Positions 1 through 64,000 of a stretch of 64,000 nucleotides of DNA are shown here, in pieces. The notes below the pieces were generated by a model, which was not told the DNA's origin, did not search any database, and saw nothing but the letters and a program-made list of their open reading frames with translations. A program made the translations under genes and the position numbers. How positions within the stretch are numbered: the stretch's first letter is position 1; each line of letters begins with the position of its first letter. The DNA comes from Patescibacteria group bacterium (GTDB lineage Bacteria > Patescibacteriota > Patescibacteriia > Patescibacteriales > UBA12465). The stretch is taken from contig JAQUAK010000001.1 of NCBI GenBank assembly GCA_028687275.1, positions 356,213 through 420,212 of the forward strand. The letters are read 5' to 3'.

Positions 1-1
1 C

Positions 2-859
2 AAGTTTGTAGCTACAAACAGTAATGTTAAACTTGATCAGCTTAAGTTTGAGGTAACTAAGACAGCCACAACCTCTCCTAATGCCACTGCTATTCAAACA
101 TTAAGTGTTAATGGCATGTCAGCTCCAGTTGTTAAGGTTGGCTCTGATTATGTAGTTGACTTAAATGGTTTGAATATCACCGTTCCAGCTGGAACTCAAG
201 GTTTGAATGTAGAGGTAAAAGCTACTTTCAACAATGTAACTTCAGCTAACCAAGGTGGTGCTCTTACTCATAATGATGTCAGAATTGTTTTGACTGATTA
301 TAAGTATATTGTTGGAAATACAACTACAACTGATTCTGGTTCCATTGCTTCAAACACTATGGTGTTAGTGGCTGGTGCTCCAGTTGTAACTGATGCAACC
401 CCTACCAATCTATCTAAGACTTTGGTAGCTGGTGGCAACAATGAAGTAATGCGCTTTAGTGTTACTGCTCAAAATAGTAATATTAATTTGAGCAATGTTG
501 CAGTAAATGCTTTCGCTAGTTATGGTTTAACTAACCCTGATGTTTACATTTATGATGTCGACAACATGACAACTGCGTTGAATGCTACTGGCACTACTTA
601 TGCTACTTCAACAGTAACTTCAATTCCATTCGATTATGAATACACTATTAATGCTGGTACAACTAAGACCTTCGTGGTTAAGGTTGATAATACTGGTACT
701 ACTGTAGTGGGTGATTATTTCAGAATGGATCTCACAAATGGTACTGATGCTTTAGCAACAGGTACCGCTTGGCAATGGAATGACGGTACAGATACTGCTT
801 ATATGAATGCTTATCTCGTTAAGACATTACCAATCACAGGTGTTACTTTCACTAAATAA
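2..859 (+). CDS. C-terminal part of a Thr/Asn/Val-rich secreted cell-surface (S-layer-like) protein; 5' end lies outside the window
   Basis: Frame 2 is open from base 2 (KFVATNSNVKLDQLKFEV...) with no stop before the ATG at 116 used by the ORF track. Beta-rich T/N/V/G composition, strong T-ending codon bias, strong terminator directly downstream. Confidence 0.6.
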   Translation, partial: KFVATNSNVKLDQLKFEVTKTATTSPNATAIQTLSVNGMSAPVVKVGSDYVVDLNGLNITVPAGTQGLNVEVKATFNNVTSANQGGALTHNDVRIVLTDYKYIVGNTTTTDSGSIASNTMVLVAGAPVVTDATPTNLSKTLVAGGNNEVMRFSVTAQNSNINLSNVAVNAFASYGLTNPDVYIYDVDNMTTALNATGTTYATSTVTSIPFDYEYTINAGTTKTFVVKVDNTGTTVVGDYFRMDLTNGTDALATGTAWQWNDGTDTAYMNAYLVKTLPITGVTFTK

Positions 860-893
860 GCTTAACTCTTAAGTTTAAACAGTGAATGCAAAA

Positions 894-925
894 AAGAGCC
901 CCGTATTTACGGGGCTCTTTTGTAT
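894..925 (+). terminator. Rho-independent terminator
   Basis: AGAGCCCCG / CGGGGCTCT stem with TATTTA loop, followed by TTTTGTATT. Confidence 0.8.
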
Positions 926-957
926 TATCCGGATATGTAGATTATAAATAGTTTTCT

Positions 958-986
958 TTGTTAGTTTGTTCTATATTTGCTATAAT
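958..986 (+). promoter_or_regulatory. Sigma70-type promoter for the 835-aa surface protein gene
   Basis: TTGTTA (958-963), 17-nt spacer, TATAAT (981-986). Confidence 0.45.
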
Positions 987-1035
987 TTAAAGTAATAAAA
1001 GCTTTAAACTTTATTTGAAAAATAATATTAAATTT

Positions 1036-3522
1036 ATGAGGAAAACTTTTCTATTGTCTCTAGCTATTGCCGCTAGTGCTGTCTTTATCTTTTTTAATCC
1101 GGTTCAAGCCGCTGTTCCTACTTTATCTTTATCTAGTTTAGATAGCGATAACGTGCAAGTGACGGTTAATGGTGATGCTGATGCTCCTATCTTTTTGTTT
1201 TTTTATAAAACTGATGGAACTACCCTTATGAGTCGGATTGGCACTACTAATGCTAGTGGTTATTACTCTGGTTCAATTAGCAGCTCTAACCTTGCTATTA
1301 GCCCTGAAAGTATTGTTCATGTCATAGTTAATAATCAGAACTCAGCTCAAAAGACTTGGCCAATTGGTAATAGCAATGGTACGAGTGGTGGGGCCCTTTC
1401 TTTGAGCCAGACTGGCGTAGTTATGAAAGTCGCTAATAGCTTAAATCTTAGTGTCTATAACGCTGGCACGCAGTCTTTATATTTATTAAATAATTCTAAT
1501 CCTCAGATTGTTAATGTAAATATTAATAGTAATAGTCAAGTTAATTTAGTGGCTAATACCTATGGCCAAACTGTCGTGACTGTTTGTGCTTTAGGTACAA
1601 CTTCTAATTGTGCCAGTGTTTATGTAACTGTTCAAAATGCTAGCGCTCAGGCTCTAACTTTTAGTCAGAGCACTTTAACTATTGCATATGGACAGAGCAG
1701 TACGGTTTCTATTCTTAATGGCTCTGGCGCTTATACCATTGTTAATAATTCTAATCCTAGTGTTATTCAATCTTCTTTAAGTGCTAGTACTATTACTTTA
1801 ACGGCTAATAATAATGCTGGTAGCGCCTCTTTAACTGTTTGTTCCGCTGATATGAGCGCTTGTGGAATAATTAATGCTAGTGCTGGCACTAGTAATTCAG
1901 CTTCTTTAAGTTTTAGTCAGAGCAGCCCCACAGTCTATATTGGACAATCACAAAATATTACTATTTCTGGTGGTAGTAATTATAATATTTCTTCAAATTC
2001 AAATTCTAATATTTTAAATGCTAGTATTAGCGGCAGTAGTTTAGTTTTAAACGGCAATCAGGCGGGGTCATCAACTATTACCGTCTGTGCTTCTAATGGT
2101 AATTGCGCTTCTTTAACGGCTACAGTGAGCCTGGCTACGGCTGGTGGAGCTTTAACTTTAAGCCAGACTAGCTTATGGTTGCAAATTGGTCAGGCAGTTA
2201 GTGTAGTTATATCTGGTGGCTCCACTCCTTATAGTTTAGGGGTAAATAGTGGTATCTTTTCTTCTAGTTTAAATAATAATATCTTGACTTTGACTGGTGT
2301 TGCTGCTGGCTCGGGCACACTTGATGTTTGTTCTGCTGGTGGAGCTTGTGTAAGCTTATCGGTTTTAGTTAATGGAGTAGCCACTAATACTCAATTGACT
2401 TTTAGTAATAATAACTTATCTTTAACTCCAGCTGCGCAAACATCAGTTTCCTTATTCGGCAATGGTGGTTATTATGTTTCTAATAGTACTAATCAAAATG
2501 TGGCTACGGTTACTGTGACTGATAGTACGGCTGCCGTTAAGGCAATTAGCGCTGGTAGTGCTAATGCCACTATTTGTCAGACTGGTGGCCAGTGTTCAGT
2601 TTTGTATATCTCTGTGGTTTCTAATACTACTAATAATCCACCAGTATTTAGCCAAAATAATCCAGAAATAATGTCTAGTCAGATTTTAAATATTACTTTA
2701 TCTGGCAGTGACAATAATACTTACTTTATTGCTTCAAATTCTAATCCAACTATTGTTAACGCTTCTATTAGTGCTGCTACTTTATCTTTACAGGGCTTAA
2801 CTACTGGATCTTCGGTTCTATCTATTTGCTCGGCTACTAATAATTGTAGCTCCTTGGCGGTTAAAGTGGTCAACGCTACAACTACACCTACTACACCTAC
2901 TACACCCGTAACTACTCCAAGCAACGCTGATAATACTTTAGAGCTAATTGCCTTAGAATCAGGTTATGTGGCTGGAGGCAATGCTGATATTATCGCTGGT
3001 AATGCCAAAATTACTCGCGATACTACTGCTGAAACCAAATCAGAGAATACTTACTTGGCCCCACTTTTAAAGAATTTTAGTTTATCCACTAAATCTTCTA
3101 ATACAATTAACTACTTTATTTGGTATGGAACTCCAGCTACTAAAAAACTTGGAGCAGGTGAGCGTGCTGGTGTTGTCAGCTCTTATCTACAAGCCTATGG
3201 CAAATTACCACAGACAGTGGCTGAGTGGTCTGATGTCCTAAAGATTGCTCAGGGTCGCTGGCCGAGTGAATTAAATGCTAAGGCGGAAACTCAGGCTCAG
3301 TTAGAGTTTAAGAAGGTGTATAATCGTTCAGCTGTTATGAGCAATAATAAGGATGCTAATGCTATTACCATTATTGCCTATGGCTTACGTCCAACTAATC
3401 GTAATACTAATAGTGAGAAAGCAGCGATTATTAGCTTCCGTTACGTTTATGCTCATGATCCTGTTAATCCCTTAGCCTGGAATATCGTCCGCGCCATTGC
3501 CTACAGCGGCACTTCAAGATAG
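1036..3522 (+). CDS. Large secreted protein with six tandem Ig-like modules, PT linker and conserved C-terminal domain
   Basis: ATG 1036 gives signal peptide MRKTFLLSLAIAASAVFIFFNPVQA (the ORF track uses an upstream TTG at 1015). Six ~85-aa repeats each start with xLxFSQ and end in a Cys pair (VCALGTTSNC, VCSADMSAC, VCASNGNC, VCSAGGAC, ICQTGGQC, ICSATNNC). TTPTTPTTPVTTPS linker. Confidence 0.8.
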   Translation: MRKTFLLSLAIAASAVFIFFNPVQAAVPTLSLSSLDSDNVQVTVNGDADAPIFLFFYKTDGTTLMSRIGTTNASGYYSGSISSSNLAISPESIVHVIVNNQNSAQKTWPIGNSNGTSGGALSLSQTGVVMKVANSLNLSVYNAGTQSLYLLNNSNPQIVNVNINSNSQVNLVANTYGQTVVTVCALGTTSNCASVYVTVQNASAQALTFSQSTLTIAYGQSSTVSILNGSGAYTIVNNSNPSVIQSSLSASTITLTANNNAGSASLTVCSADMSACGIINASAGTSNSASLSFSQSSPTVYIGQSQNITISGGSNYNISSNSNSNILNASISGSSLVLNGNQAGSSTITVCASNGNCASLTATVSLATAGGALTLSQTSLWLQIGQAVSVVISGGSTPYSLGVNSGIFSSSLNNNILTLTGVAAGSGTLDVCSAGGACVSLSVLVNGVATNTQLTFSNNNLSLTPAAQTSVSLFGNGGYYVSNSTNQNVATVTVTDSTAAVKAISAGSANATICQTGGQCSVLYISVVSNTTNNPPVFSQNNPEIMSSQILNITLSGSDNNTYFIASNSNPTIVNASISAATLSLQGLTTGSSVLSICSATNNCSSLAVKVVNATTTPTTPTTPVTTPSNADNTLELIALESGYVAGGNADIIAGNAKITRDTTAETKSENTYLAPLLKNFSLSTKSSNTINYFIWYGTPATKKLGAGERAGVVSSYLQAYGKLPQTVAEWSDVLKIAQGRWPSELNAKAETQAQLEFKKVYNRSAVMSNNKDANAITIIAYGLRPTNRNTNSEKAAIISFRYVYAHDPVNPLAWNIVRAIAYSGTSR

Positions 3523-3549
3523 TTCAATTTCTCTATAAGTTTATTCAAT

Positions 3550-3581
3550 AAAACCCATCGCGTTTTACGCGATGGGTTTTA
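3550..3581 (+). terminator. Rho-independent terminator
   Basis: AAAACCCATCGCG / CGCGATGGGTTTT perfect stem with TTTTA loop. Confidence 0.85.
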
Positions 3582-3627
3582 GGTATTTTTTAAGCTGTCT
3601 TCATAGGGATTGTGTTAAAGGATGAGT

Positions 3628-3734
3628 AAATAAAAACACCCTTATGTTTAAATAAGAGTGTTTTTATTGTGCCTGCCTTTCGGCTTATTGTCCCTTATGG
3701 GATTTGGCCGAACGGAGCTTTCACTCACAAGCAC
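3628..3734 (-). ncRNA. Candidate ~107-nt small RNA (unknown family)
   Basis: A minus-strand promoter (3741-3769) sits just upstream. The transcript would form a 66-nt imperfect hairpin (3669-3734) and then a 13-bp terminator hairpin (3632-3665) plus U-run. The one non-Watson-Crick pair (3640/3657) is G.U on the minus strand but C.A on the plus strand. Confidence 0.3.
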
Positions 3735-3740
3735 ATTTTT

Positions 3741-3769
3741 AATATAGCAATTTTTATAAGAGATTTCAA
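3741..3769 (-). promoter_or_regulatory. Orphan sigma70-type promoter on the minus strand
   Basis: Read on the minus strand: TTGAAA (3769-3764), 17 nt, TATATT (3746-3741), 6 nt, then G at 3734. Confidence 0.4.
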
Positions 3770-3878
3770 GTATTGATTTTGAAGCTAATTGTGACGAGTG
3801 AGGGGCGCGTTAAACTGGTTTCATCGACTTCATAACTAATTTAAGCTGTATTCATCGGGGATGTGCTAGCTTTTATTA

Positions 3879-4406
3879 ATGAATAGAATCAGCATTTATA
3901 TTGACGGAAACAATCTTTATCGCTCTGCTAAGGAGCTAAGTTTTAAGATCGATTATAAAAAATTTAGAAGATGGATTGAACAGAAATACAAGCCAAATTT
4001 TGTATATTTATTTATAGGCTTTCTTCCTGCAAGAATAAAATTTTATAAATATCTGCAAAGTTGCGGATATACTTTAGTTTTTAAAGAAACTATTTCTGTT
4101 GGAGAAAAAGTAAAAGGAAATTGTGACGCTGAACTCATTTTAAAAAATGTAACAGATTTTTATAATAAATCATTTGATTCTTGTATATTAATTACTGGAG
4201 ATGGCGATTTTTCTTGTTTAGTGGTTTTTTTAAGAGATAATAACTCTATAAATTGTGTTATTTCTCCAGAAAAAAATAAATGCTCATTTTTATTGAGGAA
4301 CAAAAATGTAAAGATGACTTTTTTAAATGAACACTATTATAAATTTTCTACATTAATAAAAAAAGCCCCCAATACGGACGCATCCGCACAAGGGTCTCTT
4401 TCATAG
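3879..4406 (+). CDS. NYN-domain (LabA/DUF88-like) putative ribonuclease
   Basis: N-terminal ISIYIDGNNLY, central CDAELI, and ITGDGDF acidic motifs typical of the NYN/LabA fold. Very AT-rich (15/60 G+C in line 4201). Confidence 0.8.
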   Translation: MNRISIYIDGNNLYRSAKELSFKIDYKKFRRWIEQKYKPNFVYLFIGFLPARIKFYKYLQSCGYTLVFKETISVGEKVKGNCDAELILKNVTDFYNKSFDSCILITGDGDFSCLVVFLRDNNSINCVISPEKNKCSFLLRNKNVKMTFLNEHYYKFSTLIKKAPNTDASAQGSLS

Positions 4407-4462
4407 TGATATTATTATTATACTGCTCAAAATAAATATGTCAATATATTCAGGACGAGATT

Positions 4463-4477
4463 GTGACAGTATGTCAC
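4463..4477. promoter_or_regulatory. Perfect 15-bp palindrome GTGACAGTATGTCAC (candidate operator or RNA hairpin)
   Basis: 6-bp arms GTGACA/TGTCAC with a 3-nt spacer. The arms are identical to those of the second copy at 4516. Confidence 0.5.
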
Positions 4478-4515
4478 GGAGTGAGTCTTATGATTAAGGA
4501 GTATCAAATGAAACC

Positions 4516-4530
4516 GTGACAAAATGTCAC
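4516..4530. promoter_or_regulatory. Perfect 15-bp palindrome GTGACAAAATGTCAC (second copy)
   Basis: Same arms as 4463-4477. Centre-to-centre distance is 53 bp. Confidence 0.5.
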
Positions 4531-4637
4531 GCTTTGAAAATGTTAAGCTTTGATGGCAAGACACGCCTTATATGAGCCACTGATTTGAAAGCAATTCCGT
4601 TTTATTTGGTCCATTTTACTTATCCACAGGGAAGGGC

Positions 4638-4666
4638 TTGTGTTTCGGTTTAGTTTCGGGTATAAT
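4638..4666 (+). promoter_or_regulatory. lexA promoter with an internal direct repeat
   Basis: TTGTGT (4638-4643), 17 nt, TATAAT (4661-4666). The spacer holds GTTTCGG (4642-4648) and GTTTCGG (4653-4659), 11 bp apart. Confidence 0.5.
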
Positions 4667-4693
4667 AATATTATCAATAAATAAACAATAAAT

Positions 4694-5305
4694 ATGGCTA
4701 TATTAACGAAGAAGCAGAAAGAGGTATTTGATTTTATCTCTGAATACGAAGCCGATAAAGGTTATTCACCCTCACTCAATGAAATTAAAGAAGCAGTTGG
4801 CAGCTCCGCTATTTCCACCGTTCATGAGCATGTCAGTAATCTAATTCGGAAAGGTGTTTTAAAGCGCGTGAAGGGGGCAGCACGGAGTTTAGAACTGGCG
4901 AAGGTAAAGTTCGGCGCCACCATGTCTATACCCTTAGTCGGAGCAATCGCTTGCGGTGAACCGATTGAAGCGATTGAAGAAACGGATGATGTCGTTCAAA
5001 TCGCTCAGGATGATCGCTTTAGTCCTAACGACTTATATGCTCTAAGAGCGAAAGGGAATTCAATGATTAGCGACGGAATATTTAGCGGTGATTTCCTGAT
5101 TATTAAAAAACAGACTTGGGCCAATAATGGTGATACAGTGGTGGCAATTATTGATGACAATGAAGCAACTCTAAAAAGATTTTATAAAGAGAAAGATAAA
5201 ATTAGACTGCAACCGGCTAATACTGACTATGAAGCAATTTACCGTCGGGAGGTAGCCGTGAGAGGCATTGTCGTCAAAGTTATTCGCGATTTAGTAAACG
5301 CTTAA
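4694..5305 (+). CDS. lexA: LexA repressor (SOS regulator, S24 autopeptidase)
   Basis: Winged-helix N-terminus (LTKKQKEVFDFI...GYSPSLNEI), cleavage-region IACGEP, catalytic GNSM Ser and TLKRF Lys. Confidence 0.93.
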   Translation: MAILTKKQKEVFDFISEYEADKGYSPSLNEIKEAVGSSAISTVHEHVSNLIRKGVLKRVKGAARSLELAKVKFGATMSIPLVGAIACGEPIEAIEETDDVVQIAQDDRFSPNDLYALRAKGNSMISDGIFSGDFLIIKKQTWANNGDTVVAIIDDNEATLKRFYKEKDKIRLQPANTDYEAIYRREVAVRGIVVKVIRDLVNA

Positions 5306-5334
5306 TTAATCTACTTATTAATAATTTTAAATAT

Positions 5335-5472
5335 ATGATGAGTTCAATCTTCTCTACTCAAAAAAAGCTGGTCTATAGAATCAGCAAAGAGTCACCTCGC
5401 GATCAAAAAGTGTTTCGCGCCAAGTACAACCGCTTAATGCAATCTCGCCCCATCTTCATGTGGGCAAGATAA
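5335..5472 (+). CDS. 45-aa basic micro-protein, probably co-transcribed with lexA
   Basis: ATG at 5335, 29 nt after the lexA stop with no intervening terminator. MMSSIFSTQKKLVYRISKESPRDQKVFRAKYNRLMQSRPIFMWAR, TAA stop. Higher GC than its flanks and a strong terminator follows. Below the ORF-track size cut-off. Confidence 0.35.
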   Translation: MMSSIFSTQKKLVYRISKESPRDQKVFRAKYNRLMQSRPIFMWAR

Positions 5473-5492
5473 TAGTTATTAAGACTTATTAA

Positions 5493-5522
5493 AAAAATCC
5501 GCTAAATAGGCGGGTTTTTTGT
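5493..5522 (+). terminator. Rho-independent terminator of the lexA unit
   Basis: AAAATCCGC / GCGGGTTTT stem, TAAATAG loop, T6 tail. Confidence 0.8.
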
Positions 5523-5560
5523 TATCTTGAATTTAAACAGTCTGCTATGATTTTTTTAGC

Positions 5561-5589
5561 TTGACATACTAATTTAGAAGAGTTAATAT
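5561..5589 (+). promoter_or_regulatory. Sigma70-type promoter for the XRE cassette
   Basis: TTGACA (5561-5566), 17 nt, TAATAT (5584-5589). Confidence 0.4.
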
Positions 5590-5669
5590 TATCACATAAT
5601 TGTTATATTATTTACTCTCTTTATTTAAATATATGAGAGAAATTAAAGAAATATATAAAAAATAAATAT

Positions 5670-6050
5670 ATGAGCTTAAATAAAATAAAAGAAAAATTAT
5701 TACAAAATAAAAATTTCAATCAGGAATTTTATAGTCAAGGGGATCTTACCGCTATTGTAGCCGAAATGGTTCAGGAAGCAAGATTGTCTCATGGTTTAAC
5801 ACAAGCGGAATTAGCCAAAAAAATAAATACCAAGCAATCCGCAATCTCTCGTCTAGAAAGTGGTAGTTATTCTCCTAATTTATCTTTTCTTAAAAAAATT
5901 GCCCAGGCCTTGGGTTTAAAATTATTAGCACCACGATTCATTTCTTCATCTAATTTGGTATATGCTGGAGGTTTTTCCTGGCAATTGGGCAACAGTGCGT
6001 GGAAAACAGCGAAGCAAACAGACATTATCATTAATTCAAAAATTAAATAA
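5670..6050 (+). CDS. XRE-family helix-turn-helix transcriptional regulator
   Basis: HGLTQAELAKKINTKQSAISRLESGSYSPNLSFLKKIAQALG is a canonical HTH_3/XRE motif. Confidence 0.85.
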   Translation: MSLNKIKEKLLQNKNFNQEFYSQGDLTAIVAEMVQEARLSHGLTQAELAKKINTKQSAISRLESGSYSPNLSFLKKIAQALGLKLLAPRFISSSNLVYAGGFSWQLGNSAWKTAKQTDIIINSKIK

Positions 6051-6058
6051 TAAATCAT

Positions 6059-6490
6059 ATGCAACATCATTGGTCAGTCTTATGTCAAAGTTCAGTTATA
6101 GATATTGATAGCAATTTGCTTAGTCTCTATGATTGTTTAGAAGAGTTAAATGTTAATACTCAAAACCAGCCCGGTGTGGCTATTAACTTGCCCATTAATT
6201 TTGAGGTGGTTAGCTTTTTAAGTGATAATCAGACTAAGAGTAATAGGAAGTTGACTATAAAAGCACAGCTTTTAGATCCAAAAGGAAAGCAAATTAATGA
6301 ATTCGGGGGACAATTATTTTTTAAGGAGGGCTCTAAGCGTTTGCGTAGTCGCTTAAAGATTCAGGGTCTAACTTTAAGTGAGTCTGGCGTCTACATCATG
6401 CGCTTACATTTTGAAGGCATTGATGGTCTTGATTTTAAGGCCGATTGTGAACTACCTTTAGAAATTAATATTAGTTATAAAATTTTGTAG
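6059..6490 (+). CDS. Hypothetical 143-aa protein, predicted beta-rich, coupled to the XRE gene
   Basis: ATG 8 nt after the XRE stop. I recognise no motif (MQHHWSVLCQSSVIDIDSNLLSLYDCLEEL...). Confidence 0.6.
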   Translation: MQHHWSVLCQSSVIDIDSNLLSLYDCLEELNVNTQNQPGVAINLPINFEVVSFLSDNQTKSNRKLTIKAQLLDPKGKQINEFGGQLFFKEGSKRLRSRLKIQGLTLSESGVYIMRLHFEGIDGLDFKADCELPLEINISYKIL

Positions 6491-6517
6491 TTTTATAAGG
6501 TATTGATTGATATTAAA

Positions 6518-6548
6518 AAAAGCCATCCCTAAGAGGTTGGCTTTTTGA
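6518..6548. terminator. Bidirectional terminator between convergent genes
   Basis: AAAAAAAGCCA...TGGCTTTTT with inner CCT/AGG pairing. Confidence 0.6.
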
Positions 6549-6565
6549 GTGATAGTTTTTCTTAT

Positions 6566-7003
6566 TTAAGTAAATGCCACTCCTTCTTCATGTCTTTGTC
6601 TGAAGGTTTTATAATTTGGTTCACCTAGCAGGCGAATAGAAAACAGCAGGCTGTAGCAGAAAAGTATGGACCCTTCTAGCGTTAAGAGATAGTGCCAGGT
6701 GTCGGGAATGATGCTTATAAATATCCAGTCTACAGCTGATAGCAGAGTAAACATAAATATTATGCCGATCATAATAATGTGACCAACTAAGTGCCTTATT
6801 TTGACACTGCCAGTTATTTTCAGGTCTATTTTCGATATTGTCAGTAAAGTATAAACAATACTGAAATATAGACTGAAAGGGAGGGAGCCTTTAATTATCG
6901 GCTCTAAAACAAAACTAGTAGCAAATAACATAGCGCAGGTTAACAAATCAATTAAGGCGCCAATAAGCTTTTGCTTGTTTGAAACTTTTGTTTTTTCTTT
7001 CAT
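6566..7003 (-). CDS. Hypothetical integral membrane protein (~4 TM)
   Basis: 145 aa with four hydrophobic segments. No recognisable family. Confidence 0.6.
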   Translation of the reverse strand: MKEKTKVSNKQKLIGALIDLLTCAMLFATSFVLEPIIKGSLPFSLYFSIVYTLLTISKIDLKITGSVKIRHLVGHIIMIGIIFMFTLLSAVDWIFISIIPDTWHYLLTLEGSILFCYSLLFSIRLLGEPNYKTFRQRHEEGVAFT

Positions 7004-7198
7004 TTTTTCGTCTTTTTCGTTAATACTATATTTGTTTGATTGTTATTGTCAAAGTGCTTGATTATTCATATTCCATCACAAATAATTGATTAAGTCAAGT
7101 TACGAGATAAATTAGCCATAGTTTTAATTACTTATATGTGCTATAATGTAATTTAGCCTTAATTTTAGGGCTAATTATAATAATTAATCAAAAATTGT

Positions 7199-7720
7199 AT
7201 GACAGATAAAATAAAAAATATCTTAAATGAACAAATTCGTGAAGAAATGTATTCTTCTAATTTATATTTAGCAATGTCCGGACGTTTTGAGGCTTTAAAT
7301 TTAAAGGGCATGGCTAATTGGATGCAAATTCAAGCTAAAGAAGAAAATAATCATGCTCTAGGCTTCTTTTATTTCTTATTAAATCGTAGCGTCGAGCCTG
7401 TAATAAGTGCTCTAGCTCAACCTGATTTAAAGGGTCTGGATAAACCGGCAGATCTGTTTGCGGCAGCTTTAAAGCACGAAGGTCATATTACCGCTTGTAT
7501 TAACTCAATTTATGAATTAGCCAAGGAAGAGAAGGACTATGCCTTAGAATCTTTTATTCGCTGGTATATTGATGAGCAAGTAGAAGAAGAGGCTAATGCA
7601 AATGAGATTGTTGATAAAATAAAGTTAATTGGCTCTGAGGGTCCAGCTTTATATATGCTTGATCAGGAATTAGCCGCTCGTACTTTTACTGAATTTATCC
7701 CTGGCAAGACAGCTGCTTAA
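7199..7720 (+). CDS. ftn: Ferritin (non-haem)
   Basis: EQIREEMYSSNLYLAMS...QAKEENNHA...ALKHEGH...IDEQVEEE: ferroxidase-centre Glu/His pattern of ferritin-like proteins. Confidence 0.9.
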   Translation: MTDKIKNILNEQIREEMYSSNLYLAMSGRFEALNLKGMANWMQIQAKEENNHALGFFYFLLNRSVEPVISALAQPDLKGLDKPADLFAAALKHEGHITACINSIYELAKEEKDYALESFIRWYIDEQVEEEANANEIVDKIKLIGSEGPALYMLDQELAARTFTEFIPGKTAA

Positions 7721-7741
7721 ATTAAAATATAGTGTATTATT

Positions 7742-7771
7742 AAAAAGCTCGGATAATTTCCGAGCTTTTTT
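7742..7771 (+). terminator. Rho-independent terminator
   Basis: AGCTCGGA / TCCGAGCT stem, 5-nt loop, T6 tail. Confidence 0.85.
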
Positions 7772-7859
7772 GTAGGCTTTTTATCCTTATGAACTTTATT
7801 GTTGTTTTAAGCCATTTATTATATAATAATCTTAGTGATTAAATATAAATTTAAGCTTT

Positions 7860-10100
7860 ATGTCAGCTAAAAATTATCAACGTATTTTACAAATTGGCGT
7901 TTTTGCCTCTTTGGGTGTCGTTTTTCTTGTTTTTTCTAATCTGCTTTTCCCCTATATCTCTTCTAAGCAGTTAAGTTTTAATATTCTAATTGAAGCTTTA
8001 TTGCCTTTCTGGTTGTTATTGATTTGGAAGTACCCAGCCTTTAGACCTCAGCGCTCACCCATAACTTGGGGGCTCTTAGCCTATTTATTAATCATTTTAG
8101 TGTCTTCTTTTACTGGAATTGATTTTAATTTAAGTTTCTGGGGTGACATTGAACGTTTATTAGGCTTTTTTCATATTTTTCATTTCTTCATTCTATACCT
8201 TTATATCATTACCGTCTTTCGTAATAAGACGGATTGGTATTGGTTATTATCGGCCTCAGTTCTCGTAGCCAGCGTTGAAGCAATTATTATCGCCCGTGGA
8301 CAAGATATCGGTACTATTGGTAATACAGCTTATGTTAGTGGTTATTTAATTTTTAATTTATTTTTTGCTGTTCTATTATTATTAGGTACTGCTTGGCAGA
8401 AACAATGGCCATACTACATCGCCATTATTCTAATGTTAATTGCCTTTTTTAGGGCTGATACTTCAGGCGCAATTATTGGTCTAGGCATAAGTTTGCTTTT
8501 TCTGTTATTTTTGCTCGGGATATTTGCGGCTCGTCGCTTGTGGCGTCGAAGCTCTTTAATTGTCTTTGTAGCTGCCTTGCTTATAGTTGGGGCTTTGTTT
8601 TCTCAATACAATCAGCCATGGTTTAAAAATAATGCCTTTTTACATGATTTAAGTTCTAATAAGGCTACTTTTCAAACACGTTTAATCTCCTGGCGTGGCG
8701 CTCAAGCTGATTTTCATTTACACCCTTGGCTAGGAAATGGCTTTGGTAATTATGCCATGATTTTTGATCGTCAGTTTGATCCTAAGTTTTTTGATTATTC
8801 AACTTCAGACACCTATTTTGATAGGGCTCACAATAATTTAATTGATATCGCTTCCACCACTGGTATTATTGGCTTATTAGCCTACCTCAGTATTTTTGTG
8901 GCCGCGGCTTTTGTTTGGCGTCGCAAGATTATGAGTGAGGGGAAGATAATTAAGTCTGGGCCTGATGGTTTACGTATGAGGGAACTGTTAGTTTTAGCAG
9001 CCTTGCTCTTAGCCTATTTCATTCAGAATCTAGCTGTGTTTGACTCTCTAGTTACTTACATCCCCTTAATGCTGACTCTGGGCTACTTGGTGAGTCTGAC
9101 GCAAAAAAATGATGATAGCGATGATATAATTTTAGCGGAAGCTAGTGATAGCGCTACGGCCGGCAAAGAGCTTTTCTTTTTAATATTATTTTCAATTACA
9201 GCCATCTTCTTCATTTATCAGTATAATCTTCGTCCTTTAATTATGATGAAGACTACAATTAATGGTTATGCTGATTTAGCTTACGGAAATTACAATGAAG
9301 GTTTTAAAGAATATGAAAGGGCTTTATCAATGGGCACGCCTCTTGATCGTGATGCTCGTAATACTTTAATTAATTTGGTTGTAAGCAAGCCGACAATATT
9401 CGCTAGTTTAACTGGCGACAACATGAATAAGTATTTGGAATATGTTTTGTCTTTATCTGAGACCAATTTACAATATAATGAGAATGATAGTTTAGCTCAA
9501 ATGCAAGCTGCTCAGCTCTACGATATCGCTTCTCGTTACTATTCTCAGGAACCAGATATTTTTAAACTGTATTCTGATAAGGCCCTTGAGGCAATTGAAA
9601 AGTCTTCTGCCGCTAGTCCCCGTCGCATTCCAGTGTATTTCATTAAGGCACAAATTCAGGCTAATCGCGGTGACTTAGCTGCTGCCGAAGAATCATTTTT
9701 AATTGCTTATAATTTAAATCCAAATTATGTTGAAGTTCATTGTCAGCTGGCAAATTATTATTTCTTAACTGAATCTGATAAATATATTGACTATAGTAAT
9801 AATTGTCTTGAGCGGGGTGGTAAAAATTTAATGCCTTCAACTTTAGGTGGGGCGGTTAACTATTATCAGGAGCAGGAAGATAATGCTCATTTACTTTTAG
9901 CCTATCGCCTATTAGTTATTCAGGGCAACGAGGACGCGCTCTTATACGCTAATTTAGCCAAGCTGGAGATGGGCGCTGGTAATTTGGAAGAGGCTTTAAA
10001 TTATGCCGTGATGGCGGCTGACATTGATCCAAGTTTACGTCCAGCTGTACAATCATTTATGCAAGAGATTGAAAAGCTTAAAAATGAGCAAGTGCAGTAG
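7860..10100 (+). CDS. O-antigen ligase-like (Wzy_C) polytopic membrane protein fused to C-terminal TPR repeats
   Basis: About 11 TM segments, the YFDRAHNNLIDIASTTGIIGLLAYL motif typical of Wzy_C, and a C-terminal ~300-aa TPR-like helical repeat region. Confidence 0.8.
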   Translation: MSAKNYQRILQIGVFASLGVVFLVFSNLLFPYISSKQLSFNILIEALLPFWLLLIWKYPAFRPQRSPITWGLLAYLLIILVSSFTGIDFNLSFWGDIERLLGFFHIFHFFILYLYIITVFRNKTDWYWLLSASVLVASVEAIIIARGQDIGTIGNTAYVSGYLIFNLFFAVLLLLGTAWQKQWPYYIAIILMLIAFFRADTSGAIIGLGISLLFLLFLLGIFAARRLWRRSSLIVFVAALLIVGALFSQYNQPWFKNNAFLHDLSSNKATFQTRLISWRGAQADFHLHPWLGNGFGNYAMIFDRQFDPKFFDYSTSDTYFDRAHNNLIDIASTTGIIGLLAYLSIFVAAAFVWRRKIMSEGKIIKSGPDGLRMRELLVLAALLLAYFIQNLAVFDSLVTYIPLMLTLGYLVSLTQKNDDSDDIILAEASDSATAGKELFFLILFSITAIFFIYQYNLRPLIMMKTTINGYADLAYGNYNEGFKEYERALSMGTPLDRDARNTLINLVVSKPTIFASLTGDNMNKYLEYVLSLSETNLQYNENDSLAQMQAAQLYDIASRYYSQEPDIFKLYSDKALEAIEKSSAASPRRIPVYFIKAQIQANRGDLAAAEESFLIAYNLNPNYVEVHCQLANYYFLTESDKYIDYSNNCLERGGKNLMPSTLGGAVNYYQEQEDNAHLLLAYRLLVIQGNEDALLYANLAKLEMGAGNLEEALNYAVMAADIDPSLRPAVQSFMQEIEKLKNEQVQ

Positions 10101-10126
10101 AAAATAATAATTTAGCAAAAATATCT

Positions 10127-10157
10127 TAAAACGTCCGTTAACACGGGCGTTTTTTTG
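10127..10157 (+). terminator. Rho-independent terminator
   Basis: ACGTCCG / CGGGCGT stem (one G.U), T7 tail. Confidence 0.75.
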
Positions 10158-10309
10158 TTAAATAATTTCATGGATAATTTAATAAAATCTTCAGCTGTCT
10201 TCAGCTCTGTTTTGCTAAACTATTTTTGGTGCCATAATTTGCCGAACAGCCTTTTGCCCTTAATATCAACGCGCCGTGTTTAGGGGCAAAAGGCTACGGC
10301 CCTAATCAT

Positions 10310-11260
10310 ATGTTATTACCATTAATTTCTAAAAAGAAAACTAAGTATCAAATCTTCTGGCAGAAATATCGCTGGTGGCTGTTGTTAGCTAGTTTTATTC
10401 TTTTGCTTTTCATTTTACTAAGTCCTTATATTTTTCGTTCCTGGACAAAATATCCAGAAAAACTACGAGCAGAAATTGCTTGGCGTCATTTTGAACATAC
10501 TTTTGCTTATGATTGTCGGGAGGAGTGCCTATCTAAACGTCAGTCCTATGCTGGTATCTGGCGTCTAGCTTATGCTAATAAGCCTGAATTATTTAATCAG
10601 TTTTTCAATGAAGTTTTTAGTGAAGATAACCCTGAACTACAGGCCGCTTTAATTAAAATAATGTCAGCTGATAAGAAAGGTCAAGTATTACCACCTGTTT
10701 TAGCTCGAGTAATCGCTAACCCTCAGGCTTCTTTGGAAAACAAGCGCCTAATTGTTAATTTTTTTCCTGAGTATTTTAATGATGATGATTGGCTTGAGCA
10801 ATTAAGGTCACAATTACTTGATGAGGGATTATCTCCAAGTGACCGAGTCTATGCACTTGAACTATTAAAGGCTTTTCCTAGTCAAATTAATGCTTTAAGT
10901 TTGAAAAAGATAATTTTAAGTAATACCCCTGAAGGATTATTAACAAGCGCTTGTCAGCAAGCTGGTCAGTGGCCAAGTGATTTATTTCTTTGGTCAAATA
11001 ATGATCTTGAACAATTAATTAAGATAATTTTAAGCTCAAAATCAGGGCCTTTGCGTTGGCGGCGACTGTGGCTGTTAAGTGATATGAAAGCTGATAACTC
11101 TAAATTAAGTGTATCGTTGCAGTCCTTAGCTAATAATCAAGACTTGGATAACATTAGCCGTGGCATTGCCGCTGAGACCCTAAGTTCAAATTTTTCTATC
11201 GATATTAATACGCCTAATCCGACGGCCGCGGAGTGGCAATTATTTTATGAACAAATATAA
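10310..11260 (+). CDS. Hypothetical membrane-anchored helical-repeat (HEAT-like) protein
   Basis: N-terminal TM (WWLLLASFILLLFILL) followed by an all-alpha repetitive region. Overlaps the next gene by 14 nt. Confidence 0.6.
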   Translation: MLLPLISKKKTKYQIFWQKYRWWLLLASFILLLFILLSPYIFRSWTKYPEKLRAEIAWRHFEHTFAYDCREECLSKRQSYAGIWRLAYANKPELFNQFFNEVFSEDNPELQAALIKIMSADKKGQVLPPVLARVIANPQASLENKRLIVNFFPEYFNDDDWLEQLRSQLLDEGLSPSDRVYALELLKAFPSQINALSLKKIILSNTPEGLLTSACQQAGQWPSDLFLWSNNDLEQLIKIILSSKSGPLRWRRLWLLSDMKADNSKLSVSLQSLANNQDLDNISRGIAAETLSSNFSIDINTPNPTAAEWQLFYEQI

Positions 11261-14200
11261 ATACACTTTAATCGGCCTATTAGCCATATTACAAATCATT
11301 GTTTTTAGAGCTACCGCTTTAGCGATGGAGCCAGGCACGCTCTTATACCGTACTTCTAGTAACGGTTTGATGTATGGTTATAGTAGTAAGGATCTGATTA
11401 AACAAAAAAATGGTATTATGACCCATATTTATCCTGGCCATGCCGCTATTTATATTGGCCAAGAGGATGGCGTTGATTATATTGTTGAGGCTTTAAGCAG
11501 CGGAATTGTGAAGACACCGGCTAAATATTTTATCAATGAATCTTTAGGAGAGGAATTGGTAGCTTCAAAATTACCTAAAGATGCTAGCCCTTGGCAAAGA
11601 GCTAAAGCGGTGGCTTTGGCTAAATATTTAGCTAGTGCTGACCTAGCCTATGATTTCGATTTTTCTGCTCAAAAAGGTCCTTGGAGTGGTGATTGGACTT
11701 GTGTTGGTCTAACAGAAAAGGTCTATGAAAGCGCTAACGCATCTAATCCAGAACGTTTGGGTGCCTTAGAATATAATTATGATTATTACGCTGTTGATAT
11801 AACGCCCGATGGTTATGATAATGATAGTTATTATAATGATGAGGGCGATTGTTTTTCTAGTCGTCGTGAATTCTCTAAGATTAGCCGTCGCAAAAATACA
11901 ATTCTGCCAGTGCCAGAAATTATTGGTTATAACGCCGGAAAAGAATATGGGGGTAATCGTTATATATTTATACCCTATACCCAAGCTCTACAAAGTAGTT
12001 TGCGCGATGTGCCTGTTGATATTGAGCTGAGCGCTAGTTTTAACGACAACATGGTCCGAGGCAAGGTAAATAGCATCGGGTTAATTTTAAAATGGAGTTT
12101 AATTAATAATCCTGCCTCCAGCGTGAAAAAAATTGCCTCTAGTATTAGCGATGGTCTTGGTGATATGTTTAATGGCAGTTCAAAAACAGATGAGTTGTTA
12201 TGGGCCGAATCTGATTCATCTAATAATACTAAAGAAGCACTTAATTCTACTAGTGAAAATACGAAAATAATACCGGCGGTTGCTTTAAAAGCTGATATTA
12301 ATCCTAGTCTAGAAAAAGAAAAAATGCCTGTGCTTAACAGTGAGCCTGAACTTGAAAATGTTGTTGTTAAAAAATCAGAAACGAAAAGAGAGGCCTCAAC
12401 AGAGCCTAGCAGTATTTCGGCTGATATTTTTAGTTCTTTGCGGGTTGAAGATAAAACTGATGATCCTGTAGAAAAGGTTTCTAGTAAAACGGAGGTAAAA
12501 GTTAACACTAAGACGACTAGAGAACTGAGTGCGGCGAGTACAAAAATAGATGATAAAAATATTGCTTTATGGACGCCCTTAGTTAATAAGATGGTTACTA
12601 CTACTAGTAGTGATATTAGTGAAGATAAGACAGAAAACACTAGCGACAATAATGATAATCAAGTTGAAGCGCCATTAACTTTAGTTATTAGTCGTTTATA
12701 TGCTGAGGGTAATGACGACTGGCTTGAGCTTTATAACTATGGTGAAAGTGATATTGATTTAGCTGCTCGGGCTATTCGTTTAGAAAAGAGTCGCACCGCT
12801 TTAAACCCTGGTATTATGTTGCGCTTTGATAATAGTGGTGACGCTGATTTCCCTGGGGGCACGGTAATTGCCGCTAATTCAGCTTATCGCATTGTGCGTG
12901 ACGATGCCTCTTCCGAATTAAAAATAGCTGCTCATGCTATTGCTAAACGTGATGATTTTATTTTTACTGATAGTGGCTATACCCTATATTTAGCTAGTGG
13001 AGTTGTTAGCGCTCCTGATGATCCTGATATTTTAGACTATATTGGTTATGGTGAGGCCTCATATTATGAAGGAGTAGGACCGGCACCGGCTTTAGAAGAA
13101 AATTACTTACTCAGACGTAAAGCGGATAGTAATACAACTTTGTCTGAAATATTAAATGAGGGCACGAAGAAAAATTGGGCACCAATTTATGATAGTAATA
13201 ATAATAGTCGTGATTTTTTGCTTTGGCCTTTGGGCGGAGAAGAAATTATTCCTGAACCAGAACCAGAACCTGAGCCTGAGCCTGAACCAGAACCTGAGCC
13301 TGAACCAGAACCAGAACCTGAGCCTGAAGAAAATATTCCTTTTACCTTAGTTCCAGGTATTGATAGTAATGGCTTAACTTATTTATGGTCATTTGATGAA
13401 TGTCGGGATAATAGTATTCAAGAAATGATTAATAAGACGGATAGCTTAACTTCAAGTGTGGCTTTAAATTGGGATATTGGTCGTTGGGGTTGTGCTCAAC
13501 ATTTACGTTATCGTGAAGAGGGAATTGGGTCTGAATTAAGTAGGGCGATAAGCGGAGAAAATTTTAGCTTAGCATTTCAATTTAAAGGTGATGGTGATTA
13601 CGCTCACTCCTATTATGTTTTAAGTAATCAGAGTGAAAATATTTCTATAAATTTACAATTATTCAATGGCATGATTGAGTTCAGTGGCTTGCCGGGATTA
13701 TCTGGTCGCTACGCCATGCCTAAATTTATGGATAATAATTGGCATCAGCTTGTGTTTGTTTGGTCTAGCCAAGAAGGCTTTTGGGCTGTATATATTGAGG
13801 GAGAAAGATTGTTTTATCAAGAGTTTTTAGGTTTATCACCAGATTTTAACCATTTATTTGTAGCTGCTAACGCGGGCGATGTTTATGTAGATGAATTGGC
13901 GTTATGGAATCGAGTTTTAACTGAGACTGAAATTAATAATTGGGTAAGTAATCCCGCCCCCTTTAATCCACAAATTAGTCGTGAAGCGCCACCAGTCTTA
14001 TCTCTATTACATGCCTGGAATTTTAATGAGGCTGGTGGAGAATTAGCGGCTGATAGCGTTGGTGGTTTAGATTGGCATTTACCAGCCAACTCAATTGTTT
14101 ATAATGGTTTAGATGGGCGTGCTTTAAATTATGCCCCTTTAAATAATAATTATGAGTTAGATAATATTAATCTAAGTAATAATAATTTTTCTTTGTCCTG

Positions 14201-14609
14201 GTGGTGGCAAGATCAGGCTCCTGGTAATTATAATGGTCGTATGCATTTAGGACTGCTTGACGAAAATGATGGTGAAATAGCTAGTTTTGAATTGAGTAAC
14301 TTTCGGCAAGTATTACATACTAACGGACAGGAGTTACGTTGGGCCGACGGCTATGAAGTATTGGCAGCTGATAAAGATTGGCATCATGTAGCTCTAGTTT
14401 ATGATAATTATCGTTATCTTTGGCAATTTTATGTTGATAGTGCTTTAAAATTAGAAGCAAATAGATTGCCGCTTAAATTAGGGAAGATCAATGGTTTATA
14501 TATGTCCTCTGGGGTTACAGATTATAGGTTAGATAATTTTAAAATTTGGCAGGGAGCTCTAGACGCAGGCATGGTTTTATCTGAATATGAAGCAGAGAAG
14601 AGGGAATAA
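11247..14609 (+). CDS. Giant secreted multidomain protein: permuted papain-like (YiiX/C92-type) domain, disordered spacer, lamin-tail domain, (PE)13 linker, two LamG/concanavalin-like domains
   Basis: Signal peptide. YPGHAAIYIG...GDWTCVGLTEKVY (His-before-Cys order of permuted NlpC/P60). LVISRLYAEGNDDWLELYNYG (LTD signature). Two LamG-like regions: one after the PE linker (WSFDEC...) and one from LLHAWNFNEAGG. Confidence 0.85.
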   Translation: MNKYKYTLIGLLAILQIIVFRATALAMEPGTLLYRTSSNGLMYGYSSKDLIKQKNGIMTHIYPGHAAIYIGQEDGVDYIVEALSSGIVKTPAKYFINESLGEELVASKLPKDASPWQRAKAVALAKYLASADLAYDFDFSAQKGPWSGDWTCVGLTEKVYESANASNPERLGALEYNYDYYAVDITPDGYDNDSYYNDEGDCFSSRREFSKISRRKNTILPVPEIIGYNAGKEYGGNRYIFIPYTQALQSSLRDVPVDIELSASFNDNMVRGKVNSIGLILKWSLINNPASSVKKIASSISDGLGDMFNGSSKTDELLWAESDSSNNTKEALNSTSENTKIIPAVALKADINPSLEKEKMPVLNSEPELENVVVKKSETKREASTEPSSISADIFSSLRVEDKTDDPVEKVSSKTEVKVNTKTTRELSAASTKIDDKNIALWTPLVNKMVTTTSSDISEDKTENTSDNNDNQVEAPLTLVISRLYAEGNDDWLELYNYGESDIDLAARAIRLEKSRTALNPGIMLRFDNSGDADFPGGTVIAANSAYRIVRDDASSELKIAAHAIAKRDDFIFTDSGYTLYLASGVVSAPDDPDILDYIGYGEASYYEGVGPAPALEENYLLRRKADSNTTLSEILNEGTKKNWAPIYDSNNNSRDFLLWPLGGEEIIPEPEPEPEPEPEPEPEPEPEPEPEPEENIPFTLVPGIDSNGLTYLWSFDECRDNSIQEMINKTDSLTSSVALNWDIGRWGCAQHLRYREEGIGSELSRAISGENFSLAFQFKGDGDYAHSYYVLSNQSENISINLQLFNGMIEFSGLPGLSGRYAMPKFMDNNWHQLVFVWSSQEGFWAVYIEGERLFYQEFLGLSPDFNHLFVAANAGDVYVDELALWNRVLTETEINNWVSNPAPFNPQISREAPPVLSLLHAWNFNEAGGELAADSVGGLDWHLPANSIVYNGLDGRALNYAPLNNNYELDNINLSNNNFSLSWWWQDQAPGNYNGRMHLGLLDENDGEIASFELSNFRQVLHTNGQELRWADGYEVLAADKDWHHVALVYDNYRYLWQFYVDSALKLEANRLPLKLGKINGLYMSSGVTDYRLDNFKIWQGALDAGMVLSEYEAEKRE
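13251..13328 (+). repeat. 78-nt hexanucleotide tandem repeat (CCW GAR)13 encoding (Pro-Glu)13
   Basis: cctgaaccagaaccagaacctgagcctgag... read directly from the sequence. Confidence 0.95.
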
Positions 14610-14612
14610 AAT

Positions 14613-14641
14613 AAAAAAGAGGAACATTGTTGTTCCTCCAG
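14613..14641. terminator. Bidirectional terminator hairpin
   Basis: GAGGAACA / TGTTCCTC perfect stem, TTGT loop. The A6 run on the 5' side gives a T-run for the minus-strand gene. Confidence 0.6.
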
Positions 14642-14661
14642 TCTTCTTTATTCTAATTCTA

Positions 14662-14919
14662 CTATTTTTCTTTCTTCGCTCTACATAGCTTTACAATGTA
14701 GTATATGGTTACTAAAAAAAGTAGAATTAAGACTGGGATCAAAAAATCCCAGTCTAGAGTCTTTTCGGTGATTATAATTTCTTTAGGATCGTTATTGACA
14801 ATCGTTAAATAAATTATGTCCGTACACGCAGACAAACTACTTATAAGTAGCAGAATAATTGCGGTTTGTTTAAGTTTCCGTTTCATATCATTAGGTTTTA
14901 AGGTACATATTTGCTTCAC
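14662..14919 (-). CDS. Small putative lipoprotein / membrane protein
   Basis: Lipobox-like LLISSLSAC after a basic N-terminus, plus a C-terminal TM segment. 85 aa. Confidence 0.5.
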   Translation of the reverse strand: MKQICTLKPNDMKRKLKQTAIILLLISSLSACTDIIYLTIVNNDPKEIIITEKTLDWDFLIPVLILLFLVTIYYIVKLCRAKKEK

Positions 14920-14982
14920 TTTCAGTTTATTATCTGACCTTTACCTTATTTTGTCAATGATAGTAAATTATTTTCAGTGAAT

Positions 14983-15021
14983 AAAAAAAGACCAGCTTGC
15001 TATCGGTTGATAGGGCTGGTC
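14983..15021 (-). terminator. Rho-independent terminator (minus strand)
   Basis: GACCAGC...GCTGGTC outer stem with nested CTATC/GATAG. The A7 run on the + strand gives a U-run on the minus strand. Confidence 0.75.
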
Positions 15022-15046
15022 TGGGGAGCTAGATTAAACTTTATGT

Positions 15047-16168
15047 TTATTCCATCTCCAATTTGATTTTTGATTTTTTACCCCCGATTTCATATTCGAG
15101 ATTGAATTTCTTACCACCTTTTGGCATTACTTTGCCGATTGCGGTGATTATTGTTTCAAGCTCAGAGATAGGAGCTGGAGTCACAGCCGGAGCTGGGATA
15201 GGGGTGGCGGCAGAGCTTTCAGTAATTTCAGTTACAATCTCTTCCGTGGCGGGGCGAATATATTCTGCTTCCTTTACAAATCTCCAACCAGACGGCAGGA
15301 TAATGTTTCCATTTTCGTCTCGGTTGAGTGTGTTTATTCTGCCTGAAGATATAACCATCCCAGTTTTGTTGCCACAGTGACTGCGATAGAGCTCTTGGAT
15401 TGTTTTCTCACCACTAGTTCTTAATGTAGCAAGGACATAAGTCTCTCCACTTTTAACGGTAACGTTCCTTTTAATGCCATCTCCAAATTCCATCTCCACT
15501 CTTAGTTTTTCTGGACCGGAGTCTCTTACCAGAATAACTCTCTCGGTTCTAAGAACATTATTAGGGCGAACTTCTGATATTCTAGCAATTTGATCAGCTG
15601 CTATTAGCGGATCATTGCTTAAGCCTCCACGCATGACGGGCTGATGGTTGTCCGGGTTTTGATTATATTTGATGCTGTTTCTTATTATGAAAATAATAAG
15701 GAGAATCATGGCAATCAACATTAAGGCAAGCATTAACCATACCCAGGCCGGACGTTCTGCTTTTTCTTCAGTGACTGGAATCGGGTCTGGTTCAACTGGA
15801 GGTAAAACTATTACTGCCGGTTGGGTTGGTAGCTCATAATTCATGTACCTCTCAGTCAAGAGCCATATACAGTCATGACGACCATCGTGCAATTGAGGGG
15901 CATCTGCCACCCAATATTCAGGGCTGTCATAAATGTTTCGCGCTGGAAAAAGAATAGTGTCACCTACCTGAATTTTATTCAAATCCTTGAAGCGGTTTGC
16001 ATTTAGCTTTAAGGCTGCTCGGTACACATCTGCAAATTTATGTGTGTCAAATTTACCTCCATTTTCTTTTTCCCATCCATTGGTGGTGAATTCCTGAGCG
16101 TGGCTCAAATTGCCCGCAAAGAGCATCGTAACCATTACGATTACGAAATACAGAAAACTGTTTTTCAT
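15047..16168 (-). CDS. Hypothetical single-pass membrane protein with signal peptide (compositional outlier)
   Basis: MKNSFLYFVIVMVTMLFAGNLSHAQE signal, a mid-protein TM (WVWLMLALMLIAMILLIIFII), and a Pro/Ala-rich segment near the C-terminus. Noticeably higher GC than its neighbours (31/60 in line 15181). Confidence 0.7.
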   Translation of the reverse strand: MKNSFLYFVIVMVTMLFAGNLSHAQEFTTNGWEKENGGKFDTHKFADVYRAALKLNANRFKDLNKIQVGDTILFPARNIYDSPEYWVADAPQLHDGRHDCIWLLTERYMNYELPTQPAVIVLPPVEPDPIPVTEEKAERPAWVWLMLALMLIAMILLIIFIIRNSIKYNQNPDNHQPVMRGGLSNDPLIAADQIARISEVRPNNVLRTERVILVRDSGPEKLRVEMEFGDGIKRNVTVKSGETYVLATLRTSGEKTIQELYRSHCGNKTGMVISSGRINTLNRDENGNIILPSGWRFVKEAEYIRPATEEIVTEITESSAATPIPAPAVTPAPISELETIITAIGKVMPKGGKKFNLEYEIGGKKSKIKLEME

Positions 16169-16335
16169 GTTTTACTATTTTTATGTTAATGAACAGTTTG
16201 CCGGAAACTTCCGCTGCTCATGTTGATAATAATAGCATATTTTATGTTAATTGTCAAGGTCTTGTCAATAATCTTTAAACATAGCCTTAAGATTTGATTT
16301 TTTTCTTTATTTTTAGTACGATTAAGGTGTTAATC

Positions 16336-16692
16336 GGGGTAAGTAAGCGGCCGCTCTTTTGCGTTATATAACTCAAAGGGGAGGAAAGTCCGGACTTCAT
16401 AAAAAGGGCAGCGGATAATGACCGCCAAGAGTAATCTTAGGGAAAGTGCCACAGAGACAATACTATCTATCTTCATTGATAGAGAAAGGTGAAAAGTTAC
16501 TTGGTGTCCTTTAGGGCTACAAGTTTCGACCGTCGGTAACGACGTGTTCGTGGTAAACCCTGCCTGAAGCAAGAGCAAAGCCAGATGATGCGCAAGTATT
16601 TTTTGGTAAAAAGTAGCTCGCTTGACTTAATTGGTGACAATTAAGCTAGATAAATGGCCGCTCACGACAGAATCCGGCTTATCGCTTACCCC
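16336..16692 (+). ncRNA. rnpB: RNase P RNA (bacterial type)
   Basis: GAGGAAAGTCCGGAC (P4 5' strand), AGGGAAAGTGCCACAGAGA, GGTAAACCC, and ACAGAATCCGGCTTATCGCTTACCCC (P4 3' strand plus P1, pairing with the 5' GGGGTAAGTAAGCGG). Confidence 0.9.
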
Positions 16693-16744
16693 TGTTAATA
16701 TTTTTTAATAAAATATTAATTATTAAATCGCTTTAATCATCAGT

Positions 16745-18160
16745 ATGAAAAAACCCGAATTGTTTTTTAGTTTTCTTTTGGTTCCACTTGATTATGCTCT
16801 ATTGTTGTTAGCTGCTGTTTCTGCATATCATCTACGTTTTTCTGATATTTCCACCGATATCAGGCCGGTAATTTTTAATTTACCTTTTGATAGTTATTTT
16901 GAGCTAGCTTTAATTATCGCTGTTGCTTGGGTGATTATTTTTGCCTTGGCAGGAATGTATAGCATTAGACAGCCTATTAATGTGGCACGTGAATTATCTA
17001 GAATTATTTTAGCTTGTTCAACTGGCCTAGCGCTCATTGCTATTTATATTTTTTTTCAAAGAGAATTATTTGATTCTCGTTTTATTGTCATTGCTGCTTG
17101 GTTGTTATCTATTGTTTACATTAGCTTTGGACGTTTATTTATTAGATTTCTAAGAAGACGTTTATATCGTTTCGGCATTGGCTCAAAAAGAATTGTGTTA
17201 GTCGGCAATAGCAAGACAACGGATAAGCTCTTGTCTGAGTTTGCTATTAATCCTTATCTTGGTTTTAAAGTGGTAAAACGCTTAAGAGATTTTTCTTTAG
17301 ATAGCGCTCAAGAATTATTAGAGATAATGAAGACCTCAGCAGTAGATGACATTATGCAAAGTGACCCTAATTTAACTAAGGCCGAATCTTTGCGTTTGTA
17401 TGATTTTGCTTCCGAATATCATTTAACTTATAAATATGTAGCTGATTTGCTTGAGGTTAAAGTTTTACGTACCGAGGTCACCAGTATGCTTGGCATTCCC
17501 ATTGTTGAGGTTAAGAAAACTACGCTTGATGGTTGGGGTAGAATTTGGAAGCGTCTACTGGATATAATTGGCTCTAGTTTATTAATATTAATATTTTCTC
17601 CGATTTTGCTTTTGGTAGCCTTGGCGGTAAAGTTAGATTCACGTGGCCCAATCTTTTTTTCTAATCGTGATGACGGCTCAGTTGTAACTCGCGTGGGCGA
17701 AGGGGGCAAGCCTTTTCGTTATTTTAAATTTCGTTCCATGGTAGTTAATTCTGATAATATGCGCTATCGCGAATTAGCTGATAATAATTTACGCACCGAT
17801 GGTCCTTTGGTAAAAATTAAAGATGATCCTAGGGTCACTAATGTAGGCAAAGTTATTCGTCGCTGGTCTTTAGATGAGTTACCAGAATTATTTTTAGTTT
17901 TTATGGGTAAGATGAGTCTAGTCGGGCCACGACCACATTTACCAGAAGAGGTGGCTAAATATGAGCACCATCATCGTAAAACTCTAACCGTTAAACCAGG
18001 TATTACTGGTTTGGCACAGGTTTCTGGTCGCAGCGATTTATTATTTGAAGAGGAAGTAAAATTGGATGTTTATTATTTAGAAAACTGGTCTTTATTTTTA
18101 GATGTTTCAATACTATTAAAAACACCTTTAGCGGTCTTAAAACATCGTGAGGCTGAATAA
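16745..18160 (+). CDS. Polyprenyl-phosphate glycosylphosphotransferase (WbaP/EpsB-like, Bac_transf family)
   Basis: N-terminal TM bundle and linker, then a C-terminal LDELPELFLVFMGKMSLVGPRPHLPEEV...KPGITGLAQVSGRSDL catalytic domain. Confidence 0.9.
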   Translation: MKKPELFFSFLLVPLDYALLLLAAVSAYHLRFSDISTDIRPVIFNLPFDSYFELALIIAVAWVIIFALAGMYSIRQPINVARELSRIILACSTGLALIAIYIFFQRELFDSRFIVIAAWLLSIVYISFGRLFIRFLRRRLYRFGIGSKRIVLVGNSKTTDKLLSEFAINPYLGFKVVKRLRDFSLDSAQELLEIMKTSAVDDIMQSDPNLTKAESLRLYDFASEYHLTYKYVADLLEVKVLRTEVTSMLGIPIVEVKKTTLDGWGRIWKRLLDIIGSSLLILIFSPILLLVALAVKLDSRGPIFFSNRDDGSVVTRVGEGGKPFRYFKFRSMVVNSDNMRYRELADNNLRTDGPLVKIKDDPRVTNVGKVIRRWSLDELPELFLVFMGKMSLVGPRPHLPEEVAKYEHHHRKTLTVKPGITGLAQVSGRSDLLFEEEVKLDVYYLENWSLFLDVSILLKTPLAVLKHREAE

Positions 18161-18203
18161 TTAATTAAGGTTATTAATCTGCTGATTACTAACCTTTTAA
18201 CCA

Positions 18204-19346
18204 ATGAAAGTTGCTTTAATACATGATCACCTCGCTCAGGAGGGTGGAGCAGAGAAAGTTCTAAAAGTCTTAGCTGACATGTTTCCGGAGGCTCCAATCT
18301 ATACTCTTCTTTACGAGAAAAAAAATGTTGATAAAAATTTTGCTGGCCGTCACATAGAGACCTCAGTTATTCAGCGTTTGCCAGGAGGAGTTCGCCACTA
18401 TAAATGGTATTTATTTCTCATGCCCATGGCAGTGGAATTTTTTGATTTGCGTCCTTATGACCTAGTTATTTCTGACGCTAGTGCTTTCGCTAAGGGGGTG
18501 ATTACTAATCCAGAAACTTTACATATTTGCTATTGTCATACCCCCACCCGTTATTTATGGAGCGACACACATCAGTATCTAAATGAACTAAAATATAATA
18601 AATGGATTAAAAAAATTATTTCTTTAACCTTGGGGCGCTTACGTCTGTGGGATTTTAGTGCTGCTCAAAGAGTTGATTATTTTATCGCAAATTCGAGTAC
18701 AGTACAAAAAAGAATTACCAAGTTTTATCGACGCGAATCAGAAATTATTTATCCGCCAGTTGAAACTCATAAATTTAAGATCGCTAATTTAAAGGAGCAG
18801 GGTCGTAATGAACGCTATTTTCTCTTAGGCTGTCGTCTAGCCCCCTATAAAAGGGTTGATATTGTTGTTCAAGCTTTTAAGGTACTAGGCCCTGATTATC
18901 ACTTGAAGATATTTGGAGATGGACTTGATTTGCCGCGTTTGCGCAAACTAGCTGGTGATGCTAGTAATATTGAATTTTTAGGTCGGGTGAGCGAAGAGCA
19001 AAAAATTGATTTGTATGCTCACGCCCTAGCTTTTATTAACCCTCAAGAAGAAGATTTTGGCATTACTGCGGTTGAGTCTATGGCTTCTGGTCGTCCGGTT
19101 CTAGCCTATAAACGTGGTGGCGCTACCGAAACTATTATTGAAAATGAAAGTGGCTTATTTTTTAAAGAACAAACAGCCGCCGCCATTATGAGCTTGGTTC
19201 GTCATTTTCTTGAAGATATTGATCAAGGTAGAAAGGTTTGGAATTCTGAAGAAATAAAATTACAGGCAGAGAAGTATTCGGTTGCAAATTTTAAAAAACA
19301 AATACTAGCTATGATTGAAGCCAAGAAAAATAATTTATCAAGTTAG
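18204..19346 (+). CDS. Glycosyltransferase family 4
   Basis: MKVALIHDHLAQEGGAEKVL... and C-terminal EEDFGITAVESMASGRPVLAYKRGGATE (the E-x7-E region of GT4). Confidence 0.85.
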   Translation: MKVALIHDHLAQEGGAEKVLKVLADMFPEAPIYTLLYEKKNVDKNFAGRHIETSVIQRLPGGVRHYKWYLFLMPMAVEFFDLRPYDLVISDASAFAKGVITNPETLHICYCHTPTRYLWSDTHQYLNELKYNKWIKKIISLTLGRLRLWDFSAAQRVDYFIANSSTVQKRITKFYRRESEIIYPPVETHKFKIANLKEQGRNERYFLLGCRLAPYKRVDIVVQAFKVLGPDYHLKIFGDGLDLPRLRKLAGDASNIEFLGRVSEEQKIDLYAHALAFINPQEEDFGITAVESMASGRPVLAYKRGGATETIIENESGLFFKEQTAAAIMSLVRHFLEDIDQGRKVWNSEEIKLQAEKYSVANFKKQILAMIEAKKNNLSS

Positions 19347-19350
19347 CTTT

Positions 19351-20493
19351 ATGAAGATAGGTGTTGATGTGAGGGTATTAATGGATAAACACTATAGCGG
19401 GGTATCTCAATATGCCTCTTCTTTACTACGGGCAATGATGCACTTGGATAAAGAAGACGAATTCCGTCTTTTTTACAATTCTTATCACGATGTTAGAGCT
19501 AATATTGGGACTTTTAATCATCCTCGTGTAATTACTAAGCGTACTCGTATCCCTAATAAAATATTTAACTACTGTCTACAAAAAGGCTTATCTTGGCCTA
19601 AATTAGATAAAGTTATCGGTGGTTCAGATATTTTTTGGTCGCCACATATTAATTTTACCAACCTTTCACCGCAGACAAAGCATGTTTTAACTATTCATGA
19701 TATTTCTTTTTTACACTACCCAGAATTTTTTAGTTATCGTAAAAATTTTTGGCATCGAGCTTTAGCTTTAAAAAAATTAGTGGATAAATGCACCGCGATT
19801 GTGGCCGTTTCGGAAAATACTCGTCGTGATATTATTGATCTATTAAATGTGCCTGAAGAGAAAGTGAGAACTATTTATTCTGGTCTTAATTTAAGTGTGT
19901 CTTTGCCTGGGCCAGATGAAGAGAAAAGTTTTTTTAATCGTCACGAGCTTAAATCTGATTTTATTCTTTATCTAGGCACAATTGAGCCAAGAAAAAATAT
20001 TGCTGGCTTAATTTACGCTTATAATCGTTTACGTGATAAGAATATACACCTAGTGGATGTGCAATTAGTTTTGGCGGGTGCTAATGGTTGGCGTAATCGG
20101 GCTATTTATCGTGCTTGGGAAAATTCTCCTTATCGCCGTGATATTAAATTCTTAGGTTATGTAACAGACAGAGAAAAAGAACTCCTTTATCAGCGAGCAC
20201 AAGTATTTATTTATCCTTCATACTACGAAGGCTTTGGCTTGCCCCCACTAGAGGCAATGGAACACTCTTTGCCTGTTATTACTAGTAATGTCTCTAGTTT
20301 GCCTGAAGTAGTGGGTACGGCAGCCTTGTCTATTAATCCCTATGACATTAATGCCATCGCTAAAGCCTTGGAATTAGTAGTGACAAACCCTGAGTTAAAG
20401 GCAAGCTTAATCAAGGCTGGTAAAGAGCAGATTAAACAATTTTCTTGGGAAAAAACAGCTAAAGAGTATTTAGAATTATTTAAGAGCCTCTAA
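19351..20493 (+). CDS. Glycosyltransferase family 4
   Basis: ATG 19351 ([10 protein letters not shown]) is preferred over the track start at 19315. [29 protein letters not shown]. Confidence 0.85.
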
Positions 20494-20494
20494 T

Positions 20495-20932
20495 ATGCGT
20501 GTAGTTATTCAGCGAGTGACTTCGGCCGCCGTTAAATTAAATAATGAAAAAATTAGTCAGATTGGTGCTGGCTTTTTGGTGTTAGTGGCGGTTAAAGTTG
20601 GCGATGGGGAAAAAGAGGTGAAAAAAATAGCTGAAAAGATTGCTCATTTACGCATTTTAGAAGATGCTGAGGGCAAGATGAATTTATCATTGCTTGATAA
20701 AAAACAAAGCGTTTTGCTAGTTTCACAATTTACTCTCTATGGTGATTGTGAGCGTGGTAACCGCCCTAGCTTTATTCAATCAGCTCGACCAGAACAAGCC
20801 TTACCTTTATTTAACTTACTAAAAACTGAATTAGACAAGTATATTAATGATGTTCAGATTGGCGCCTTTGGTGAGTATATGCAAATTAATTTAATTAATG
20901 ATGGTCCAACTACAATTGTGCTTGATGTGTAA
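20495..20932 (+). CDS. dtd: D-aminoacyl-tRNA deacylase
   Basis: MRVVIQRV...SQFTLYGDCERGNRPSF...INDGPTT. Confidence 0.92.
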   Translation: MRVVIQRVTSAAVKLNNEKISQIGAGFLVLVAVKVGDGEKEVKKIAEKIAHLRILEDAEGKMNLSLLDKKQSVLLVSQFTLYGDCERGNRPSFIQSARPEQALPLFNLLKTELDKYINDVQIGAFGEYMQINLINDGPTTIVLDV

Positions 20933-20943
20933 GCTATTAAAAG

Positions 20944-22026
20944 ATGAAAATAAAGAAATTAAAAATATTAGTGGCTATGTCTGGAGGAGTTGATTCTTCA
21001 GTGGCTGCTCAATTATTAAAAAATCAGGGGCATGATATTACCGGAGTTTTTTTATATTTTTGGAAGGACACTAAAGCACCTGGTAAGGTAGAAAATAAGG
21101 CTTCTTCTAAGCCGGCCTTGCTTGATGCGCGGGCAGTGGCAAAAAAGATTGGCATACCGCTTATCACTCTTAATTACACTAAGGAATTTAAAAGGGATGT
21201 GGTTGATTATTTTTTATCTGAGTATCAAGCTGGCCGCACTCCTAACCCCTGTGTCGTTTGTAATAAGCAGGTTAAACTTGGTTTATTATTAAAATACGCC
21301 AAAGCTAATGGTTATGACGCCTTAGCCACTGGACATTATTTAAAACGTTTAGAAAAAGATGGGGAAGTGAGAATTTATAAGGCTAAAGATAATAAAAAGG
21401 ATCAATCTTATTTCTTGTACACTTTAGAGCAGGATGAATTAAAGCGTTTATATTTCCCGCTCGGTACTTATAATAAACCGAGAGTGAGAGAAATAGCAGG
21501 AGAGTTCGGACTAATTACCGCTTCTAAATCCGATAGTCAGGATATTTGTTTTTTAAGTGGTCCCCATAATAATTTTCTAAAACGGTATTTAAAATTAGTG
21601 CCGGGAGAAATTAAAAGACAGGAGGACGGCCAAGTTGTTGGTGAACATCAGGGATTAGCTTTATATACCATTGGCCAAAGACGTGGAATTGAAGTCGGTG
21701 GCACAGGTCCGTATTATGTAGCGGAGATGGACTATAAGAAAAATATTTTATGGGTGGTTAGGACTTGGAATGACAATTTACTGTATCAGCGTAATTTTTC
21801 GATTCAGAATGTTACTTGGTTGAGCAAAAAAGCGCCAACCATGCCTTATCGTTGTCGTGTAGTTATTCGTTATGGACATCCAGCCCTTCCTTGTTTAGTG
21901 ACAAAAGGGAAGAATAAGCAGAGTTTAAATATAAAATTATCTAAAAATACTCGAGCTATTACTTCTGGACAAAGCGCCGTTTTCTATCAAGGTCAGAGAC
22001 TTTTAGGCGGTGGGGTTATTCAGTAG
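20944..22026 (+). CDS. mnmA: tRNA-specific 2-thiouridylase MnmA
   Basis: VAMSGGVDSSVAA PP-loop, NPCVVCNK, DQSYFLY. Confidence 0.93.
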   Translation: MKIKKLKILVAMSGGVDSSVAAQLLKNQGHDITGVFLYFWKDTKAPGKVENKASSKPALLDARAVAKKIGIPLITLNYTKEFKRDVVDYFLSEYQAGRTPNPCVVCNKQVKLGLLLKYAKANGYDALATGHYLKRLEKDGEVRIYKAKDNKKDQSYFLYTLEQDELKRLYFPLGTYNKPRVREIAGEFGLITASKSDSQDICFLSGPHNNFLKRYLKLVPGEIKRQEDGQVVGEHQGLALYTIGQRRGIEVGGTGPYYVAEMDYKKNILWVVRTWNDNLLYQRNFSIQNVTWLSKKAPTMPYRCRVVIRYGHPALPCLVTKGKNKQSLNIKLSKNTRAITSGQSAVFYQGQRLLGGGVIQ

Positions 22027-22044
22027 TCAAATTGATAGTTATTT

Positions 22045-22074
22045 AAAAAAACCGCTTTTTTAGGCGGTTTTAAA
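22045..22074. terminator. Bidirectional terminator overlapping the 3' end of the minus-strand gene
   Basis: AAACCGC / GCGGTTT stem. The stop codon of 22060..22608 lies in the loop. Confidence 0.7.
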
Positions 22075-22608
22075 ATATCTTTCTAGTTTCTTATGACTAA
22101 GAATGCATAATAGAGGTGTAATGCTTATTAACTTGATATCTGTCCATAAATTTTTATTTTTTATGTACTCTATATCATGTCTAAATTTATTTAGAGTATT
22201 ACCATCATGGCCACAAAAAATTTGTCCTGGACCAGTTATGCCTGGCTTTGTTGCTAAACGGCAGCTTGGAAAAATCTCTTGTTTTTCTGGTGTATATGGC
22301 CTTGGCCCAACTAAATTCATGTCACCCCTTAAAACTATAAATAGTTCGGGAGTTTCGTCAATGTGAGTACAACGTAGAATTTTTCCGATAGGTGTTACTC
22401 TGCCGTTGTCATCCATTGTCCGGAATTTAAAATATTTAAAAGCTTGGCCATTTTGCCCGATTCTTATTACGGCTTCGCCATTCTTTTTTCTATGATAAAT
22501 TACTGGACCGCCTGAGCTAATTTTTATCGCCAGGGCAGTTAAGATCATAATCGGCATAAGTACTATTAAAAGTATTATGGCTATTAGATAATTTAAGGCT
22601 TTACTCAT
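22060..22608 (-). CDS. Short (182-aa) sugar phosphotransferase, Bac_transf catalytic domain only
   Basis: One N-terminal TM, then DETPELFIVLRGDMNLVGPRPYTPEK...KPGITGPGQ. Confidence 0.85.
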   Translation of the reverse strand: MSKALNYLIAIILLIVLMPIMILTALAIKISSGGPVIYHRKKNGEAVIRIGQNGQAFKYFKFRTMDDNGRVTPIGKILRCTHIDETPELFIVLRGDMNLVGPRPYTPEKQEIFPSCRLATKPGITGPGQIFCGHDGNTLNKFRHDIEYIKNKNLWTDIKLISITPLLCILSHKKLERYFKTA

Positions 22609-22790
22609 GGCAAATGTTTTTTGAGATTATTATTAAATTTTAAAGAATATAAAAATATATAATATTTTTATATTTATGTCAACCATTAACAAAAATAGTT
22701 TTTTTATTTTTTAAGGCTTGTGCTATAATCATTTTGTCTCCCTTCAAATTATTCGGAAGAGAGATTTTAATTTTTTATAATTATTGTCCT

Positions 22791-23144
22791 ATGTCTCAAC
22801 TCAACCAAGTTTTTACACGCTTACAAGAACAGCAAAAACAGCAACGCGAATTAAAAAGAATGTATCGAGATGCCTTGGCCGTGAATGCTAATTACCATCA
22901 GGCAGTTGAAGAATTAGACGCTTTAAAGATAAAAAAGAAACAAATAGAAGCTTCGGTTAAGTCAGATTTAAAAGAGGAATTTGATAAATTAGAGGGTTTA
23001 AAACTTAATATAGCTGGTGATAAGCAGATGTTGAGTGACATTGCTTTAACTCATTTTAGTAAAGGCGAACCAGTCAAAGTAACTGATGAAAATCAGGTTG
23101 AGTATGAACCAATATTTAATGTTAGATTTCAAAAGATTAGATAA
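22791..23144 (+). CDS. Hypothetical coiled-coil protein (117 aa)
   Basis: ATG 22791 is preferred, because the track TTG at 22734 lies about 5 nt after a TGcTATAAT extended -10 (22721-22729). Q/K/E-rich heptad-like sequence. Confidence 0.55.
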   Translation: MSQLNQVFTRLQEQQKQQRELKRMYRDALAVNANYHQAVEELDALKIKKKQIEASVKSDLKEEFDKLEGLKLNIAGDKQMLSDIALTHFSKGEPVKVTDENQVEYEPIFNVRFQKIR

Positions 23145-23256
23145 GGAGCTTAGAGTTATTTATTAAAGCTTAGAGAATTCAATTAAAATTATTTCTTTAG
23201 AAAGACGCTGTAATCATGTCTATAATTTAAAATAAATTATTAATACTTTTACTACT

Positions 23257-23281
23257 AAAAAACTCCCTTACGGGAGTTTTT
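23257..23281. terminator. Terminator hairpin downstream of tRNA-Leu (usable on both strands)
   Basis: ACTCCC / GGGAGT stem, TTAC loop, flanked by A5 and T5. Confidence 0.75.
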
Positions 23282-23284
23282 ATG

Positions 23285-23368
23285 TGCCGCGAGAGGGAAT
23301 CGAACCCTCACAGAGTTTCCCCTACACGAGTTTGAGTCGTGCGCGTCTACCAGTTCCGCCATCGCGGC
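23285..23368 (-). tRNA. tRNA-Leu (anticodon CAA), no encoded CCA
   Basis: Reverse complement is GCCGCGATGGCGGAACTGGTAGACGCGCACGACTCAAACTCGTGT...GAGGGTTCGATTCCCTCTCGCGGCA. It folds with a 7-bp acceptor stem, a CACGA/TCGTG anticodon stem, loop CTCAAAC and a long variable arm. Confidence 0.93.
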
Positions 23369-23407
23369 AGTTTGTAATTGCTTTGTTCTTAGGTAATTAC
23401 GAATTAA

Positions 23408-23458
23408 AGTATAATAAATATAGATTTTATTGTCAAAGCCTGTTAGATAAGTTATAAT
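23408..23458. promoter_or_regulatory. Back-to-back divergent promoters (tRNA-Leu on -, parA on +) with overlapping -35 hexamers
   Basis: Minus: TTGACA (23436-23431), 17 nt, TATACT (23413-23408). Plus: TTGTCA (23430-23435), 17 nt, TATAAT (23453-23458). Confidence 0.5.
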
Positions 23459-23512
23459 AAACATATTGATGAGAAAAATTTTACCCTCTTTTTCAAAAAA
23501 TTAGTGCTATCT

Positions 23513-24325
23513 ATGGGAAAAATAATTGCCGTTGTTAATCAAAAGGGTGGTGTCGGTAAGACAACCACGACTGTTAATTTAGGGGCTTATCTGGCGGAAG
23601 CGGGTAAGTCAGTTTTGTTAATTGATCTTGATCCTCAGGCTAATGCTACTTCTGGCCTTGGTATCGAGCATAAAGAACTAGAAGCAGGTGTCTATGAAGC
23701 TCTTTTGGGTCAAAAAAGCTTATCTGAGGTTATTGTTAAGACTTCTCAAGATAAATATAGCGTAGCACCAGCCACTGTTTCCTTAGCGGGCGCCGGTATT
23801 GAGATGGTGGCCTTAGAAAATCGTGAATTTCGTTTAGCCCTACTCTTAGAAGAAGTGCTTGATAACTATGATTTTATCATTATTGATGGCCCGCCTTCCT
23901 TAGGCTTATTGACCGTCAATAGTTTAGTGGCGGCTGATGAAGTTTTGATTCCCATACAAAGTGAATATTTTGCTTTAGAAGGTTTAAGTCAACTCCTCGA
24001 TACGATTAAATTAGTTCAAGATAATTTAAAGCCGGCCTTAAATATTATGGGGACAGTGGTCACAATGTTTGATCGGCGTAATAAATTATCAGGAGCTGTT
24101 TTAGAAGAGCTAAAACAGTATTTTCCTGGAAAAGTATTTGATTCGATTATTCCTCGTAGCGTCAGACTGGCAGAAGCGCCTAGTTATGGTAAAAGTATTT
24201 TACACTATGACCCGCGCTCAAAAGGAGCTAAAGCTTATGAAGGCTTAGCTAAAGAAGTGATTGCCTTGAGTAAAAATATGAATATTAATATACAGCCTGA
24301 GGAAGAAAGTGTTTTTCAGATATAA
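23513..24325 (+). CDS. parA: Chromosome partitioning ATPase ParA/Soj
   Basis: KIIAVVNQKGGVGKTTTTVNLGAYLA deviant Walker A. ATG 23513 is preferred over GTG 23504. Confidence 0.93.
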   Translation: MGKIIAVVNQKGGVGKTTTTVNLGAYLAEAGKSVLLIDLDPQANATSGLGIEHKELEAGVYEALLGQKSLSEVIVKTSQDKYSVAPATVSLAGAGIEMVALENREFRLALLLEEVLDNYDFIIIDGPPSLGLLTVNSLVAADEVLIPIQSEYFALEGLSQLLDTIKLVQDNLKPALNIMGTVVTMFDRRNKLSGAVLEELKQYFPGKVFDSIIPRSVRLAEAPSYGKSILHYDPRSKGAKAYEGLAKEVIALSKNMNINIQPEEESVFQI

Positions 24326-24354
24326 TAAATTTCTCAATCAATAATAAATAATAT

Positions 24355-25233
24355 ATGTCACAAGCTTTAGGACGTGGTTTGGGCTCACTGATTCCCAAAA
24401 AAACACCAGAAGTAAATAATGATAGCAATAGCATCGGCGTAGACACCCCTGTTTTAACTGACGCTGATCGCATTTTTTATATTAATCCAACAGAAATTGT
24501 TATCAATCCTTATCAGCCTAGACATAATTTTAGTGAGGTTGCTTTAACTGAGCTAATGGATTCAATTAAGGAGCATGGTTTATTACAACCATTAGTGGTA
24601 ACAAGAAAAGGAGACGGTTATGAACTTATTGCCGGCGAACGTCGTTGGCGCAGTGTTAAGGCTCTTGGTCTAAAGAAGGTGCCGGTATTAGTTAGGGCTG
24701 CTAGTGAGCAGAAGAAACTGGAGTTATCTTTAATTGAGAACGTGCAACGTCAGGATCTTGACCCAGTAGAAACGGCTCGAGCTTATCGTCGTTTAATGGA
24801 TGAATTTAATTTAACTCAGGAAGAGACAGCTAAGAAAATGGGTAAGGCTCGTTCTAGTGTCGCTAACATTCTGCGCTTATTAGATTTGCCTTTAGATATA
24901 CAAGAAGCCTTATCAAGTGGACGTATTACCGAGGCTCATGCTAAATATTTATTGGGCATCGCTAGCCCGGTGCAACAGGCAATTTTATTTAAGAAAATAA
25001 TTAATCAGAATTTAACAGTCATGCAGACAAGTGAAGAGACTAAACGGATTGGTGGCACCAAGTCAGCTCGTATTAGTATTAATTACGCCGATCAGGATAA
25101 AGAAAAAATATTACGCTCATTTTTTGGCACTAAAGTTAAAATTAGTCGTCGTGGTCGCGGTGGCAAAGTAGCGCTTGATTTTTATAGTGATGAAGAATTA
25201 GCTAATATTATTGACAAAGTAGAAAATATATAG
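24355..25233 (+). CDS. parB: Chromosome partitioning protein ParB/Spo0J
   Basis: INPYQPRHNF...LLQPLVV...GERRWRS ParB box, followed by an HTH region. Confidence 0.93.
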   Translation: MSQALGRGLGSLIPKKTPEVNNDSNSIGVDTPVLTDADRIFYINPTEIVINPYQPRHNFSEVALTELMDSIKEHGLLQPLVVTRKGDGYELIAGERRWRSVKALGLKKVPVLVRAASEQKKLELSLIENVQRQDLDPVETARAYRRLMDEFNLTQEETAKKMGKARSSVANILRLLDLPLDIQEALSSGRITEAHAKYLLGIASPVQQAILFKKIINQNLTVMQTSEETKRIGGTKSARISINYADQDKEKILRSFFGTKVKISRRGRGGKVALDFYSDEELANIIDKVENI

Positions 25234-25265
25234 TAATTTAAGGTCAAATATAAAATCTTCAGATT

Positions 25266-25409
25266 ATGGAAAGCTTCTTAAATTCTTCTTTAGGCATAGT
25301 TTTAAGTATTGCTGCTGCCTCAATTTTAGTGGTTGTGATATTTGCCATTATTGAAAGAAAAGTACAACGCCGAAAAAGGCATAAAGCTCTGAGGAGGGGG
25401 CGAAAATAA
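25266..25409 (+). CDS. 47-aa single-TM micro-protein downstream of parB
   Basis: MESFLNSSLGIVLSIAAASILVVVIFAIIERKVQRRKRHKALRRGRK. Hydrophobic helix plus an Arg/Lys tail. A terminator follows at 25438-25468. Below the track size cut-off. Confidence 0.35.
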   Translation: MESFLNSSLGIVLSIAAASILVVVIFAIIERKVQRRKRHKALRRGRK

Positions 25410-25437
25410 TAAATTTAAATCCGAAAGGATTGTACCT

Positions 25438-25468
25438 AAAGGGGCTTAATACAGCCTCTTTTCTTTTT
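25438..25468 (+). terminator. Rho-independent terminator (parAB unit)
   Basis: AAGGGGCT / AGCCTCTT imperfect stem followed by TTTCTTTTT. Confidence 0.6.
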
Positions 25469-25560
25469 AGCTAAAATTTAGGCAATTAGTCAGATTGCGG
25501 ACTTGAGCTAAAGTTGTTATAGTTTAAAGATAAAAATAGCCTTAATATTTATTAATTTTC

Positions 25561-28500
25561 ATGTTTGTCCACCTACATAATCATACTCATTATTCACTAC
25601 TTGATGGTCTTACCAAGATTGACGAGTTAGTGGCGCGCGTTAAAGAAGAGGGTATGCCAGCGGTAGCTATTACTGACCATGGCGTGTTGTATGGCGCTAT
25701 TGAATTTTACCAAAAATGTAAGAAGGCAGGGGTAAAACCAATTATTGGTGTTGAAGCTTATTTAGCTCCTGGCTCGAGACATGATAAGAATACTCGTGCT
25801 GATGGACGAAGTTTTCATTTAGTTTTATTAGCTGAAAATGAGCAGGGTTATAAAAATTTGATTCAGCTGGTTTCCAAAGCTCATTTGGAAGGTTTTTATT
25901 ATAAACCGCGTATCGATTGGGAATTATTAACCCAGCATCACGAAGGTATTATTGCTATGAGCGCTTGTTTAGCTGGAGAAATTTCTCAACTTATTCTAGC
26001 TGGTGATTTAAAAAAAGCAAAAAATAGAATTCTAGAATATAGCAATTTATTTGGGCCAGATCATTATTATTTAGAATTAATGGATCATCCTGAGCTGGAA
26101 GGACAGGCAAAAGTTAATAAACAATTGATTGCTTTTTCTAAAGAATTGGGGGTTCCTTTGGTCGCTACTAATGATTCTCACTATCTCAACGTAGATGATG
26201 CTGAGGCACAAGATATTTTATTATGTATACAGAATAAGAAGAAGATTGATGACACTGATAGAATGAGTATGATGGGAAAAGGAGATTATTCTTTTCGTTC
26301 GGTAGCCGATATGAAGAAAGCTTTTGCACATCTACCAGAGGCAATTAGCAATACAGTGAAAATTGCGGAAATGTGTAATGTGGAAATTCCGCTTGGTGAA
26401 ACCCAATTACCTTATTTTGATGTGCCTAATGGCTATGATGGTGATTCTTATTTACGTTATTTATGTGAAAAGGGTTTGGAGAAGAAATATACAATTTTTA
26501 AAAAAGAAGGGGAATACAGACTTGAAAATAAAAATCATGAAATAGTTAAATTATTAGGTCAGGATAAAATTATTGAAAGACTCGATTATGAGCTAGGAGT
26601 GATTGCTAAGATGGGCTGGCCAGCTTACTTCTTAATCGTGTCTGACTTTGTTAACTGGTCTAAGAATAATAAAATTGTGGTTGGCCCAGGTCGCGGTAGT
26701 GCGGCTGGGTCTTTAGTTTGTTATCTAACCGGTGTTACCAATCTCGATCCCTTACAATATGACTTACTCTTTGAGCGCTTTTTAAATCCTGATCGCATTT
26801 CGATGCCTGATATTGATATGGATTTTGCCGATATTCGTCGGGCAGATGTTTTAAATTATGTGGCTGAAAAATATGGGCACGATCACGTTTCTCAAATTAT
26901 TACTTTTGGAACCATGGCCGCTCGTGCGGCAGTGCGTGATGTCGGTCGAGTTTTAGGGGCCCCTTATGAATACTGTGATAAGATTTCTAAAAGTATTCCG
27001 ATGTTTACTTCATTGAGTAAAGCCCTCTCTGATGTTCCCGAAGTAAAAGAGATGTATCGCAATGAACCGGAAGCTAAAAGAATTCTTGACTACGCTAAGC
27101 GCTTAGAAGGGGTGGCTCGCCATAGCTCAACTCATGCTTGTGGTGTTCTAATTACTCCCAAGCCTCTAACGGAATATGTGCCAGTGCAATATGCATCCTC
27201 AGCGGATAAGAGCGTTATCTCGCAATATTCTTTGCATCCAGTCGAAGATCTTGGTCTTTTAAAGATGGACTTTTTGGGGTTGAAGAACTTAACTATTATT
27301 GAGTCTGCCTTAAGGATTATTAAAAAGACTCGCGGTTTAGAAATAGATATTGATAACTTGCCTTTACATGATAAGCCGGCTTTTGAGTTATTTCAAAAAG
27401 GAGAAACAACCGGTGTTTTTCAGTTTGAATCATCAGGGATGAAACGTTATTTACGTGAATTAAAGCCAACGGAGTTTGAAGATATTATTGCTATGGTAGC
27501 ACTTTATCGTCCTGGTCCAATGGAGTGGATTCCGGACTATATTACTGGTAAGCACAAAGATAAAAAAGTTGAATATTTGCATGAAAAATTAGAGCCAATT
27601 TTAGCTCGAACTTACGGCGTCGCCATCTACCAAGAGCAAGTCATGCAAATTGCTCGTTCTTTAGCCGGGTTTACACCAGGTGAGGCTGATGTTTTACGTA
27701 AGGCCATGGGTAAAAAAATTCCTGCTCTATTAGCTGAACAAAAAGAAAAATTTATCGATGGCTGTGTTAAGAATGGTATTTTTAAGGAGTTGGCGGAAAA
27801 AGTTTTTTCATTTATTGAGCCTTTCGCTGGTTATGGGTTTAATCGTAGTCACGCTGCTTGTTATGCGATGATTGGCTACCAGACTGCTTATTTGAAGGCT
27901 CATTGGCCGGTTGAGTTTATGGCTGCTCTATTAACCTCCGACCAGCACGATAGTGATCGCGTGGCCATTGAGATAGAAGAGTGTCGCAGCATGGGACTGA
28001 AGGTAATGGCGCCAGATATTAATGAGTCTTTTGCCTCTTTTACCGTGGTAACGGCAGGCACCAAAGAAAATCGCAGCGTGCAGTCAGGGGAAGTGGTGGA
28101 CACTATTCGTTTTGGTTTAAATGCTATCAAAAATATTGGCGAACATATTATTGAAATTATTATTGAAGAACGTAAGCAGGGCGGTGCTTTCAAAGATATT
28201 TTTGATTTACTAGAACGTATTAATGACCGTGATTTAAATAAAAAATCCTTAGAAAGTTTGATTAAGAGCGGTGCCTTGAGTAGCTTTGGCGAGCAAGCAA
28301 TGCTTTTAGCCAATTCGGAACGTTTCCTTATTTTTAATAAAGATATTTCCAAGCAAGTCGAGAGTCGTCAGGTTACTCTTTTTTCGGCTTCATCGAGTTT
28401 TGATCATCTGGCCAGACCTCAATTGTTAGAATCAGAACCAGTGGACCCAATGTTAAAATTATCTTGGGAAAAAGATTTGCTCGGTCTTTATATTAGCGAT

Positions 28501-29226
28501 AATCCCTTATCCATGTTTTTGCCTTTCTTAGGAAATTTTAGTGTGCCTTTGATTCGTTTAAAACAACATCGTGGTGATGAAAGTCTGGTTGTGGCTGGGG
28601 TTATCACGTCACTTAAAAAAATTATTACTCGTAAAGGCGAATCAATGCTGTTTGTAAAAATTGAGGATAAAAATGCCAGTGTTGAATTATTAATATTTCC
28701 CAGATTATTAAAAACAAGCGCTGAATTATGGGAAGAAGGTTCTTTGGTTATTGTGCGTGGAAAACTATCTGAAAAAGACTCTGATTTAAAAATATTAGTT
28801 GATCAGGTTGGCCCACTTTGGCCAGAAAAACCACAAGAGTCCATTGATAATTTTAAACGAGTATTATTAGATAATAAAAGTGTTAAGCGCTGGAGTAGCC
28901 CTTTTACTGATAGAAATAAAAATGAAAACAAGGTTGAAATACCAGTGACAGCTAGCGTGAAGGCAGAAAAATCAACCGCTGAGATTGAGCCTAGTTTACG
29001 TATCGTTTTTAAAAATCCGCCAACGACGGAAGAGCAAAAATCCTTAAAAGCAGCCTTGGATGACTTTAGCGGGGAAAATTCTGTTTATTTACGGGTGCCG
29101 GCAAATAAGCAGGATAATGTGATTAAGATTGCTACTCTAGTTGATAATAGTTCTGATTTAAGAGAGCTCTTGCGTCATAATTTTTCTGATGATGTGCAAA
29201 TTATTGAGCCAGGAAATGATATTTAA
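25561..29226 (+). CDS. dnaE: DNA polymerase III alpha subunit
   Basis: MFVHLHNHTHYSLLDG PHP domain, PDIDMDF, and the GYGFNRSHAACYA finger region. 1221 aa. Confidence 0.97.
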   Translation: MFVHLHNHTHYSLLDGLTKIDELVARVKEEGMPAVAITDHGVLYGAIEFYQKCKKAGVKPIIGVEAYLAPGSRHDKNTRADGRSFHLVLLAENEQGYKNLIQLVSKAHLEGFYYKPRIDWELLTQHHEGIIAMSACLAGEISQLILAGDLKKAKNRILEYSNLFGPDHYYLELMDHPELEGQAKVNKQLIAFSKELGVPLVATNDSHYLNVDDAEAQDILLCIQNKKKIDDTDRMSMMGKGDYSFRSVADMKKAFAHLPEAISNTVKIAEMCNVEIPLGETQLPYFDVPNGYDGDSYLRYLCEKGLEKKYTIFKKEGEYRLENKNHEIVKLLGQDKIIERLDYELGVIAKMGWPAYFLIVSDFVNWSKNNKIVVGPGRGSAAGSLVCYLTGVTNLDPLQYDLLFERFLNPDRISMPDIDMDFADIRRADVLNYVAEKYGHDHVSQIITFGTMAARAAVRDVGRVLGAPYEYCDKISKSIPMFTSLSKALSDVPEVKEMYRNEPEAKRILDYAKRLEGVARHSSTHACGVLITPKPLTEYVPVQYASSADKSVISQYSLHPVEDLGLLKMDFLGLKNLTIIESALRIIKKTRGLEIDIDNLPLHDKPAFELFQKGETTGVFQFESSGMKRYLRELKPTEFEDIIAMVALYRPGPMEWIPDYITGKHKDKKVEYLHEKLEPILARTYGVAIYQEQVMQIARSLAGFTPGEADVLRKAMGKKIPALLAEQKEKFIDGCVKNGIFKELAEKVFSFIEPFAGYGFNRSHAACYAMIGYQTAYLKAHWPVEFMAALLTSDQHDSDRVAIEIEECRSMGLKVMAPDINESFASFTVVTAGTKENRSVQSGEVVDTIRFGLNAIKNIGEHIIEIIIEERKQGGAFKDIFDLLERINDRDLNKKSLESLIKSGALSSFGEQAMLLANSERFLIFNKDISKQVESRQVTLFSASSSFDHLARPQLLESEPVDPMLKLSWEKDLLGLYISDNPLSMFLPFLGNFSVPLIRLKQHRGDESLVVAGVITSLKKIITRKGESMLFVKIEDKNASVELLIFPRLLKTSAELWEEGSLVIVRGKLSEKDSDLKILVDQVGPLWPEKPQESIDNFKRVLLDNKSVKRWSSPFTDRNKNENKVEIPVTASVKAEKSTAEIEPSLRIVFKNPPTTEEQKSLKAALDDFSGENSVYLRVPANKQDNVIKIATLVDNSSDLRELLRHNFSDDVQIIEPGNDI

Positions 29227-29363
29227 TCAAATTTTATTTTATTAATTCATAAATAAATTGTTAGGTGTCAAAAAATTTGTTATAATAGAAAAGATTGAAT
29301 CATCTTAAGTGATGTGTTTAAATTTTTTTATATTAAACCGGCTTGTCCGGAGGAAACAAGCTT

Positions 29364-30851
29364 ATGCCAAAATTAAAAAAAGAAACTGGCGCAAAAACTA
29401 GCGTTAAAAAAACGAAAAAAAAGACCGTTAAAAAAACGCCGGCTAAGTCAGTTGTTAAAAAAATAGATAAAACAGAGGATAAGCCTTTGCCTAAAGCAAG
29501 GCCTATTACTATTGATGTCATTGCTGATGACGAAGATATTTTATCGAGACAAAGTTTTTCATCTTTGCCAGAGGATAATGCCGAAGAAAGGGAGGGTATG
29601 GATGTACAGAAAAAATTCTTTTCTGATTTAGTAGCTGAAATTAAAGATAATAAAAATAAAAAAATGGAAGATAATAATTTACCTTTTCCAGCTGGTAAAA
29701 TCCCCACTAAGGTAAAGACTGCTAAATCTTTAGGTCTTTATCGTCGTATTGCTACACAGTTTATTTTGTTAACAGCAATCTTATTATTGGTAGTTGCCTA
29801 TTTCTTTTTACCAAGTTTAAAAATTTCTCTTCACCCAGCTGCTGAAGCAGTGGTTGACACTCTAAGTTTCCAGGTTGTTTCTTCAAATTCAGTTGAGGCA
29901 GAAACCAATGCTAGTCGTAGCATTACCGGTCAATTACGCAGCCTGCCTTTAAGCGCTGAAAAAGTTTATGAGGCTAGTGGTGAAGAAATTTTGGGTGAAG
30001 AAATAGCTGGAGAAGTAACTCTTTATAATGAGTATAATAAGGATCAGCCTCTAGTTATAAAAACTCGTTTATTGAGTCCAGACAATAAATTATTTAGAAT
30101 AAAAGAAGCGGTTACGGTCCCGGCTGGCGGTAGCGTTAAAGTTGCTATTTATGCAGATGAAGTTTCTGCTGAAATGGCAATCGCTCCGACTAGATTTACT
30201 ATTCCTGGTCTTTGGGTTGGTTTGCAAGACAAAATTTATGCCACTAGCGATAAAGCTTTTGAATATAAACATCAGATTAAATATTACGTAAAGCAGAGAG
30301 ACTTAGATCAGGCTATAAATGATATTAAGGCTACTTTAGACACCAAAGCTCAGGCAACGATTGATTCTTTGGGTGGCTCAGCCCAGGCCTTGGCTTATAA
30401 GCTGGACAAAGATATTACCACCATAGAGTTAGGAGCAAAATTAGGCGAAGAGACTCCGGAATTTACAGTTTCTGCTAGTAATAATTTGACTCTAAGCTTT
30501 TTCTCTAAGACTGAGGCTGAAGCTTTAGTTAAAGCCAAGCTCGCTTTCTTATTGCCGGATGATAAGAAATTGTCTGATTTCAATAGCGATGATATTGCTT
30601 ATCGCTTGGATTTGTTCGATGCTGACGCTGATGTGGCCACTGTAACCGCTAGTTTTAGAGGGAGTATGTCTTTACGCACCGATGCCGACATCATTGATCG
30701 GAGACAATTAGTTAATCTTAATAAGGCTCAAATTTCAGAATATTTGAAAGCCTATCCAGAGATTGATTCTTTTAATTTAGAATTTTTTCCCAGTTTTATG
30801 AATCGAGCTCCAAGCCTGTCTGATCGTATTAAAGTAGAGGTTGTGCAATAA
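29364..30851 (+). CDS. Hypothetical membrane-anchored protein with Lys-rich N-terminus
   Basis: ATG 29364 is preceded by GGAGGA (29349-29354). MPKLKKETGAKTSVKKTKKKTVKK..., one TM (FILLTAILLLVVAYFFL), and a ~330-aa extracytoplasmic region. Confidence 0.7.
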   Translation: MPKLKKETGAKTSVKKTKKKTVKKTPAKSVVKKIDKTEDKPLPKARPITIDVIADDEDILSRQSFSSLPEDNAEEREGMDVQKKFFSDLVAEIKDNKNKKMEDNNLPFPAGKIPTKVKTAKSLGLYRRIATQFILLTAILLLVVAYFFLPSLKISLHPAAEAVVDTLSFQVVSSNSVEAETNASRSITGQLRSLPLSAEKVYEASGEEILGEEIAGEVTLYNEYNKDQPLVIKTRLLSPDNKLFRIKEAVTVPAGGSVKVAIYADEVSAEMAIAPTRFTIPGLWVGLQDKIYATSDKAFEYKHQIKYYVKQRDLDQAINDIKATLDTKAQATIDSLGGSAQALAYKLDKDITTIELGAKLGEETPEFTVSASNNLTLSFFSKTEAEALVKAKLAFLLPDDKKLSDFNSDDIAYRLDLFDADADVATVTASFRGSMSLRTDADIIDRRQLVNLNKAQISEYLKAYPEIDSFNLEFFPSFMNRAPSLSDRIKVEVVQ

Positions 30852-30874
30852 AGAATAATAAGTTTATTGATTTT

Positions 30875-30905
30875 AAAAAAGATCGTTAATAACGGTCTTT
30901 TTTTA
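30875..30905 (+). terminator. Rho-independent terminator
   Basis: GATCGTT / AACGGTC stem (one G.U), T-run. Confidence 0.7.
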
Positions 30906-31025
30906 ATTTTAGATTACTGATATTGTTTAGTCTCATATATGCTATTGACAATTATACAATAAATTGATAAATTTTTTAGTTACAGAAAATCTGTAACGTG
31001 TACTTTACAAAAAAAAGCAAAGAAT

Positions 31026-31871
31026 ATGAGAAAAAAACTAATTTTTGGTGTGTTTTTAGTTATTGTGGTGACATTTTCACCTAATGCTAAGGCTCAATGG
31101 GAACCGGCAGTATTTGCCGGACATGGTTATATGACCGATGTTTCTGGTTATGGAAATTACACCTACCTCCAGGGAGGAATGGCTAAGAAAGTAAAATCTC
31201 ATCGAACAGGCTTGTTTTTAAGTACAGTTTATGTCGATGTGGATTTTAATAACTACCGTTACAGAGCAACTGAGGGTGGCATTGGTTTCTCTTACGACAC
31301 CTGGAAAAAAGTGTCTGAGAATTTTACCATATCCTTTTGGTTTAATCCGGCTGTCAAGTATTTTGCCGATCATGGTGAAAATTACTCCAACAGTGAGGAG
31401 GCCTTTCAACAAGATATTGGGGCCAATATTGTTACCGGTATTAATCTGAATGATAAGCTGAACCGCTGGTTCCGGAGTTATAAATTCCAGACCCAGTACC
31501 AGCAGCCTTTCTGGTCAGCGCGGCAAGGAACCTGGGCGGGCGACAACGGTTATCTGTCTGATAAAGTTAACTTCAAGGCAGTTAATAAAGTCTACCTAAA
31601 ATCCCAGTTCGAGGTGATTGTAAAAAAGATCACCACCTCTAAGCAGCTACAAATTGAACCAAAGTTAGTTGCTGGTTATCAACTCAACGGAGTTGGAGAG
31701 ATTATGTACGAAACTGGGGCTGGATTTGGCTTTTCATTTATGAAGGGCGACAGATACTACGAGGTGGGCTCATTTCAGTACCGGGTAAGAACCGGTCAGC
31801 ATGTACAAGAGCCACTAACCTTATTTGAGCTTGGTATTAATTTTATAAATACCTGGACACTCATATTCTAA
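31026..31871 (+). CDS. Secreted protein with outer-membrane beta-barrel-like features (compositional outlier)
   Basis: Signal peptide MRKKLIFGVFLVIVVTFSPNAKAQ. Aromatic/Gly-rich alternating strands. C-terminal ...INTWTLIF ends in Phe. G+C is 27/60 and 37/60 in lines 31441 and 31501. Confidence 0.7.
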   Translation: MRKKLIFGVFLVIVVTFSPNAKAQWEPAVFAGHGYMTDVSGYGNYTYLQGGMAKKVKSHRTGLFLSTVYVDVDFNNYRYRATEGGIGFSYDTWKKVSENFTISFWFNPAVKYFADHGENYSNSEEAFQQDIGANIVTGINLNDKLNRWFRSYKFQTQYQQPFWSARQGTWAGDNGYLSDKVNFKAVNKVYLKSQFEVIVKKITTSKQLQIEPKLVAGYQLNGVGEIMYETGAGFGFSFMKGDRYYEVGSFQYRVRTGQHVQEPLTLFELGINFINTWTLIF

Positions 31872-31954
31872 GAGCAAGTTATTACCCAGCTGAATAAAGG
31901 CTGGGTTTTTAATTGTTTTAAGGTTATCTTTATATTAGTCGATTCTTAAATATA

Positions 31955-31979
31955 AAAAAGCGGGTTTAACCCGCTTTTA
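31955..31979. terminator. Bidirectional terminator between convergent genes
   Basis: AAAAGCGGGT TTA ACCCGCTTTT. Confidence 0.8.
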
Positions 31980-31995
31980 TATTTTTATTTGTAAT

Positions 31996-32961
31996 TTAAA
32001 AAGAGAAGATGCCCAACATTCTACTTTTATTTCTGTCAACTTTCTTGATACTTGGTTTAGCCTTTAAGATATTAATAGCTTCTTGGTGAGTGGCCTGACC
32101 GTGGAGCATGGCGGCAATCGCCTTGCCTAAAGAGCTGGCTTCTTCAAGCGAACGCTGGTGCATATTACGACCAATGGCGAGGCCAGAAGAGCCAGTCTTT
32201 AACTGCCTGTCTAAATGTTTTAAAAGGGAGGCAGAGTCTTGTTTGCTCCCGCCTACACAAATTACTTTTGTCTTACCAGCCGCAGCTATTACTTCTTTGA
32301 AGGCCTCAGATTTCTTATCGCTAGTGGCTATTTTGTATGGATATTTAACTTTAACAAAATCTGCCCCTAGACAAGCGGCCACGCCAGCACCACCAGCAAT
32401 TAAATGTGGATCGTCTTCATTTTTAATCTTAGAATTACGAGGATACATCCAAATGATGGCTAAAAGGCCATTTTGATGGGCGACATTAATCATTTCTGCT
32501 GCTTCTTTTAGCATCTGTGCCTCCTGGCTACTACCTAAATAAATAGTATAGCCAAGTCCAACAATATTTAGTTTACTTTGTTTTTTAAAGCGGATAATCT
32601 TATCCATGTCTAGCCAAGCTGAACTAATTGCCTCATCTGTTTTTGAATTAAGCGGGCTCTTGCCGTTTATTTTGAGAATGAAGGGCAGCTGTTTATAGTC
32701 TTGTCCGTAGTGAGATAGAAGGCCAATGTGTGTAGCTAAAACTGCTCCCGGAACCTGAGCGGCAATTTTGAATAGATGCTCTGGATTAGCGTCTTCTGGA
32801 CTGATACCAGCTCCATAGAAGTCATTATTTAAATGCTCCACCTTCTGATCGCCAGCAAATAGAAATAGACGCCCAGTATTTTTAGTGGCTAGTTTATAGT
32901 TTTTTAAATAAGTTTCCTGTTGGCCCTTAGGCACAGAAAGAGGGATAGAAATTTTTGTCAT
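31996..32961 (-). CDS. Class I fructose-bisphosphate aldolase (DhnA/archaeal-type, DeoC/LacD superfamily)
   Basis: LFLFAGDQKVEHLN...GADFVKVKYP (Schiff-base Lys context)...ICVGGSK...GLAIGRN. Confidence 0.75.
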   Translation of the reverse strand: MTKISIPLSVPKGQQETYLKNYKLATKNTGRLFLFAGDQKVEHLNNDFYGAGISPEDANPEHLFKIAAQVPGAVLATHIGLLSHYGQDYKQLPFILKINGKSPLNSKTDEAISSAWLDMDKIIRFKKQSKLNIVGLGYTIYLGSSQEAQMLKEAAEMINVAHQNGLLAIIWMYPRNSKIKNEDDPHLIAGGAGVAACLGADFVKVKYPYKIATSDKKSEAFKEVIAAAGKTKVICVGGSKQDSASLLKHLDRQLKTGSSGLAIGRNMHQRSLEEASSLGKAIAAMLHGQATHQEAINILKAKPSIKKVDRNKSRMLGIFSF

Positions 32962-33026
32962 AAGACTTGGTTTATAAAGTTAAATATTTATGATATAATC
33001 AGAATATTCTTAATTATAACATAAAT

Positions 33027-33947
33027 ATGACAGATAAGGATAGAGTGAAAAAAGAAGCCAATCTAAATAAATATGAGGATTTAGAGGGCATGACCTTAAA
33101 CAAAATGAAACTTGGTTTATGGTTGTCTTTAAATAGAAAACGCATTTGGCGTTTTACTATAATTGCCTTGATGGCGGTCTCTGCTTTGATGTTGATCTAT
33201 TCGACTTATCATTATGCTCATTACTTTTTATATGGCCGACAAGCGGATAAAGATTTATTGAGCGAAGTCACTAGTAATCAGATTGATGTTAGCGCTTATC
33301 GTGAGGCCACCAGTCCAACAGAAATGTTGATTGGTAATATTTCAACTTTTTCAGTGCAGGGTAAGTATGACTTTTTAATTCCTGTAAGCAATCCTAATCT
33401 TAAGCACACCGGATTTTTCAAATATTGTCTTCAGGATGAGGCTGATAACAATATTCTTTGTGAGAGTAATTTTATTTTACCAGGGGCTAATAAGAATATT
33501 ATTATTGTTGGACAGAAATTATCTGCCAAGCCACAGAATCTGAAGTTAGTTGTTAGTGATTTATTTTGGCAGCGCTTGAATGCTCATAATATTCCTGATT
33601 GGCAGGCTTATCAAAATGAACATTTAAATTTGCAGATTAGTAACTTAAAATATACCGCTCCCGAAAATGGTAGCAAAAGTCCTTTTCATACTTTAAGCTT
33701 TACGGCTACTAATTTTAGCTCTTATCATTTAGCTCGTTTGCCCTTAGACATCCTTCTTTATAATGGCAACTCAGTCAGTGGTGTTAATATCTATAATTTG
33801 GACAATTTCTTATCCGGGGAAGCCCGAGATCTTAGTTTTTCTTGGTTGGCAGCAGGGGAACGTGTTAGCCGAGTGGAAATTATTCCAGATGCTAATTTAC
33901 TAGATGCTCAGATTTATTTACCTTATCAGGGAGAAGTTCAGCCCTAA
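33027..33947 (+). CDS. Hypothetical single-TM protein immediately upstream of the SEDS gene
   Basis: One TM (FTIIALMAVSALMLIY) and a ~230-aa external domain. Its stop codon abuts the next ATG. Confidence 0.65.
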   Translation: MTDKDRVKKEANLNKYEDLEGMTLNKMKLGLWLSLNRKRIWRFTIIALMAVSALMLIYSTYHYAHYFLYGRQADKDLLSEVTSNQIDVSAYREATSPTEMLIGNISTFSVQGKYDFLIPVSNPNLKHTGFFKYCLQDEADNNILCESNFILPGANKNIIIVGQKLSAKPQNLKLVVSDLFWQRLNAHNIPDWQAYQNEHLNLQISNLKYTAPENGSKSPFHTLSFTATNFSSYHLARLPLDILLYNGNSVSGVNIYNLDNFLSGEARDLSFSWLAAGERVSRVEIIPDANLLDAQIYLPYQGEVQP

Positions 33948-35060
33948 ATGTTTATGTGGACAAGAATTAAGCTCTATTTGCAAGCTTTTGATTGGCTGCT
34001 CTTAGCCGCCGCTGTTTTGCTTTCAGCCTTTGGTTTAATGGAAATATATAGTGTTGCCCTAGGCCAGGGAGATCTCAATCTGCTTAATTTTTATAAGCAG
34101 ATTTTGTTTGTTAGTATCGGGCTAGTTTTAATGTTCATTTTTACTTTTATTGACTACCGTTTTTTAAAAAGCATACGTAGTTATCTCTATGTAATTGGAG
34201 CCTTGTTACTCGTGGCAGTTTTAGTTTTAGGTTCTGATATTCGTGGTACTCGTGGTTGGTTTTATATAGCCGGTTTCGGTATTCAGCCAGTAGAAATAAT
34301 AAAATTAATTTTATTAATATTTCTATCAGGTTATTTTGCTGACTTGGCCACTAGAGTTAAAACTTTGCGTCATTTTGTGATATCTGCTTTAAGTGTTGGT
34401 TTTTTAGTCTTTTTAGTCTTATTGCAACCCGATTTTGGTTCAGCTTTAATTTTAGGGGCCATTTGGTTAGTTTTAGTTATTTTAGCCGGATTTCCAAGAA
34501 AATATTTAGTCGCCATCTTTGCCTCTGCTTTAATATTATTTGTATTGGCTTGGTCGTTTTTCTTTAAACCTTATCAAAAAAACCGTGTTTTAACCTTTGT
34601 TAACCCTGGTGATAATGCCTTAGTGGAGGGTTATAATATATCTCAGGCTATTATTGCCGTTGGCTCCGGTTCTTGGTATGGTAAGGGGGTTGGCCTTGGT
34701 TCTCAGTCACAGTTAAAATTTTTACCGGAAGCACAAAATGACTTTATTTTTGCTGTTATTGCTGAAGAATTAGGTTTTTTTGGAGTCAGCTTAGTTCTAT
34801 TGTTTTTTTCTTTATATTTTAGCCGTTGTCTTGCCGCCGTGAAGCGTTTGCCCAATGATTTCAGTACTTATTTTGTTTTAGGGGCGATGGGCTTGATTTT
34901 TATCCAAATGTTTATTAATATTGGTATGAACATTGGAATTATGCCAGTGGTAGGTTTGTCTTTACCGTTTATCAGTTATGGTGGCAGTTCTATATTTCTT
35001 CTCTTCATTTTAACTGGTATTATTGAGAATATTATTATTAAATCAAAAATTAATTATTAG
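33948..35060 (+). CDS. SEDS-family peptidoglycan glycosyltransferase (FtsW/RodA/SpoVE)
   Basis: 10-TM profile, RGWFYIAGFGIQPVEIIKL, PEAQNDFIFAVIAEELGFFG, LPFISYGGSS. Confidence 0.9.
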   Translation: MFMWTRIKLYLQAFDWLLLAAAVLLSAFGLMEIYSVALGQGDLNLLNFYKQILFVSIGLVLMFIFTFIDYRFLKSIRSYLYVIGALLLVAVLVLGSDIRGTRGWFYIAGFGIQPVEIIKLILLIFLSGYFADLATRVKTLRHFVISALSVGFLVFLVLLQPDFGSALILGAIWLVLVILAGFPRKYLVAIFASALILFVLAWSFFFKPYQKNRVLTFVNPGDNALVEGYNISQAIIAVGSGSWYGKGVGLGSQSQLKFLPEAQNDFIFAVIAEELGFFGVSLVLLFFSLYFSRCLAAVKRLPNDFSTYFVLGAMGLIFIQMFINIGMNIGIMPVVGLSLPFISYGGSSIFLLFILTGIIENIIIKSKINY

Positions 35061-35107
35061 CCGCCGAAAAGCTGAGACTGTTTAGCCGAGGTGAGCCAGA
35101 TAAAAGT

Positions 35108-35734
35108 ATGGAATTAAAATTATCTGCCGAAGTTAGGGCAAAAGATGAAAAACTTGAAAAGGATTTAATCCCTGGAGTTGTCTATGGACGTGGTCTTGAA
35201 AGTCGCTCCCTTAAATTAAATTACAATGCCTTTGCTAAGGTTTTTGCAGAAGCGGGGGAATCAAACTTAATCACTTTAAATTTAGGTGGCAAGGACATTC
35301 CTGTTTTAGTTAAGGCTACTCAGAAACACCCACTTAAAAGCACTTACACTCATATTGATTTCTATGAAGTAAATATGAAGGAAGAAGTTAAGGCGGAAGT
35401 CCCGTTAGAGTTTATTGGTGAATCTAAAGTTGTTAAGGAGGGTAGTGGTATTTTCTCAGTTATTATTGATCAAATCGGAGTTGAATGTTTGCCTGGCGAC
35501 TTAGTGGATCACATTGATGTTGATATTAGTGTTTTAGCAGAATTTGGTGATGCCATTCGTTTAAGCGACATCGTTCTACCAAAAGGTATGACTTTAATGC
35601 AGGATGATACTGCTGTTGTTTGTATGGTTGAAGAGCCAAATAAAGTAGAGGAGGTTGTGAAGGAAGAAGTGGTTGAAGAAAAAGATGCTAAAGCCAGTGA
35701 AGGTGAGGTTAAGGAGGAAGAAGAAAAGAAATAA
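35108..35734 (+). CDS. rplY: Ribosomal protein L25/Ctc with acidic/lysine-rich tail
   Basis: ELKLSAEVR...IPGVVYGRG...HIDFYEV. C-terminal EEVVKEEVVEEKDAKASEGEVKEEEEKK. Confidence 0.9.
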   Translation: MELKLSAEVRAKDEKLEKDLIPGVVYGRGLESRSLKLNYNAFAKVFAEAGESNLITLNLGGKDIPVLVKATQKHPLKSTYTHIDFYEVNMKEEVKAEVPLEFIGESKVVKEGSGIFSVIIDQIGVECLPGDLVDHIDVDISVLAEFGDAIRLSDIVLPKGMTLMQDDTAVVCMVEEPNKVEEVVKEEVVEEKDAKASEGEVKEEEEKK

Positions 35735-35743
35735 ATTGAAAAT

Positions 35744-36844
35744 ATGGGAGGGAGGAGTAAAAATTATTTTACTAAAAAAGGAAAGGCGATTTTAATCGCC
35801 TCCTTTTTTGTATTATCAATTTCTATCTTAGGTCTATATTATTTTGTTTATGTGCCTGACTGGTCTTGGTTAAGAATTTTTTCACATATTCAAGAAAGTG
35901 AGGTTAATTCAGTCACCTCAACTGAAGAAATAATTTCTGATCTTCCTGCTGATGATATCTGTGACAGCTGTGTGCGTCGCTGGCTAGATGGAATACCAGT
36001 GCCAGCTGCAGAGGCTAATGTTTTTCCAGTGGCAGTTATGATTGATAATGATGTTTTAGCTCGTCCGCAGACAGGGCTATCTAAAGCCTCTTTAGTCTAT
36101 GAAGCACCGGTTGAAGGTGGCATGACTAGATATCTTGCTATATTCTCTGATAAGAGTGAGGTGGCGGCCATTGGACCAGTTAGGAGTGCTCGCCCCTATT
36201 TTGTTGCACTAGCGGCTGATTTAGAGGCTCTTTATCTTCATTGCGGTGGTAGCCCTGAAGCTTTAGATGATATCAAAAAGGCAAGTGTTTATGGTTTAAA
36301 TGAGTTTTATAATAGTAGCTATTTTTGGCGCGTTACTAATGGCACGCGAGAAGCTCCACATAATATTCTAACTAGTAGCGAGAGCTGGCAGACTTATTTA
36401 GCGACTCATGATTTTGATATTAATGAACCTGAGGCTTGGCAGTTTAAAAGCGAGGGCGAACATCTGTCAACGGCGGCTGATTTAAGTATTTATTTTAGCT
36501 CAAATTTTAGAGCTCTTTGGCGTTACGATGCTGAGCCTAATGAGTATTTACGTTATTTTAATGGTCTGGTTGGTCGTGATGATGATGGGGAAATTAGAGC
36601 CAAGAATATCATTGTTCAGTATGTAGAAAGTGAAGTTTTAGATCAGGCTGGACGTTTAAGAATTTCCTTAACTGGTAGTGGCGAGGCCTTGTTTTGCGCG
36701 GATGGCGAGTGTCAGTCTACTACTTGGATTAAAAAATTAGGCGCTAGAACAAAATATTATTTTATTAATGGGGAGGAGATAAAATTAAATCCAGGAGTTA
36801 CCTGGATTGAATTAGCTGATCAGAATACAAAGGTCTCCTATTAG
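35744..36844 (+). CDS. DUF3048-family secreted protein
   Basis: N-terminal TM anchor. VAVMIDNDVLARPQTGLSKASLVYEAPVEGGMTRYLAIF is the hallmark DUF3048 N-domain motif. Confidence 0.75.
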   Translation: MGGRSKNYFTKKGKAILIASFFVLSISILGLYYFVYVPDWSWLRIFSHIQESEVNSVTSTEEIISDLPADDICDSCVRRWLDGIPVPAAEANVFPVAVMIDNDVLARPQTGLSKASLVYEAPVEGGMTRYLAIFSDKSEVAAIGPVRSARPYFVALAADLEALYLHCGGSPEALDDIKKASVYGLNEFYNSSYFWRVTNGTREAPHNILTSSESWQTYLATHDFDINEPEAWQFKSEGEHLSTAADLSIYFSSNFRALWRYDAEPNEYLRYFNGLVGRDDDGEIRAKNIIVQYVESEVLDQAGRLRISLTGSGEALFCADGECQSTTWIKKLGARTKYYFINGEEIKLNPGVTWIELADQNTKVSY

Positions 36845-37713
36845 TTGCGCCTATTATTAAGTTCAATAAATCTCGTCTGACCGTTTAGATCAGGCGTTTT
36901 TTTAATATTTATGTCACTTAAATTATTAGCGCTTGCTTGTATTAATTTTTCTGCCTGCCAGGGATTAATTTCCATTACCAAATGAAAATTAAATTCATCT
37001 TGATACTTTTTTAGTTGTTGCAATAATTCAAGATAAAGCTCTAAACCGTCTTTACCGCCCAAAAGAGCAAGGTCGGGTTCAGCTTTAATGCTATTTTCTC
37101 CTTCTCTTTCTTCCTTGGTTAGATAGGGAAGATTAGCGGCAATAAATAGATACCTAATATTATGCCGCCTGATTAAATCTATAAACGGAGTAAATAAATT
37201 ACCAGCAAGAAAGTTAATTCTATTATCTAACCCATAAGCCTGAGCGTTGATTTTTGCTTGCTTAATAGCATCGGTAGATATGTCTCCGGCCATAAATGCA
37301 CAATTTTTAAATGCAATTTGGTCTTTTTTCTGTAACTCAGAGGCAATGCTTGTAATAAGAGCTCCGGAGCCAGTGCCAATATCTAGGCAAGCAGCTTTTT
37401 CTTGGCTTTTAACTATGGATTCTATAGCTATATCAACTATTAATTCAGTTTCAGGACGAGGAATAAGAACCTTGGGTGATACTTTAAAATTATAGTTATA
37501 GAAAGCTTGTTCGCTAGTAATATAGGCCAAAGGCGTACCCGTTAATAAAAGTTCGTAGGCTTGTTTAAAAAGTACTTCCTCTTGATCGTTTAATTCGTAT
37601 TCACTATGGCTCAGTAGCCAGCTAAGATCGCGCTTGCATACAAAAACCAGAAGACTTTTAATCTCCCGGCTATATTTTTTACTTAAATTAAAATTAGATT
37701 CTAGGGTAGACAT
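36841..37713 (-). CDS. prmC: Release-factor glutamine N5-methyltransferase PrmC/HemK
   Basis: IPRPETE, DIGTGSGA SAM motif, ANLPY (NPPY-type) motif. ATG 37713 lies 1 nt after the prfA stop (the track ORF extends to 37758). Confidence 0.85.
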   Translation of the reverse strand: MSTLESNFNLSKKYSREIKSLLVFVCKRDLSWLLSHSEYELNDQEEVLFKQAYELLLTGTPLAYITSEQAFYNYNFKVSPKVLIPRPETELIVDIAIESIVKSQEKAACLDIGTGSGALITSIASELQKKDQIAFKNCAFMAGDISTDAIKQAKINAQAYGLDNRINFLAGNLFTPFIDLIRRHNIRYLFIAANLPYLTKEEREGENSIKAEPDLALLGGKDGLELYLELLQQLKKYQDEFNFHLVMEINPWQAEKLIQASANNLSDINIKKTPDLNGQTRFIELNNRRN

Positions 37714-37714
37714 A

Positions 37715-38752
37715 TTAAGAACGTAAAGCTTTCTTAACTGCTTTAATAACATCCTCAATGTCGCCGTCTAAAACTGAATTTAGGCCATGCCAAGACTGTC
37801 CAATGCGATGATCTGTTAAACGGTCTTGAGGAAAGTTATAAGTTCTAATCTTATCACTACGATCACCAGCGCCAACCTGATCTTTACGAGCACTGGATTC
37901 AGAGGCCTGTCTTTCTTCCTCTTGTTTAGCCAAGAGTCGTGAACGTAAAACTTGTAGAGCTTTTTCTCTATTTTGATGTTGTGATTTCTGATCTTGGCAG
38001 CTAACGATAATGCCGGTAGGAATATGAAGAATACGAATAGCTGAATAAGTAGTGTTAACGCTTTGTCCGCCCGGCCCACTGGAACAGAAAGTATCAATAC
38101 GAATATCAGCCATATTTAAAGAAACATCAACTTCTTCTGCTTCGGGTAAGACTACGACAGTGGCAGTTGAGGTGTGAATTCGTCCTTGTTTCTCTGTTTC
38201 CGGCACACGTTGTACACGATGAGTACCAGCTTCATATTTTAAATTGCCAAAGCCACCAAGCCCTTTAATGGTAAAGATAACTTCTTTAAAGCCGCCGGTG
38301 CCGATTACACTTGAGGAAATCATTTCTGTTTTCCAGCCACGTCTTTCGCAAAAGCGTACATACATACGAAATAAATCACCAGCAAAAAGAGCCGCTTCAT
38401 CGCCACCAGTTCCAGCTCTTATTTCAATAATGGCATTTTTATGATCATTTGGACCTTGAGGATGGCGTTCTTCTTCAATTTCAGTGCTAACTTTTATTAA
38501 CTGTTCTTCAAGATTTAATAAATCTTCTTCGGCCATGCTTTTTAGCTCAGCATCATTTTCTTGATTCAGTAGTTCTTTATTATCAGCAATCTCTTTGTTG
38601 AGTCTTTCTTCTTCATTGATTAAACCAATAAGATTTTTCATAGCTGCATGCTTTTGGGAAATCTTAATCATCTCCTGAGGATCGCTCATGAGTTTAGGGT
38701 CGGATAATTTTTTTTCAATTTCGGCGAATTGATTCTTTATTTCTTGATACAT
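37715..38752 (-). CDS. prfA: Peptide chain release factor 1
   Basis: RVQRVPETE (PxT tripeptide of RF1), GPGGQSVNTT GGQ motif. The start at MYQEIKNQFAEIEKKL is preferred over the track start at 38785. Confidence 0.95.
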   Translation of the reverse strand: MYQEIKNQFAEIEKKLSDPKLMSDPQEMIKISQKHAAMKNLIGLINEEERLNKEIADNKELLNQENDAELKSMAEEDLLNLEEQLIKVSTEIEEERHPQGPNDHKNAIIEIRAGTGGDEAALFAGDLFRMYVRFCERRGWKTEMISSSVIGTGGFKEVIFTIKGLGGFGNLKYEAGTHRVQRVPETEKQGRIHTSTATVVVLPEAEEVDVSLNMADIRIDTFCSSGPGGQSVNTTYSAIRILHIPTGIIVSCQDQKSQHQNREKALQVLRSRLLAKQEEERQASESSARKDQVGAGDRSDKIRTYNFPQDRLTDHRIGQSWHGLNSVLDGDIEDVIKAVKKALRS

Positions 38753-38850
38753 ATAGCTATGGCTTAAAAAAATAATTAACTCCATTGATTGATTATTCGT
38801 TATCAGTAAAACTGAATAATCTGGAGTTAATTATTTTTAAGTCAAAATAT

Positions 38851-39180
38851 TTATTTTTTGGTGCCGAGGCTAACCTGGGCAATCTTTTTGATGTCCTTAG
38901 TCTTAACAACCACTTCCTTTTTGCTCTTAGCCTTAGCTCGGGCCGCTTTCTTAACTTTCTTGCCAGTAGTTACATCAGTCTTTGCATCTAATTTAGCTTG
39001 GAATTTCTCAACTCTACCACCAGTATCAATAAACTTCTGTTTACCAGTATAGAAAGGGTGACAAGCTGAGCAAAGCTCAACCTTAATCTCGGAGGCAGTT
39101 GAACCTGTTTTAAAAGTATTGCCACAGACGCAAGTTACTTGGCAGTCAGTATTGTATTTTGGGTGAATGTCTTTTTTCAT
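38851..39180 (-). CDS. rpmE: Ribosomal protein L31 (Zn-ribbon type) with ~40-aa Lys-rich C-terminal extension
   Basis: MKKDIHPKY...CVCGN...[24 protein letters not shown], then [37 protein letters not shown]... Confidence 0.92.
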
Positions 39181-39354
39181 ATAAATTTTAATTGAGGCTG
39201 GAAGGGCCCGTATAAATTGTTTCTTTTTTGTAGTAAAGGTACAGAAAAAGAAAGCTATTTTTAGTCTTCGCTGCTAGGATAATATCATAACTTTTAAAAA
39301 TAATCAATACCTGATATAATTATCACATCAATTAGGATTTCAGCTCAAATATTT

Positions 39355-40785
39355 ATGAATAAAGTCGCTAATATTGCTAAAAATACCTCCTATTTAACAC
39401 TTGCTTTAGTTATTCAGAAAGTCATTTCCTTTTCTTATTTTATTATTTTAGCAAGGTTTTTGGGTCTAGAATCTCTAGGGCAGTATTATACTGCCATTTC
39501 TTTTACCACTATCTTTTCTATCTTTATTGATTTTGGTTTTGCTAATGTGCTAACTAGAGAAGTGGCTAAAAATCAAGAAAAAGCTTCCGATTGGTTACGT
39601 AATGTATTGGGTATTAAACTAATTCTAAGCGTCGCCACTATAGTAGTGGCTTTAGCAGTGGCTTATTTTGCCTATGATTCTAAGTTATTGCTCTTAATTG
39701 CTGTCTCTTGCCTATCAATGTTCTTTGATTCTTTTACAACTACTTTCTTTTCAGTAGTTCGGGGTTTTCATAATTTAAAATTTGAAAGTCTAGCTTCTAT
39801 TATTTTTCAAGTAATTGTTTTAGTGCTTGGTTATGCTTTATTAAAAGCGGGCTGGCCTTTAGTTTTTTTACTGTTAGCTATTGTTATTGCCAGTTTGTTT
39901 AATTTTTTATACTCAGCGACGATTGTAAAAAAGTATTTACATTTAAAGATTAAACCACAACTAAATATCGAGAAGATAAAATTGATTTTTAATATTAGCT
40001 GGCCCTTTGCTTTGTATCAGATTTTTCAACGCTTATTTACTTATCTTGACACTCTACTACTAGGTTTTATCGCTGGCTATGGACAAGTTGGTCTTTACCA
40101 AATTGCTTTTAAGATTATTTTTGCTTTACAATTTTTACCAATGGCCTTTAATGCCTCTCTTTATCCGGCCATGAGTGCCTATTGGCAAAGTAATCGTGAA
40201 CAATTAAGAGTGACCTTTGAAAGAGCTATTAATTATTTATTAATTATTTCTTTGCCTATAATTTTTGGAGTCTTTGCGCTGGCCGATAAGATTGTGCCTT
40301 TATTTAAGGCTGGACCGGAGGCTATTTGGCCTTTACGCATTTCTATCTTAGCCTTATTATTTATTTTCTTAAATTTTCCAGTTGGGGCATTACTTAATGC
40401 GTGTGATCGTCAAAAACGCAACACTGCCAATATGGCGGCTGTTACTTTTATTAGTTTAGGTCTTAATTTATTCTTTATACCTAATTTTCAAGCCCTAGGC
40501 GCCAGTATAACCGTTTTAATAAGTAATTTTCTCATGTTAGTGCTTGGTCTATTTGCGATGCGTGGTTTAATTGTTTACCGTCCGGCCAAAAATGCACGTA
40601 CTTTAGTTTCTGCTTTTATTTCCGCTCTGCTTATGGCTTTAATTATATTTTTTGCTAAACAATATTTACAGGTATTTATTGCTGTTTTAATGGGTGGCCT
40701 AGTTTATTTCGGGGCACTCTTAATACTGGGCGGCATTAGAAAGGCAGACATCAGTAGTATTATTACTTCTTTTCGTCGCTCTTAA
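39355..40785 (+). CDS. Wzx-like polysaccharide flippase (MOP superfamily)
   Basis: 476 aa, about 14 TM, N-terminal IAKNTSYLTLALVIQKVISFSYFIILARFLG pattern typical of polysaccharide biosynthesis proteins. Confidence 0.8.
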   Translation: MNKVANIAKNTSYLTLALVIQKVISFSYFIILARFLGLESLGQYYTAISFTTIFSIFIDFGFANVLTREVAKNQEKASDWLRNVLGIKLILSVATIVVALAVAYFAYDSKLLLLIAVSCLSMFFDSFTTTFFSVVRGFHNLKFESLASIIFQVIVLVLGYALLKAGWPLVFLLLAIVIASLFNFLYSATIVKKYLHLKIKPQLNIEKIKLIFNISWPFALYQIFQRLFTYLDTLLLGFIAGYGQVGLYQIAFKIIFALQFLPMAFNASLYPAMSAYWQSNREQLRVTFERAINYLLIISLPIIFGVFALADKIVPLFKAGPEAIWPLRISILALLFIFLNFPVGALLNACDRQKRNTANMAAVTFISLGLNLFFIPNFQALGASITVLISNFLMLVLGLFAMRGLIVYRPAKNARTLVSAFISALLMALIIFFAKQYLQVFIAVLMGGLVYFGALLILGGIRKADISSIITSFRRS

Positions 40786-40788
40786 ATT

Positions 40789-41868
40789 ATGAAATTATTA
40801 CTTTGCACACTTGAATATCCACCACAAATAGGTGGTGTAGCTAATTACTACTCCGAATTAATTGAGGCCTGGCCAGAAACTGACACTTGGACAGTTTTAG
40901 ATAATAGTCAAAGAAAGCTATTGTCTAAATCTAAATTTTTTCCTTGGCTATCTTCAGTCTTATCTTTAATCAAGGAATATCGTCGTCATAATTATGATTT
41001 AATTTTTATTGGACAGGTATTACCACTTGGTACGGCAGCTTTAATTTCTCAGTTTTTTACCGGGTTTAAATACGGTCTTTTTTTTCATGGCATGGATTTT
41101 ACTTTTGCTTTGAAATCTAGCCGCAAGCGTTGGCTTCTACGTTTAATTTTAAAGAAAGCTAAAATAATTGTTTGTGCTAATTCCTATGTGGAAAAATTAT
41201 TAATTGAATTTGCGCCGAAGGTGGCTGATAAGACTAAGTTAATTAATCCTGGAGTAAAAAAGGGTTTAGTGGATGAAGAAGTTAAGCAATCTCTAGTTAA
41301 TAAGTATAATCTAACAGGGAAGAAGATTATTTTCTCTATTGGGCGCTTAGTTAAGCGTAAGGGTTTTGATCAGGTAATCAAGGCCTTGGAGGGGACTTCT
41401 TTCGATAATTGGGTTTATATCTTAGCTGGCGATGGGCCGGAATTAGAATCGCTTAGGTCTTTAGCCTTGGCTAGTAAAGTTAAAGATAAGATCATATTTA
41501 TTGGTCGTTTAAATGAAAAAGAAAAGTGGTCATGTTTGTCTTTGTGTGATATATTTATAACGACATCGCGTGATTTAGATGGTGACTTTGAAGGTTTCGG
41601 GATTGTTTATTTAGAAGCGGCTCTGATGTCAAAACCGGTTATTGCTGGTTTAAGCGGTGGTGTCTCTGATGCAGTTATTAATAATGAGTGCGGATTATTA
41701 GTAGATTCAGAAAGTATCCCTGCAATTGAAGAAGCTCTAAGTAAATTGTTAAAAGACGAAGACTTGGCCCGAACTCTAGGCGAATATGCTTGTCAGCGAG
41801 CAAAAACAAATTTTAATTGGAAACAACAATCCGAAAACTTATCTAAATTTTTAAAATCATTTAATTAA
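40789..41868 (+). CDS. Glycosyltransferase family 4
   Basis: MKLLLCTLEYPPQIGGVANY. C-terminal FEGFGIVYLEAALMSKPVIAGLSGGVSDAV. Confidence 0.85.
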   Translation: MKLLLCTLEYPPQIGGVANYYSELIEAWPETDTWTVLDNSQRKLLSKSKFFPWLSSVLSLIKEYRRHNYDLIFIGQVLPLGTAALISQFFTGFKYGLFFHGMDFTFALKSSRKRWLLRLILKKAKIIVCANSYVEKLLIEFAPKVADKTKLINPGVKKGLVDEEVKQSLVNKYNLTGKKIIFSIGRLVKRKGFDQVIKALEGTSFDNWVYILAGDGPELESLRSLALASKVKDKIIFIGRLNEKEKWSCLSLCDIFITTSRDLDGDFEGFGIVYLEAALMSKPVIAGLSGGVSDAVINNECGLLVDSESIPAIEEALSKLLKDEDLARTLGEYACQRAKTNFNWKQQSENLSKFLKSFN

Positions 41869-41891
41869 TTAGCAAATATTTTATATATCCT

Positions 41892-42593
41892 ATGATTTCT
41901 ATAATTATTCCTGTTTATAATCAAGCACAGAAACTAGCTAAAACTTTACAAAGTATTGCGAATCAAACTTTCTCGGATTGGGAATTAATTGTTGTTAACG
42001 ACGGCTCCAATGATAATCCAGAACAAGTGTTCACTGACTTTGTTGCTAAAACTAAATTAGAGAATCGTTTTATTTTTCTTAATCAAGTAAATCGAGGAGC
42101 ACCATCAGCTCGCAATCATGGTTGGAGAAAATCGCAAGGCGATTTTTTATTTTTTTGTGATGCCGATGCGGTCTTAAGACCCGAGGCACTTGCATTACTG
42201 TTTAATACTTTAAAGCAGAATTCTGAAGCTAGCTACGCCTACCCCTCCTTTAATTGGGGCAGAAAACTGTTTAAAGTCGGAGCCTTTAGTGCTGAAAAAT
42301 TAAAAAAAGGACCATATATTCACACTATGGCTTTGATTAGAAGGGAAGATTTTCCGGTAAATGGTTGGGATGAAAGTATTAAGAAGTTTCAGGATTGGGA
42401 TTTATGGTTAACAATGTTAGCCTCTTCAAAGAATGGGGTTTGGGTTGATAAAATATTATTTACTGTTGCTCCTGGTGGCACTATTAGCTCTTGGTTGCCT
42501 TCATTTGCTTATAAGTTGATGCCTTTTTTGGCCAGCGTTAAAAAATATAAAATAGCTAAGGAAATAATCGTCAAAAAACATGATCTTAAATAA
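41892..42593 (+). CDS. Glycosyltransferase family 2
   Basis: ISIIIPVYNQAQKLAKTLQSIANQTFSDWELIVVNDGSND and FCDADA (DxD). Confidence 0.85.
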   Translation: MISIIIPVYNQAQKLAKTLQSIANQTFSDWELIVVNDGSNDNPEQVFTDFVAKTKLENRFIFLNQVNRGAPSARNHGWRKSQGDFLFFCDADAVLRPEALALLFNTLKQNSEASYAYPSFNWGRKLFKVGAFSAEKLKKGPYIHTMALIRREDFPVNGWDESIKKFQDWDLWLTMLASSKNGVWVDKILFTVAPGGTISSWLPSFAYKLMPFLASVKKYKIAKEIIVKKHDLK

Positions 42594-43053
42594 GAAATTT
42601 TTAAAATACTGGCATCAGTACTGGCACTTAGGCTTATTGATAATTATTACTTCTATCATTGCATTAGCATATGTGAGTTGGCATTTAAATGCTTATAAAT
42701 CAGTTTCTATTCAAGCCGGAACTTGTAGTTTTATAGTTGATTTAGCTGATACGCCTGATAAGCAGTATCAAGGCTTATCTGATCGCCAGGAATTGGAGTT
42801 TAACCAAGGTATGCTTTTCGTTTTTAATGAAGTTAAGGATAAAACTTTTGTTATGCGAAATATGAATTTTCCGATTGATATTATATTTATACGTAATCAC
42901 AAAATTATTAATCTTTATCATGACTTAGTGCCAGAAGGGGGTCAGCCAAGAAGTACTTATCATAGCGGTGCTCCGGTTGATGCAGTTTTAGAAATCCCAG
43001 CTGGCCAAAGTCGTCGTTGTAATATTGGCGTCGGCACAGAAGTTATTTGGTAA
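42580..43053 (+). CDS. DUF192-family protein
   Basis: GLSDRQELEFNQGMLFVF...FVMRNMNFPIDIIFI...AVLEIPAG pattern of DUF192/COG1430. Confidence 0.75.
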   Translation: MILNKKFLKYWHQYWHLGLLIIITSIIALAYVSWHLNAYKSVSIQAGTCSFIVDLADTPDKQYQGLSDRQELEFNQGMLFVFNEVKDKTFVMRNMNFPIDIIFIRNHKIINLYHDLVPEGGQPRSTYHSGAPVDAVLEIPAGQSRRCNIGVGTEVIW

Positions 43054-43056
43054 TTT

Positions 43057-44532
43057 ATGAAATTATTTAAGCCACGTTATCCATATTTATTTGCCTTAAG
43101 CCTAATTATCTTAGTTGAGTTACTATCTTTTTTGGCTTATTTTTATCCTGGCATCCAATTGTATCTGCTAGCCTTATCTTTGCTGGCTGTTTTTATATTA
43201 TCTCTTTACTCTTTAGAGGCCGGTCTATTGCTCGCTTTAATTGAGTTAGTGGTTGGCTCTAAAGGGCATCTTTTTTCAGCGGAAATTTTTGCTTTTCCCG
43301 TGTCTTTACGCCTGATGATTTGGTCAGCTTTACTCTTAGCTAGTTTAGTTTATTTTTACCGCCAGGGTTTTATTAATACTTGGCATAAAAAAATTAAAGT
43401 CTATGAATTTTGGCCTTGGCTAGGTGCCTTGGTAATTTTTATTGCTTTTGCTGTATTGCGAGGTTTATTGTTTTCACCTTCCTGGTCTTTAGTTTTAGCC
43501 GATGTTAATGCCTGGCTTTACTTAGCTTTGATTATTCCTTTACTACTAGCTTATAATCCCGGAGACAGGAATCAGGCATCTAGACTAAAGAAGTATTTTT
43601 TATTAGCAGTCTTGTGGCTAAGTTTTAAAACTTTATTTTTATTGTTTGTTTTTTCACACAACCTCGTTATTATGCCTGATCTTTATTTATGGGTGAGGCG
43701 TAGTGGTATTGGTGAGATAACAGCAATGGGCGGTGGTTGGTTTCGCATATTTATACAATCACAAATTTATTTACCAATCGCTTTATTTTTAGTTTTATTT
43801 CCAGCCGTGAAAGCAAAAATTGGCAGCCGTGCTCAATTATTTCGCTTAGTTTTTTTGCTGGCTATATTTTTAGCAGTGATAGTAATTAGTATGTCACGTA
43901 GTTTTTGGTTAGCTTTAGGGGTATCCGGCTTAATTGCTGCAGTTGTCAGTTGGCGTCTAGCCTGGTCTTTATATTTTAAAGCTTTAGCCTACATCTTGGT
44001 TTCAGCACTGATGGCAATGCTTATAATTTTTGTTGTTATTAAGTTTCCTTTACCGGGCAATAACTATGATGTTCGCTTTACAGCCTTATCAGAGAGATTA
44101 GAGGTTAATACCGATGAAGCAGCCCTAGCTTCACGTTGGTCATTGTTGCCTAACTTGTGGCAAGCTATTAAGAAGGACCCTATTTTAGGGCAAGGCTTTG
44201 GGGCTAGTGTGAGTTATTATTCTCAGGACCCAAGGGTGTTGGCAAATAATCCTGATGGTTGGTATACAACCTATGCTTTTGAGTGGGCTTATTTAGATAC
44301 TTGGCTAAAGATTGGTATTTTAGGGACCCTGGCTTTTGTTAGTTGGCTTATTTACCTAATAATAGCTTTGTGGCAATATTCGCGTAGTCAAAAATCCGAG
44401 CTTTACTTTGCCCTAGCGGCGTCTTTGCTTTTTCTAATGATTGTTAATATCTTTACCCCTTATTTGAATCATCCTTTAGGCCTAGGCTTTCTATTGTTTT
44501 CTTCTTGTTTTTTTAGAAAAAATTCATTATAA
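43057..44532 (+). CDS. O-antigen ligase-like polytopic membrane protein
   Basis: 491 aa, at least 10 TM, a central SMSRSFWLALGVSG segment and a large external loop, as in Wzy_C proteins. Confidence 0.65.
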   Translation: MKLFKPRYPYLFALSLIILVELLSFLAYFYPGIQLYLLALSLLAVFILSLYSLEAGLLLALIELVVGSKGHLFSAEIFAFPVSLRLMIWSALLLASLVYFYRQGFINTWHKKIKVYEFWPWLGALVIFIAFAVLRGLLFSPSWSLVLADVNAWLYLALIIPLLLAYNPGDRNQASRLKKYFLLAVLWLSFKTLFLLFVFSHNLVIMPDLYLWVRRSGIGEITAMGGGWFRIFIQSQIYLPIALFLVLFPAVKAKIGSRAQLFRLVFLLAIFLAVIVISMSRSFWLALGVSGLIAAVVSWRLAWSLYFKALAYILVSALMAMLIIFVVIKFPLPGNNYDVRFTALSERLEVNTDEAALASRWSLLPNLWQAIKKDPILGQGFGASVSYYSQDPRVLANNPDGWYTTYAFEWAYLDTWLKIGILGTLAFVSWLIYLIIALWQYSRSQKSELYFALAASLLFLMIVNIFTPYLNHPLGLGFLLFSSCFFRKNSL

Positions 44533-44595
44533 TACTTAAAATTGCCATATCGCCTCTTAATTTAATCGGCGTTGGCTTAATTAATTTAAATATTT

Positions 44596-45054
44596 ATGTC
44601 AGACCAAATTATCACTCAAGAAGGCTATAATAAATTAGAAGATGAATTGCATAATCTAAGTACTATCAAAAGAAGAGAAATAGCAGAAAGAATTGAAAGG
44701 GCTAAAGACTTGGGTGATTTAAGTGAGAACGCTGAATATAGTGAAGCTAAAGACGCCCAGGCTCTAAATGAGGGTCGTATCTTGGAGCTTACTAATATTT
44801 TAAAGAATGTAGTTGTGGTTAACGGCAAGGGCGGCAGTGACGAGGTGGCAATGGGCTCTGAGGTTACCGTTAAAAGTGATGGTAAAGAAAAAAAGTATAC
44901 TATTGTTAGTTTTAATGAGGCTGACCCTCTAAATGGAAAAATTTCTAATGAATCTCCTTTGGGTGTATCATTTTTAGGAAAGAAAAAGGGGACTAATGTA
45001 AATGTGGAGACGCCAAGAGGTATCGTCGAGTATAAGATTATAAAAATTGATTAA
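44596..45054 (+). CDS. greA: Transcription elongation factor GreA
   Basis: ITQEGYNKLEDELHNL...RAKDLGDLSENAEYSEAKDAQ...SNESPLG. Confidence 0.93.
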   Translation: MSDQIITQEGYNKLEDELHNLSTIKRREIAERIERAKDLGDLSENAEYSEAKDAQALNEGRILELTNILKNVVVVNGKGGSDEVAMGSEVTVKSDGKEKKYTIVSFNEADPLNGKISNESPLGVSFLGKKKGTNVNVETPRGIVEYKIIKID

Positions 45055-45061
45055 TTTGTAT

Positions 45062-46555
45062 ATGTCAGCAGAACAAAAATTGACTTTAGGAAATGAAAAA
45101 GAGGAGCGCTTAAAAAAATTAGCTCTCCTTAAAGAAGCTGGAATTAATCCTTATCCAGCAACAACAAAACGCGACCATGAGGTAGCGCAGTTTTTGTCTG
45201 ACTTTAAAAAATTAAGTGATAAACAAACAGTCGTTACTGTGGCTGGACGTTTAAGAAGTCTACGCAGCCATGGGAACCTCACCTTTGCTAATATAGAAGA
45301 TGCTTCTGGCGTTTTGCAATTAGCTTTTTCTAAGAAAGAATTAGGTGATGAAAGTTACAAAAGATTCGTTAAGTTAATTGATATTAGTGATTTCATTGAA
45401 GTAACAGGCACCGCTTTTGTTACGCACAGAGAGGAAAATAGCCTAATGGCTTCATCTTGGAATATTTTAAGTAAAGCTATCGCTCCTGTTCCAGACGCTT
45501 GGTATGGCTTAAAAGATGAAGATGAGCGTTATCGTCAGCGCTATTTAGACCTACTCTTAAATCCAGAAACTAGAGAAATGTTTATAAAAAAAGCTTTATT
45601 TTGGGAAGTGACGCGCGATTTTATGAAGCGCCATGGTTTTTTTGAAGTCGAAACACCAACTATTGAAACTAGTACCGGTGGCGCCGAGGCCAATCCCTTT
45701 AAAACTCATCATGATGATTTTGACTTGGATGTATTCTTACGCATTTCTGTAGGTGAACTTTGGCAGAAGCGTTTAATGGCAGCTGGTTTTGAAAAAGTTT
45801 TTGAAATTGGAAGGGTATATCGTAATGAAGGATCGAGTCAGGACCATCTACAAGAGTTTACTAACCTAGAATTCTATTGGGCTTATGCTAATTATGATAT
45901 GGGCATGAAATTAGTTCAAGAATTATACCAAGAATTAGCTTTAAAAGTTTTTGCTAAGACTAAATTTAGCACCAAGGGCATGGAATATGATTTAGCTGGA
46001 GATTGGGCTAGGATCGATTATCGAGAGGAAGTTCTTAGTCGTACTGGTATTGATGTATTAAAGTCCACAGAGGCTGAAATGGAGGCTAAATTAGACGAAT
46101 TAGGAGTTAAGTATGAAGGTAGTAACCGTGAACGTTTAACTGACACCTTATGGAAATATTGTCGTCGCACTATTGCTGGCCCAGCCTTTTTAGTTAATCA
46201 TCCAAAGTTGGTTTCGCCATTATCTAAAGCTAAACCAGAAAATACTGATTTGACTGAGCGTTTTCAGATTATTATCGCCGGTAGCGAGGTTGGCAATGGC
46301 TTCTCTGAATTAAATGACCCTCTTGATCAAAGAGAACGTTTTGAATTACAGCAGAAATTAATTGATCGTGGTGATAAAGAGGCAATGATGCCTGATTGGG
46401 AATTTGTAGAGATGCTTGAGCACGGAATGCCACCAACTTGTGGCTTTGGTTTTGGAGAACGTTTATTTGCCTTTATGATGGACAAATCCGTGCGTGAAAC
46501 TACTCTATTCCCATTAATGCGTCCCAAAAAAGAGTCTGAGGGCAATAAAGTCTAG
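45062..46555 (+). CDS. lysS: Lysyl-tRNA synthetase, class II
   Basis: OB-fold N-domain (VTVAGRLRSLRSHGNLTFANIEDASG), FFEVETP motif 2 context, GFGFGERL motif 3. ATG 45062 is preferred over TTG 45047. Confidence 0.95.
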   Translation: MSAEQKLTLGNEKEERLKKLALLKEAGINPYPATTKRDHEVAQFLSDFKKLSDKQTVVTVAGRLRSLRSHGNLTFANIEDASGVLQLAFSKKELGDESYKRFVKLIDISDFIEVTGTAFVTHREENSLMASSWNILSKAIAPVPDAWYGLKDEDERYRQRYLDLLLNPETREMFIKKALFWEVTRDFMKRHGFFEVETPTIETSTGGAEANPFKTHHDDFDLDVFLRISVGELWQKRLMAAGFEKVFEIGRVYRNEGSSQDHLQEFTNLEFYWAYANYDMGMKLVQELYQELALKVFAKTKFSTKGMEYDLAGDWARIDYREEVLSRTGIDVLKSTEAEMEAKLDELGVKYEGSNRERLTDTLWKYCRRTIAGPAFLVNHPKLVSPLSKAKPENTDLTERFQIIIAGSEVGNGFSELNDPLDQRERFELQQKLIDRGDKEAMMPDWEFVEMLEHGMPPTCGFGFGERLFAFMMDKSVRETTLFPLMRPKKESEGNKV

Positions 46556-46604
46556 ACGCTTGCTTAAAGGTATTTATTTGTTATAATAGCAACATCAGTC
46601 TATT

Positions 46605-46675
46605 TCGGGGATCGTCTAATGGTAGGACAGCTGGTTCTGGTCCAGTCAATCGGGGTTCGAATCCCTGTCCCCGAG
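46605..46675 (+). tRNA. tRNA-Gln (anticodon CTG)
   Basis: Hand-folded cloverleaf: acceptor TCGGGGA/TCCCCGA with U1-A72 and G73, D stem GTCT/GGAC, anticodon stem GCTGG/CCAGT, loop TTCTGGT, T arm CGGGG-TTCGAAT-CCCTG. 71 nt, no encoded CCA. Confidence 0.9.
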
Positions 46676-46692
46676 CAGAATTTTTACGAAAA

Positions 46693-46731
46693 AATATCGC
46701 TAACTTTAGATAAGTCTAGCGGTATTTTTTT
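46693..46731 (+). terminator. Terminator after tRNA-Gln
   Basis: AATATCGCTA / TAGCGGTATT 10-bp stem (one G.U), 14-nt loop, T7 tail. Confidence 0.6.
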
Positions 46732-46732
46732 A

Positions 46733-46754
46733 TGGAGAGAAGCGGGACTCGAAC
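46733..46754 (-). pseudogene. Isolated tRNA 3'-end fragment (T-loop plus acceptor 3' strand)
   Basis: The reverse complement GTTCGAGTCCCGCTTCTCTCCA looks like G53-TTCGAGT-CCCGC plus an acceptor 3' strand. The sequence 5' of it (…GTCAAAA) cannot form the T stem, so the tRNA body is missing. Confidence 0.45.
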
Positions 46755-46814
46755 TTTTGACAAACTTTGTGTTGTGATACACTATAGATAGTTAATATTT
46801 AAATTTTAAATAAC

Positions 46815-47372
46815 ATGAAAAGGCAATTCAAAATTTTAATCTATTCTTTTATTTTTTTGTTATTAATTCTTGTTGCTTTATTTTTTTTAATCCCAAATAG
46901 CTGTGATAATGATTTTAAAGTATATTCTGAAAAAGGATATTGTGAATTTAATTTGAAAACCTGTGAGGGTTTATTTGGTTGTAAAGAATATAGTAATGTG
47001 CAAGTGCCATGTGGAAGCATGTCTACCCTGTGTGGCAAAAAAGTTCTTTGTGATTGTGGCGGTTTATCTAATAGTGGAACTATAGAATTAGAAAATGATG
47101 GTTTATTTACAGTTACAGGAGAGTTTATTTGCTTGCCTCTAAAAGATGAGAGCATCCCCCATAATGATTTGTGTGTATTTGGCATTAAGAATAGTAATAG
47201 TGATTATTATCGCCTGCAAGCGCCTAGTGATGATAAAAATAATGTAGTTAATAAGATAAAAAGGGGGCAAGAAATAGAAATTATAGGGGAACTGATAAAC
47301 GAAGAAAGTAGTGTTTATAGAACTTTAGGGACAATTAATGTGACAGGGATTAAATATTTATACACAAAATAA
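46815..47372 (+). CDS. Hypothetical Cys-rich secreted protein
   Basis: N-terminal TM/signal and a cluster of Cys residues within ~60 aa (CDNDF...CEFNLKTCEGLFGC...CGSMSTLCGKKVLCDC). No family recognised. Confidence 0.6.
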   Translation: MKRQFKILIYSFIFLLLILVALFFLIPNSCDNDFKVYSEKGYCEFNLKTCEGLFGCKEYSNVQVPCGSMSTLCGKKVLCDCGGLSNSGTIELENDGLFTVTGEFICLPLKDESIPHNDLCVFGIKNSNSDYYRLQAPSDDKNNVVNKIKRGQEIEIIGELINEESSVYRTLGTINVTGIKYLYTK

Positions 47373-47619
47373 AAATTTAAGAAGTAGTTATATATTTAAA
47401 AGTTTTAAAATAGGGTCCTGGTTAGTTATATTTTTATATTAAATCCCTTCCAATTGTATCTCAAACTCCGAGCAAATACATTAAATAGGCTAATTTTAGC
47501 TTATTTTTTGTTTTAATAATTTATGACAATACATTAAACTTTAAATAAACCTACTTAACAACAACTAAGTATGCTAGTATTAAGATATGAACTTATTATT
47601 TAAAAAATAACAGAATCAT

Positions 47620-47976
47620 ATGAAAATTTTTTTAACTTGGTTAATTAGCGCTCTAGCTTTATTAATTAGCGCTTGGCTTATTCCAGGAGTTTATATTACA
47701 GGCTTTGGCTCAGCCCTGTTAGCTGCTTTAATCTTAGGAGCTATTAATGCCATTATTCGACCTATTCTAATTATTCTTACTTTACCTATAAATATTTTAA
47801 CTTTAGGTCTATTTACCTTAGTGATTAATGCTCTTATGGTTGCTTTAGCCGCCTATGTTTTACCTGGATTTAGTATTGCTAATTTTGGCGTTGCTATTAT
47901 TTTTAGTATTATTTTAATGATTATCACCTCTATCATGCAGAGTTTAATTAAAGAAAAGGGAAACTCAAGTAAATAA
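47620..47976 (+). CDS. Phage-holin-family-4 / DUF360 (YvlD-like) membrane protein
   Basis: WLISALALLISAWLIPGVYITGFGSALLAALILGAINAIIRPILIILTLPINILTLGLFTLVINALM matches the DUF360 pattern. Confidence 0.8.
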   Translation: MKIFLTWLISALALLISAWLIPGVYITGFGSALLAALILGAINAIIRPILIILTLPINILTLGLFTLVINALMVALAAYVLPGFSIANFGVAIIFSIILMIITSIMQSLIKEKGNSSK

Positions 47977-48109
47977 ATATAAAGTAGTGTATATGATCAG
48001 AAAAATAAAAAATAAATAATGATATATACAGAGGTGTTGATAATTTTTCCGAATATTATTCCAACTATATCCCTTGCTATGTATCTGAAAAATATTAAAC
48101 AAAATAGAC

Positions 48110-48136
48110 AAAATAGCACTTTTTGTGCTATTTTTG
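48110..48136 (+). terminator. Rho-independent terminator
   Basis: AATAGCAC / GTGCTATT stem, T5 loop, T-run. The track TTG start at 48123 lies inside this hairpin. Confidence 0.65.
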
Positions 48137-48161
48137 TTATATAAACATAAAATTTAAAAGT

Positions 48162-48962
48162 ATGCGTAATAACAACATCTTACTCAATGTTCTAGCAGCA
48201 CTTACTTATGTAGCTATGGTGGTGGTTAATTTTTTAGCTAATGCCTTGCCGATAAATAATCGTTCGACTGGTGCTATTTCTGATGCTTATCCTAATTTAT
48301 TTGCTCCAGCTGGTCTAACATTTTCTATCTGGGGTCTAATCTATTTACTTTTGGCTGGCTATGTTTTGTATCAGTTCGGCCTTTTTCAGAGTGATAGGGG
48401 ACGTGGAAGAGTAGAGTTATTTAGGAAAATTAATTTCTATTTCATTATTAGCTCAATAGCTAATATTGCTTGGATTTTTTCTTGGCACTATGATTTCATG
48501 GGAATTTCGGTTCTAATTATGGGTCTAATATTATTTTCTTTAATTAAAATCGCAGACATTTTAAATAAAGAGAAATTTTCATCAAAAGAAAATTTCTTTC
48601 TGCGCATTCCATTTAACGTATACTTTGGTTGGATTACGGTAGCTACAATCGCTAACATAACAGTTTTTTTAGTAAGTATTAATTGGAATGGGCTGGGAAT
48701 TTCTACTCAGATTTGGACTATAGTAGTTTTATTGGCAGGCCTGCTTATTGGCGTATTAAGGATGCTTAAAGATAGGGCGGTGGCCTATGGTTTAGTTTTG
48801 ATTTGGGCTTATGCCGGCATTCTATTAAAACATATTTCGGCAGACGGTTTTTCTGGTCAGTATCAGGGAGTAGTTATTACCACCTTAATTTGTATTTTGG
48901 GTTTTCTAATTAGTCTCGCTATGGTTATTAGAAAAAATATAAAATTAAAAAAATATGAATAA
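48162..48962 (+). CDS. Polytopic membrane protein, TspO/MBR-related (tentative)
   Basis: ATG 48162 (MRNNNILLNVL). NALPINNRSTGAISDAYPNLFAPAGLTFSIWGLIYLLL resembles the long TspO-like family. Assignment is from memory only. Confidence 0.55.
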   Translation: MRNNNILLNVLAALTYVAMVVVNFLANALPINNRSTGAISDAYPNLFAPAGLTFSIWGLIYLLLAGYVLYQFGLFQSDRGRGRVELFRKINFYFIISSIANIAWIFSWHYDFMGISVLIMGLILFSLIKIADILNKEKFSSKENFFLRIPFNVYFGWITVATIANITVFLVSINWNGLGISTQIWTIVVLLAGLLIGVLRMLKDRAVAYGLVLIWAYAGILLKHISADGFSGQYQGVVITTLICILGFLISLAMVIRKNIKLKKYE

Positions 48963-49449
48963 TTTTTATGATTTCATAGCTGAAGATTCTAATGGCCAGA
49001 ATATTAAAATGTCTGACTACCGCGGTCAAGTAGTTTTAGTTGTTAATACAGCCAGTAATTGTGGATTTACTAAGCAATATGCCGGCCTAGAAAAAATATA
49101 TCAAGACTATAAAAATCAAGATTTTATTATTTTAGCTTTCCCTTGTAATCAGTTTGCTGGTCAGGAACCAAAAGATGGGGCGGATATTGTTTCTTTTTGC
49201 CAACTAAACTACGGCGTTAGCTTTCCAATTTTTAAAAAGATAAAAGTTAATGGTCGAGATGCTCATCCGCTTTTTACTTATTTAAAACAAGAATTATCAG
49301 GAATATTAGGTGGTCGTATTAAATGGAATTTTACTAAGTTTTTGATTGACCGCTCAGGTCAACCCCTTAAACGATTCGCATCCGCGGAGACACCCGAAGA
49401 GATTGATAAATATCTAATTAAAAATAAAATTTTAGATAAAGTTAAATAA
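48955..49449 (+). CDS. Glutathione peroxidase (Cys type)
   Basis: VVLVVNTASNCGFTKQY...LAFPCNQFAGQEP...IKWNFTKFLI. Confidence 0.92.
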   Translation: MNNFYDFIAEDSNGQNIKMSDYRGQVVLVVNTASNCGFTKQYAGLEKIYQDYKNQDFIILAFPCNQFAGQEPKDGADIVSFCQLNYGVSFPIFKKIKVNGRDAHPLFTYLKQELSGILGGRIKWNFTKFLIDRSGQPLKRFASAETPEEIDKYLIKNKILDKVK

Positions 49450-49463
49450 TTAATTATCAATAT

Positions 49464-49862
49464 ATGAAAGGATTTAACACAAACATCGAAAAAGCAACTT
49501 TAGAGAATAACTATTTTCGTAAAGTTCTTTATACGGGCCAGCATAGTCAGTTAGTCTTAATGTCCTTAAAACCAGAAGAAGAAATTGGCCTTGAGACTCA
49601 TACAGAGAATGATCAATTTTTTCGCTTTGAAAAAGGAGAAGGCAAATGTATAATTGATGGAAATGAATATTTAGTTATAGACGGCTCAGCTGTAATTGTG
49701 CCAGCCGGAGCAGAGCACAATATTATAAATCTTTCTAAAACAGACGATTTAAAGTTGTATACAATTTATTCTCCCGCTCATCATAAGGATCAAATCATTA
49801 GAATAAGTAAGGAAGAGGCTGAGGCAAATGATGAAGAGTTTGACGGTAAAACCACGGAGTAG
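49464..49862 (+). CDS. Cupin-domain protein
   Basis: GLETHTENDQFFRFEKGEG...VPAGAEHNIIN: the two cupin His/Glu motifs. Confidence 0.75.
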   Translation: MKGFNTNIEKATLENNYFRKVLYTGQHSQLVLMSLKPEEEIGLETHTENDQFFRFEKGEGKCIIDGNEYLVIDGSAVIVPAGAEHNIINLSKTDDLKLYTIYSPAHHKDQIIRISKEEAEANDEEFDGKTTE

Positions 49863-49889
49863 TTTTTATAATAGTCTAAATTTATAGGC

Positions 49890-52631
49890 ATGAAGATAGA
49901 AAAGATAATATTTTTAATATTTACCCTAGTATTAATAAGTGGTTTTTATTTAAATAAAAATTACAACTTATATTTATTAGATTATCTTTATTGGGCGCCT
50001 ACTGCTCAGGCAACAGGGGCTGCTAGTGGGTCTTTAATTAAGGTTGCTGAAACATCTTCTGTTTATTATCTAGGTAATGATGGCAAACGTTACGTTTTTC
50101 CTTCGGAGCCTATTTATTTCTCTTGGTATAAAAATTTTGATAGTGTTATTATTGTTCCCGCCATTGAATTACAGACCTATCCTTTAGGTGGTAATGTGGT
50201 GATGCGGGCCGGAACTAAGTTAATAAAAATTACTACCAACCCATCCGTTTATGCTGTTGAGCCCGGAGGAATGCTAAGAAAAATAAAAAATGAAGAGCAG
50301 GCGCAAAGGTTGTATGGTGATAATTGGGCAAAAAGAGTGCAAGATTTATCTGATGCCTTTTTCGGCGATTATAAGATTGGCGATGAGCTGGCTGACAATC
50401 AAATTCCCGCCGGCTCTCTTGTTAAGAATAAAAATGAAGACTCTTACTACTATTATGATGGTGAAGTATACCGAAAAATTACTAGTGCCAACGCTTTTTA
50501 TGCTAACCGTTTTTATTCAGAATATATTCTTAATACCAGTAATACAATCCAAAATAATGGAGAATCAATTTCTGCTTCGGATAATAATTTATTAATCTTA
50601 ATTTCCAAAAAAATTGACAATGGCGCTTCCGAAAATAGCAATAACAAGGTTATAAATAATAATTCTGGTGGAATGAGCGGTGGCGGAGGAGGTGGCGGGG
50701 GGAGCGGAGGTGTTACACCTAGCTGTAGCGGTAGCTCTACTCAATCTTGTGTAATCAACAACGGACAAGGAAATCAAGCAAGGTCTTGCACTTTGGGTGT
50801 TTGGTCAGCTTGGGGAAGCTGTTCCTTAGTTTCATGTAATGAAGGCTATCAAATTAGTAATAACACTTGTGTTCCTTTAAGCTGTAGCGGTAGTTCTACT
50901 CAATCTTGTGTAATCAACAACGGACAAGGAAATCAAGCAAGGTCTTGCACTTTGGGTGTTTGGTCAGCTTGGGGAAGCTGTTCCTTAGTTTCATGTAATG
51001 AAGGCTATCAAATTAGTAATAACACTTGTGTACTTAGTAGTAATGATGATTTAACAGAGATTAATTCGCGAAAATTAATACATGATCAAAATTTTGTGAT
51101 TCCCAGCAATGCTAGTAATGGTGATTTAGTTGGTGAAATTAATAATTTCTGGGGTGATTGGGAAAATAGAACCATTGCCTATAGCATTAATGGTAATAAT
51201 TCATTTAGTATAGATGTTAATGGTAGGATTATTTTACTTAATAAAGATGTTTTAAGTGGCCAAAGTAATATTAATTTAATAGTTCAAGCAGAGGATAACG
51301 TAGAGCAAGAATATGAAACAGCGCTTATCTCTATTCGTATTTTACCAATTTTAGAAACTTATTTTATTGATCCAAGTGTGGCTGATAATGGCAATGGAAC
51401 CAAGGAAAGTCCTTATAAAAATTGGTCTGATGTTAGCATAGTTGCCAATAGAAATTATTTGCAAAAAAGGGGCACTGAGGCAATTATTTCTAGTCGCATC
51501 AGTATTAACAACATAGATAATGTCACCATTGGTGCTTATGGCAGCAATGAGGCTCGACCAAAAATTAGAGGTTGGAATATCACTGGCAGTAGCAATGGCG
51601 CTATGGGTTTAAGTGGTGATAATAATACTATCCGTGATTTAGATATTGATGCTCGCCAGTCCACCAGTGGTATTTATATAGGCTCTAGTACAAATGCGGT
51701 AGTTGATAATTGTCGCATTAAAAATAGTGAATGGGCGCTTAGAACAATGGTTAGTGGTGATGGCACAAAGATTGTTAATTCTGAGATTGCCCACACAGGA
51801 GACGATGGTCATTATAATCAAAACCATAACGACATGGAAATAGCTCATAACTACATTCATCATGTTAATCAAAAATGGAATGAAAATAGTTATTGGTATA
51901 ATGGCAAAACCGAAGATGAATCACCCGGAGATGGCATTCAATTAAACGGCACAGCTTTTAATTTTAATATTCATCACAATATTATAGATCGATCTGACAC
52001 AGGGAATAAGTTCTGTGTGCTTGTGGGGTTATTATCTAGCCCTGTTAATACTAATGGTTTATTAGAAAATAACTACTGCAAAATGGGAACAGGTACTCAG
52101 GGTTTTTATATTGAGCGCGGGGCAGTGGGCATTAAAGTGCGTTATAATACTTTTATTGATGGACGTGGTATTTTTACTCACGCCACAGATTTAAATGTTT
52201 CTTACAATCTTTTCCTAAATTCTAGAGCTTCTTTTGGTGAGCCTGGATCAAGTTATAAAGTTTATAATAATATCTTTTACGGCACTGGAGCTGGTTTGTA
52301 CTCGGTATCAATGTGGAGAGATAATCTTGACATGCGTAATAATATTTTCTTTTTTACTAATGAAACAGCGGGTGGTCTCCAAAACTCATCTCAATATACT
52401 GTAATTACCGAGAATAATTTTTATTATCCAAATTTTAGAGGCGCAGGATCATCCACTACTAATATTATTGGAAATCCTTTATTTGTTAATCCCTTAATCG
52501 GTGATTTCCGCCTACAGGCAGAATCACCTGCAATTGGCTCAGGCGTAAACGTTGGTGAAACCCATGATTTTTATTTAAATCCCTTAAATAGCAATATTAA
52601 TATTGGCTTATGGCAAAATCCATCACCTTAA
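49890..52631 (+). CDS. Large secreted protein: N-terminal repeats, Gly linker, duplicated Cys-rich module, cadherin-like domain, right-handed parallel beta-helix
   Basis: Signal/TM anchor, GGMSGGGGGGGGSGG, two 53-aa Cys-rich units, and C-terminal repeated NN(I/Y)F/xHHN turns typical of PbH1/pectate-lyase-fold proteins. Confidence 0.8.
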   Translation: MKIEKIIFLIFTLVLISGFYLNKNYNLYLLDYLYWAPTAQATGAASGSLIKVAETSSVYYLGNDGKRYVFPSEPIYFSWYKNFDSVIIVPAIELQTYPLGGNVVMRAGTKLIKITTNPSVYAVEPGGMLRKIKNEEQAQRLYGDNWAKRVQDLSDAFFGDYKIGDELADNQIPAGSLVKNKNEDSYYYYDGEVYRKITSANAFYANRFYSEYILNTSNTIQNNGESISASDNNLLILISKKIDNGASENSNNKVINNNSGGMSGGGGGGGGSGGVTPSCSGSSTQSCVINNGQGNQARSCTLGVWSAWGSCSLVSCNEGYQISNNTCVPLSCSGSSTQSCVINNGQGNQARSCTLGVWSAWGSCSLVSCNEGYQISNNTCVLSSNDDLTEINSRKLIHDQNFVIPSNASNGDLVGEINNFWGDWENRTIAYSINGNNSFSIDVNGRIILLNKDVLSGQSNINLIVQAEDNVEQEYETALISIRILPILETYFIDPSVADNGNGTKESPYKNWSDVSIVANRNYLQKRGTEAIISSRISINNIDNVTIGAYGSNEARPKIRGWNITGSSNGAMGLSGDNNTIRDLDIDARQSTSGIYIGSSTNAVVDNCRIKNSEWALRTMVSGDGTKIVNSEIAHTGDDGHYNQNHNDMEIAHNYIHHVNQKWNENSYWYNGKTEDESPGDGIQLNGTAFNFNIHHNIIDRSDTGNKFCVLVGLLSSPVNTNGLLENNYCKMGTGTQGFYIERGAVGIKVRYNTFIDGRGIFTHATDLNVSYNLFLNSRASFGEPGSSYKVYNNIFYGTGAGLYSVSMWRDNLDMRNNIFFFTNETAGGLQNSSQYTVITENNFYYPNFRGAGSSTTNIIGNPLFVNPLIGDFRLQAESPAIGSGVNVGETHDFYLNPLNSNINIGLWQNPSP
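50721..51031 (+). repeat. Near-perfect in-frame tandem duplication, period 159 bp
   Basis: 50721-50872 equals 50880-51031 except C50735/T50894, by direct comparison. Confidence 0.95.
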
Positions 52632-52665
52632 GAAAGATGGGGTTAGGATATAAAGAATTAACAAT

Positions 52666-53253
52666 ATGGAAATAAAAGCTATTTTTGGGATTCTTTCTTC
52701 AATTGTTTTGATAGTGGGCGGGGTGCCATATTTAAGGGATATATACAATAAGAAGGTTCGTCCTCATGTTTTGTCATGGATTGGCTGGTCATTTATTACC
52801 GCCATTGGAGCCTTTGCTATGTTAGCAAGTGGTAGCGAATGGGTTGTTGCTATTTTATTTGCAAATACTATTTTATGTCTTGTAATTGCTGTATATTCAG
52901 TTATGCAAAAAGTTGGGATTTGGTCTGCCTCAATTTATGATTTTATATTTTTTGGGATGGGTATTTTAGGTCTCATTTTATGGCAAGTTATTGGCTCGCC
53001 TATTATAGCCCTTATCTTTGCCATATTAGCTGATTTATCCTTTGGTCTGCCCACAATTATCAAAACGTTTAAAAGTCCAGACAGTGAGACCTATTTTGCT
53101 TGGTTAGCTTCAGCTATTTCTGGGCTCTTGTCTCTTTTTGCTATTAGGCAGTACACATTCTCAGAGATAGCCTACCCCTTCTATTTATTTATATTTGACT
53201 TTATATTGCTTTTATTAGCTCTAAAGATAATTAAAAAGAAGGTTAGAGCATAA
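52666..53253 (+). CDS. Hypothetical 6-TM membrane protein
   Basis: 195 aa, hydrophobic throughout. No motif recognised. Confidence 0.6.
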   Translation: MEIKAIFGILSSIVLIVGGVPYLRDIYNKKVRPHVLSWIGWSFITAIGAFAMLASGSEWVVAILFANTILCLVIAVYSVMQKVGIWSASIYDFIFFGMGILGLILWQVIGSPIIALIFAILADLSFGLPTIIKTFKSPDSETYFAWLASAISGLLSLFAIRQYTFSEIAYPFYLFIFDFILLLLALKIIKKKVRA

Positions 53254-53282
53254 CCTTTTTTATATCTCAAAAAAGATAATGA

Positions 53283-53312
53283 TTGACAAAATATATGCCA
53301 ATGTGGTATATT
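53283..53312 (+). promoter_or_regulatory. Strong sigma70-type promoter with extended -10
   Basis: TTGACA (53283-53288), 18 nt ending in TGg, TATATT (53307-53312). Confidence 0.55.
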
Positions 53313-53361
53313 TTTTGTTGTACTTTAAAATAATCATTTAAATAAAAAGAGAGGAGAGAAA

Positions 53362-54048
53362 ATGAAAAAGCGTTTAAAGGTAGTCCTTGCAGGGCTAATT
53401 GTTTTTGCGGTTATTCAAGGCTGCGAAAAGAACTCAATTTCTCAGGAATTAGATTCTTTTGATTCTTGGAGTAATTCTTTATCATTAGCAGATGTTCAGG
53501 CTATGTATAATTCAGGAGAGTCCTTTATGTTTGATGCTCGTTATTTGAGTTATACTGGGCCATTTTCAATGAAAGACTCTATCACAAATCTCGGAGTAGA
53601 CAATGAAGACATGGAATATCCGTACACGAACTCTGAGGGTCTAACTAAGGTTAGTTATCGTGATTCATTAATTTTTCAAAATTCTTGGAATAATTATTAT
53701 ATGGATCCAGCGCGCTCTATGACAATGGTTAGATTTGGAGAATTGCATAACTTGCAATGTTTAAGAATAACCAACCAAAGTCATTTTCCTCCTAATTTAG
53801 AGTGGACGAATGGCTACTACGGCACAGAACATCGTTTTTTTATCGAGAAGGAGGGTGACTTCAAAGAATTAATACTTAAAGATTACGGCGTAAGCTATAG
53901 TCTTGCAGAAATAAAGAAGAGCCCCAGAGAAGGGGTAATTATATTACTCTCTTCTGATTTTCCCAGATCTTTTCCTAAATTTAATTATCTGATACTGCTA
54001 GATTTATGCAGTGAAAATTACAAGATATTTAAATTTGATCATTGGTAA
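53362..54048 (+). CDS. Hypothetical lipoprotein
   Basis: MKKRLKVVLAGLIVFAVIQGC lipobox. One of the few genes with a clear SD (AGAGGAGAG, 3-4 nt gap to ATG). Confidence 0.65.
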   Translation: MKKRLKVVLAGLIVFAVIQGCEKNSISQELDSFDSWSNSLSLADVQAMYNSGESFMFDARYLSYTGPFSMKDSITNLGVDNEDMEYPYTNSEGLTKVSYRDSLIFQNSWNNYYMDPARSMTMVRFGELHNLQCLRITNQSHFPPNLEWTNGYYGTEHRFFIEKEGDFKELILKDYGVSYSLAEIKKSPREGVIILLSSDFPRSFPKFNYLILLDLCSENYKIFKFDHW

Positions 54049-54123
54049 TGTATTTCAGGGGCTAGGTTTCTTAACTTGGCCCTTTTTTATTTTTTAAACA
54101 GAAATGTGTTATAATATTAGTAT

Positions 54124-54870
54124 ATGCTTCATAAGAAAATAAACTATTTAATGCTAATTTTAGCTATCTTACTAGGATATTTGTATTTATCCCATACACT
54201 GATTTATTATAGAATTCATTCTGCTCATTTGCAGGCGACAAATAATAAATATAGTTATGATTTAATAAGTAATCCTGCCGATGAAAATATATTAATCTAC
54301 GCTGCTGTCGGTGATAGTTTGACGGCTGGTGTTGGCACAAGTTTTTATGAAGAGTCTTATCCGTATTTATTAGCTAATAAAATATCGGCGGAAGGTAAAA
54401 ATATTATTCATGAAAATTTTTCATATCCTGGCGCACGTACCGAAAATATCGTTAATGATTTTCTTAATCCAATAATTGAAGCTCAGCCTAATATTATTAC
54501 CTTACTTATAGGCACTAATGATATTCATGGAAAAGTAAACGTAAAACAATTTGAGGAAAATTACGAATTTATTTTAAAGGAGTTAAGTAGCAAAACTAAC
54601 GCTAAAATTTACCTCCTAAGTATTCCGCACATTGGTTCAAATACCCTTATTTTACCTCCATATAATTATTATTTTAACTATAAAGAAAATCAGTTTAATC
54701 GTGTAATTTATGCTTTAGGGCTTAAATATGAAGTTCAATATATAAATTTAACAGACCCTACCACCAAATCTTTAAAGTCTAATGGAGTCTATTACGCCGC
54801 AGATTCTTTTCACCCTTCAGCCCTAGGTTATGCCGACTGGGCAAATATAATTTATGCTAATATCAATTAG
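54124..54870 (+). CDS. SGNH/GDSL hydrolase
   Basis: AAVGDSLTAG (block I), GTNDI (block III), DSFHPS (block V). N-terminal TM anchor. Confidence 0.85.
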   Translation: MLHKKINYLMLILAILLGYLYLSHTLIYYRIHSAHLQATNNKYSYDLISNPADENILIYAAVGDSLTAGVGTSFYEESYPYLLANKISAEGKNIIHENFSYPGARTENIVNDFLNPIIEAQPNIITLLIGTNDIHGKVNVKQFEENYEFILKELSSKTNAKIYLLSIPHIGSNTLILPPYNYYFNYKENQFNRVIYALGLKYEVQYINLTDPTTKSLKSNGVYYAADSFHPSALGYADWANIIYANIN

Positions 54871-56026
54871 TGATCCAATTTCAGCAACTTACATATTCAC
54901 GGTAATTTTTATAGCAGCTCTGCTTCTGTCTATAAGGAGCAGAAATAAGAGCGAGATTTTTTCTAAGGTAACTACCTCTGAATTAAAAGGTCTCGCTATT
55001 TTACTAATTATCTTCTCACATATTGGCTATTTCCTTGTTAGCGACCATAGATTTCTATTTCCTTTATCAACTATGGCAGGAGTCGGGGTTAATTTGTTCT
55101 TATTCTTATCTGGCTTCGGCTTAGCACTCAGCTCTTTAAGAAAAGAAAAATCAGTTTGGCAATACCATGGGAAACGTATACTTAAGTTTTTTGTGCCGCT
55201 ATGGATAACTCTAACTGTTTTTTATATCTTAGATTACTTTTTACTACACAGTAATTATTCATGGACCTATATATTTCATTCTTTTGCAGGATTTTTTTCT
55301 AGAGCTGATTTATACGCTGATATTGACTCACCGCTTTGGTATATATCATTAATCTTGTTTTATTACCTAATTTTTCCGATACTTTTTTTAAAAAAATATC
55401 CCTGGCTTTCCAGCATTCTTATTTATGTCTTGAGTTATCTTATTATTTACATCAATCCTGATTTTTTAAGTGAGGTCATGCGTCTATATGAGGTCCATAT
55501 TTTAGCCTTCCCACTCGGAGTGATGGTTGGTGGTATGATCTCTTATCCTAATATAATTAGGACTTATCTAGCTAAAAATTTTGATAATTTTGTAGCCATC
55601 TTTTCTAAAAATAAATTTATTGTTAATATTTTTAATAAAAGTAGCTATTCTAATAGTCTTCTGACTATAAAAAAGATATTTGGGTTTATCCTAGTAGCTG
55701 GGCTGTTAATAATTGTGGCTTATACAGCTATCAATTCGGGAATAGGGGGCACGCCTAAACTAGAGCAAACAATTAGTTTAATCACTACCGCGGCATTAGT
55801 TATATTATTTTTACTAAAAAAGTTTGATATAAAACTACTGTATATCTTTGGTCTTTATTCCTATGAAATATTCTTGTTTCATTGGCCTATTTTATCTCGC
55901 TATGACTTTCTTTTTAAATCTTTACCCGCCTGGCTGGCCACTACTCTATATTTAGTTTTATTTCTGATTTTAGCTTGGATACTAAAAAAATGCTCAAAAG
56001 TTATCTATAAATTATTACATATATAA
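54854..56026 (+). CDS. Acyltransferase family 3 (OatA-like membrane O-acyltransferase)
   Basis: LKGLAILLIIFSHIGY, about 10 TM. Overlaps the SGNH gene by 17 nt. Confidence 0.8.
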   Translation: MLISISDPISATYIFTVIFIAALLLSIRSRNKSEIFSKVTTSELKGLAILLIIFSHIGYFLVSDHRFLFPLSTMAGVGVNLFLFLSGFGLALSSLRKEKSVWQYHGKRILKFFVPLWITLTVFYILDYFLLHSNYSWTYIFHSFAGFFSRADLYADIDSPLWYISLILFYYLIFPILFLKKYPWLSSILIYVLSYLIIYINPDFLSEVMRLYEVHILAFPLGVMVGGMISYPNIIRTYLAKNFDNFVAIFSKNKFIVNIFNKSSYSNSLLTIKKIFGFILVAGLLIIVAYTAINSGIGGTPKLEQTISLITTAALVILFLLKKFDIKLLYIFGLYSYEIFLFHWPILSRYDFLFKSLPAWLATTLYLVLFLILAWILKKCSKVIYKLLHI

Positions 56027-56046
56027 GATTTTTTCATTATAAAATT

Positions 56047-56388
56047 ATGCGTATCTGGGATGTGGGGGTAAAGCATTTATGTCGCAAACACTTATTAGCT
56101 GAACACCGTGAATTGCATGGTTTATGGAATATATTAACCAAGCATCAGGCTAAAGGTGGCTATTCTCGTCACCCGGAAACCTTACGCTGGGTAGGAAAGG
56201 AGAAGGCTTTATTTGCCCGACACGAAGCTTTGGTGCAAGAATTTAGTAGACGTGGCTATAAACACCACACACCTCTAGATGAGAAATTAGCGCTAGGTAG
56301 TGCTCAGCAAAAAGTATTTATTAATACTATAAAAGAGCAGAAAATATTATTAAACAATAAACCTTGCGATTGTTCATGGAAAGTTTAA
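56047..56388 (+). CDS. Pyrimidine-dimer DNA glycosylase (T4 DenV / endonuclease V-like)
   Basis: MRIWDVGVKHLCRKHLLAEHRELHGLWNIL parallels the T4 endoV LADQHLMAEYRELP segment. Size is 113 aa. Confidence 0.7.
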   Translation: MRIWDVGVKHLCRKHLLAEHRELHGLWNILTKHQAKGGYSRHPETLRWVGKEKALFARHEALVQEFSRRGYKHHTPLDEKLALGSAQQKVFINTIKEQKILLNNKPCDCSWKV

Positions 56389-56399
56389 CATATGATACG

Positions 56400-56427
56400 A
56401 AAAAACAGACCTTCTGGTCTGTTTTTT
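56400..56427. terminator. Bidirectional terminator
   Basis: AAAAACAGACC TTCT GGTCTGTTTTTT. Confidence 0.85.
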
Positions 56428-56442
56428 GCAACTAACACTAAA

Positions 56443-57489
56443 CTATTTTGAGACTACTATTATATTCTTTTCAATTGATATTATCTCTTTATGATTGCCG
56501 GTGGGATAATCTCTAATTGCTTGAAAAAGAACATCGGTATTATAGCGGTAATTCTCGCCATTTCTAGTCCCAGGATCATTAGTAATAAACACATCAGTAG
56601 TTGGGTTATAACCTAAAATGACTAGCATATGAGTTGTTGGCCCCGGCGCAACAAAGTTTGGATTATTTAATTCACGCCCATCAAAGGCAGCTAAAACAAT
56701 TTTGCCTTGCGTTAATGATTCTATTATTTTCTCTTTACTAGCATTGGCAAACCTTTCTACTTTATGATAATTAAAATAATCTTTAATTATCCAGTCCATA
56801 GTATCTTGGGTTGAGGTGTCAATATAAATTCCGTAGTTGCTTTTAAGCCAATCTGACAAGGCGATAATTTGACTCAAAGCTTCAGTCTTGTTTAAAGTGC
56901 CTCCTTTGGCCCACGACATAGCCATAATTGTAGAGGCCTCCTCGCAACCATTTTGCTGTCTAGAATCGCTCCAATCAGCAAATGGAGCCTGAGAAGTGAA
57001 GGGAACACCACTTATAAATATTTCCTGTTTATTATCAGTATTTATTATTGAAGTATTCGATATTTCTTCTTTTAGTTTCGATAAATTATCATTACTAATG
57101 CCTAGCCCAAGCTCTCTCATAATCCTAAAAGCGTCAGCTGGTCTTCCCAAAAAATACTTATGCTTATTATGAGGGTGGATATAATAGGCTTCACCGTTTC
57201 TCTCGACGTCTAGAAGAATTCGTCCAGATAATCTATCTGGGAAAATAGTATTATCAATAATTAAACTATGCTTTACCCCCAATGCTAATTTTTTCATAAT
57301 AGCAAAAGCGTCCGCTGGACGTCCAAGATAGTATAATTGATTATCACTGGGGCTTAAATACCAAGCCTCACCATTAGCTTCAACTTGAAGCAGAATACGT
57401 CCTCTAACTTCCGGTAAAATTGTCCTTGCTTGAACGATGCCTGGACAGAGAAGTAGAGCTAAAATTAATAATAGTAATATTTTTTTCAT
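56443..57489 (-). CDS. Secreted C39-like cysteine peptidase domain protein with two N-terminal ~55-aa repeats
   Basis: Signal peptide. GRILLQVEANGEAWYLSP...YYLGRPADAFAIMKKLALG is repeated as GRILLDVERNGEAYYIHP...YFLGRPADAFRIMRELGLG. C-terminal FTSQAP...GCEEAS...H...D peptidase_C39-like pattern. Confidence 0.75.
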   Translation of the reverse strand: MKKILLLLILALLLCPGIVQARTILPEVRGRILLQVEANGEAWYLSPSDNQLYYLGRPADAFAIMKKLALGVKHSLIIDNTIFPDRLSGRILLDVERNGEAYYIHPHNKHKYFLGRPADAFRIMRELGLGISNDNLSKLKEEISNTSIINTDNKQEIFISGVPFTSQAPFADWSDSRQQNGCEEASTIMAMSWAKGGTLNKTEALSQIIALSDWLKSNYGIYIDTSTQDTMDWIIKDYFNYHKVERFANASKEKIIESLTQGKIVLAAFDGRELNNPNFVAPGPTTHMLVILGYNPTTDVFITNDPGTRNGENYRYNTDVLFQAIRDYPTGNHKEIISIEKNIIVVSK

Positions 57490-57633
57490 ATACTTATTTT
57501 AGCTTAACTAGACTATTTTGTATATTAAATTATAAACTAACTACAACATAAAAAATTGACATAAAACGTATAAATATGTTAAAATAAATGTGTTTGATAA
57601 AATATCAATTAATTATCATATAAACTTAAATTT

Positions 57634-59955
57634 ATGTCTTTGAGTGAAAAATTAGAGCAAAAAAGAGCAGCTAAAGAGAAAGAGGCGGAAGAAATTAAGA
57701 AAATGAGCGTTCAAGAAAAAATTGATATCATGGGCGCAGAAATGTCATCCTTAATAGCAAAGAAAGAGAGAATCTTAACCATCACTTCTGCTCTAAAGGA
57801 CGGTTACCTTAACGCTGATTCAGATCTAAGCAATTTTAAAAATAAAAAAGAAGTATTAAAAAATATATTTGATGAAAACGAGGATATTTTAAAAGAAGAT
57901 GGTGTCGAGGATTTTGATGATATGTTAGTTAAAAATGCCGATGAGTCAGAGGTAAAACAATACCGTAAAAGCGGTGTTCGTAGCCCTAAGGATGGAGAGA
58001 CAGGAAAGCTCTATCAAAGTGTTGAGGGTATAAGCAATCTCAAAAATCAATTAGAAGAAGAAATGCCCGAATTAAAATTGAATTTTAGCGCCAGAAAGGT
58101 TAATAATCAAGACATTAATCAAAGAGAGTTAAGTTTTCAAAAAATAGAAGGATATATTAACTCCTTAGACCTTGAGTTAGAGGAATTAAAAGAAAAACAA
58201 GCAGAAACGCTCTTAGAAACAGATGAAGGAAAGAAAGAAGCCATTATTAAAAATGCAGAGGAAAGTAATCTTTTTAATTATGCTGAGATTGAACGCCCTA
58301 CTAGCTTTAGTTTTAGCGATAAACAGATTGAGCTAGCTTCTCAATTTGGTGAAGATACAGTTAAAGATATTTATGTTGAAATGTTGTCCGAAAAGATGAA
58401 AAATAACATTTTAAGCGGCATTAAATATAGAGCTGAGAATGATTACGGACAGACTGGACAAGAAAACGCACTTTTAAACTACCACAAATTAAAACAGCTG
58501 ATGGCACCAGGGTATAACTATAAAATTTATCAAAATTGTGAAAATTTAAAAAATGAAGCTATTAATCACCTGGCCGAGTTATTCAAAGATAAGCAGGTTC
58601 GTAGCTCTGTAAATGAACTTTCTCAAGGCCTTGGTCGCATTGAGCGTTATGAAAACTGGAATATTGAAAATATATTAGCTGATCAGTATATATTGCACGC
58701 CAGTGAAATGAGTAACATTGGCTTAAAAGATATTGATGGTATTCGTGATTATAATAGATTAGTTGAAGCTTTTGCAATTGATAGGTCAAACGCAGATAAT
58801 GGTAAGCGAACAAATAATTCTGGCTACATACGTTCAGCGGAGTACTATAATGATAATTTTAATAACTACAGCAAGTTTTTTGAATATATTATTAATAATA
58901 CAAATAAGGAAACAAAGTTTATTAGTGATACTAGGGATGGAACGAGTTTATCAGATAAATTTCGTAAAGAAGAAAATCGTAATGAAATTGGGCTTAAAAA
59001 AACTAGCCCAGAAGATCGTGGAAAATATTTATTACACATTCCAGATGCTTATATTAGTAAAAACGGGGGCATCGACAAGGCTTGGGAAAAATCGAAGATA
59101 GCTCAAGGAAAATGGGAAGAAACCGAAAAAAAGATTGAAGCTCTAAGTAAAGCTTCTATTGAATTAAGGTGGACTGAGATTGCAGATAGCAACTTTAAGG
59201 ATGTTAATAAAGATGTCTTAGAAAAAATAAGCGAAATAGATACTTTAATTAATAGCTTAGAAATAAATCTCCGGAAGGCCAGTTATTTAAGTGAGTCTAA
59301 ATTCGCGGAAAGAAAAATTAAACTAAAATCAACTAATGGAGCGTCTTCAGAGAGTAACTCGATTGTAGATGTGGAATATGAAGAATCTTATAAAAATAAT
59401 TCTTCTCTTCTGCAAGAAAATAAAGAGAAATCTAAGAAATATACAAACGAGCTGCTGCAAAAAAATAGTGAAGCGATAAATTCTTTAAAAAATAAAGCAA
59501 TTGTGCTTGGGCGTAACAAAAAAATTAACGAACTAAATCGTCGTGACTATGCAATCAAAAAATGTGCTGAGTTAGATGGCGCTGTTTTAGAAAAAGAAGA
59601 TATTATAACAGAGCTAAGCGCAGCAGAGCTAGCTATTATTAAGGAATTTATTGATAGAAAAAATGAATTGGATAGGGAATACCGCAAAAATGATCAGGAA
59701 AGAATAGAGTTTTATCAGCTACACAAAAACTTAAAAATTGATTTTAAAGAACATGATGTGCTTAATAATCAAGAAATGACCGTCAAAGAACTCTACCCAA
59801 TGTTACTAAACAGGCTTAAAGAGTTAAAGGATGCCAAGGAAAATGCTCCTAATGAAATTATAGCTATCAGAAAAAAGAAAATTGATTTAGATGAAAAATC
59901 AGCCCTGGCTAGAGATAATTTTAAGAAACAATCGAGTGTAAAAATCAATTTTTAA
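57634..59955 (+). CDS. Orphan 773-aa K/E/N-rich coiled-coil protein, no signal peptide
   Basis: A long uninterrupted ORF in very AT-rich DNA. Heptad-like segments at both ends. No motif recognised. Confidence 0.7.
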   Translation: MSLSEKLEQKRAAKEKEAEEIKKMSVQEKIDIMGAEMSSLIAKKERILTITSALKDGYLNADSDLSNFKNKKEVLKNIFDENEDILKEDGVEDFDDMLVKNADESEVKQYRKSGVRSPKDGETGKLYQSVEGISNLKNQLEEEMPELKLNFSARKVNNQDINQRELSFQKIEGYINSLDLELEELKEKQAETLLETDEGKKEAIIKNAEESNLFNYAEIERPTSFSFSDKQIELASQFGEDTVKDIYVEMLSEKMKNNILSGIKYRAENDYGQTGQENALLNYHKLKQLMAPGYNYKIYQNCENLKNEAINHLAELFKDKQVRSSVNELSQGLGRIERYENWNIENILADQYILHASEMSNIGLKDIDGIRDYNRLVEAFAIDRSNADNGKRTNNSGYIRSAEYYNDNFNNYSKFFEYIINNTNKETKFISDTRDGTSLSDKFRKEENRNEIGLKKTSPEDRGKYLLHIPDAYISKNGGIDKAWEKSKIAQGKWEETEKKIEALSKASIELRWTEIADSNFKDVNKDVLEKISEIDTLINSLEINLRKASYLSESKFAERKIKLKSTNGASSESNSIVDVEYEESYKNNSSLLQENKEKSKKYTNELLQKNSEAINSLKNKAIVLGRNKKINELNRRDYAIKKCAELDGAVLEKEDIITELSAAELAIIKEFIDRKNELDREYRKNDQERIEFYQLHKNLKIDFKEHDVLNNQEMTVKELYPMLLNRLKELKDAKENAPNEIIAIRKKKIDLDEKSALARDNFKKQSSVKINF

Positions 59956-60026
59956 GTTTTAACTGAACTATTATTGATTTAATTTTGATAATGAGTTATG
60001 GTTAATATTATTAAATAATTATTTAT

Positions 60027-60149
60027 ATGGCTAAACGAGACACAGGCGTGGGAAAAGGCAAGAAGTCTCATTCCCACAAAACAGCAAAAAGATTAGAAAT
60101 TAAGCGCGTAATGCTTGAAGAAAAGGCAGCTAAACGTGCTAAAAAATAA
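60027..60149 (+). CDS. 40-aa highly basic micro-protein
   Basis: MAKRDTGVGKGKKSHSHKTAKRLEIKRVMLEEKAAKRAKK, TAA stop, with its own terminator at 60177-60208. Below the track cut-off. Confidence 0.35.
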   Translation: MAKRDTGVGKGKKSHSHKTAKRLEIKRVMLEEKAAKRAKK

Positions 60150-60176
60150 GCTTTTTTGTAGATAATCTAAAATTTA

Positions 60177-60208
60177 TAAAAACGCCCGTTTTGCGGGTGT
60201 TTTTTTAG
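60177..60208 (+). terminator. Rho-independent terminator
   Basis: ACGCCCG / CGGGTGT stem (one G.U), T7 tail. Confidence 0.75.
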
Positions 60209-60301
60209 TAGGCTTTTAGTTATTGACAAAACATAAAATAAAATGTTATTTTAAGTAGTTGAGATAAATACAGTACATTAAAAACCAAAACCGAACATAT
60301 C

Positions 60302-61357
60302 ATGGAAAACTTAGAAAATTATCTATTTTACTATGGCCGCGGCAACAAAGAGCTGGGCCATCAAGTCTTAAGGCAACTAGGTGAGTTACTTGGACAACCA
60401 CTTAAATTCAATTTCATTGATTTTGGCACCTGGCGAGATGGTTGCCCAAACGATAAAATTGTTGGCTTCAATGAAGTAAGAGGAAAAAATATTATTTTTT
60501 TTGACTCTCTAACTACTAAAACAGCAGTGTTTGATTACTTAAGCCTCGCTTATGCCTTTAAACATCAGTACCATGCTGGCAATCTGATAGCGGTCAACCC
60601 CTTTATTCTAACTAGACGCTGTGATCATGAAGAAAAAAAAGAAGAAATTCAATATCTTCGGCAATACCTTAAATTTTTATCAACAGCTGGTGTTAGCGAA
60701 TTAGTCGCTGTTACCCCCCACTCAGATTACATGGGGCAGGTAGCCGAAGAATACGGGATGAAATTTCATCCAGTTTATACTGATTTCAGTAGGACATTAA
60801 AAACGATTGTCCCTAAAAATGAAAGAATCTTAGTCTATTCTCCTGATAAAGGCTCTATACCTAGAGCGATTGCTCATGCTAAGAAAATACCTGCTAGCAC
60901 GGTGGTGTTTGATTTAAAACTAAGAAAATCAAACAATAAAACTGAAATTGTTCAAGCTGAACAAGATATAATTAATGAAATCAAGTTTAAGTATAGCCAA
61001 GAGTTTGATTTCAATATAGATTATATCAAGTATATCAGTGAGATTGATATTACTGGCGCGAATATTATTATGATTGATGATGAATTATCTTCAGGCGGCA
61101 CAGCTATTGATACTGCTAAAAAGTTAATGGGAATTGGCGCAAAGGCAGTTTATTTTGCTTTTACCCATGCAGTTTGCTCAAATGGCTGGAAACCAACCCT
61201 TTTCTCTGAGCCTATATTCACCAAGATATTAGCGCAGAACACTATTATCCGAGACGAGGAAAATAGAACCGGAGGAAGAATAATTGATGTTTCGGCCAAT
61301 GAAGTTATAGCAGCTGCTCTTTATGAAATAATAATGAGAGACAGTATTGCTAAATAA
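60302..61357 (+). CDS. prs: Divergent ribose-phosphate pyrophosphokinase (PRPP synthetase)-like protein
   Basis: Collinear with Prs: NIIFFDSL, AVNPFILTRRCDHE, VAVTPHS, ILVYSPDKGSIPRA, and the PRTase loop IIMIDDELSSGGTAIDTAKKL. Carries an extra ~35-aa insert before the PRTase loop. Confidence 0.65.
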   Translation: MENLENYLFYYGRGNKELGHQVLRQLGELLGQPLKFNFIDFGTWRDGCPNDKIVGFNEVRGKNIIFFDSLTTKTAVFDYLSLAYAFKHQYHAGNLIAVNPFILTRRCDHEEKKEEIQYLRQYLKFLSTAGVSELVAVTPHSDYMGQVAEEYGMKFHPVYTDFSRTLKTIVPKNERILVYSPDKGSIPRAIAHAKKIPASTVVFDLKLRKSNNKTEIVQAEQDIINEIKFKYSQEFDFNIDYIKYISEIDITGANIIMIDDELSSGGTAIDTAKKLMGIGAKAVYFAFTHAVCSNGWKPTLFSEPIFTKILAQNTIIRDEENRTGGRIIDVSANEVIAAALYEIIMRDSIAK

Positions 61358-61361
61358 GACT

Positions 61362-61390
61362 CAGCCGCCCTTAAAAGGTGGCTTTTTTAT
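61362..61390 (+). terminator. Rho-independent terminator
   Basis: AGCCGCC / GGTGGCT stem (one G.U), T6 tail. Confidence 0.65.
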
Positions 61391-61450
61391 TAGCCAATTT
61401 GTTTAATTTATGATAATATAGTGATGATTAAATTAATAAATTCATACTTT

Positions 61451-62374
61451 ATGAGAAATAACAAAGTCACTATTATCGGAGCTGGCATGGTTGGAAGCAC
61501 CACTGCTTTTGGTCTAATAGCCTCTGATATAACTGAAGAAATTGCCTTAATTGATTTAAATAAAAAAATGGTGGCCGCACAGGTTATGGACTTGCAGCAC
61601 TCCGTGCCTTTTTGGGGATACACCAAAGTTAAAGTTGGCAGCTACGATGACATTAAAAACAGCGAATTAGTTGTCGTCACTTGTGGTGCCTCACAAAAAA
61701 TTGGCGAAACTAGATTAGATTTATTGAAAAAGAATGCTGGCATTATTAAAGATATTATGCCTAATATTTTTAAGAAAAATCCAGATGCTGTTGTACTGAT
61801 TGTTAGTAATCCAGTTGACATTCTCACTAATATCGCTTGTAAAATGTTTCCAAAGAAAAAGAATCAAATTTTTGGATCGGGTACAATTTTAGACACCGCA
61901 CGCTTCCGTCTAATTTTAGGAGAGAAAATGTCGGTTGACCCTAAAAGTGTTCATGCTTATATTGTTGGTGAGCATGGTGATAGCGAATTGCCTCTGTGGA
62001 GCACGGCCATGATTGGTAATACTCCGATCAATAAGTTTTCGAAAATATCAGCAAGGAGTAAGCGATCGGTATTTGAAGAAGCTAAAAATGCTGCTTACGC
62101 TATTATTGAAGGGAAGCAGGCAACTTATTACGCTATTGCCGCTGGAGTAGTTCAATTAGCTAAAGCAGTTTTATTAGATAAAAAAACAGTCTTTACTTGC
62201 TCTCACCCATTAAATGGTGAATTTGGCATTAAAGGAGTTTCTTTAAGTTTACCAGTTGTTATCGGTGATAAAGGAGTGTTAAAAAAAATTAATTTAGATA
62301 TTTCGGCTGAAGAGAAAAAAATGTTACAAAAATCAGCCCAGAAATTAAAAGAAGCAGAGAGGGGCTTAAAATAA
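61451..62374 (+). CDS. ldh: L-lactate dehydrogenase
   Basis: KVTIIGAGMVGSTTAF Rossmann motif, GETRLDLL, VSNPVDILT, GEHGDSELP (LDH-type). ATG 61451 is preferred over GTG 61421. Confidence 0.88.
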   Translation: MRNNKVTIIGAGMVGSTTAFGLIASDITEEIALIDLNKKMVAAQVMDLQHSVPFWGYTKVKVGSYDDIKNSELVVVTCGASQKIGETRLDLLKKNAGIIKDIMPNIFKKNPDAVVLIVSNPVDILTNIACKMFPKKKNQIFGSGTILDTARFRLILGEKMSVDPKSVHAYIVGEHGDSELPLWSTAMIGNTPINKFSKISARSKRSVFEEAKNAAYAIIEGKQATYYAIAAGVVQLAKAVLLDKKTVFTCSHPLNGEFGIKGVSLSLPVVIGDKGVLKKINLDISAEEKKMLQKSAQKLKEAERGLK

Positions 62375-62394
62375 TTTTTTAAAAAATACACTAT

Positions 62395-62422
62395 AAGTCC
62401 CGCCTCTAGCGGGGCTTATTTA
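62395..62422 (+). terminator. Rho-independent terminator
   Basis: AAGTCCCGC / GCGGGGCTT stem (one G.U), then TATTTATT. Confidence 0.7.
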
Positions 62423-62434
62423 TTATCTGAACTA

Positions 62435-63556
62435 ATGAAAAAAATTATTCTCAACTTAATAAAAATTTTACTTCTTCTGCTACTAGCGATAATTATGCTA
62501 TTGGCGAGCGGTTTTTTTGCAGTGCGCTGGGGCTGGACGAATGTGGCCGGTGAAGAGGATGATAATTCTTTTGCTTACAATCTAATTGCTGAAACTAAAC
62601 CAGTTGATGCTTGGATAAGTCCTGGATTACCAGAGAATCTATCAGTTTATGGAAAGAATGAACATCTTAATTGGTGCCGCTTAGGTGTTGCTGTAAACAT
62701 TTCCCCTTATGATGCTGCTGGTATTTTTAAAGCTTATACAAAAACCAAGTCCGAAGAACTTTTAGACAGAATGCTCTTAGCGCTTAGCCTGCGTCAGGGA
62801 GAGGGTAGTGTCTTTCAACAATTAATTAAGGATTGTAATAATGAGTCTGGATATTGGAATGAGGAAACTTTACAATTAGCTTTAACTGATATTCCAAAAA
62901 AGAGCGTCTATGCTTGGCAAAATGGAGAGCCTTGGCAAATTATCAAGGAGGCAATCATCAAAGATGAGGCCCAAATTAAAGAAGTGGCTAAGACTGTTGA
63001 TATCCAGCCACGTTTATTAGTTTCAGTGGCTATTGTGGAGCAGCTACGTTTATATTATACGCAAAGAGAATTTTATGAGCAATTTTTTAAACCCCTAAAA
63101 ATACTGGCCAATGCCAATAAAATGGCCTGGGGCATTATGTCTATTAAAGAAAAAATGGCTATTGAAACCGAACAACATTTAAATGATAAAAATTCTGCTT
63201 ATTACCTTGGACCCGATAATGAAACATTATTAAATTATAAACCTGATATTAATATTGCTAAAGAGCGCTACAATCGCCTGACAAATGAGAAAAATCATTA
63301 CTACTCCTACCTTTACGGAGCTTTAATTATCAAACAATTCCAGGCACAATGGTTAAAGGCTGGCTTTGATTTGAAGTATCGGCCAGAAATAATTGCCACC
63401 TTATTTAATATTGGTTTTAATAATTCACAACCTAAAGCTAATCCTTCAGTGGGCGGATCAACTCTTGATATTGAAGGTGAAAAATATTTTTTTGGCTCGC
63501 TGGCTTTTGAATTTTATTATTCTGATGAACTGAGCGAGGCTTTTCCTTTCGAATAG
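62435..63556 (+). CDS. Hypothetical membrane-anchored/secreted protein
   Basis: N-terminal TM (ILLLLLLAIIMLLASGFFAV) and a 340-aa external domain. No motif recognised. Confidence 0.65.
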   Translation: MKKIILNLIKILLLLLLAIIMLLASGFFAVRWGWTNVAGEEDDNSFAYNLIAETKPVDAWISPGLPENLSVYGKNEHLNWCRLGVAVNISPYDAAGIFKAYTKTKSEELLDRMLLALSLRQGEGSVFQQLIKDCNNESGYWNEETLQLALTDIPKKSVYAWQNGEPWQIIKEAIIKDEAQIKEVAKTVDIQPRLLVSVAIVEQLRLYYTQREFYEQFFKPLKILANANKMAWGIMSIKEKMAIETEQHLNDKNSAYYLGPDNETLLNYKPDINIAKERYNRLTNEKNHYYSYLYGALIIKQFQAQWLKAGFDLKYRPEIIATLFNIGFNNSQPKANPSVGGSTLDIEGEKYFFGSLAFEFYYSDELSEAFPFE

Positions 63557-63619
63557 TTCATTGTTCTAATTTGCGTCTCGCTGTATAATAAAAAGAGATA
63601 ATTTTTTTGTTATAATTTT

Positions 63620-64000
63620 ATGATAAATTACTATAAACGTAGTATAAAAAATTTAAATATAAAAAGCTCAAAAGAGTATAAAGAGGGTTGTATTATTTTA
63701 GTGAGCAGTCCAGAAGAAAAAGAGTTAGATGATTTAGCTCTAGAATTTAGCTTAGAGAGGGATCTTCTTTCTGATGCTTTAGACCCCTACGAAGTGCCAC
63801 GCATGGAACTAGAAAAAAATGCTGTTTACGCTTTTGCCCGCATTCCTACTGAAATAACTGGTCGTACAGCAACCATCCCTTTATTAATAATTGTTGGCAA
63901 CGGATTTTTGATGTTGGTGGCCAAGAAAGATTTAGATTTTTTATTTAAAGATTTACGTAAGCGTAAGGATTTTTTTACCACTCAGAAAACTACCTCATTT
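63620..64000 (+). CDS. CorA-like Mg2+/Co2+ transporter, N-terminal part (runs off the window)
   Basis: Open frame from ATG 63620 to the window end (127 codons). ...LSDALDPYEVPRMELEKNAVYAFARIP resembles the CorA LEDxLxxxxRPKxE segment. Absent from the ORF track because it has no stop. Confidence 0.5.
   Translation, partial: MINYYKRSIKNLNIKSSKEYKEGCIILVSSPEEKELDDLALEFSLERDLLSDALDPYEVPRMELEKNAVYAFARIPTEITGRTATIPLLIIVGNGFLMLVAKKDLDFLFKDLRKRKDFFTTQKTTSF

What the first reader, a model, noticed from the sequence alone, without database searches (positions are those of the whole stretch)
1..64000. TGA is absent both as a stop codon and as a sense codon
I read the terminal codon of all 56 track ORFs that I accept as genes and that end inside the window. 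The count is 41 TAA, 15 TAG and 0 TGA. The three micro-ORFs I added also end in TAA. The ORF track does treat TGA as a stop: the spurious ORF 22103..22366 ends ...ATG TGA. Conserved genes (dnaE, lysS, prfA, mnmA, parB) are full length, so TGA is not a frequent sense codon either, although it is common out of frame. The only release factor in the window is RF1, which reads UAA and UAG. If TGA ended 10% of genes, 0 of 56 would have probability 0.9^56, about 0.003. The pattern fits an avoided or unassigned UGA through RF2 loss or weakness. That would be a codon-capture intermediate, in a radiation where other lineages (Gracilibacteria, Absconditabacteria) read UGA as Gly.
Basis: partly seen in the sequence, partly recalled or inferred. 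Interest (0 to 1): 0.6.

Follow-up and report, generated by a model that had tools for sequence, protein, structure and literature searches.

The report
No TGA stop codons in window
All 56 genes in this stretch of a small, AT-rich candidate-phyla-radiation bacterium end in TAA or TAG and never in TGA; this most likely reflects an ordinary genetic code in which TGA has become very rare, but loss of the TGA-reading release factor could not be tested.

Summary
56 genes (about 19,000 codons) end 41 TAA, 15 TAG, 0 TGA. None has an in-frame TGA, although TGA is common out of frame and between genes. The only release factor is a normal RF1.

The organism is a Falkowbacteria-like Patescibacterium (NCBI MAG, locus tag PHE20_, 593-kb contig).

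In perfectly syntenic relatives, orthologues of these same genes end in TGA at the same C-termini. The count is 8 of 17 in a 46%-GC relative and 2 of 17 in the closest outgroup, often as ATGA overlaps. The family therefore ancestrally uses the standard code with RF2.

P(0/56) is therefore about 0.01-0.05.

Closer relatives also show no TGA stops, but most of those genes are orthologues of the window's genes; only about 18 are new.

TGA and TAG trinucleotides are equally frequent in non-coding DNA, so the 15:0 TAG:TGA split at stops is specific to TGA.

I could not reach the rest of the genome, so prfB, tRNA-UCA and the genome-wide census remain untested.

Most likely this is a standard code with TGA nearly purged (about 0.6). 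RF2 loss with UGA unassigned remains possible (about 0.2).

The parts
1..64000 (.). Census region: 56 protein genes, stops 41 TAA / 15 TAG / 0 TGA, with 0 in-frame TGA in about 19,000 codons
37715..38752 (-). prfA, release factor 1 (345 aa, true start at the 12th codon of the ORF). It has the PET (PxT) motif and GGQ. It is NCBI protein MDD2680833.1.
   Evidence: Pfam PCRF + RF-1; sequence; homologues are 345 aa; exact match to the NCBI protein; decoding motifs identical to those of TGA-using relatives
36841..37758 (-). prmC, release-factor glutamine methyltransferase, just downstream of prfA. Its orthologue ends in TGA in L006, L018 and L028.
23284..23368 (-). tRNA-Leu(CAA); not a UGA reader
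46605..46676 (+). tRNA-Gln(CUG); not a UGA reader
25561..29226 (+). dnaE, ends TAA here. Its orthologue ends in TGA at the same C-terminus in L001, L002 and L006.
35744..36844 (+). DUF3048 gene, ends TAG here. Its orthologue ends in TGA in L001, L002 and L016.
39355..40785 (+). Polysaccharide-synthesis flippase-like gene, ends TAA with a 3-nt spacer. Its orthologue ends in TGA in L002, L004, L006, L008, L009 and L016; in L004, L006 and L016 the coordinates show a 4-nt overlap with the next gene.
40789..41868 (+). Group-1 glycosyltransferase, ends TAA. Its orthologue ends in TGA in nine relatives (L002, L003, L004, L006, L010, L012, L016, L018, L023).
44596..45054 (+). greA, ends TAA. Its orthologue ends in TGA in L002.
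22103..22366 (+). Spurious TGA-ending ORF, antisense to a Bac_transf gene (22060-22608, -). The other three TGA-ending ORFs of at least 80 aa (15063-15380+, 27900-28352-, 32108-32476+) are also antisense to longer genes.
16335..16697 (+). RNase P RNA (bacterial class A). It shows that ORF 16330-16578(-) is not a gene.

Best explanation
The genome uses the standard bacterial code. RF2 is retained and TGA still means stop. In this low-GC (35.6%) Falkowbacteria-like clade, TGA stops have been almost entirely replaced by TAA and TAG, so usage is probably no more than about 3%. A 56-gene window therefore happens to contain none.

Shown:
- The family ancestrally terminates at TGA.
- TGA usage in the family falls with GC, to about 6% below 38% GC.
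- The window's clade has none in about 74 distinct genes.
- There is no sense TGA.

Inferred:
- RF2 is still present.
- The extra depletion reflects AT-biased mutation plus selection against UGA. UGA is the leakiest stop, and it depends on a single factor in a tiny, slow-growing cell.
For: - Orthologues of window genes, in identical gene order, end in TGA at the same C-terminus (tails of 8 aa or less) in relatives: 8/17 in L002 (RF1 78% identical, GC 46%), 2/17 in L001 (80%, GC 41%), and 1-5 per locus in L003, L004, L006, L016 and others. In L009 prfA itself ends in TGA.
- The TGA share rises with GC across 40 related loci: 5-7.5% below 38% GC and 15-18% above. So 0/56 is only a 1-5% event even without any clade effect.
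- Several other low-GC relatives also show 0 TGA in 10-19 genes (L005, L007, L013, L017, L020, L101). Zero counts are therefore common at this sampling depth.
- The RF1 decoding elements are unchanged between the clade and TGA-using relatives.
- From my own knowledge, no natural bacterium is established to lack RF2 while leaving UGA unassigned. The literature searches found none for Patescibacteria.
Against: - TAG is abundant (15/56) while TGA is zero, yet the two trinucleotides are equally frequent in non-coding DNA (98 vs 100). AT pressure alone should depress both.
- The TGA:TAG ratio differs from that of low-GC relatives (0:15 vs 14:25, Fisher p = 0.005).
- No ATGA 4-nt overlaps exist among 25+ tightly packed same-strand gene pairs, although relatives have 4-nt overlaps at orthologous junctions.
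- The nearest relatives add 0 TGA in 17+16+6+4+13+10 gene calls.
- RF2 presence was not shown.
Confidence: 0.6

Rival explanations
1. RF2 has been lost (or is non-functional) in this clade and UGA is an unassigned codon. All former TGA stops were converted to TAA or TAG, and no tRNA reads UGA yet. This would be a natural codon-capture / unassigned-codon intermediate.
For: - There are 0 TGA stops in 56 window genes, and 0 in about 18 further distinct genes plus about 40 orthologues in the nearest relatives.
- The depletion is specific to TGA: TAG is 27% of stops and TGA is as common as TAG in non-coding DNA.
- There are no ATGA overlaps.
- There are no in-frame TGAs.
- Only RF1 lies in the window.
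- The genome is small, low in GC and belongs to the CPR, a radiation in which UGA recoding is known for Gracilibacteria and Absconditabacteria (PMC8629427).
Against: - prfB absence was never tested. One window of a contig of at least 593 kb says nothing about a single-copy gene elsewhere.
- The closest outgroups with the same synteny use TGA stops, so any loss would be very recent.
- With the family base rate of about 6%, all the data together are only a roughly 0.2-1% event, and the window was selected for being zero.
- The independent replication is weak (0.94^18 = 0.33).
- The prior for this state is very low.
Confidence: 0.2
2. Pure sampling chance. The genome uses TGA at the family-typical 5-8% of stops, and this window simply missed them.
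For: P(0/56) is 0.009-0.045 at 6-8%. A first-stage scan of many windows will turn up such cases. Single relatives' loci with 0 of 15-19 are frequent.
Against: - The nearest relatives also show none, including in genes outside the window (UvrA/B/C, L10, L7/L12, a sigma factor and others).
- The orthologues that are TGA in the outgroups are all TAA or TAG here.
- The TAG:TGA ratio of 15:0 departs from the family ratio (p = 0.005).
Confidence: 0.15
3. UGA is already reassigned to an amino acid (Gly as in code 25, or Trp as in code 4) but is still very rare.
For: None directly. It is compatible only with the lack of TGA stops.
Against: - There are no in-frame TGAs in 19,299 window codons. None occurs in the roughly 66 genes called on the nearest relatives' loci, and their orthologues of window genes are of matching length.
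- Table-11 ORFs cover 88-98% of these loci, except L109 at 82%.
- No tRNA-UCA lies in the window.
- From my own knowledge, established code-4 and code-25 genomes carry many in-frame UGAs per 10 kb.
Confidence: 0.03

Closest known systems
Stop-codon usage bias in low-GC, standard-code bacteria (TAA dominant, TGA share falling with GC)
   Same: The genome is 35.6% GC with TAA at 73% of stops. In relatives the TGA share tracks GC. There is no in-frame TGA.
   Different: TGA is 0 rather than the 5-8% seen in relatives of the same GC, while TAG is high (27%). The depletion is specific to TGA.
UGA-to-Gly code 25 of Absconditabacteria / Gracilibacteria (CPR)
   Same: Same radiation, small low-GC genomes, no TGA stops, RF1 present.
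   Different: Here there is no in-frame TGA at all and no tRNA-UCA in view. The lineage (Falkowbacteria-like) is different, and its close relatives terminate at TGA (PMC8629427).
UGA-to-Trp code 4 (Mycoplasmatales/Entomoplasmatales, insect endosymbionts, some Eggerthellaceae)
   Same: Low GC and TAA/TAG-only termination. The 'unassigned codon' model for these lineages proposes RF2 loss before tRNA gain (PMC13462651).
   Different: No sense UGA was seen here. Loss of RF2 is not shown.
Unassigned CGG codon of Mycoplasma capricolum (Oba et al. 1991, cited in PMC8629427)
   Same: This is the analogy if the novel reading is true: a codon that has vanished from coding sequence and has no decoder.
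   Different: That case is a sense codon with a demonstrated lack of tRNA. Here the decoder (RF2) status is unknown.

Membership tests
Standard bacterial code (table 11) | TGA terminates a share of genes | tested here: not met
   0/56 in the window. The test covers the window only, about one tenth of a contig of at least 593 kb. It is met in syntenic relatives L001, L002 and others.
Standard bacterial code (table 11) | No in-frame TGA inside conserved genes | tested here: met
   0 in 19,299 codons. DnaE, LysS, RF1, MnmA, ParB and FtsW are full length against Pfam and orthologues.
Standard bacterial code (table 11) | prfB (RF2) gene present | not testable with these tools
   None lies in the window or in any fetched locus.
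Code 25 / code 4 (UGA = Gly / Trp) | In-frame TGA at conserved Gly or Trp positions | tested here: not met
   No in-frame TGA occurs in window genes or in the genes called on the nearest relatives' loci.
Code 25 / code 4 (UGA = Gly / Trp) | tRNA with UCA anticodon | tested here: inconclusive
   The window holds only tRNA-Leu(CAA) and tRNA-Gln(CUG). The genome-wide tRNA set was not seen.
Code 25 / code 4 (UGA = Gly / Trp) | RF2 absent | not testable with these tools
   As for the standard-code row on prfB.
Unassigned-codon / codon-capture intermediate | Codon absent from all reading frames of genes, both as stop and as sense, genome-wide | tested here: inconclusive
   Met for 56 window genes and for about 66 gene calls in the nearest relatives. 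The upper 95% bound on TGA usage is still about 3%.
Unassigned-codon / codon-capture intermediate | The decoder is lost (no RF2) and there is no new tRNA | not testable with these tools
   The whole genome is needed.
Release factor 1 (prfA) | PCRF and RF-1 domains, PxT tripeptide, GGQ | tested here: met
   Pfam E-values 5e-68 and 4e-42. The sequence contains RVPETEKQGRIHTS and SGPGGQ. It is named RF1 in NCBI (MDD2680833.1).

The most novel reading that the evidence does not exclude
A Falkowbacteria-like Patescibacteria clade has recently lost RF2, and UGA is currently unassigned: neither stop nor sense. The clade comprises the window's MAG, GCA_016938835.1, GCA_021734825.1 and related metagenome contigs. 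It would be a living example of the unassigned-codon / codon-capture intermediate, sitting next to syntenic sister lineages that still terminate at UGA.
Probability: 0.18. Interest if true: 0.8.

Novelty: already known. Interest (0 to 1): 0.35.

Why it matters
If the ordinary reading is right, this is one more AT-rich genome with skewed stop-codon use. The only practical note is that stop-codon base rates must be taken from close relatives, not from a generic 10%.

If the minority reading is right, it matters much more. Models of stop-codon reassignment (codon capture, unassigned codon) postulate a stage in which UGA has vanished and RF2 is gone but no tRNA reads UGA. As far as I know, that stage has not been documented in a free-standing bacterial lineage. 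Here it would be flanked by syntenic relatives that still use UGA, so the order of events (UGA purge, RF2 loss, tRNA gain) could be read directly from a handful of MAGs.

Tried and rejected
**Attempts to reach the rest of the genome**
- Exact-protein look-ups of window genes failed or returned only short Logan contigs (L107 at 7 kb, L108 at 1.4 kb).

**prfB search**
- tblastn with RF1, reading TGA as sense, against the window and all 110 loci found only the RF1 orthologues.

**Collection scans**
- The genome-collection and metagenome scans did not contain the window's own genome. The best RF1 match was 80%, and the best match to the 373-aa protein was 80%.

**Other checks that led nowhere**
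- The TGA-rich open frame 4407-4691 (7 TGAs in 94 codons under a TAA/TAG-only reading) is not a recoded gene. It is the lexA upstream region, and two GTGACA-N3-TGTCAC palindromes supply some of the TGAs.
- In-frame TGAs just upstream of five start codons (5562/5634, 7836, 19312, 32991, 60260) lie 5' of the first start codon of those ORFs. The HTH-gene case (5562/5634) was not checked against homologues.
- RF1 has not adapted to read UGA. Its decoding motifs are identical in the clade and in TGA-using relatives, and the only three clade-specific substitutions lie outside the PET, GGQ and alpha-5-tip motifs.
- Literature searches for RF2 loss or stop-codon usage in Patescibacteria or Falkowbacteria found nothing relevant.
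Full report
**1. What is in the window**

The window is 35.6% GC and densely coding. Six-frame ORFs, Pfam and Rfam give 56 protein genes, two tRNAs and one RNase P RNA.
- The tRNAs are Leu-CAA at 23284-23368(-) and Gln-CUG at 46605-46676(+).
- The RNase P RNA lies at 16335-16697(+). It removes one ORF, 16330-16578(-), from my first list of 57.

TGA in the coding and non-coding sequence:
- No gene has an in-frame TGA in 19,299 codons.
- Within the same genes TGA occurs 253 times in frame +1 and 949 times in frame +2.
- In 6,244 nt of intergenic DNA, TGA (98) is as frequent as TAG (100).

Checks for missed TGA-using genes:
- The four TGA-terminated ORFs of at least 80 aa are all antisense to longer genes.
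- No small intergenic ORF that ends in TGA looks real.
- Reading TGA as sense joins no coding segments.

The only release factor (37715-38752, -) has PCRF and RF-1 domains, the PxT tripeptide (PET) and GGQ, so it is RF1. prmC follows it and rpmE precedes it.

**2. Whose genome it is**

RF1 homologues place the window among Patescibacteria close to 'Candidatus Falkowbacteria'. The 835-aa protein at 1015-3522 is 100% identical to NCBI MDD2680801.1. That protein carries locus tag PHE20_01705, belongs to 'Patescibacteria group bacterium' and sits on a 593,020-bp contig. The window's RF1 is MDD2680833.1 on the same contig.

I could not obtain DNA of that contig beyond the window. Only short Logan contigs were served.

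**3. What relatives do**

The block from lysS to dnaE has the same gene order throughout the family. Stop codons can therefore be compared orthologue by orthologue.

Outgroups terminate the same genes at TGA, at the same C-terminus (tails of 8 residues or less):

| Locus | RF1 identity | GC | TGA stops | Genes ending in TGA |
|---|---|---|---|---|
| L002 | 78% | 46% | 8 of 17 | greA, dnaE, DUF3048 and others |
| L001 | 80% | 41% | 2 of 17 | dnaE, DUF3048 |
| L003, L004, L006, L016, L012, L018, L023 | lower | various | 1-5 each | various |
| L009 | 70% | 48.5% | 2 of 15 | prfA itself and the flippase-like gene |

At several of these junctions the coordinates show a 4-nt overlap with the next gene, the geometry of an ATGA overlap. 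The family therefore ancestrally uses the standard code, which implies RF2.

The nearest relatives are about 75-77% identical to the window in nucleotides. Their RF1 is 88-91% identical. They show no TGA stop:

| Locus | Source | TGA stops |
|---|---|---|
| L081 | GCA_016938835.1 | 0/17 |
| L082 | Logan contig SRR12088350 (same RF1, P0002, as GCA_021734825.1) | 0/16 |
| L084 | one JGI sample | 0/6 |
| L089 | the same JGI sample | 0/4 |
| L101 | one ENA sample | 0/13 |
| L109 | the same ENA sample | 0/10 |

L101 and L109 are somewhat more distant than the others.

Most of these genes are orthologues of window genes, so they are only partly independent. Stop codons differ between the window and L081 in about 3 of 16 pairs, always TAA to TAG or the reverse. 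About 18 genes are new, including uvrA/B/C, rplJ, rplL and a sigma factor.

Slightly further out, L103 and L106 end uvrC in TGA.

**4. How unusual is zero?**

I counted stops across 40 related loci.
- The TGA share is 5-7.5% below 38% GC (14 of 233) and 15-18% above.
- A logistic fit predicts 8% at the window's GC.
- P(0/56) is 0.009 at 8%, about 0.03 at 6%, and 0.045 by Fisher test against the low-GC relatives.

Two points argue the other way.
- The depletion is specific to TGA. TAG is 27% of stops, against 11% in low-GC relatives. The TGA:TAG ratio of 0:15 differs from the family's 14:25 (Fisher p = 0.005). The two trinucleotides are equally supplied in non-coding DNA.
- Among more than 25 tightly spaced same-strand gene pairs there is no 4-nt ATGA overlap. 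I take ATGA overlaps to be the commonest source of TGA stops.

Replication outside the window is weak: 0.94^18 = 0.33 for the new genes.

Pooling everything gives about 74 distinct genes and perhaps 90-100 effective observations. That bounds TGA usage in the clade at no more than about 3%. It cannot separate 'very rare' from 'extinct'.

**5. Mechanistic readings**

(a) Standard code, RF2 retained, TGA nearly purged. This needs only the family-wide trend plus a clade-specific strengthening of selection against UGA. It agrees with the recent TGA-using ancestry and with an unaltered RF1.

(b) RF2 lost, UGA unassigned. This explains the TGA-specific zero, the high TAG share and the missing ATGA overlaps. 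It requires a very recent loss and rests on no positive evidence. prfB, tRNA-UCA and the genome-wide census could not be examined.

(c) Chance at the family-typical rate.

(d) UGA already sense. This is effectively excluded as an established state, because there are no in-frame TGAs here or in the nearest relatives.

To weigh these I used a low prior for (b), since I know of no documented natural case, and the likelihoods above. I put (a) at about 0.6, (b) at about 0.2, (c) at about 0.15 and (d) at about 0.03.

**6. Comparison with the known**

The pattern works like ordinary GC-linked stop-codon bias, pushed to an extreme.

It is not a member of code 25 or code 4. Their defining feature, in-frame UGA at conserved Gly or Trp columns, was tested and not met.

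Membership in an 'unassigned-codon intermediate' class cannot be decided, because its defining feature (loss of the decoder) is untestable with the data I could reach. The relevant models and precedents are summarised in PMC8629427 (Codetta screen) and PMC13462651 (Eggerthellaceae UGA-to-Trp, discussion of the unassigned-codon model). I found no paper that reports RF2 loss or stop-codon usage for Falkowbacteria or Patescibacteria outside Gracilibacteria and Absconditabacteria.

**7. Verdict**

The proposed cause is unproven and, on balance, less likely than an ordinary code with very rare TGA.

One inexpensive analysis would settle it: a prfB search, a tRNA scan and a stop-codon census on the PHE20_ MAG and its two sister MAGs.

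Noticed in passing
window 16335-16697 (+): A full-length bacterial class-A RNase P RNA (225.6 bits, E = 6e-72). The 82-aa ORF 16330-16578(-) that overlaps it is an artefact.
   Followed up: yes
window 4463-4477 and 4516-4530 (+), upstream of lexA (4694-5305): Two perfect palindromes, GTGACA-N3-TGTCAC, lie 53 nt apart in the lexA upstream region. None is expected by chance (0 of 100 shuffles). They are candidate LexA operators (an SOS box) for this lineage. They also contribute some of the 7 TGAs in the 4407-4691 frame.
   Followed up: partly
L001, L002, L004, L006, L007 and others (record titles): Several MAGs that are clearly Patescibacteria are deposited under other names: 'uncultured Gammaproteobacteria bacterium', 'Bacillota bacterium' or 'Candidatus Saccharimonadales'. 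They share the lysS-dnaE gene order with the window and their RF1 is 65-80% identical. The taxonomy labels are likely wrong.
   Followed up: no
window 29343-46555 versus L001-L023, L081-L084: The gene order lysS-greA-Wzy-DUF192-GT2-GT1-flippase / rpmE-prfA-prmC / DUF3048-rplY-ftsW-...-dnaE is conserved across relatives down to about 62% RF1 identity. That is unusually stable synteny for such divergent genomes.
   Followed up: partly
L009 8142-9257 (+): In this relative (GC 48.5%) the RF1 gene itself ends in TGA, so RF1 synthesis there depends on RF2.
   Followed up: no
window 2-859 (+) and 1015-3522 (+): The ORF running in from the left edge is the C-terminus of a protein of at least 1,099 aa (L107; 1,170 aa in L109). 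The next gene is annotated in NCBI from 1036 (828 aa), not from the TTG at 1015. Both are large proteins with little or no Pfam annotation, only a weak T2SS/T3SS pilus N-terminal match.
   Followed up: partly
window 37715-38785 (-): The RF1 ORF has 11 extra N-terminal codons (MELIIFLSHSY) before the start that homologues share. Logan gene calls use the long 356-aa form and NCBI uses the 345-aa form. The long form made exact look-ups fail.
   Followed up: yes
window 25266-25409 (+) and 60027-60149 (+): Two small intergenic ORFs both end in TAA and are possible unannotated small proteins. One is 47 aa with a hydrophobic stretch and a basic tail. The other is 40 aa, very basic, and begins MAKRDTGVGKGKK.
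   Followed up: no
window 48955-49449 (+): This is a glutathione-peroxidase family gene with a full-length Pfam match and no in-frame TGA, so it cannot be a TGA-encoded selenoprotein. I did not inspect the active-site residue.
   Followed up: no

Follow-up and report, generated by a model that had tools for sequence, protein, structure and literature searches.

Introduction

Work on enteric bacteria places the origin of young or orphan bacterial sRNA genes in decaying genes, prophage remnants and intergenic scars. The antisense RNAs of type I toxin-antitoxin systems, such as SymR/SymE, IstR-1/TisB and OhsC/ShoB, are encoded divergently or overlap the 5' region of their partner, and Rfam contains cis-regulatory motifs located upstream of DUF3800 genes (the DUF3800-type RNA motifs). 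In the literature that we searched, no description of small RNAs in Patescibacteria (CPR) was found, and a verified self-contained sRNA gene from these bacteria would be a useful first example.

We analyzed a 64,000-nucleotide stretch of a metagenome-assembled genome (MAG) of a Patescibacteria group bacterium, hereafter the window. An earlier inspection of its letters (the sequence-only reading) had proposed a candidate sRNA at 3628-3769, with a promoter, a structured RNA and a terminator on the minus strand. Its anatomy as a self-contained minus-strand unit stands. The assignment as an sRNA fares less well, as the unit is not kept in the only orthologue found and our searches returned neither a further homologue nor a convincing target.

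Anatomy of the minus-strand unit

Direct reading of the minus strand gives TTGAAA, 17 nt, TATATT preceded by TGc, 6 nt, G3734, a 66-nt three-way-junction hairpin and a U-tracted 17-bp hairpin, in this order (Table 1). The promoter reads CTTGAAA-tctcttataaaaattgc-TATATT-aaaaat-G(3734). The sequence-only reading had described the promoter hexamers, the start nucleotide and two successive hairpins, the second of 13 bp; in our reading this terminator hairpin, T1, has a 10-bp core that extends to 17 bp. The G+C content of the 66-nt hairpin is 53% versus ~33% for its region, and the P3/P3b arm contains an internal loop, CAAA/CAAUAA. T1 is followed by the tail UUUUUAUUU, whose U tract reaches ~3626, and looks terminator-like on both strands; as had been pointed out, the minus strand has G.U at its pair 3640/3657 where the plus strand has C.A. 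T1 was not flagged by a simple terminator scan; the likely cause is that in the extended stem the U tract is paired to the A tract upstream, which leaves no T run after it. As far as the sequence goes, the unit has at its two ends what is expected of an independent sRNA gene: its own promoter at the RNA 5' end and, in T1, a Rho-independent terminator at the 3' end.

The longest internal ORF has 28 codons, as claimed earlier, and runs from the GTG at 3734 into the T1 loop. Both flanking genes were correctly placed on the plus strand. Downstream of the candidate, the minus strand has only a 4-codon ORF before T2 and the convergent 835-aa gene, and we found no same-strand ORF there that the candidate could control in the manner of a riboswitch or attenuator. 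In the spacer between the minus-strand promoter and DR2, no Pfam signal was found.

Table 1. Positions of the features discussed (window coordinates, unless a related locus is named).
Feature	Position	Strand	Description
835-aa protein gene	1015-3522	+	Upstream flank
T2, bidirectional intrinsic terminator of the 835-aa gene	3549..3581		15 pairs, 7 G-C
DR1	3589..3617	+	TTTAAGCTGTnTTCAT..GTG.TA; decayed promoter copy, TAAAGG at the -10 position
T1 palindromic hairpin	3629..3668	-	10-bp core ACACUCUUAU/AUAAGGGUGU; 17 bp including A/U tracts; loop UUAAAC
66-nt three-way-junction hairpin	3669..3734	-	Helices P1, P2, P3, P3b
P1	3734-3727 with 3676-3669	-	8 bp
P2	3726-3723 with 3718-3715	-	4 bp, loop GAAA
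P3	3712-3707 with 3684-3679	-	UUCGGC/GCCGAA
P3b	3702-3699 with 3694-3691	-	UCCC-AUAA-GGGA, AUAA tip
Predicted transcription start	G3734	-	6 nt past the -10 box
Sigma-70-type promoter	3741..3769	-	-35 TTGAAA 3769-3764, 17-nt spacer, TG 3749-3748, -10 TATATT 3746-3741; score 10/12 with TG extension
Spacer, minus-strand promoter to DR2	3770..3839		Positional counterpart of the L031 DUF3800 gene start
DR2	3840..3868	+	Extended -10 TGTGC-TAGCTT, 6 nt upstream of the NYN ATG at 3879
NYN-domain protein gene, 175 aa	3879-4406	+	Downstream flank; lexA next
NYN 3' antisense RNA unit (predicted ~55-nt RNA)	4444-4352	-	Consensus promoter TTGACA-16-TATAAT 4444-4417, directed into the NYN 3' end
NYN antisense unit in related loci	L001 6484-6598; L002 2693-2807; L003 6487-6601; L004 6482-6596
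NYN antisense unit in related loci, continued	L005 6478-6592; L006 6478-6592; L007 6472-6586

For the predicted 110-nt minus-strand RNA the minimum free energy is -43.9 kcal/mol (z = -7.0), and for its 66-nt core it is -25.0 kcal/mol (z = -3.7); in both cases none of 200 shuffles was as stable. The plus strand is stable too (z = -6.3 and -3.0), but P1 and P2 are not formed there. At four base pairs, three of P1/P2 and one of T1, the minus strand has G.U and the plus strand an A.C mismatch, and none is found in the reverse sense, such that the strand argument originally drawn from 3640/3657 is borne out on a wider basis.

A promoter of at least 10/12 ending 4-10 nt upstream is found at 0.31% of the window positions, or at 0.07% with TG, and from this rarity of placement we take the observed minus-strand unit as confirmed and not trivial. 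Promoter-like hexamer pairs as such were not enriched with respect to shuffles (4 vs 7.1 expected in 2 kb; 77 vs 67 in 20 kb), and scanning 64 kb for promoter-plus-terminator arrangements would yield a few by chance. The promoter of the candidate is nevertheless credible because a tRNA gene of the same genome (TTGACA-17-TATACT upstream) and the antisense unit at the NYN 3' end (a 12/12 match) closely follow the same sigma-70 consensus, which looks meaningful in this organism judging from these sites.

A variable slot headed by a recurrent promoter module

The cargo between the 835-aa gene and lexA is the NYN gene in the window, HTH and Fic genes in L010 and L011 (75% identity) and a DUF3800 gene in L031 (77%). 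As the cargo differs among relatives anchored on the 835-aa gene, the slot is a variable accessory-gene site, and its contents suggest a cassette hot spot. The slot spans 3523-4693 in the window, 6503-7966 in L010 and 2656-3747 in L031, with the same promoter module at the head of each cargo. The G+C content of the NYN gene is much below that of the neighboring genes, and its homologues, 45-73% identical (mostly 65-73%), were found in nine GTDB genomes that belong to various CPR lineages. The nine homologue loci have no shared neighbors; only the NYN ORF and its 3' flank are common to them, and nothing in them resembles the candidate. NYN and DUF3800 gave weak matches to candidate defence models. 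No recombinase or dedicated regulator adjoining the candidate was identified. A Logan assembly (L017 and L018, from run SRR22315507) represents the genome of the window at 99.9% identity.

The candidate is bracketed by a 29-nt direct repeat, DR1 and DR2, with 24/29 matches (83% identity). Shuffling the intergenic region 1000 times never gave as good a match. Positions 3810-3826 contain a partial third copy. L031 and L010 each have one copy that can be aligned with DR1 and DR2; the consensus is TTTAAGCTG..TTCA..TGTGCTAnnnT, and of these four aligned copies all but DR1 have an extended -10 at the end (TGTGC-TAGCTT, TGTGC-TATAGT and TATGC-TAGAAT). By this alignment across loci, DR is a promoter that recurs from cassette to cassette. 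The copy on one side of the candidate, DR1, is dead, as its TAAAGG is no usable -10 box, and the copy on the other side, DR2, is live. From its position, DR2 would give a leaderless NYN mRNA that begins with the ATG at 3879. The same leaderless geometry, a -10 box, 6 nt and a start codon, is found in eight NYN homologue loci. It is constant, with ATG or GTG, upstream of the NYN start in L001-L008, at 3867-3881 in the window and at 204-218 in L037, and such constancy in cassette genes implies leaderless mRNAs, several of them GUG-started, in these Patescibacteria.

On the minus strand, the DR core reads ATG, three codons and TAA at 3590-3606, 3810-3826 and 3841-3857 (MKTA*, MKPV* and MNTA*); these mini-frames are probably a side effect of the repeat. 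A possible second cassette boundary, ATTGTGAC...GAGTGAG (3789-3806 vs 4459-4487), was discarded because the similarity was not significant.

Searches for families, homologues and targets

The view that the candidate belongs to no known RNA family was supported by the Rfam 15 covariance models, which at gathering thresholds found in the window only RNase P RNA and two tRNAs, and no family at the candidate. A permissive scan of 3400-4000 gave at best 26 bits, against thresholds of 60-114, in an alignment mostly to the terminator. A covariance model made from the single sequence of the 66-nt core returned nothing but the core itself from the window and all fetched loci, and nhmmer over 38 loci (302 kb; the L numbers) matched only L017, which is the same genome, and L031. 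A miniature repeat or IS-derived element (MITE, PATE, REP) would be expected in several copies per genome; the 64-kb window, which makes up about a tenth of the ~0.6-Mb genome, and the 302 kb of related loci yielded no second copy of the candidate. Exact-pattern scans covered the JGI metagenome and IMG/VR viral collections; the strict core pattern had no match in these contigs, and the 10 viral and 2 metagenome matches of a loop-only pattern were all rejected by the covariance model. A blastn comparison with phages and plasmids gave no match to the candidate. Among the relatives of the 835-aa gene, L010-L015 lack the candidate region and L031 alone has it, and the DNA upstream of seven DUF3800 homologue loci is unrelated to it. 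The search for homologues in related genomes that had been suggested with the candidate thus ended in L031, where core and promoter are missing. Resemblances to an integron attC site, a hammerhead, a tetraloop-receptor and a T-loop were rejected by eye.

The adjacent NYN and lexA mRNAs, put forward earlier as possible targets, showed no significant duplex with the candidate RNA at their 5' ends. Predicted duplexes with the NYN 5' and 3', lexA 5', DR2 and 835-aa-gene 3' regions were within the range of shuffles (z from -0.8 to +1.5; -0.3 for the NYN 5' region and -0.8 for the NYN 3' region). The one outlier, the candidate RNA against the NYN antisense RNA (z = -2.8), most likely reflects the A run of the former against the U run of the latter. 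Pairing in trans via the direct repeat was considered and rejected, because DR1 comes after T1 and the probable leaderless NYN mRNA starts downstream of DR2.

The orthologous stretch in L031

L031 encodes the closest relative of the 835-aa protein in the protein database (77% identity), and its DNA can be aligned with that of the window over the 3' end of the 835-aa gene, T2, DR, T1 and the P1 arms (nhmmer E = 2.7e-6). In this pairwise alignment the T2 stem is kept via changes on both arms. On the plus strand, L031 has an intact DR promoter, ~150 nt with the T1 palindrome and then the DUF3800 gene, which starts 28 nt past the P1 arm.

The structure of the window was projected onto the pairwise alignment with L031 and the kept pairs were counted. 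T1 is the best-conserved part, with 16/17 pairs kept and 19/20 core bases identical; one AU-to-UA compensatory change breaks the flanking A5/T5 tracts. P1 keeps 7/8 pairs, P2 loses 3/4, and P3 and P3b, falling in a 21-nt gap, have no counterpart. The -10 box of the minus-strand promoter reads TATACC in L031 and the -35 position lies inside the DUF3800 start region, and no promoter-like site was found on the minus strand of the corresponding stretch. Outside T1, L031 folds weakly on either strand, and here again no Rfam model came near its threshold. The GTG frame is open for 28 codons in the window and for 9 in L031, such that the ORF is not kept as would be expected of a leaderless small protein.

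Loss of structural conservation had been named as an outcome that would speak against the candidate. What we see is partial: T1 and P1 are kept, P2 is broken, and P3, P3b and the promoter are absent. Judged on this one orthologue, the sequence and structure of the unit are not maintained with compensatory changes as in a conserved sRNA. The statement that the candidate cannot be a UTR, made from the orientation of its neighbors, is right for the window; it fails for the ancestry of the DNA, as the homologous sequence of L031 reads as an apparent plus-strand 5' leader.

A remnant of the DUF3800 N-terminus at 3776-3806 (..CDE*G.. vs FLDESG in L031) was also considered; the likeness is suggestive by eye, but the alignment was ambiguous, not significant and had no HMM signal. 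The DUF3800 subfamily appears as two short ORFs in L032 (3001-3692), L033 (1234-1841), L034 (521-963), L036 (691-1205) and L031 (2941-3588), which overlap by 4-19 nt in four loci and are 72 nt apart in L031. The split could be a programmed frameshift, a two-gene arrangement or repeated decay.

A conserved antisense unit at the NYN 3' end

Following the consensus promoter, the antisense unit at the NYN 3' end has CACUAUGAAAGAGACCC, a 7-bp hairpin, GGGGGC and a U run, and its predicted end is at ~4352. The unit is also present in L001-L007 and truncated in L008. The -10 box is TATAAT in seven of eight loci and TATACT in L007, and a TTGCAT/TTGACA-like hexamer is seen upstream of it by eye. In the alignment of the hairpin, 98.6% of the cells are paired and three pairs show compensatory changes (six double-change cells), and the paired fraction and the covariation score were each reached by none of 500 shuffles. 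An invariant U.G wobble makes the hairpin minus-strand-specific. The NYN ORF ends before the element in seven loci (L001-L006 and L008), so the conservation there is not a coding effect; no conserved ORF was found on the minus strand of the unit, the ATG being ACG in three loci. We found the unit neither in Rfam nor in the literature searched. From its conservation and by analogy, it is possibly a 3'-overlapping antisense regulator of a stand-alone nuclease gene, perhaps of a type-I-like kind. As far as alignments tell, this unit has the look of a conserved sRNA in these genomes, and the candidate at 3628-3769 does not.

Some further elements were observed around the NYN and lexA genes. Upstream of lexA, two GTGACA-N3-TGTCAC palindromes lie at 4463-4477 and 4516-4530 of the window; the second comes after a mini-ORF of 3 codons (ATGAAACCGTGA) that has a strong AAGGAG site, and its region is 93% identical over 42 nt to L010 8861-8902, which in that locus is downstream of lexA. 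The Logan assembly of the same genome breaks directly after this second palindrome (L017 ends at window position 4535). A 20-nt inverted repeat, 90% complementary, joins 4404-4423 and 4660-4679. The sequence GTATAATAATAwTATCA is common to the NYN antisense promoter and the lexA promoter, which may share an operator, and a perfect DnaA-box consensus, TTATCCACA, is located at 4621-4629, ~70 nt upstream of the lexA start; this single occurrence may be due to chance. In other CPR genomes (L001 5918-7831; L002 2100-4065), NYN is found in arrays of single-gene cassettes with 37-71-nt direct repeats between them. In L001 and L008 the array repeat looks like the acceptor stem and D arm, the 5' part, of a tRNA; a tRNA-Asn gene adjoins the L001 array.

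Discussion

We propose that the candidate is the scar of a cassette turnover that now holds a young, target-less, possibly transcribed and lineage-specific minus-strand unit; our comparison of the window with its relatives leads us to give this reading a probability of about 0.5. An L031-like ancestor would have had the DR promoter, a leader with T1 and the DUF3800 gene. A second DR copy would have taken the slot together with NYN, the DUF3800 gene and the -10 box of DR1 would have been lost, and the old plus-strand leader would have been left stranded between the two DR copies. Set against L031, the minus strand of this relic would now have the promoter hexamers and a GC-rich, 21-nt-longer core that completes the three-way junction, and with the A5/T5 tracts of the window T1 would have become a canonical bidirectional terminator. 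Transcription from the promoter, if it takes place, would yield an almost fully paired RNA of ~105 nt, from 3734 to T1, and with T2 as a back-stop to T1 no antisense transcription would run into the 835-aa gene. The unit would have arisen as a by-product when cassettes turned over; it may be an sRNA at birth and would not be a conserved regulator with a defined target.

Several observations lead us to this proposal. The slot is variable, NYN is of low G+C content and without synteny, and the significant direct repeat aligns with the promoters of L031 and L010. L031 is orthologous through T2, DR, T1 and the P1 arms and yet lacks P2, P3, P3b and the minus-strand promoter. There is no other copy in the data searched, no real match to the patterns and no predicted duplex with the NYN or lexA 5' regions. 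Finally, 650 nt away, the conserved antisense unit shows which degree of conservation is expected of an sRNA in the same genomes. Against a turnover scar count the promoter placed exactly at the foot of the hairpin, the strong fold, the four wobble pairs favoring the minus strand and the credibility of the promoter; placement, fold and wobble asymmetry could reflect selection for a functional minus-strand RNA. With L031 as the single, distant orthologue, the difference between it and the window may be either a gain here, that is, an sRNA being born, or a loss in L031.

The same features could thus be those of a genuine, functional and lineage-specific sRNA gene transcribed from its own promoter into a ~105-nt RNA, which, given the sequence evidence, we regard as possible but doubtful. 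Such an RNA, being almost fully paired, would act through loop contacts or protein binding, for instance to the NYN nuclease, and not through a long single-stranded seed. The complete gene anatomy, the placement of the promoter (p ~0.003 to 0.0007), the four G.U pairs for the minus strand against none for the plus strand, the GC-rich island within AT-rich DNA and the 7/8 pairs of the P1 arms kept in L031 all speak for it. However, the sole orthologue has neither core nor promoter, no further homologue or paralogue appeared in the searched data, the NYN homologues elsewhere never carry the candidate, and no significant pairing with the NYN or lexA mRNA was predicted.

It is unlikely that the plus strand is the functional one, with T1, alone or with the adjoining hairpin, as a leader hairpin or attenuator of the DR cassette, or as an insulating second terminator that shields NYN from read-through of the 835-aa gene. 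In favor of a plus-strand role, the homologous stretch of L031 lies between an intact plus-strand promoter and DUF3800, T1 is terminator-like on both strands and it is the best-conserved part. In the window, however, DR1 upstream is without a usable -10 box, a strong terminator is already present behind the 835-aa gene, P1 and P2 are not formed on the plus strand, and the sole imperfect pair of T1 is C.A there. The sequence-only reading had itself offered the hairpin at 3632-3665 as a second plus-strand terminator of the 835-aa gene; this alternative is weakened because in L031 the DR promoter intervenes between the terminator of that gene and T1. A second terminator would directly follow the gene with no promoter between, and here T2 occupies that place.

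The slot could also be a defence-cassette hot spot in which each cassette has its own antisense RNA, as NYN has its conserved 3' unit, the candidate being the orphaned 5'-antisense (antitoxin-like) RNA of a lost DUF3800 cassette, still expressed and perhaps re-used; we consider this quite unlikely. An element acting as DNA is improbable as well, with the 10+10-bp palindrome of T1 and DR as an operator or a recombination site for cassette exchange and the RNA look as incidental: T1 is conserved mainly by identity (19/20 core bases) and not by covariation, the candidate sits exactly between two 29-nt DR copies in a cassette-exchange slot and another cassette leader has a different palindrome, GTGACA-N3-TGTCAC, twice, but no recombinase or dedicated regulator was identified alongside, the three-way junction and the wobble asymmetry are left unexplained, and the T1 extension has one compensatory AU-to-UA flip. 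Least credible, and highly improbable, is a leaderless mRNA for the 28-residue peptide MLVSESSVRPNPIRDNKPKGRHNKNTLI starting at GUG 3734, which shares the geometry of -10, 6 nt and GTG with the NYN homologue genes, several of them apparently leaderless with GTG, and whose ORF ends in the T1 loop, but whose frame stops after 9 codons in L031, where the promoter is missing, whose GUG is buried in an 8-bp helix, which has no Pfam match and whose 28 open codons are not unusual in GC-rich 110 nt (~10% by our estimate).

Since the candidate is not conserved and is known from its sequence only, its main value is one of caution: a perfect gene anatomy is not sufficient in AT-rich genomes. It might show the birth of an sRNA on the scar of a cassette swap, and it also led to the better-supported conserved antisense RNA of the adjoining NYN nuclease cassette.

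Comparison with known systems

The DUF3800-type RNA motifs come to mind because the L031 homologue of the candidate sequence is structured and is flanked by a promoter and a DUF3800 gene, but no Rfam model came near threshold in the window or L031, and the upstream regions of the other DUF3800 loci are unrelated. T1 is like bidirectional intrinsic terminators in its palindromic stem with an A tract on one side and a T tract on the other, and in its terminator look on both strands. Unlike them, it is not placed right after the end of a gene: the gene upstream has a terminator of its own, and in L031 a promoter comes between the two.

The candidate resembles the type I antisense RNAs in being small and structured and in having a promoter and a terminator of its own. 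Its neighbor is a stand-alone nuclease gene, the region is accessory and SOS-adjacent, and direct repeats are the kind of feature that would make a divergent RNA complementary to the 5' region of the neighbor. It differs from those antisense RNAs in that the T1-terminated RNA would end before reaching DR1. DR2 is upstream of the probable leaderless NYN start, no significant pairing was found, and the NYN homologues elsewhere are without the element; the extended complementarity to an adjacent toxin mRNA that marks type I systems was not found for the candidate. The NYN 3' antisense unit shares with it the strand, the kind of promoter and terminator and the cassette slot, and is conserved in eight loci of different CPR lineages, whereas the candidate has no such conservation.

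The last comparison is with the young and orphan sRNAs. The candidate is unlike them in coming from a Patescibacteria (CPR) MAG, in being predicted from its sequence and in that no convincing target was found. It is like them in its own sigma-70-type promoter, its stable 5' structure and its Rho-independent terminator, and also in being restricted to one lineage and located on rearranged, horizontally acquired DNA.

Follow-up and report, generated by a model that had tools for sequence, protein, structure and literature searches.

The window, by which we mean the whole 64-kb stretch of DNA analysed here, carries genes typical of a small genome, among them those for DnaE, ParAB, FtsW, RF1, L25, L31, LysRS and the RNase P RNA. 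At 31026-31871 on the plus strand lies an ORF encoding 281 amino acids, whose length agrees with the initial annotation of this DNA. The encoded protein is exactly NCBI PHE20_01840 of a Patescibacteria group bacterium, on a contig (MAG) of 593 kb. The gene is flanked by a gene for a 502-aa protein upstream and by a DeoC-like aldolase gene on the other side, and no mobile-element or tRNA genes were found beside it. The features of the locus are listed below.

30875-30903, plus strand: intrinsic terminator of the upstream 502-aa gene, a 13-pair stem followed by a T run, forming the left edge of the transcription unit
30945-30973, plus strand: sigma-70-type promoter, TTGACA, a 17-nt spacer and a TG-extended TAAATT, agreeing at 10 of 12 positions
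30979-30997, plus strand: 8-bp stem-loop near the predicted mRNA 5' end, GTTACAGAAAATCTGTAAC
31026-31094, plus strand: Sec-type signal peptide (residues 1-23), predicted to be cut by SPase I at AKA / Q
31095-31871, plus strand: mature protein and stop codon, 258 aa, a predicted 12-stranded antiparallel beta-barrel
31446-31565, plus strand: G+C-rich core, codons 141-180, with GC3 0.65 and GC 0.53, covering the motif ND.LNRWFRSYK
31533-31592, plus strand: sole long loop, residues 170-189, between strands 7 and 8, with conserved G.LSDKVNFKAVNK and pLDDT 55-66
31842-31865, plus strand: short C-terminal amphipathic helix FINTWTLI, with family consensus INLYRLIKK
31884-31906, plus strand: intrinsic terminator of the barrel gene itself, ACCCAGC...GCTGGGT then TTTTT
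31956-31978, no single strand: bidirectional terminator hairpin, common to the convergent DeoC-like gene
31996-32961, minus strand: DeoC-like gene, convergent to the barrel gene

The TTGACA hexamer reported earlier is present at 30945-30950, together with the spacer and the extended -10 element given above. Promoter-like sites in this region do not exceed chance (3 found, 4.2 expected), and the promoter at 30945 is credible because of its position and the like arrangement in orthologues: TTGAC[AT]-type promoters stand 80-130 nt 5' of the ATG at the homologous loci L003, L007, L011, L012 and L013, and also at L005 as judged by eye. The mRNA leader folds with a dG of -10.3 (z -2.9), and its stem-loop is possibly an mRNA-stabilising hairpin; leader hairpins equivalent in place and different in sequence occur at L003 and L009. 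At the 3' end, what had been described as one bidirectional terminator consists of two hairpins. The one at 31956-31978 is indeed bidirectional and serves the DeoC-like gene, whereas the one at 31884-31906 acts in the plus direction only. Most orthologues of the close subfamily also have a terminator-like hairpin 3' of the gene, and the neighbouring genes of close orthologues vary from locus to locus. Judged from these motifs and the orthologue comparison, the barrel gene would form a transcription unit by itself, bounded by a near-consensus promoter and a terminator of its own.

The N-terminus of the protein, MRKKLIFGVFLVIVVTFSPNAKA / QWEP, has the expected n/h/c regions and obeys the A-x-A rule, so the proposed signal peptide stands as far as a sequence rule can tell. 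It is read as RKK, a 13-residue hydrophobic core and AKA / Q, has no lipobox or Cys, and was modelled by AlphaFold2 as a low-confidence helix. The ...AQ cleavage motif is kept in homologues across the family. The product would be exported by Sec and cleaved after AKA. The mature protein is aromatic- and Gly-rich, as was noted before (18% F+Y+W and 10% Gly), and contains no Cys, a composition resembling that of outer-membrane proteins (OMPs). Its most conserved motif, ND.LNRWFRSYK, spans residues 142-153. The protein does end in ...TWTLIF; the interpretation of this end as a BAM-recognition signature, in contrast, fails. An aromatic residue (F or Y) closes 11 of 38 family members and Lys closes 13 of 38, and residues 273-280 are predicted as a helix, not as the last strand; the last 8 residues are helical in both AlphaFold2 models described below. 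Going by the family's sequences, the C-terminal Phe is a property of the window sequence alone and is not conserved.

The AlphaFold2 model of the window protein (pLDDT 86, pTM 0.76) contains 12 long antiparallel strands forming a closed barrel, at residues 24-38, 41-56, 59-74, 77-95, 100-119, 125-143, 149-169, 190-199, 209-221, 226-240, 243-257 and 260-272. The same 12-stranded architecture was obtained for the paralogue type P0037, which is 24% identical (pLDDT 85). Foldseek searches of the PDB at E<=1e-3 returned 162 matches for the window protein and 82 for P0037, and the best 50 of the 162 and the best 50 of the 82 are all outer-membrane barrels; a run with the viral library gave the same picture. 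The earlier guess of an OMP-like barrel is thus supported by two independent models and by structural matches of which the best listed are all outer-membrane barrels. Alternate-residue analysis places 32 of the 52 invariant residues on the polar face, including about 14 charged ones. The hydrophobic face is 60% aliphatic or aromatic and variable, with few invariant positions. The hydrophobic face would presumably point outward and the polar charged face would line the lumen, as in membrane barrels. The predicted structure is best described as a compact 12-stranded antiparallel barrel with very short loops, a putative outer face that is variable, hydrophobic and aromatic-rich, and a putative conserved lumen with about 14 invariant charged residues. 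The loop at residues 170-189 is, on the model, a candidate functional loop or plug.

The closest structural matches of both models are the 12-stranded autotransporter translocators NalP (1uyn/1uyo), Hbp (3aeh), BrkA (3qq2) and EspP (2qom), with Foldseek probability 1.00, E-values down to 6e-9 and TM-scores of 0.50-0.63, about 0.55 for the best matches of the window protein. These translocators share with the window barrel the 12 strands, the length of about 250-280 residues and the closed antiparallel meander. The identity, however, is 8-13%, which amounts to no sequence similarity, and the loops of the window barrel are much shorter. The PF03797 profile, the passenger domain and the pore-threading N-terminal linker helix that mark an autotransporter beta-domain are all absent from the window protein, which consists of signal peptide and barrel only. 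In addition, a C-terminal amphipathic helix takes the place of the terminal aromatic beta-signal in this family, and neither an outer membrane nor BAM is known from the host lineage. Compared with a classical BAM-assembled OMP, the protein has a putative Sec signal and a predicted closed barrel with an even number of strands, and lacks the C-terminal beta-signal.

At the sequence level the family is an orphan, because searches of Pfam, NCBIfam and PDB sequences gave no match with either the single protein or a 24-sequence profile. The window protein has no Pfam match even at E<=10, PF03797 included, and none of the 24 family members scanned scores as well as E=1 with the Pfam OMP_b-brl models. 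No diderm homologue was found in an exhaustive phmmer scan of 1.84 billion representatives, nor among 5.8 billion proteins. Profile searches started from the distant subfamily added P0036-P0039 only and brought in no diderm sequences. The 39 relatives found are all Patescibacteria- or Falkowbacteria-type, and every named one belongs to Patescibacteria or (Ca.) Falkowbacteria; homologues are found in MAGs of both, and also in syntenic contexts. One member, P0027 of Ca. Falkowbacteria (OIO06092.1 / PIR95671.1), carries the automatic UniRef name 'Outer membrane protein beta-barrel domain-containing protein'; P0019, which represents its cluster, shares 38% identity with the window protein. The fold had therefore already been flagged in one member by an automated pipeline, under an unreviewed label with no family definition. 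We found no description of OMP-like barrels in CPR in the literature, and no paper on P0027. The gene would be an old resident member of a small family so far confined to Patescibacteria, in Falkowbacteria-like lineages.

The initial annotation had called the gene strongly GC-shifted and had offered two explanations, a recent transfer from a diderm or a wrong taxonomic assignment of the contig. The shift is real at synonymous sites, where the G+C excess over the expectation from amino-acid composition has z=5.0, and modest in total G+C, which is 0.414 where the window ORFs average 0.36 (sd 0.03) and puts the gene third among the 46. GC3 is the highest in the window (0.426 against 0.286, sd 0.04), and the line beginning at 31501, with 37/60 G+C, is as reported and ranks first among all fixed 60-base lines (mean 21.3, sd 4.9). 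No nucleotide-level conserved element underlies the G+C-rich core, where third-position identity is no higher than elsewhere. Transfer from a Bacteroidota- or Proteobacteria-like donor, with donor composition and BAM beta-signal retained, would fit this excess, the OMP-type fold, the terminal Phe, the ...AQ-type end of the signal peptide, which we take to be reminiscent of Bacteroidota, and the titles of several homologue records, 'uncultured Gammaproteobacteria'. We nevertheless consider it very improbable. The contigs so titled share gene order with Ca. Falkowbacteria HGW-2 and with Patescibacteria MAGs, their proteins being 40-90% identical, and are mislabelled. Among the proteins searched, no diderm lineage has a homologue, and no Pfam, NCBIfam or PDB sequence matches. 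Homologue G+C follows that of each host contig, from 0.33 to 0.49. At 9 of 10 homologue loci the codon excess has the same direction, and at 7 of these it reaches z>=2, although third-position identity among orthologues is 0.36-0.51 and synonymous sites are saturated, which points to an old resident gene rather than a recent arrival. The terminal aromatic residue is not conserved, and the flanks hold none of the mobile-element or tRNA genes mentioned above. As judged from sequence, the family shows this synonymous excess of G+C as a lasting trait in low-GC genomes, not as an import scar. An assembly or binning artefact, in which the gene or the whole contig is foreign to a Patescibacteria genome, could explain a composition unlike that of the neighbours, yet is hardly credible: the gene lies inside the 593-kb contig, amid the small-genome genes named at the outset, and orthologues occur within four further long contigs of Patescibacteria type, 88 to 809 kb in length. 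Moreover, a contig from a different sequencing run, SRR9030901, 99.58% identical, spans 29343-31944, that is the left junction, the whole gene and 73 nt downstream, and SRR22315507 is 100% identical over 29339-41871, across both junctions. In short, the taxonomy of the best matches and the wide occurrence of orthologues within the same CPR clade speak for a native gene.

High expression was weighed as the cause of the codon excess: the excess does recur in orthologues, but the window genes for ribosomal protein L25, ferritin and GreA lack it, so that high expression is not demonstrated by it, and the enriched codons GAG, CGG and CTG are not typical of translational selection. This leaves the excess only partly explained. 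The family is probably well expressed. In a second strain, the barrel gene differs by one synonymous change, compared with 10 changes in the upstream ORF, a further point in favour of a native gene.

The genomic context of the family may point to surface polysaccharide. Paralogues lie inside a conserved DUF4012 / GHL15 / Wzy / GT4 / Wzz cluster. The barrel paralogue is directly 3' of a Wzz-like co-polymerase at L012, L018 and L019, and at L014 and L016 the neighbours in the equivalent position are homologous to that co-polymerase. At L016, L018 and L019 the order is Wzz-like protein, barrel and membrane protein, within a GHL15 / Wzy_C / GT4 cluster. At L012 a single cluster contains two barrels together with DUF4012 and Wzz (PF02706, 28.9 bits), and L014 is arranged likewise. 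The window itself contains two Wzy_C, two Bac_transf, Wzx, GT4 and GT2 genes and an acyltransferase gene. However, its own barrel gene stands alone, outside any polysaccharide operon, which counts against the link, and when the neighbours of the cluster paralogues were searched for homologues in the window, only the barrel was recovered. A comparable arrangement is found in diderms, where porins paired with Wzx/Wzy systems (Myxococcus WzpX/S/B, PgaA-like) have 18 strands, an OPX (Wza-type) partner and a true outer membrane (Saidi et al., 10.1101/2022.02.11.480155). Common to both is a barrel gene in a Wzx/Wzy-type cluster beside envelope components, here the Wzz-like co-polymerase. Unlike those porins, the barrel here is predicted to have 12 strands, and the clusters examined revealed no OPX domain. 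Polysaccharide porins of diderms, which have 16 to 18 strands and are encoded beside an OPX gene, are wider than a 12-stranded barrel, and this difference in width counts against the proposed link. By association, the function of the barrel may be tied to Wzx/Wzy-type surface-polysaccharide production; this is the weakest step of the proposed mechanism.

With a probability of roughly 55%, we read the protein as a lineage-specific envelope barrel: an old resident gene encoding a Sec-exported 12-stranded barrel that would sit outside the cytoplasmic membrane and is possibly linked to surface polysaccharide. A layer outside the cytoplasmic membrane is proposed because the hydrophobic surface would have to be buried in a hydrophobic layer, and there the barrel would serve the envelope as a small channel or as a platform for anchoring. 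In the literature, Patescibacteria count as monoderm (10.1101/2021.05.31.446380; PMC11809585; 10.64898/2026.03.03.709456), so no layer or insertase is known for such a barrel. CPR are likewise treated as lacking Omp85/BamA and the outer-membrane (LPS, Lpt, Lol and tether) genes (10.1101/2021.05.31.446380; PMC10160955), and none of these genes, nor one for TolC, is among the 46 ORFs of the window. We give a low probability to the stronger proposal that some Falkowbacteria-like Patescibacteria have a second hydrophobic layer in their envelope. This would be an outer membrane of lipid that is cryptic, or else a sheath like the toga, made of lineage-specific barrels, and the barrels would be assembled without a recognisable BamA and coupled to the Wzy/Wzz pathway.

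Two other placements of the barrel were weighed. The monoderm status speaks against a membrane site, and the protein might instead be secreted or wall-associated, a soluble beta-barrel for binding a glycan or hydrophobic ligand outside any membrane, with AlphaFold and Foldseek matching a generic meander barrel; the lack of sequence homology to any OMP family and TM-scores of just 0.5-0.6 with large rmsd would agree. This is unlikely, since the conserved positions gather on the polar charged face and the hydrophobic face is the variable one, the reverse of what a soluble barrel with a conserved hydrophobic core would show. Moreover, 12 strands as long as 13-21 residues take up so much of the sequence that none is to spare for filling a hydrophobic lumen. 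The OMP-like composition argues in the same direction, as do the significant structural neighbours, which among the matches listed are all membrane barrels. The barrel might also be an effector that an epibiont secretes and that enters its Gram-negative host's outer membrane, as a conduit for nutrient uptake or attachment, which would give a membrane-type barrel in an organism without a known outer membrane its place. The very short loops and small size would suit such a route, as small short-loop barrels such as OmpA, OmpX and PagP can fold into bilayers unaided in vitro. One report describes some Patescibacteria as parasites of Gammaproteobacteria (10.1101/2024.03.08.584096). Against this quite improbable route, the gene has no link to any system for secretion or delivery, and the paralogues in polysaccharide clusters beside a Wzz-like inner-membrane protein indicate the producer's own envelope. 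We know of no case in which one cell delivers a monomeric barrel to another.

Beta-barrel membrane proteins, BamA and LPS serve as genomic markers for two-membrane bacteria (PMC10160955), and scenarios of outer-membrane loss place CPR/Patescibacteria on the monoderm side (10.1101/2021.05.31.446380). What we describe, with the fold taken from models, is a conserved native family of OMP-type barrels that is confined to a single clade of Patescibacteria and has paralogues in a polysaccharide cluster. Such a family could mean an unrecognised outer layer in the clade, membrane-type barrels without an outer membrane and BAM, or barrels deployed on a host, and each of the three would change how envelope type is read from metagenomes. 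If a second layer exists, the statement that CPR are monoderm would not be universal, and barrels would be inserted independently of BAM in free-living bacteria; if the barrel is soluble, what remains is a family of secreted proteins that had not been annotated. At 258 aa, the barrel is a concrete small protein for testing. The toga of Thermotoga, with lineage-specific putative OMPs in a largely proteinaceous outer sheath and no classical LPS membrane (PMC10160955), is a precedent for barrels in an atypical outer layer. The toga OMPs and the window family are both Sec-exported predicted barrels, with a hydrophobic belt that is putative in the window family, and with no homologues in other phyla. 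Thermotogae, however, retain BamA, and cryo-ET and proteomics have revealed their sheath (PMC10160955), whereas in the Patescibacteria lineage of the window such a layer would be a prediction from genes and fold.

Some neighbouring genes of the family were also compared. NCBIfam gave no match for the neighbours of the window gene or of the L012 barrel. The 502-aa protein upstream of the window gene was considered as a divergent DUF4012 protein, like the one upstream of the L012 barrel, and was rejected for lack of similarity. Second genes of 266-279 aa near the homologues at L003 and L005 were considered as barrel paralogues and rejected by comparison; from their sequences they are tentatively read as anti-sigma-like.

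The observation behind the initial annotation, an outer-membrane-protein-like and GC-shifted gene, is largely real, with its C-terminal 'signature' and the scale of its G+C shift overstated; the part that stands is an unannotated protein family, restricted to one lineage, of predicted compact 12-stranded barrels. AlphaFold2, run on a 16-sequence alignment, modelled the window protein with a pLDDT of 86 and a pTM of 0.76. The model consists of a signal helix, 12 long strands (13-21 residues, save one of 10) mostly joined by turns of 2-5 residues, and a short C-terminal helix; residues 170-189 form a single long loop, which is conserved and modelled with low confidence. Foldseek returned 162 PDB matches at E<=1e-3, the best 50 of which are all outer-membrane barrels, with two 12-stranded autotransporter translocators, Hbp and NalP, at the top (TM 0.50-0.57). 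A member of a distant subfamily (P0037, 24% identity) is predicted to share the architecture (pLDDT 85) and has the same best matches (TM 0.52-0.63, rmsd 5.6-6.6 Å), and OMP-type barrels were the only matches in a viral structure library. The proposed OMP-like fold is thus supported by two predicted models and their structural matches.

The two faces of the predicted barrel were analyzed as alternate residues of the strands across the alignment, not from model coordinates. On one face, 60% of residues are aliphatic or aromatic and invariant positions are few. Of the 52 invariant residues, 32 lie on the opposite face, and 14 of these are charged (E83, K111, D115, D130, K153, K192, E196, E211, K213, E229, R243, R253, R255, and E268). 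The mature protein contains 10% Gly, 18% aromatic residues, and no Cys. Transmembrane barrels conserve their polar face and vary the hydrophobic one; the reverse holds for a soluble barrel, in which the core is conserved. Because the polar face is conserved here and the hydrophobic face variable, we favor a membrane-type barrel, which is likely but not proven for the window protein. The terminal Phe taken as a BAM-recognition signature is real in this protein, but the defining feature of BAM substrates is absent at the family level: C-termini are aromatic in 11 of 38 members and Lys in 13, the consensus tail is ...INLYRLIKK, and both models place a helix there.

The family is very small. Sixteen proteins were found with E<1e-56 among 5.8 billion, an exhaustive phmmer search of 1.84 billion representatives gave only 9 clusters (50% identity), and two profile searches added 4 proteins. 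Pfam, NCBIfam, and the PDB sequences contain no match to any member. In UniRef, one protein of the family from Falkowbacteria has been named automatically as 'Outer membrane protein beta-barrel domain-containing protein'. All named members belong to Patescibacteria or Ca. Falkowbacteria. Five TPA MAG records with homologues bear the title 'uncultured Gammaproteobacteria': CAYSZD01 (L008), CAYURA01 (L009), CAYHCB01 (L011), CAZTUJ01 (L013), and CAZXZR01 (L014). For L008, L009, L013, and L014 the title is wrong, because their neighboring genes keep the order found in Ca. Falkowbacteria HGW-2 and in Patescibacteria MAGs, with proteins 40-90% identical. The title of L011 also looks wrong; there only the barrel matched, at 81% identity to that of a Patescibacteria MAG (L012).

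The alternatives of a wrong contig taxonomy or a misassembly find no support. The exact protein is present in NCBI (PHE20_01840, 'Patescibacteria group bacterium', 593-kb contig). A Logan contig of SRR22315507 spans the junctions with 100% identity across 29339-41871, and a contig of the separate run SRR9030901 is 99.58% identical across 29343-31944. Against this second contig (L002; the two strains are 99.6% identical), the upstream ORF (29343-30851, plus strand; a 502-aa membrane protein with no family assigned) shows 10 substitutions in 1.5 kb and the barrel gene a single, synonymous one in 0.85 kb. The window also encodes DnaE, ParA/ParB, LexA, FtsW, RF1/PrmC, L25, L31, LysRS, GreA, LDH, and RNase P RNA. 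Given these contigs and neighboring genes, misassembly or contamination is very unlikely. The housekeeping RNAs, none of which adjoins the barrel gene, are as follows.

16335-16697, plus strand: RNase P RNA class A (225.6 bits)
23284-23368, minus strand: tRNA-Leu(CAA)
46605-46676, plus strand: tRNA-Gln(CTG)

Base composition bears on the proposed recent transfer from a diderm. The reported 37/60 G+C in line 31501 is correct, and no other fixed 60-base line reaches a higher value (mean 21.3, sd 4.9). The shift of the whole gene is modest, its G+C of 0.414 ranking third among 46 ORFs (mean 0.36, sd 0.03), but its third positions are the most extreme of the window (0.426 vs 0.286, sd 0.04). Corrected for amino-acid composition, 120 codons end in G or C against 84 expected (z=5.0), owing to TAC (0.63 vs 0.19), ACC (0.67 vs 0.18), GAG, CGG, and CTC/CTG; the G+C peak covers codons 141-180, overlapping the most conserved protein motif. 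The synonymous excess is positive in 9 of 10 homologue loci (z>=2 in 7), and most of these loci are enriched in NNC codons of Tyr, Thr, Phe, and Asn. Third-position identity at identical residues is 0.36-0.51 among orthologues, indicating saturation, and the compared orthologues contain no local island of nucleotide conservation. Since the bias is kept across saturated lineages, it is a lasting feature of the gene, presumably caused by selection or by a bias specific to this gene, and not the remnant of a recent import. With all named relatives in Patescibacteria or Falkowbacteria as well, a recent diderm origin is unsupported. Homologue G+C tracks that of the contig carrying the gene, being 0.35 where the genome has 33% and 0.51 in a genome with 49%, and an older transfer into this particular lineage from a higher-GC Patescibacteria relative is conceivable.

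Elsewhere in the window, L25, ferritin, and GreA lack the synonymous excess. It is raised in LexA (4694-5305, plus strand; z 2.9) and the DeoC-like aldolase (31996-32961, minus strand; z 2.7), so the barrel gene is not alone in showing it. The second-highest value (z=4.0) belongs to a 373-aa ORF (15047-16168, minus strand) with a signal peptide, a central transmembrane segment, and no Pfam or NCBIfam match.

The neighbors of close orthologues vary between loci: a DNA-alkylation-repair gene and HU in L003 and L005, FtsA, FtsZ, and NrdR in L007, and the 502-aa protein and a DeoC-like gene in the window. The distant subfamily occupies a fixed place in a conserved cluster on three divergent contigs, ordered GHL15, Wzy_C, GT4, 430-aa protein, Wzz-like, barrel, membrane-anchored protein, PKD protein, and second GT4. 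In L016 and L019 the cluster continues with CorA. An 809-kb Patescibacteria contig (L012) carries two family members in one cluster: barrel-1 (40% identity to the window protein) directly follows DUF4012, and barrel-2 directly follows a protein above the Pfam Wzz threshold (28.9 vs 25.5 bits). Both barrel types also occur in the same cluster of L014.

Conserved Patescibacteria surface-polysaccharide cluster
L012, 7959-20535
L014, 846-13286
also in L016, L018, and L019
Composite order: DUF4012, (barrel-1), GHL15, Wzy_C, GT4, 430-aa protein, Wzz-like, barrel-2, membrane-anchored, PKD, GT4/DUF1972, CorA

Several cluster members have no family assignment. The window itself holds many surface-polysaccharide genes, namely two Wzy_C (one TPR-fused), two Bac_transf, Wzx, several GT4 and GT2, Acyl_transf_3, and a GDSL esterase, at a density unusually high for 64 kb of a small genome.

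Surface-polysaccharide gene stretches of the window
7860-10100
16745-20493
22060-22608
39355-44532
54124-56026

We prefer, with moderate confidence, a mechanism in which the window protein would serve as a channel or platform in the envelope, linked to the production of surface polysaccharide; judged from gene order, the polysaccharide link is an association at the family level, and such a role for the window copy is putative. In diderm Wzx/Wzy pathways, pairing with barrel porins is possible (10.1101/2022.02.11.480155). The porins concerned are 18-stranded and come with an OPX protein; the family here has 12 predicted strands, and no OPX protein was found beside its barrels in the clusters examined. 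The bacteria that carry the family are believed to lack the membrane and machinery that such proteins need. CPR were grouped with monoderm Chloroflexi in outer-membrane tether analyses (10.1101/2021.05.31.446380), and a single membrane with murein was inferred for an ABY1/'Falkowbacteria'-classified genome (PMC11809585). CPR envelope annotations are explicitly not cryo-ET-based (PMC10160955, legend of Fig. 4), and the Thermotoga outer sheath is built of lineage-specific barrels (PMC10160955). Full-text literature searches turned up no description of OMP-like barrels from CPR, and the 64-kb window contains no Omp85, Lpt, Lol, or TolC gene.

The barrel gene is bracketed by the following signals.

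30875-30903: terminator of the upstream 502-aa gene, left bracket of the barrel gene
30945 (start), plus strand: -35 TTGACA of a promoter-like site, with 17-nt spacer and TG-extended TAAATT (10/12 positions)
31026 to 31871, plus strand: barrel ORF, 281 aa
31884-31906, plus strand: the barrel gene's own terminator
31956-31978: bidirectional hairpin adjoining the convergent DeoC-like gene

Position 30945, given initially as the start of the finding, is thus the -35 hexamer and the ORF begins at 31026; likewise, the bidirectional terminator exists beside the DeoC-like gene, but the barrel gene's own terminator is a plus-strand one. The region has no more promoter-like matches than shuffled sequence would give (3 observed, 4.2 expected). 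The site at 30945 is credible because of its position and the orthologue promoters: TTGAC[AT]-type promoters lie 80-130 nt 5' of the ATG in L003, L007, L011, L012, and L013, and in L005 by eye. A terminator-like hairpin follows most close orthologues. The barrel gene is therefore most likely monocistronic.

A leader stem-loop of 8-9 bp directly follows the -10 box in three orthologues (window 30979-30997, L003, and L009), about 45 nt 5' of the ATG in L003 (ATG at 8001) and L009 (ATG at 9986). Base pairing is conserved with differing sequences (GTTACAG/CTGTAAC, GTTGCAAA/TTTGCAA, and CATTGCTAA/TTAGCAATG), and the element, absent or unclear in L012 and L013, is possibly a 5'-terminal mRNA-stabilising hairpin. 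The promoter and leader of L012 barrel-1 (TTGACAGATTTCGTAAATAATTATATACT...TCGAAATATTTTT) are nearly repeated before the next gene (TTGACATATTTCGCAAATTATTATACACT...TCGAAATATTTTCGA; 10840-10980 vs 9890-9985), which suggests a regulatory module common to cluster genes.
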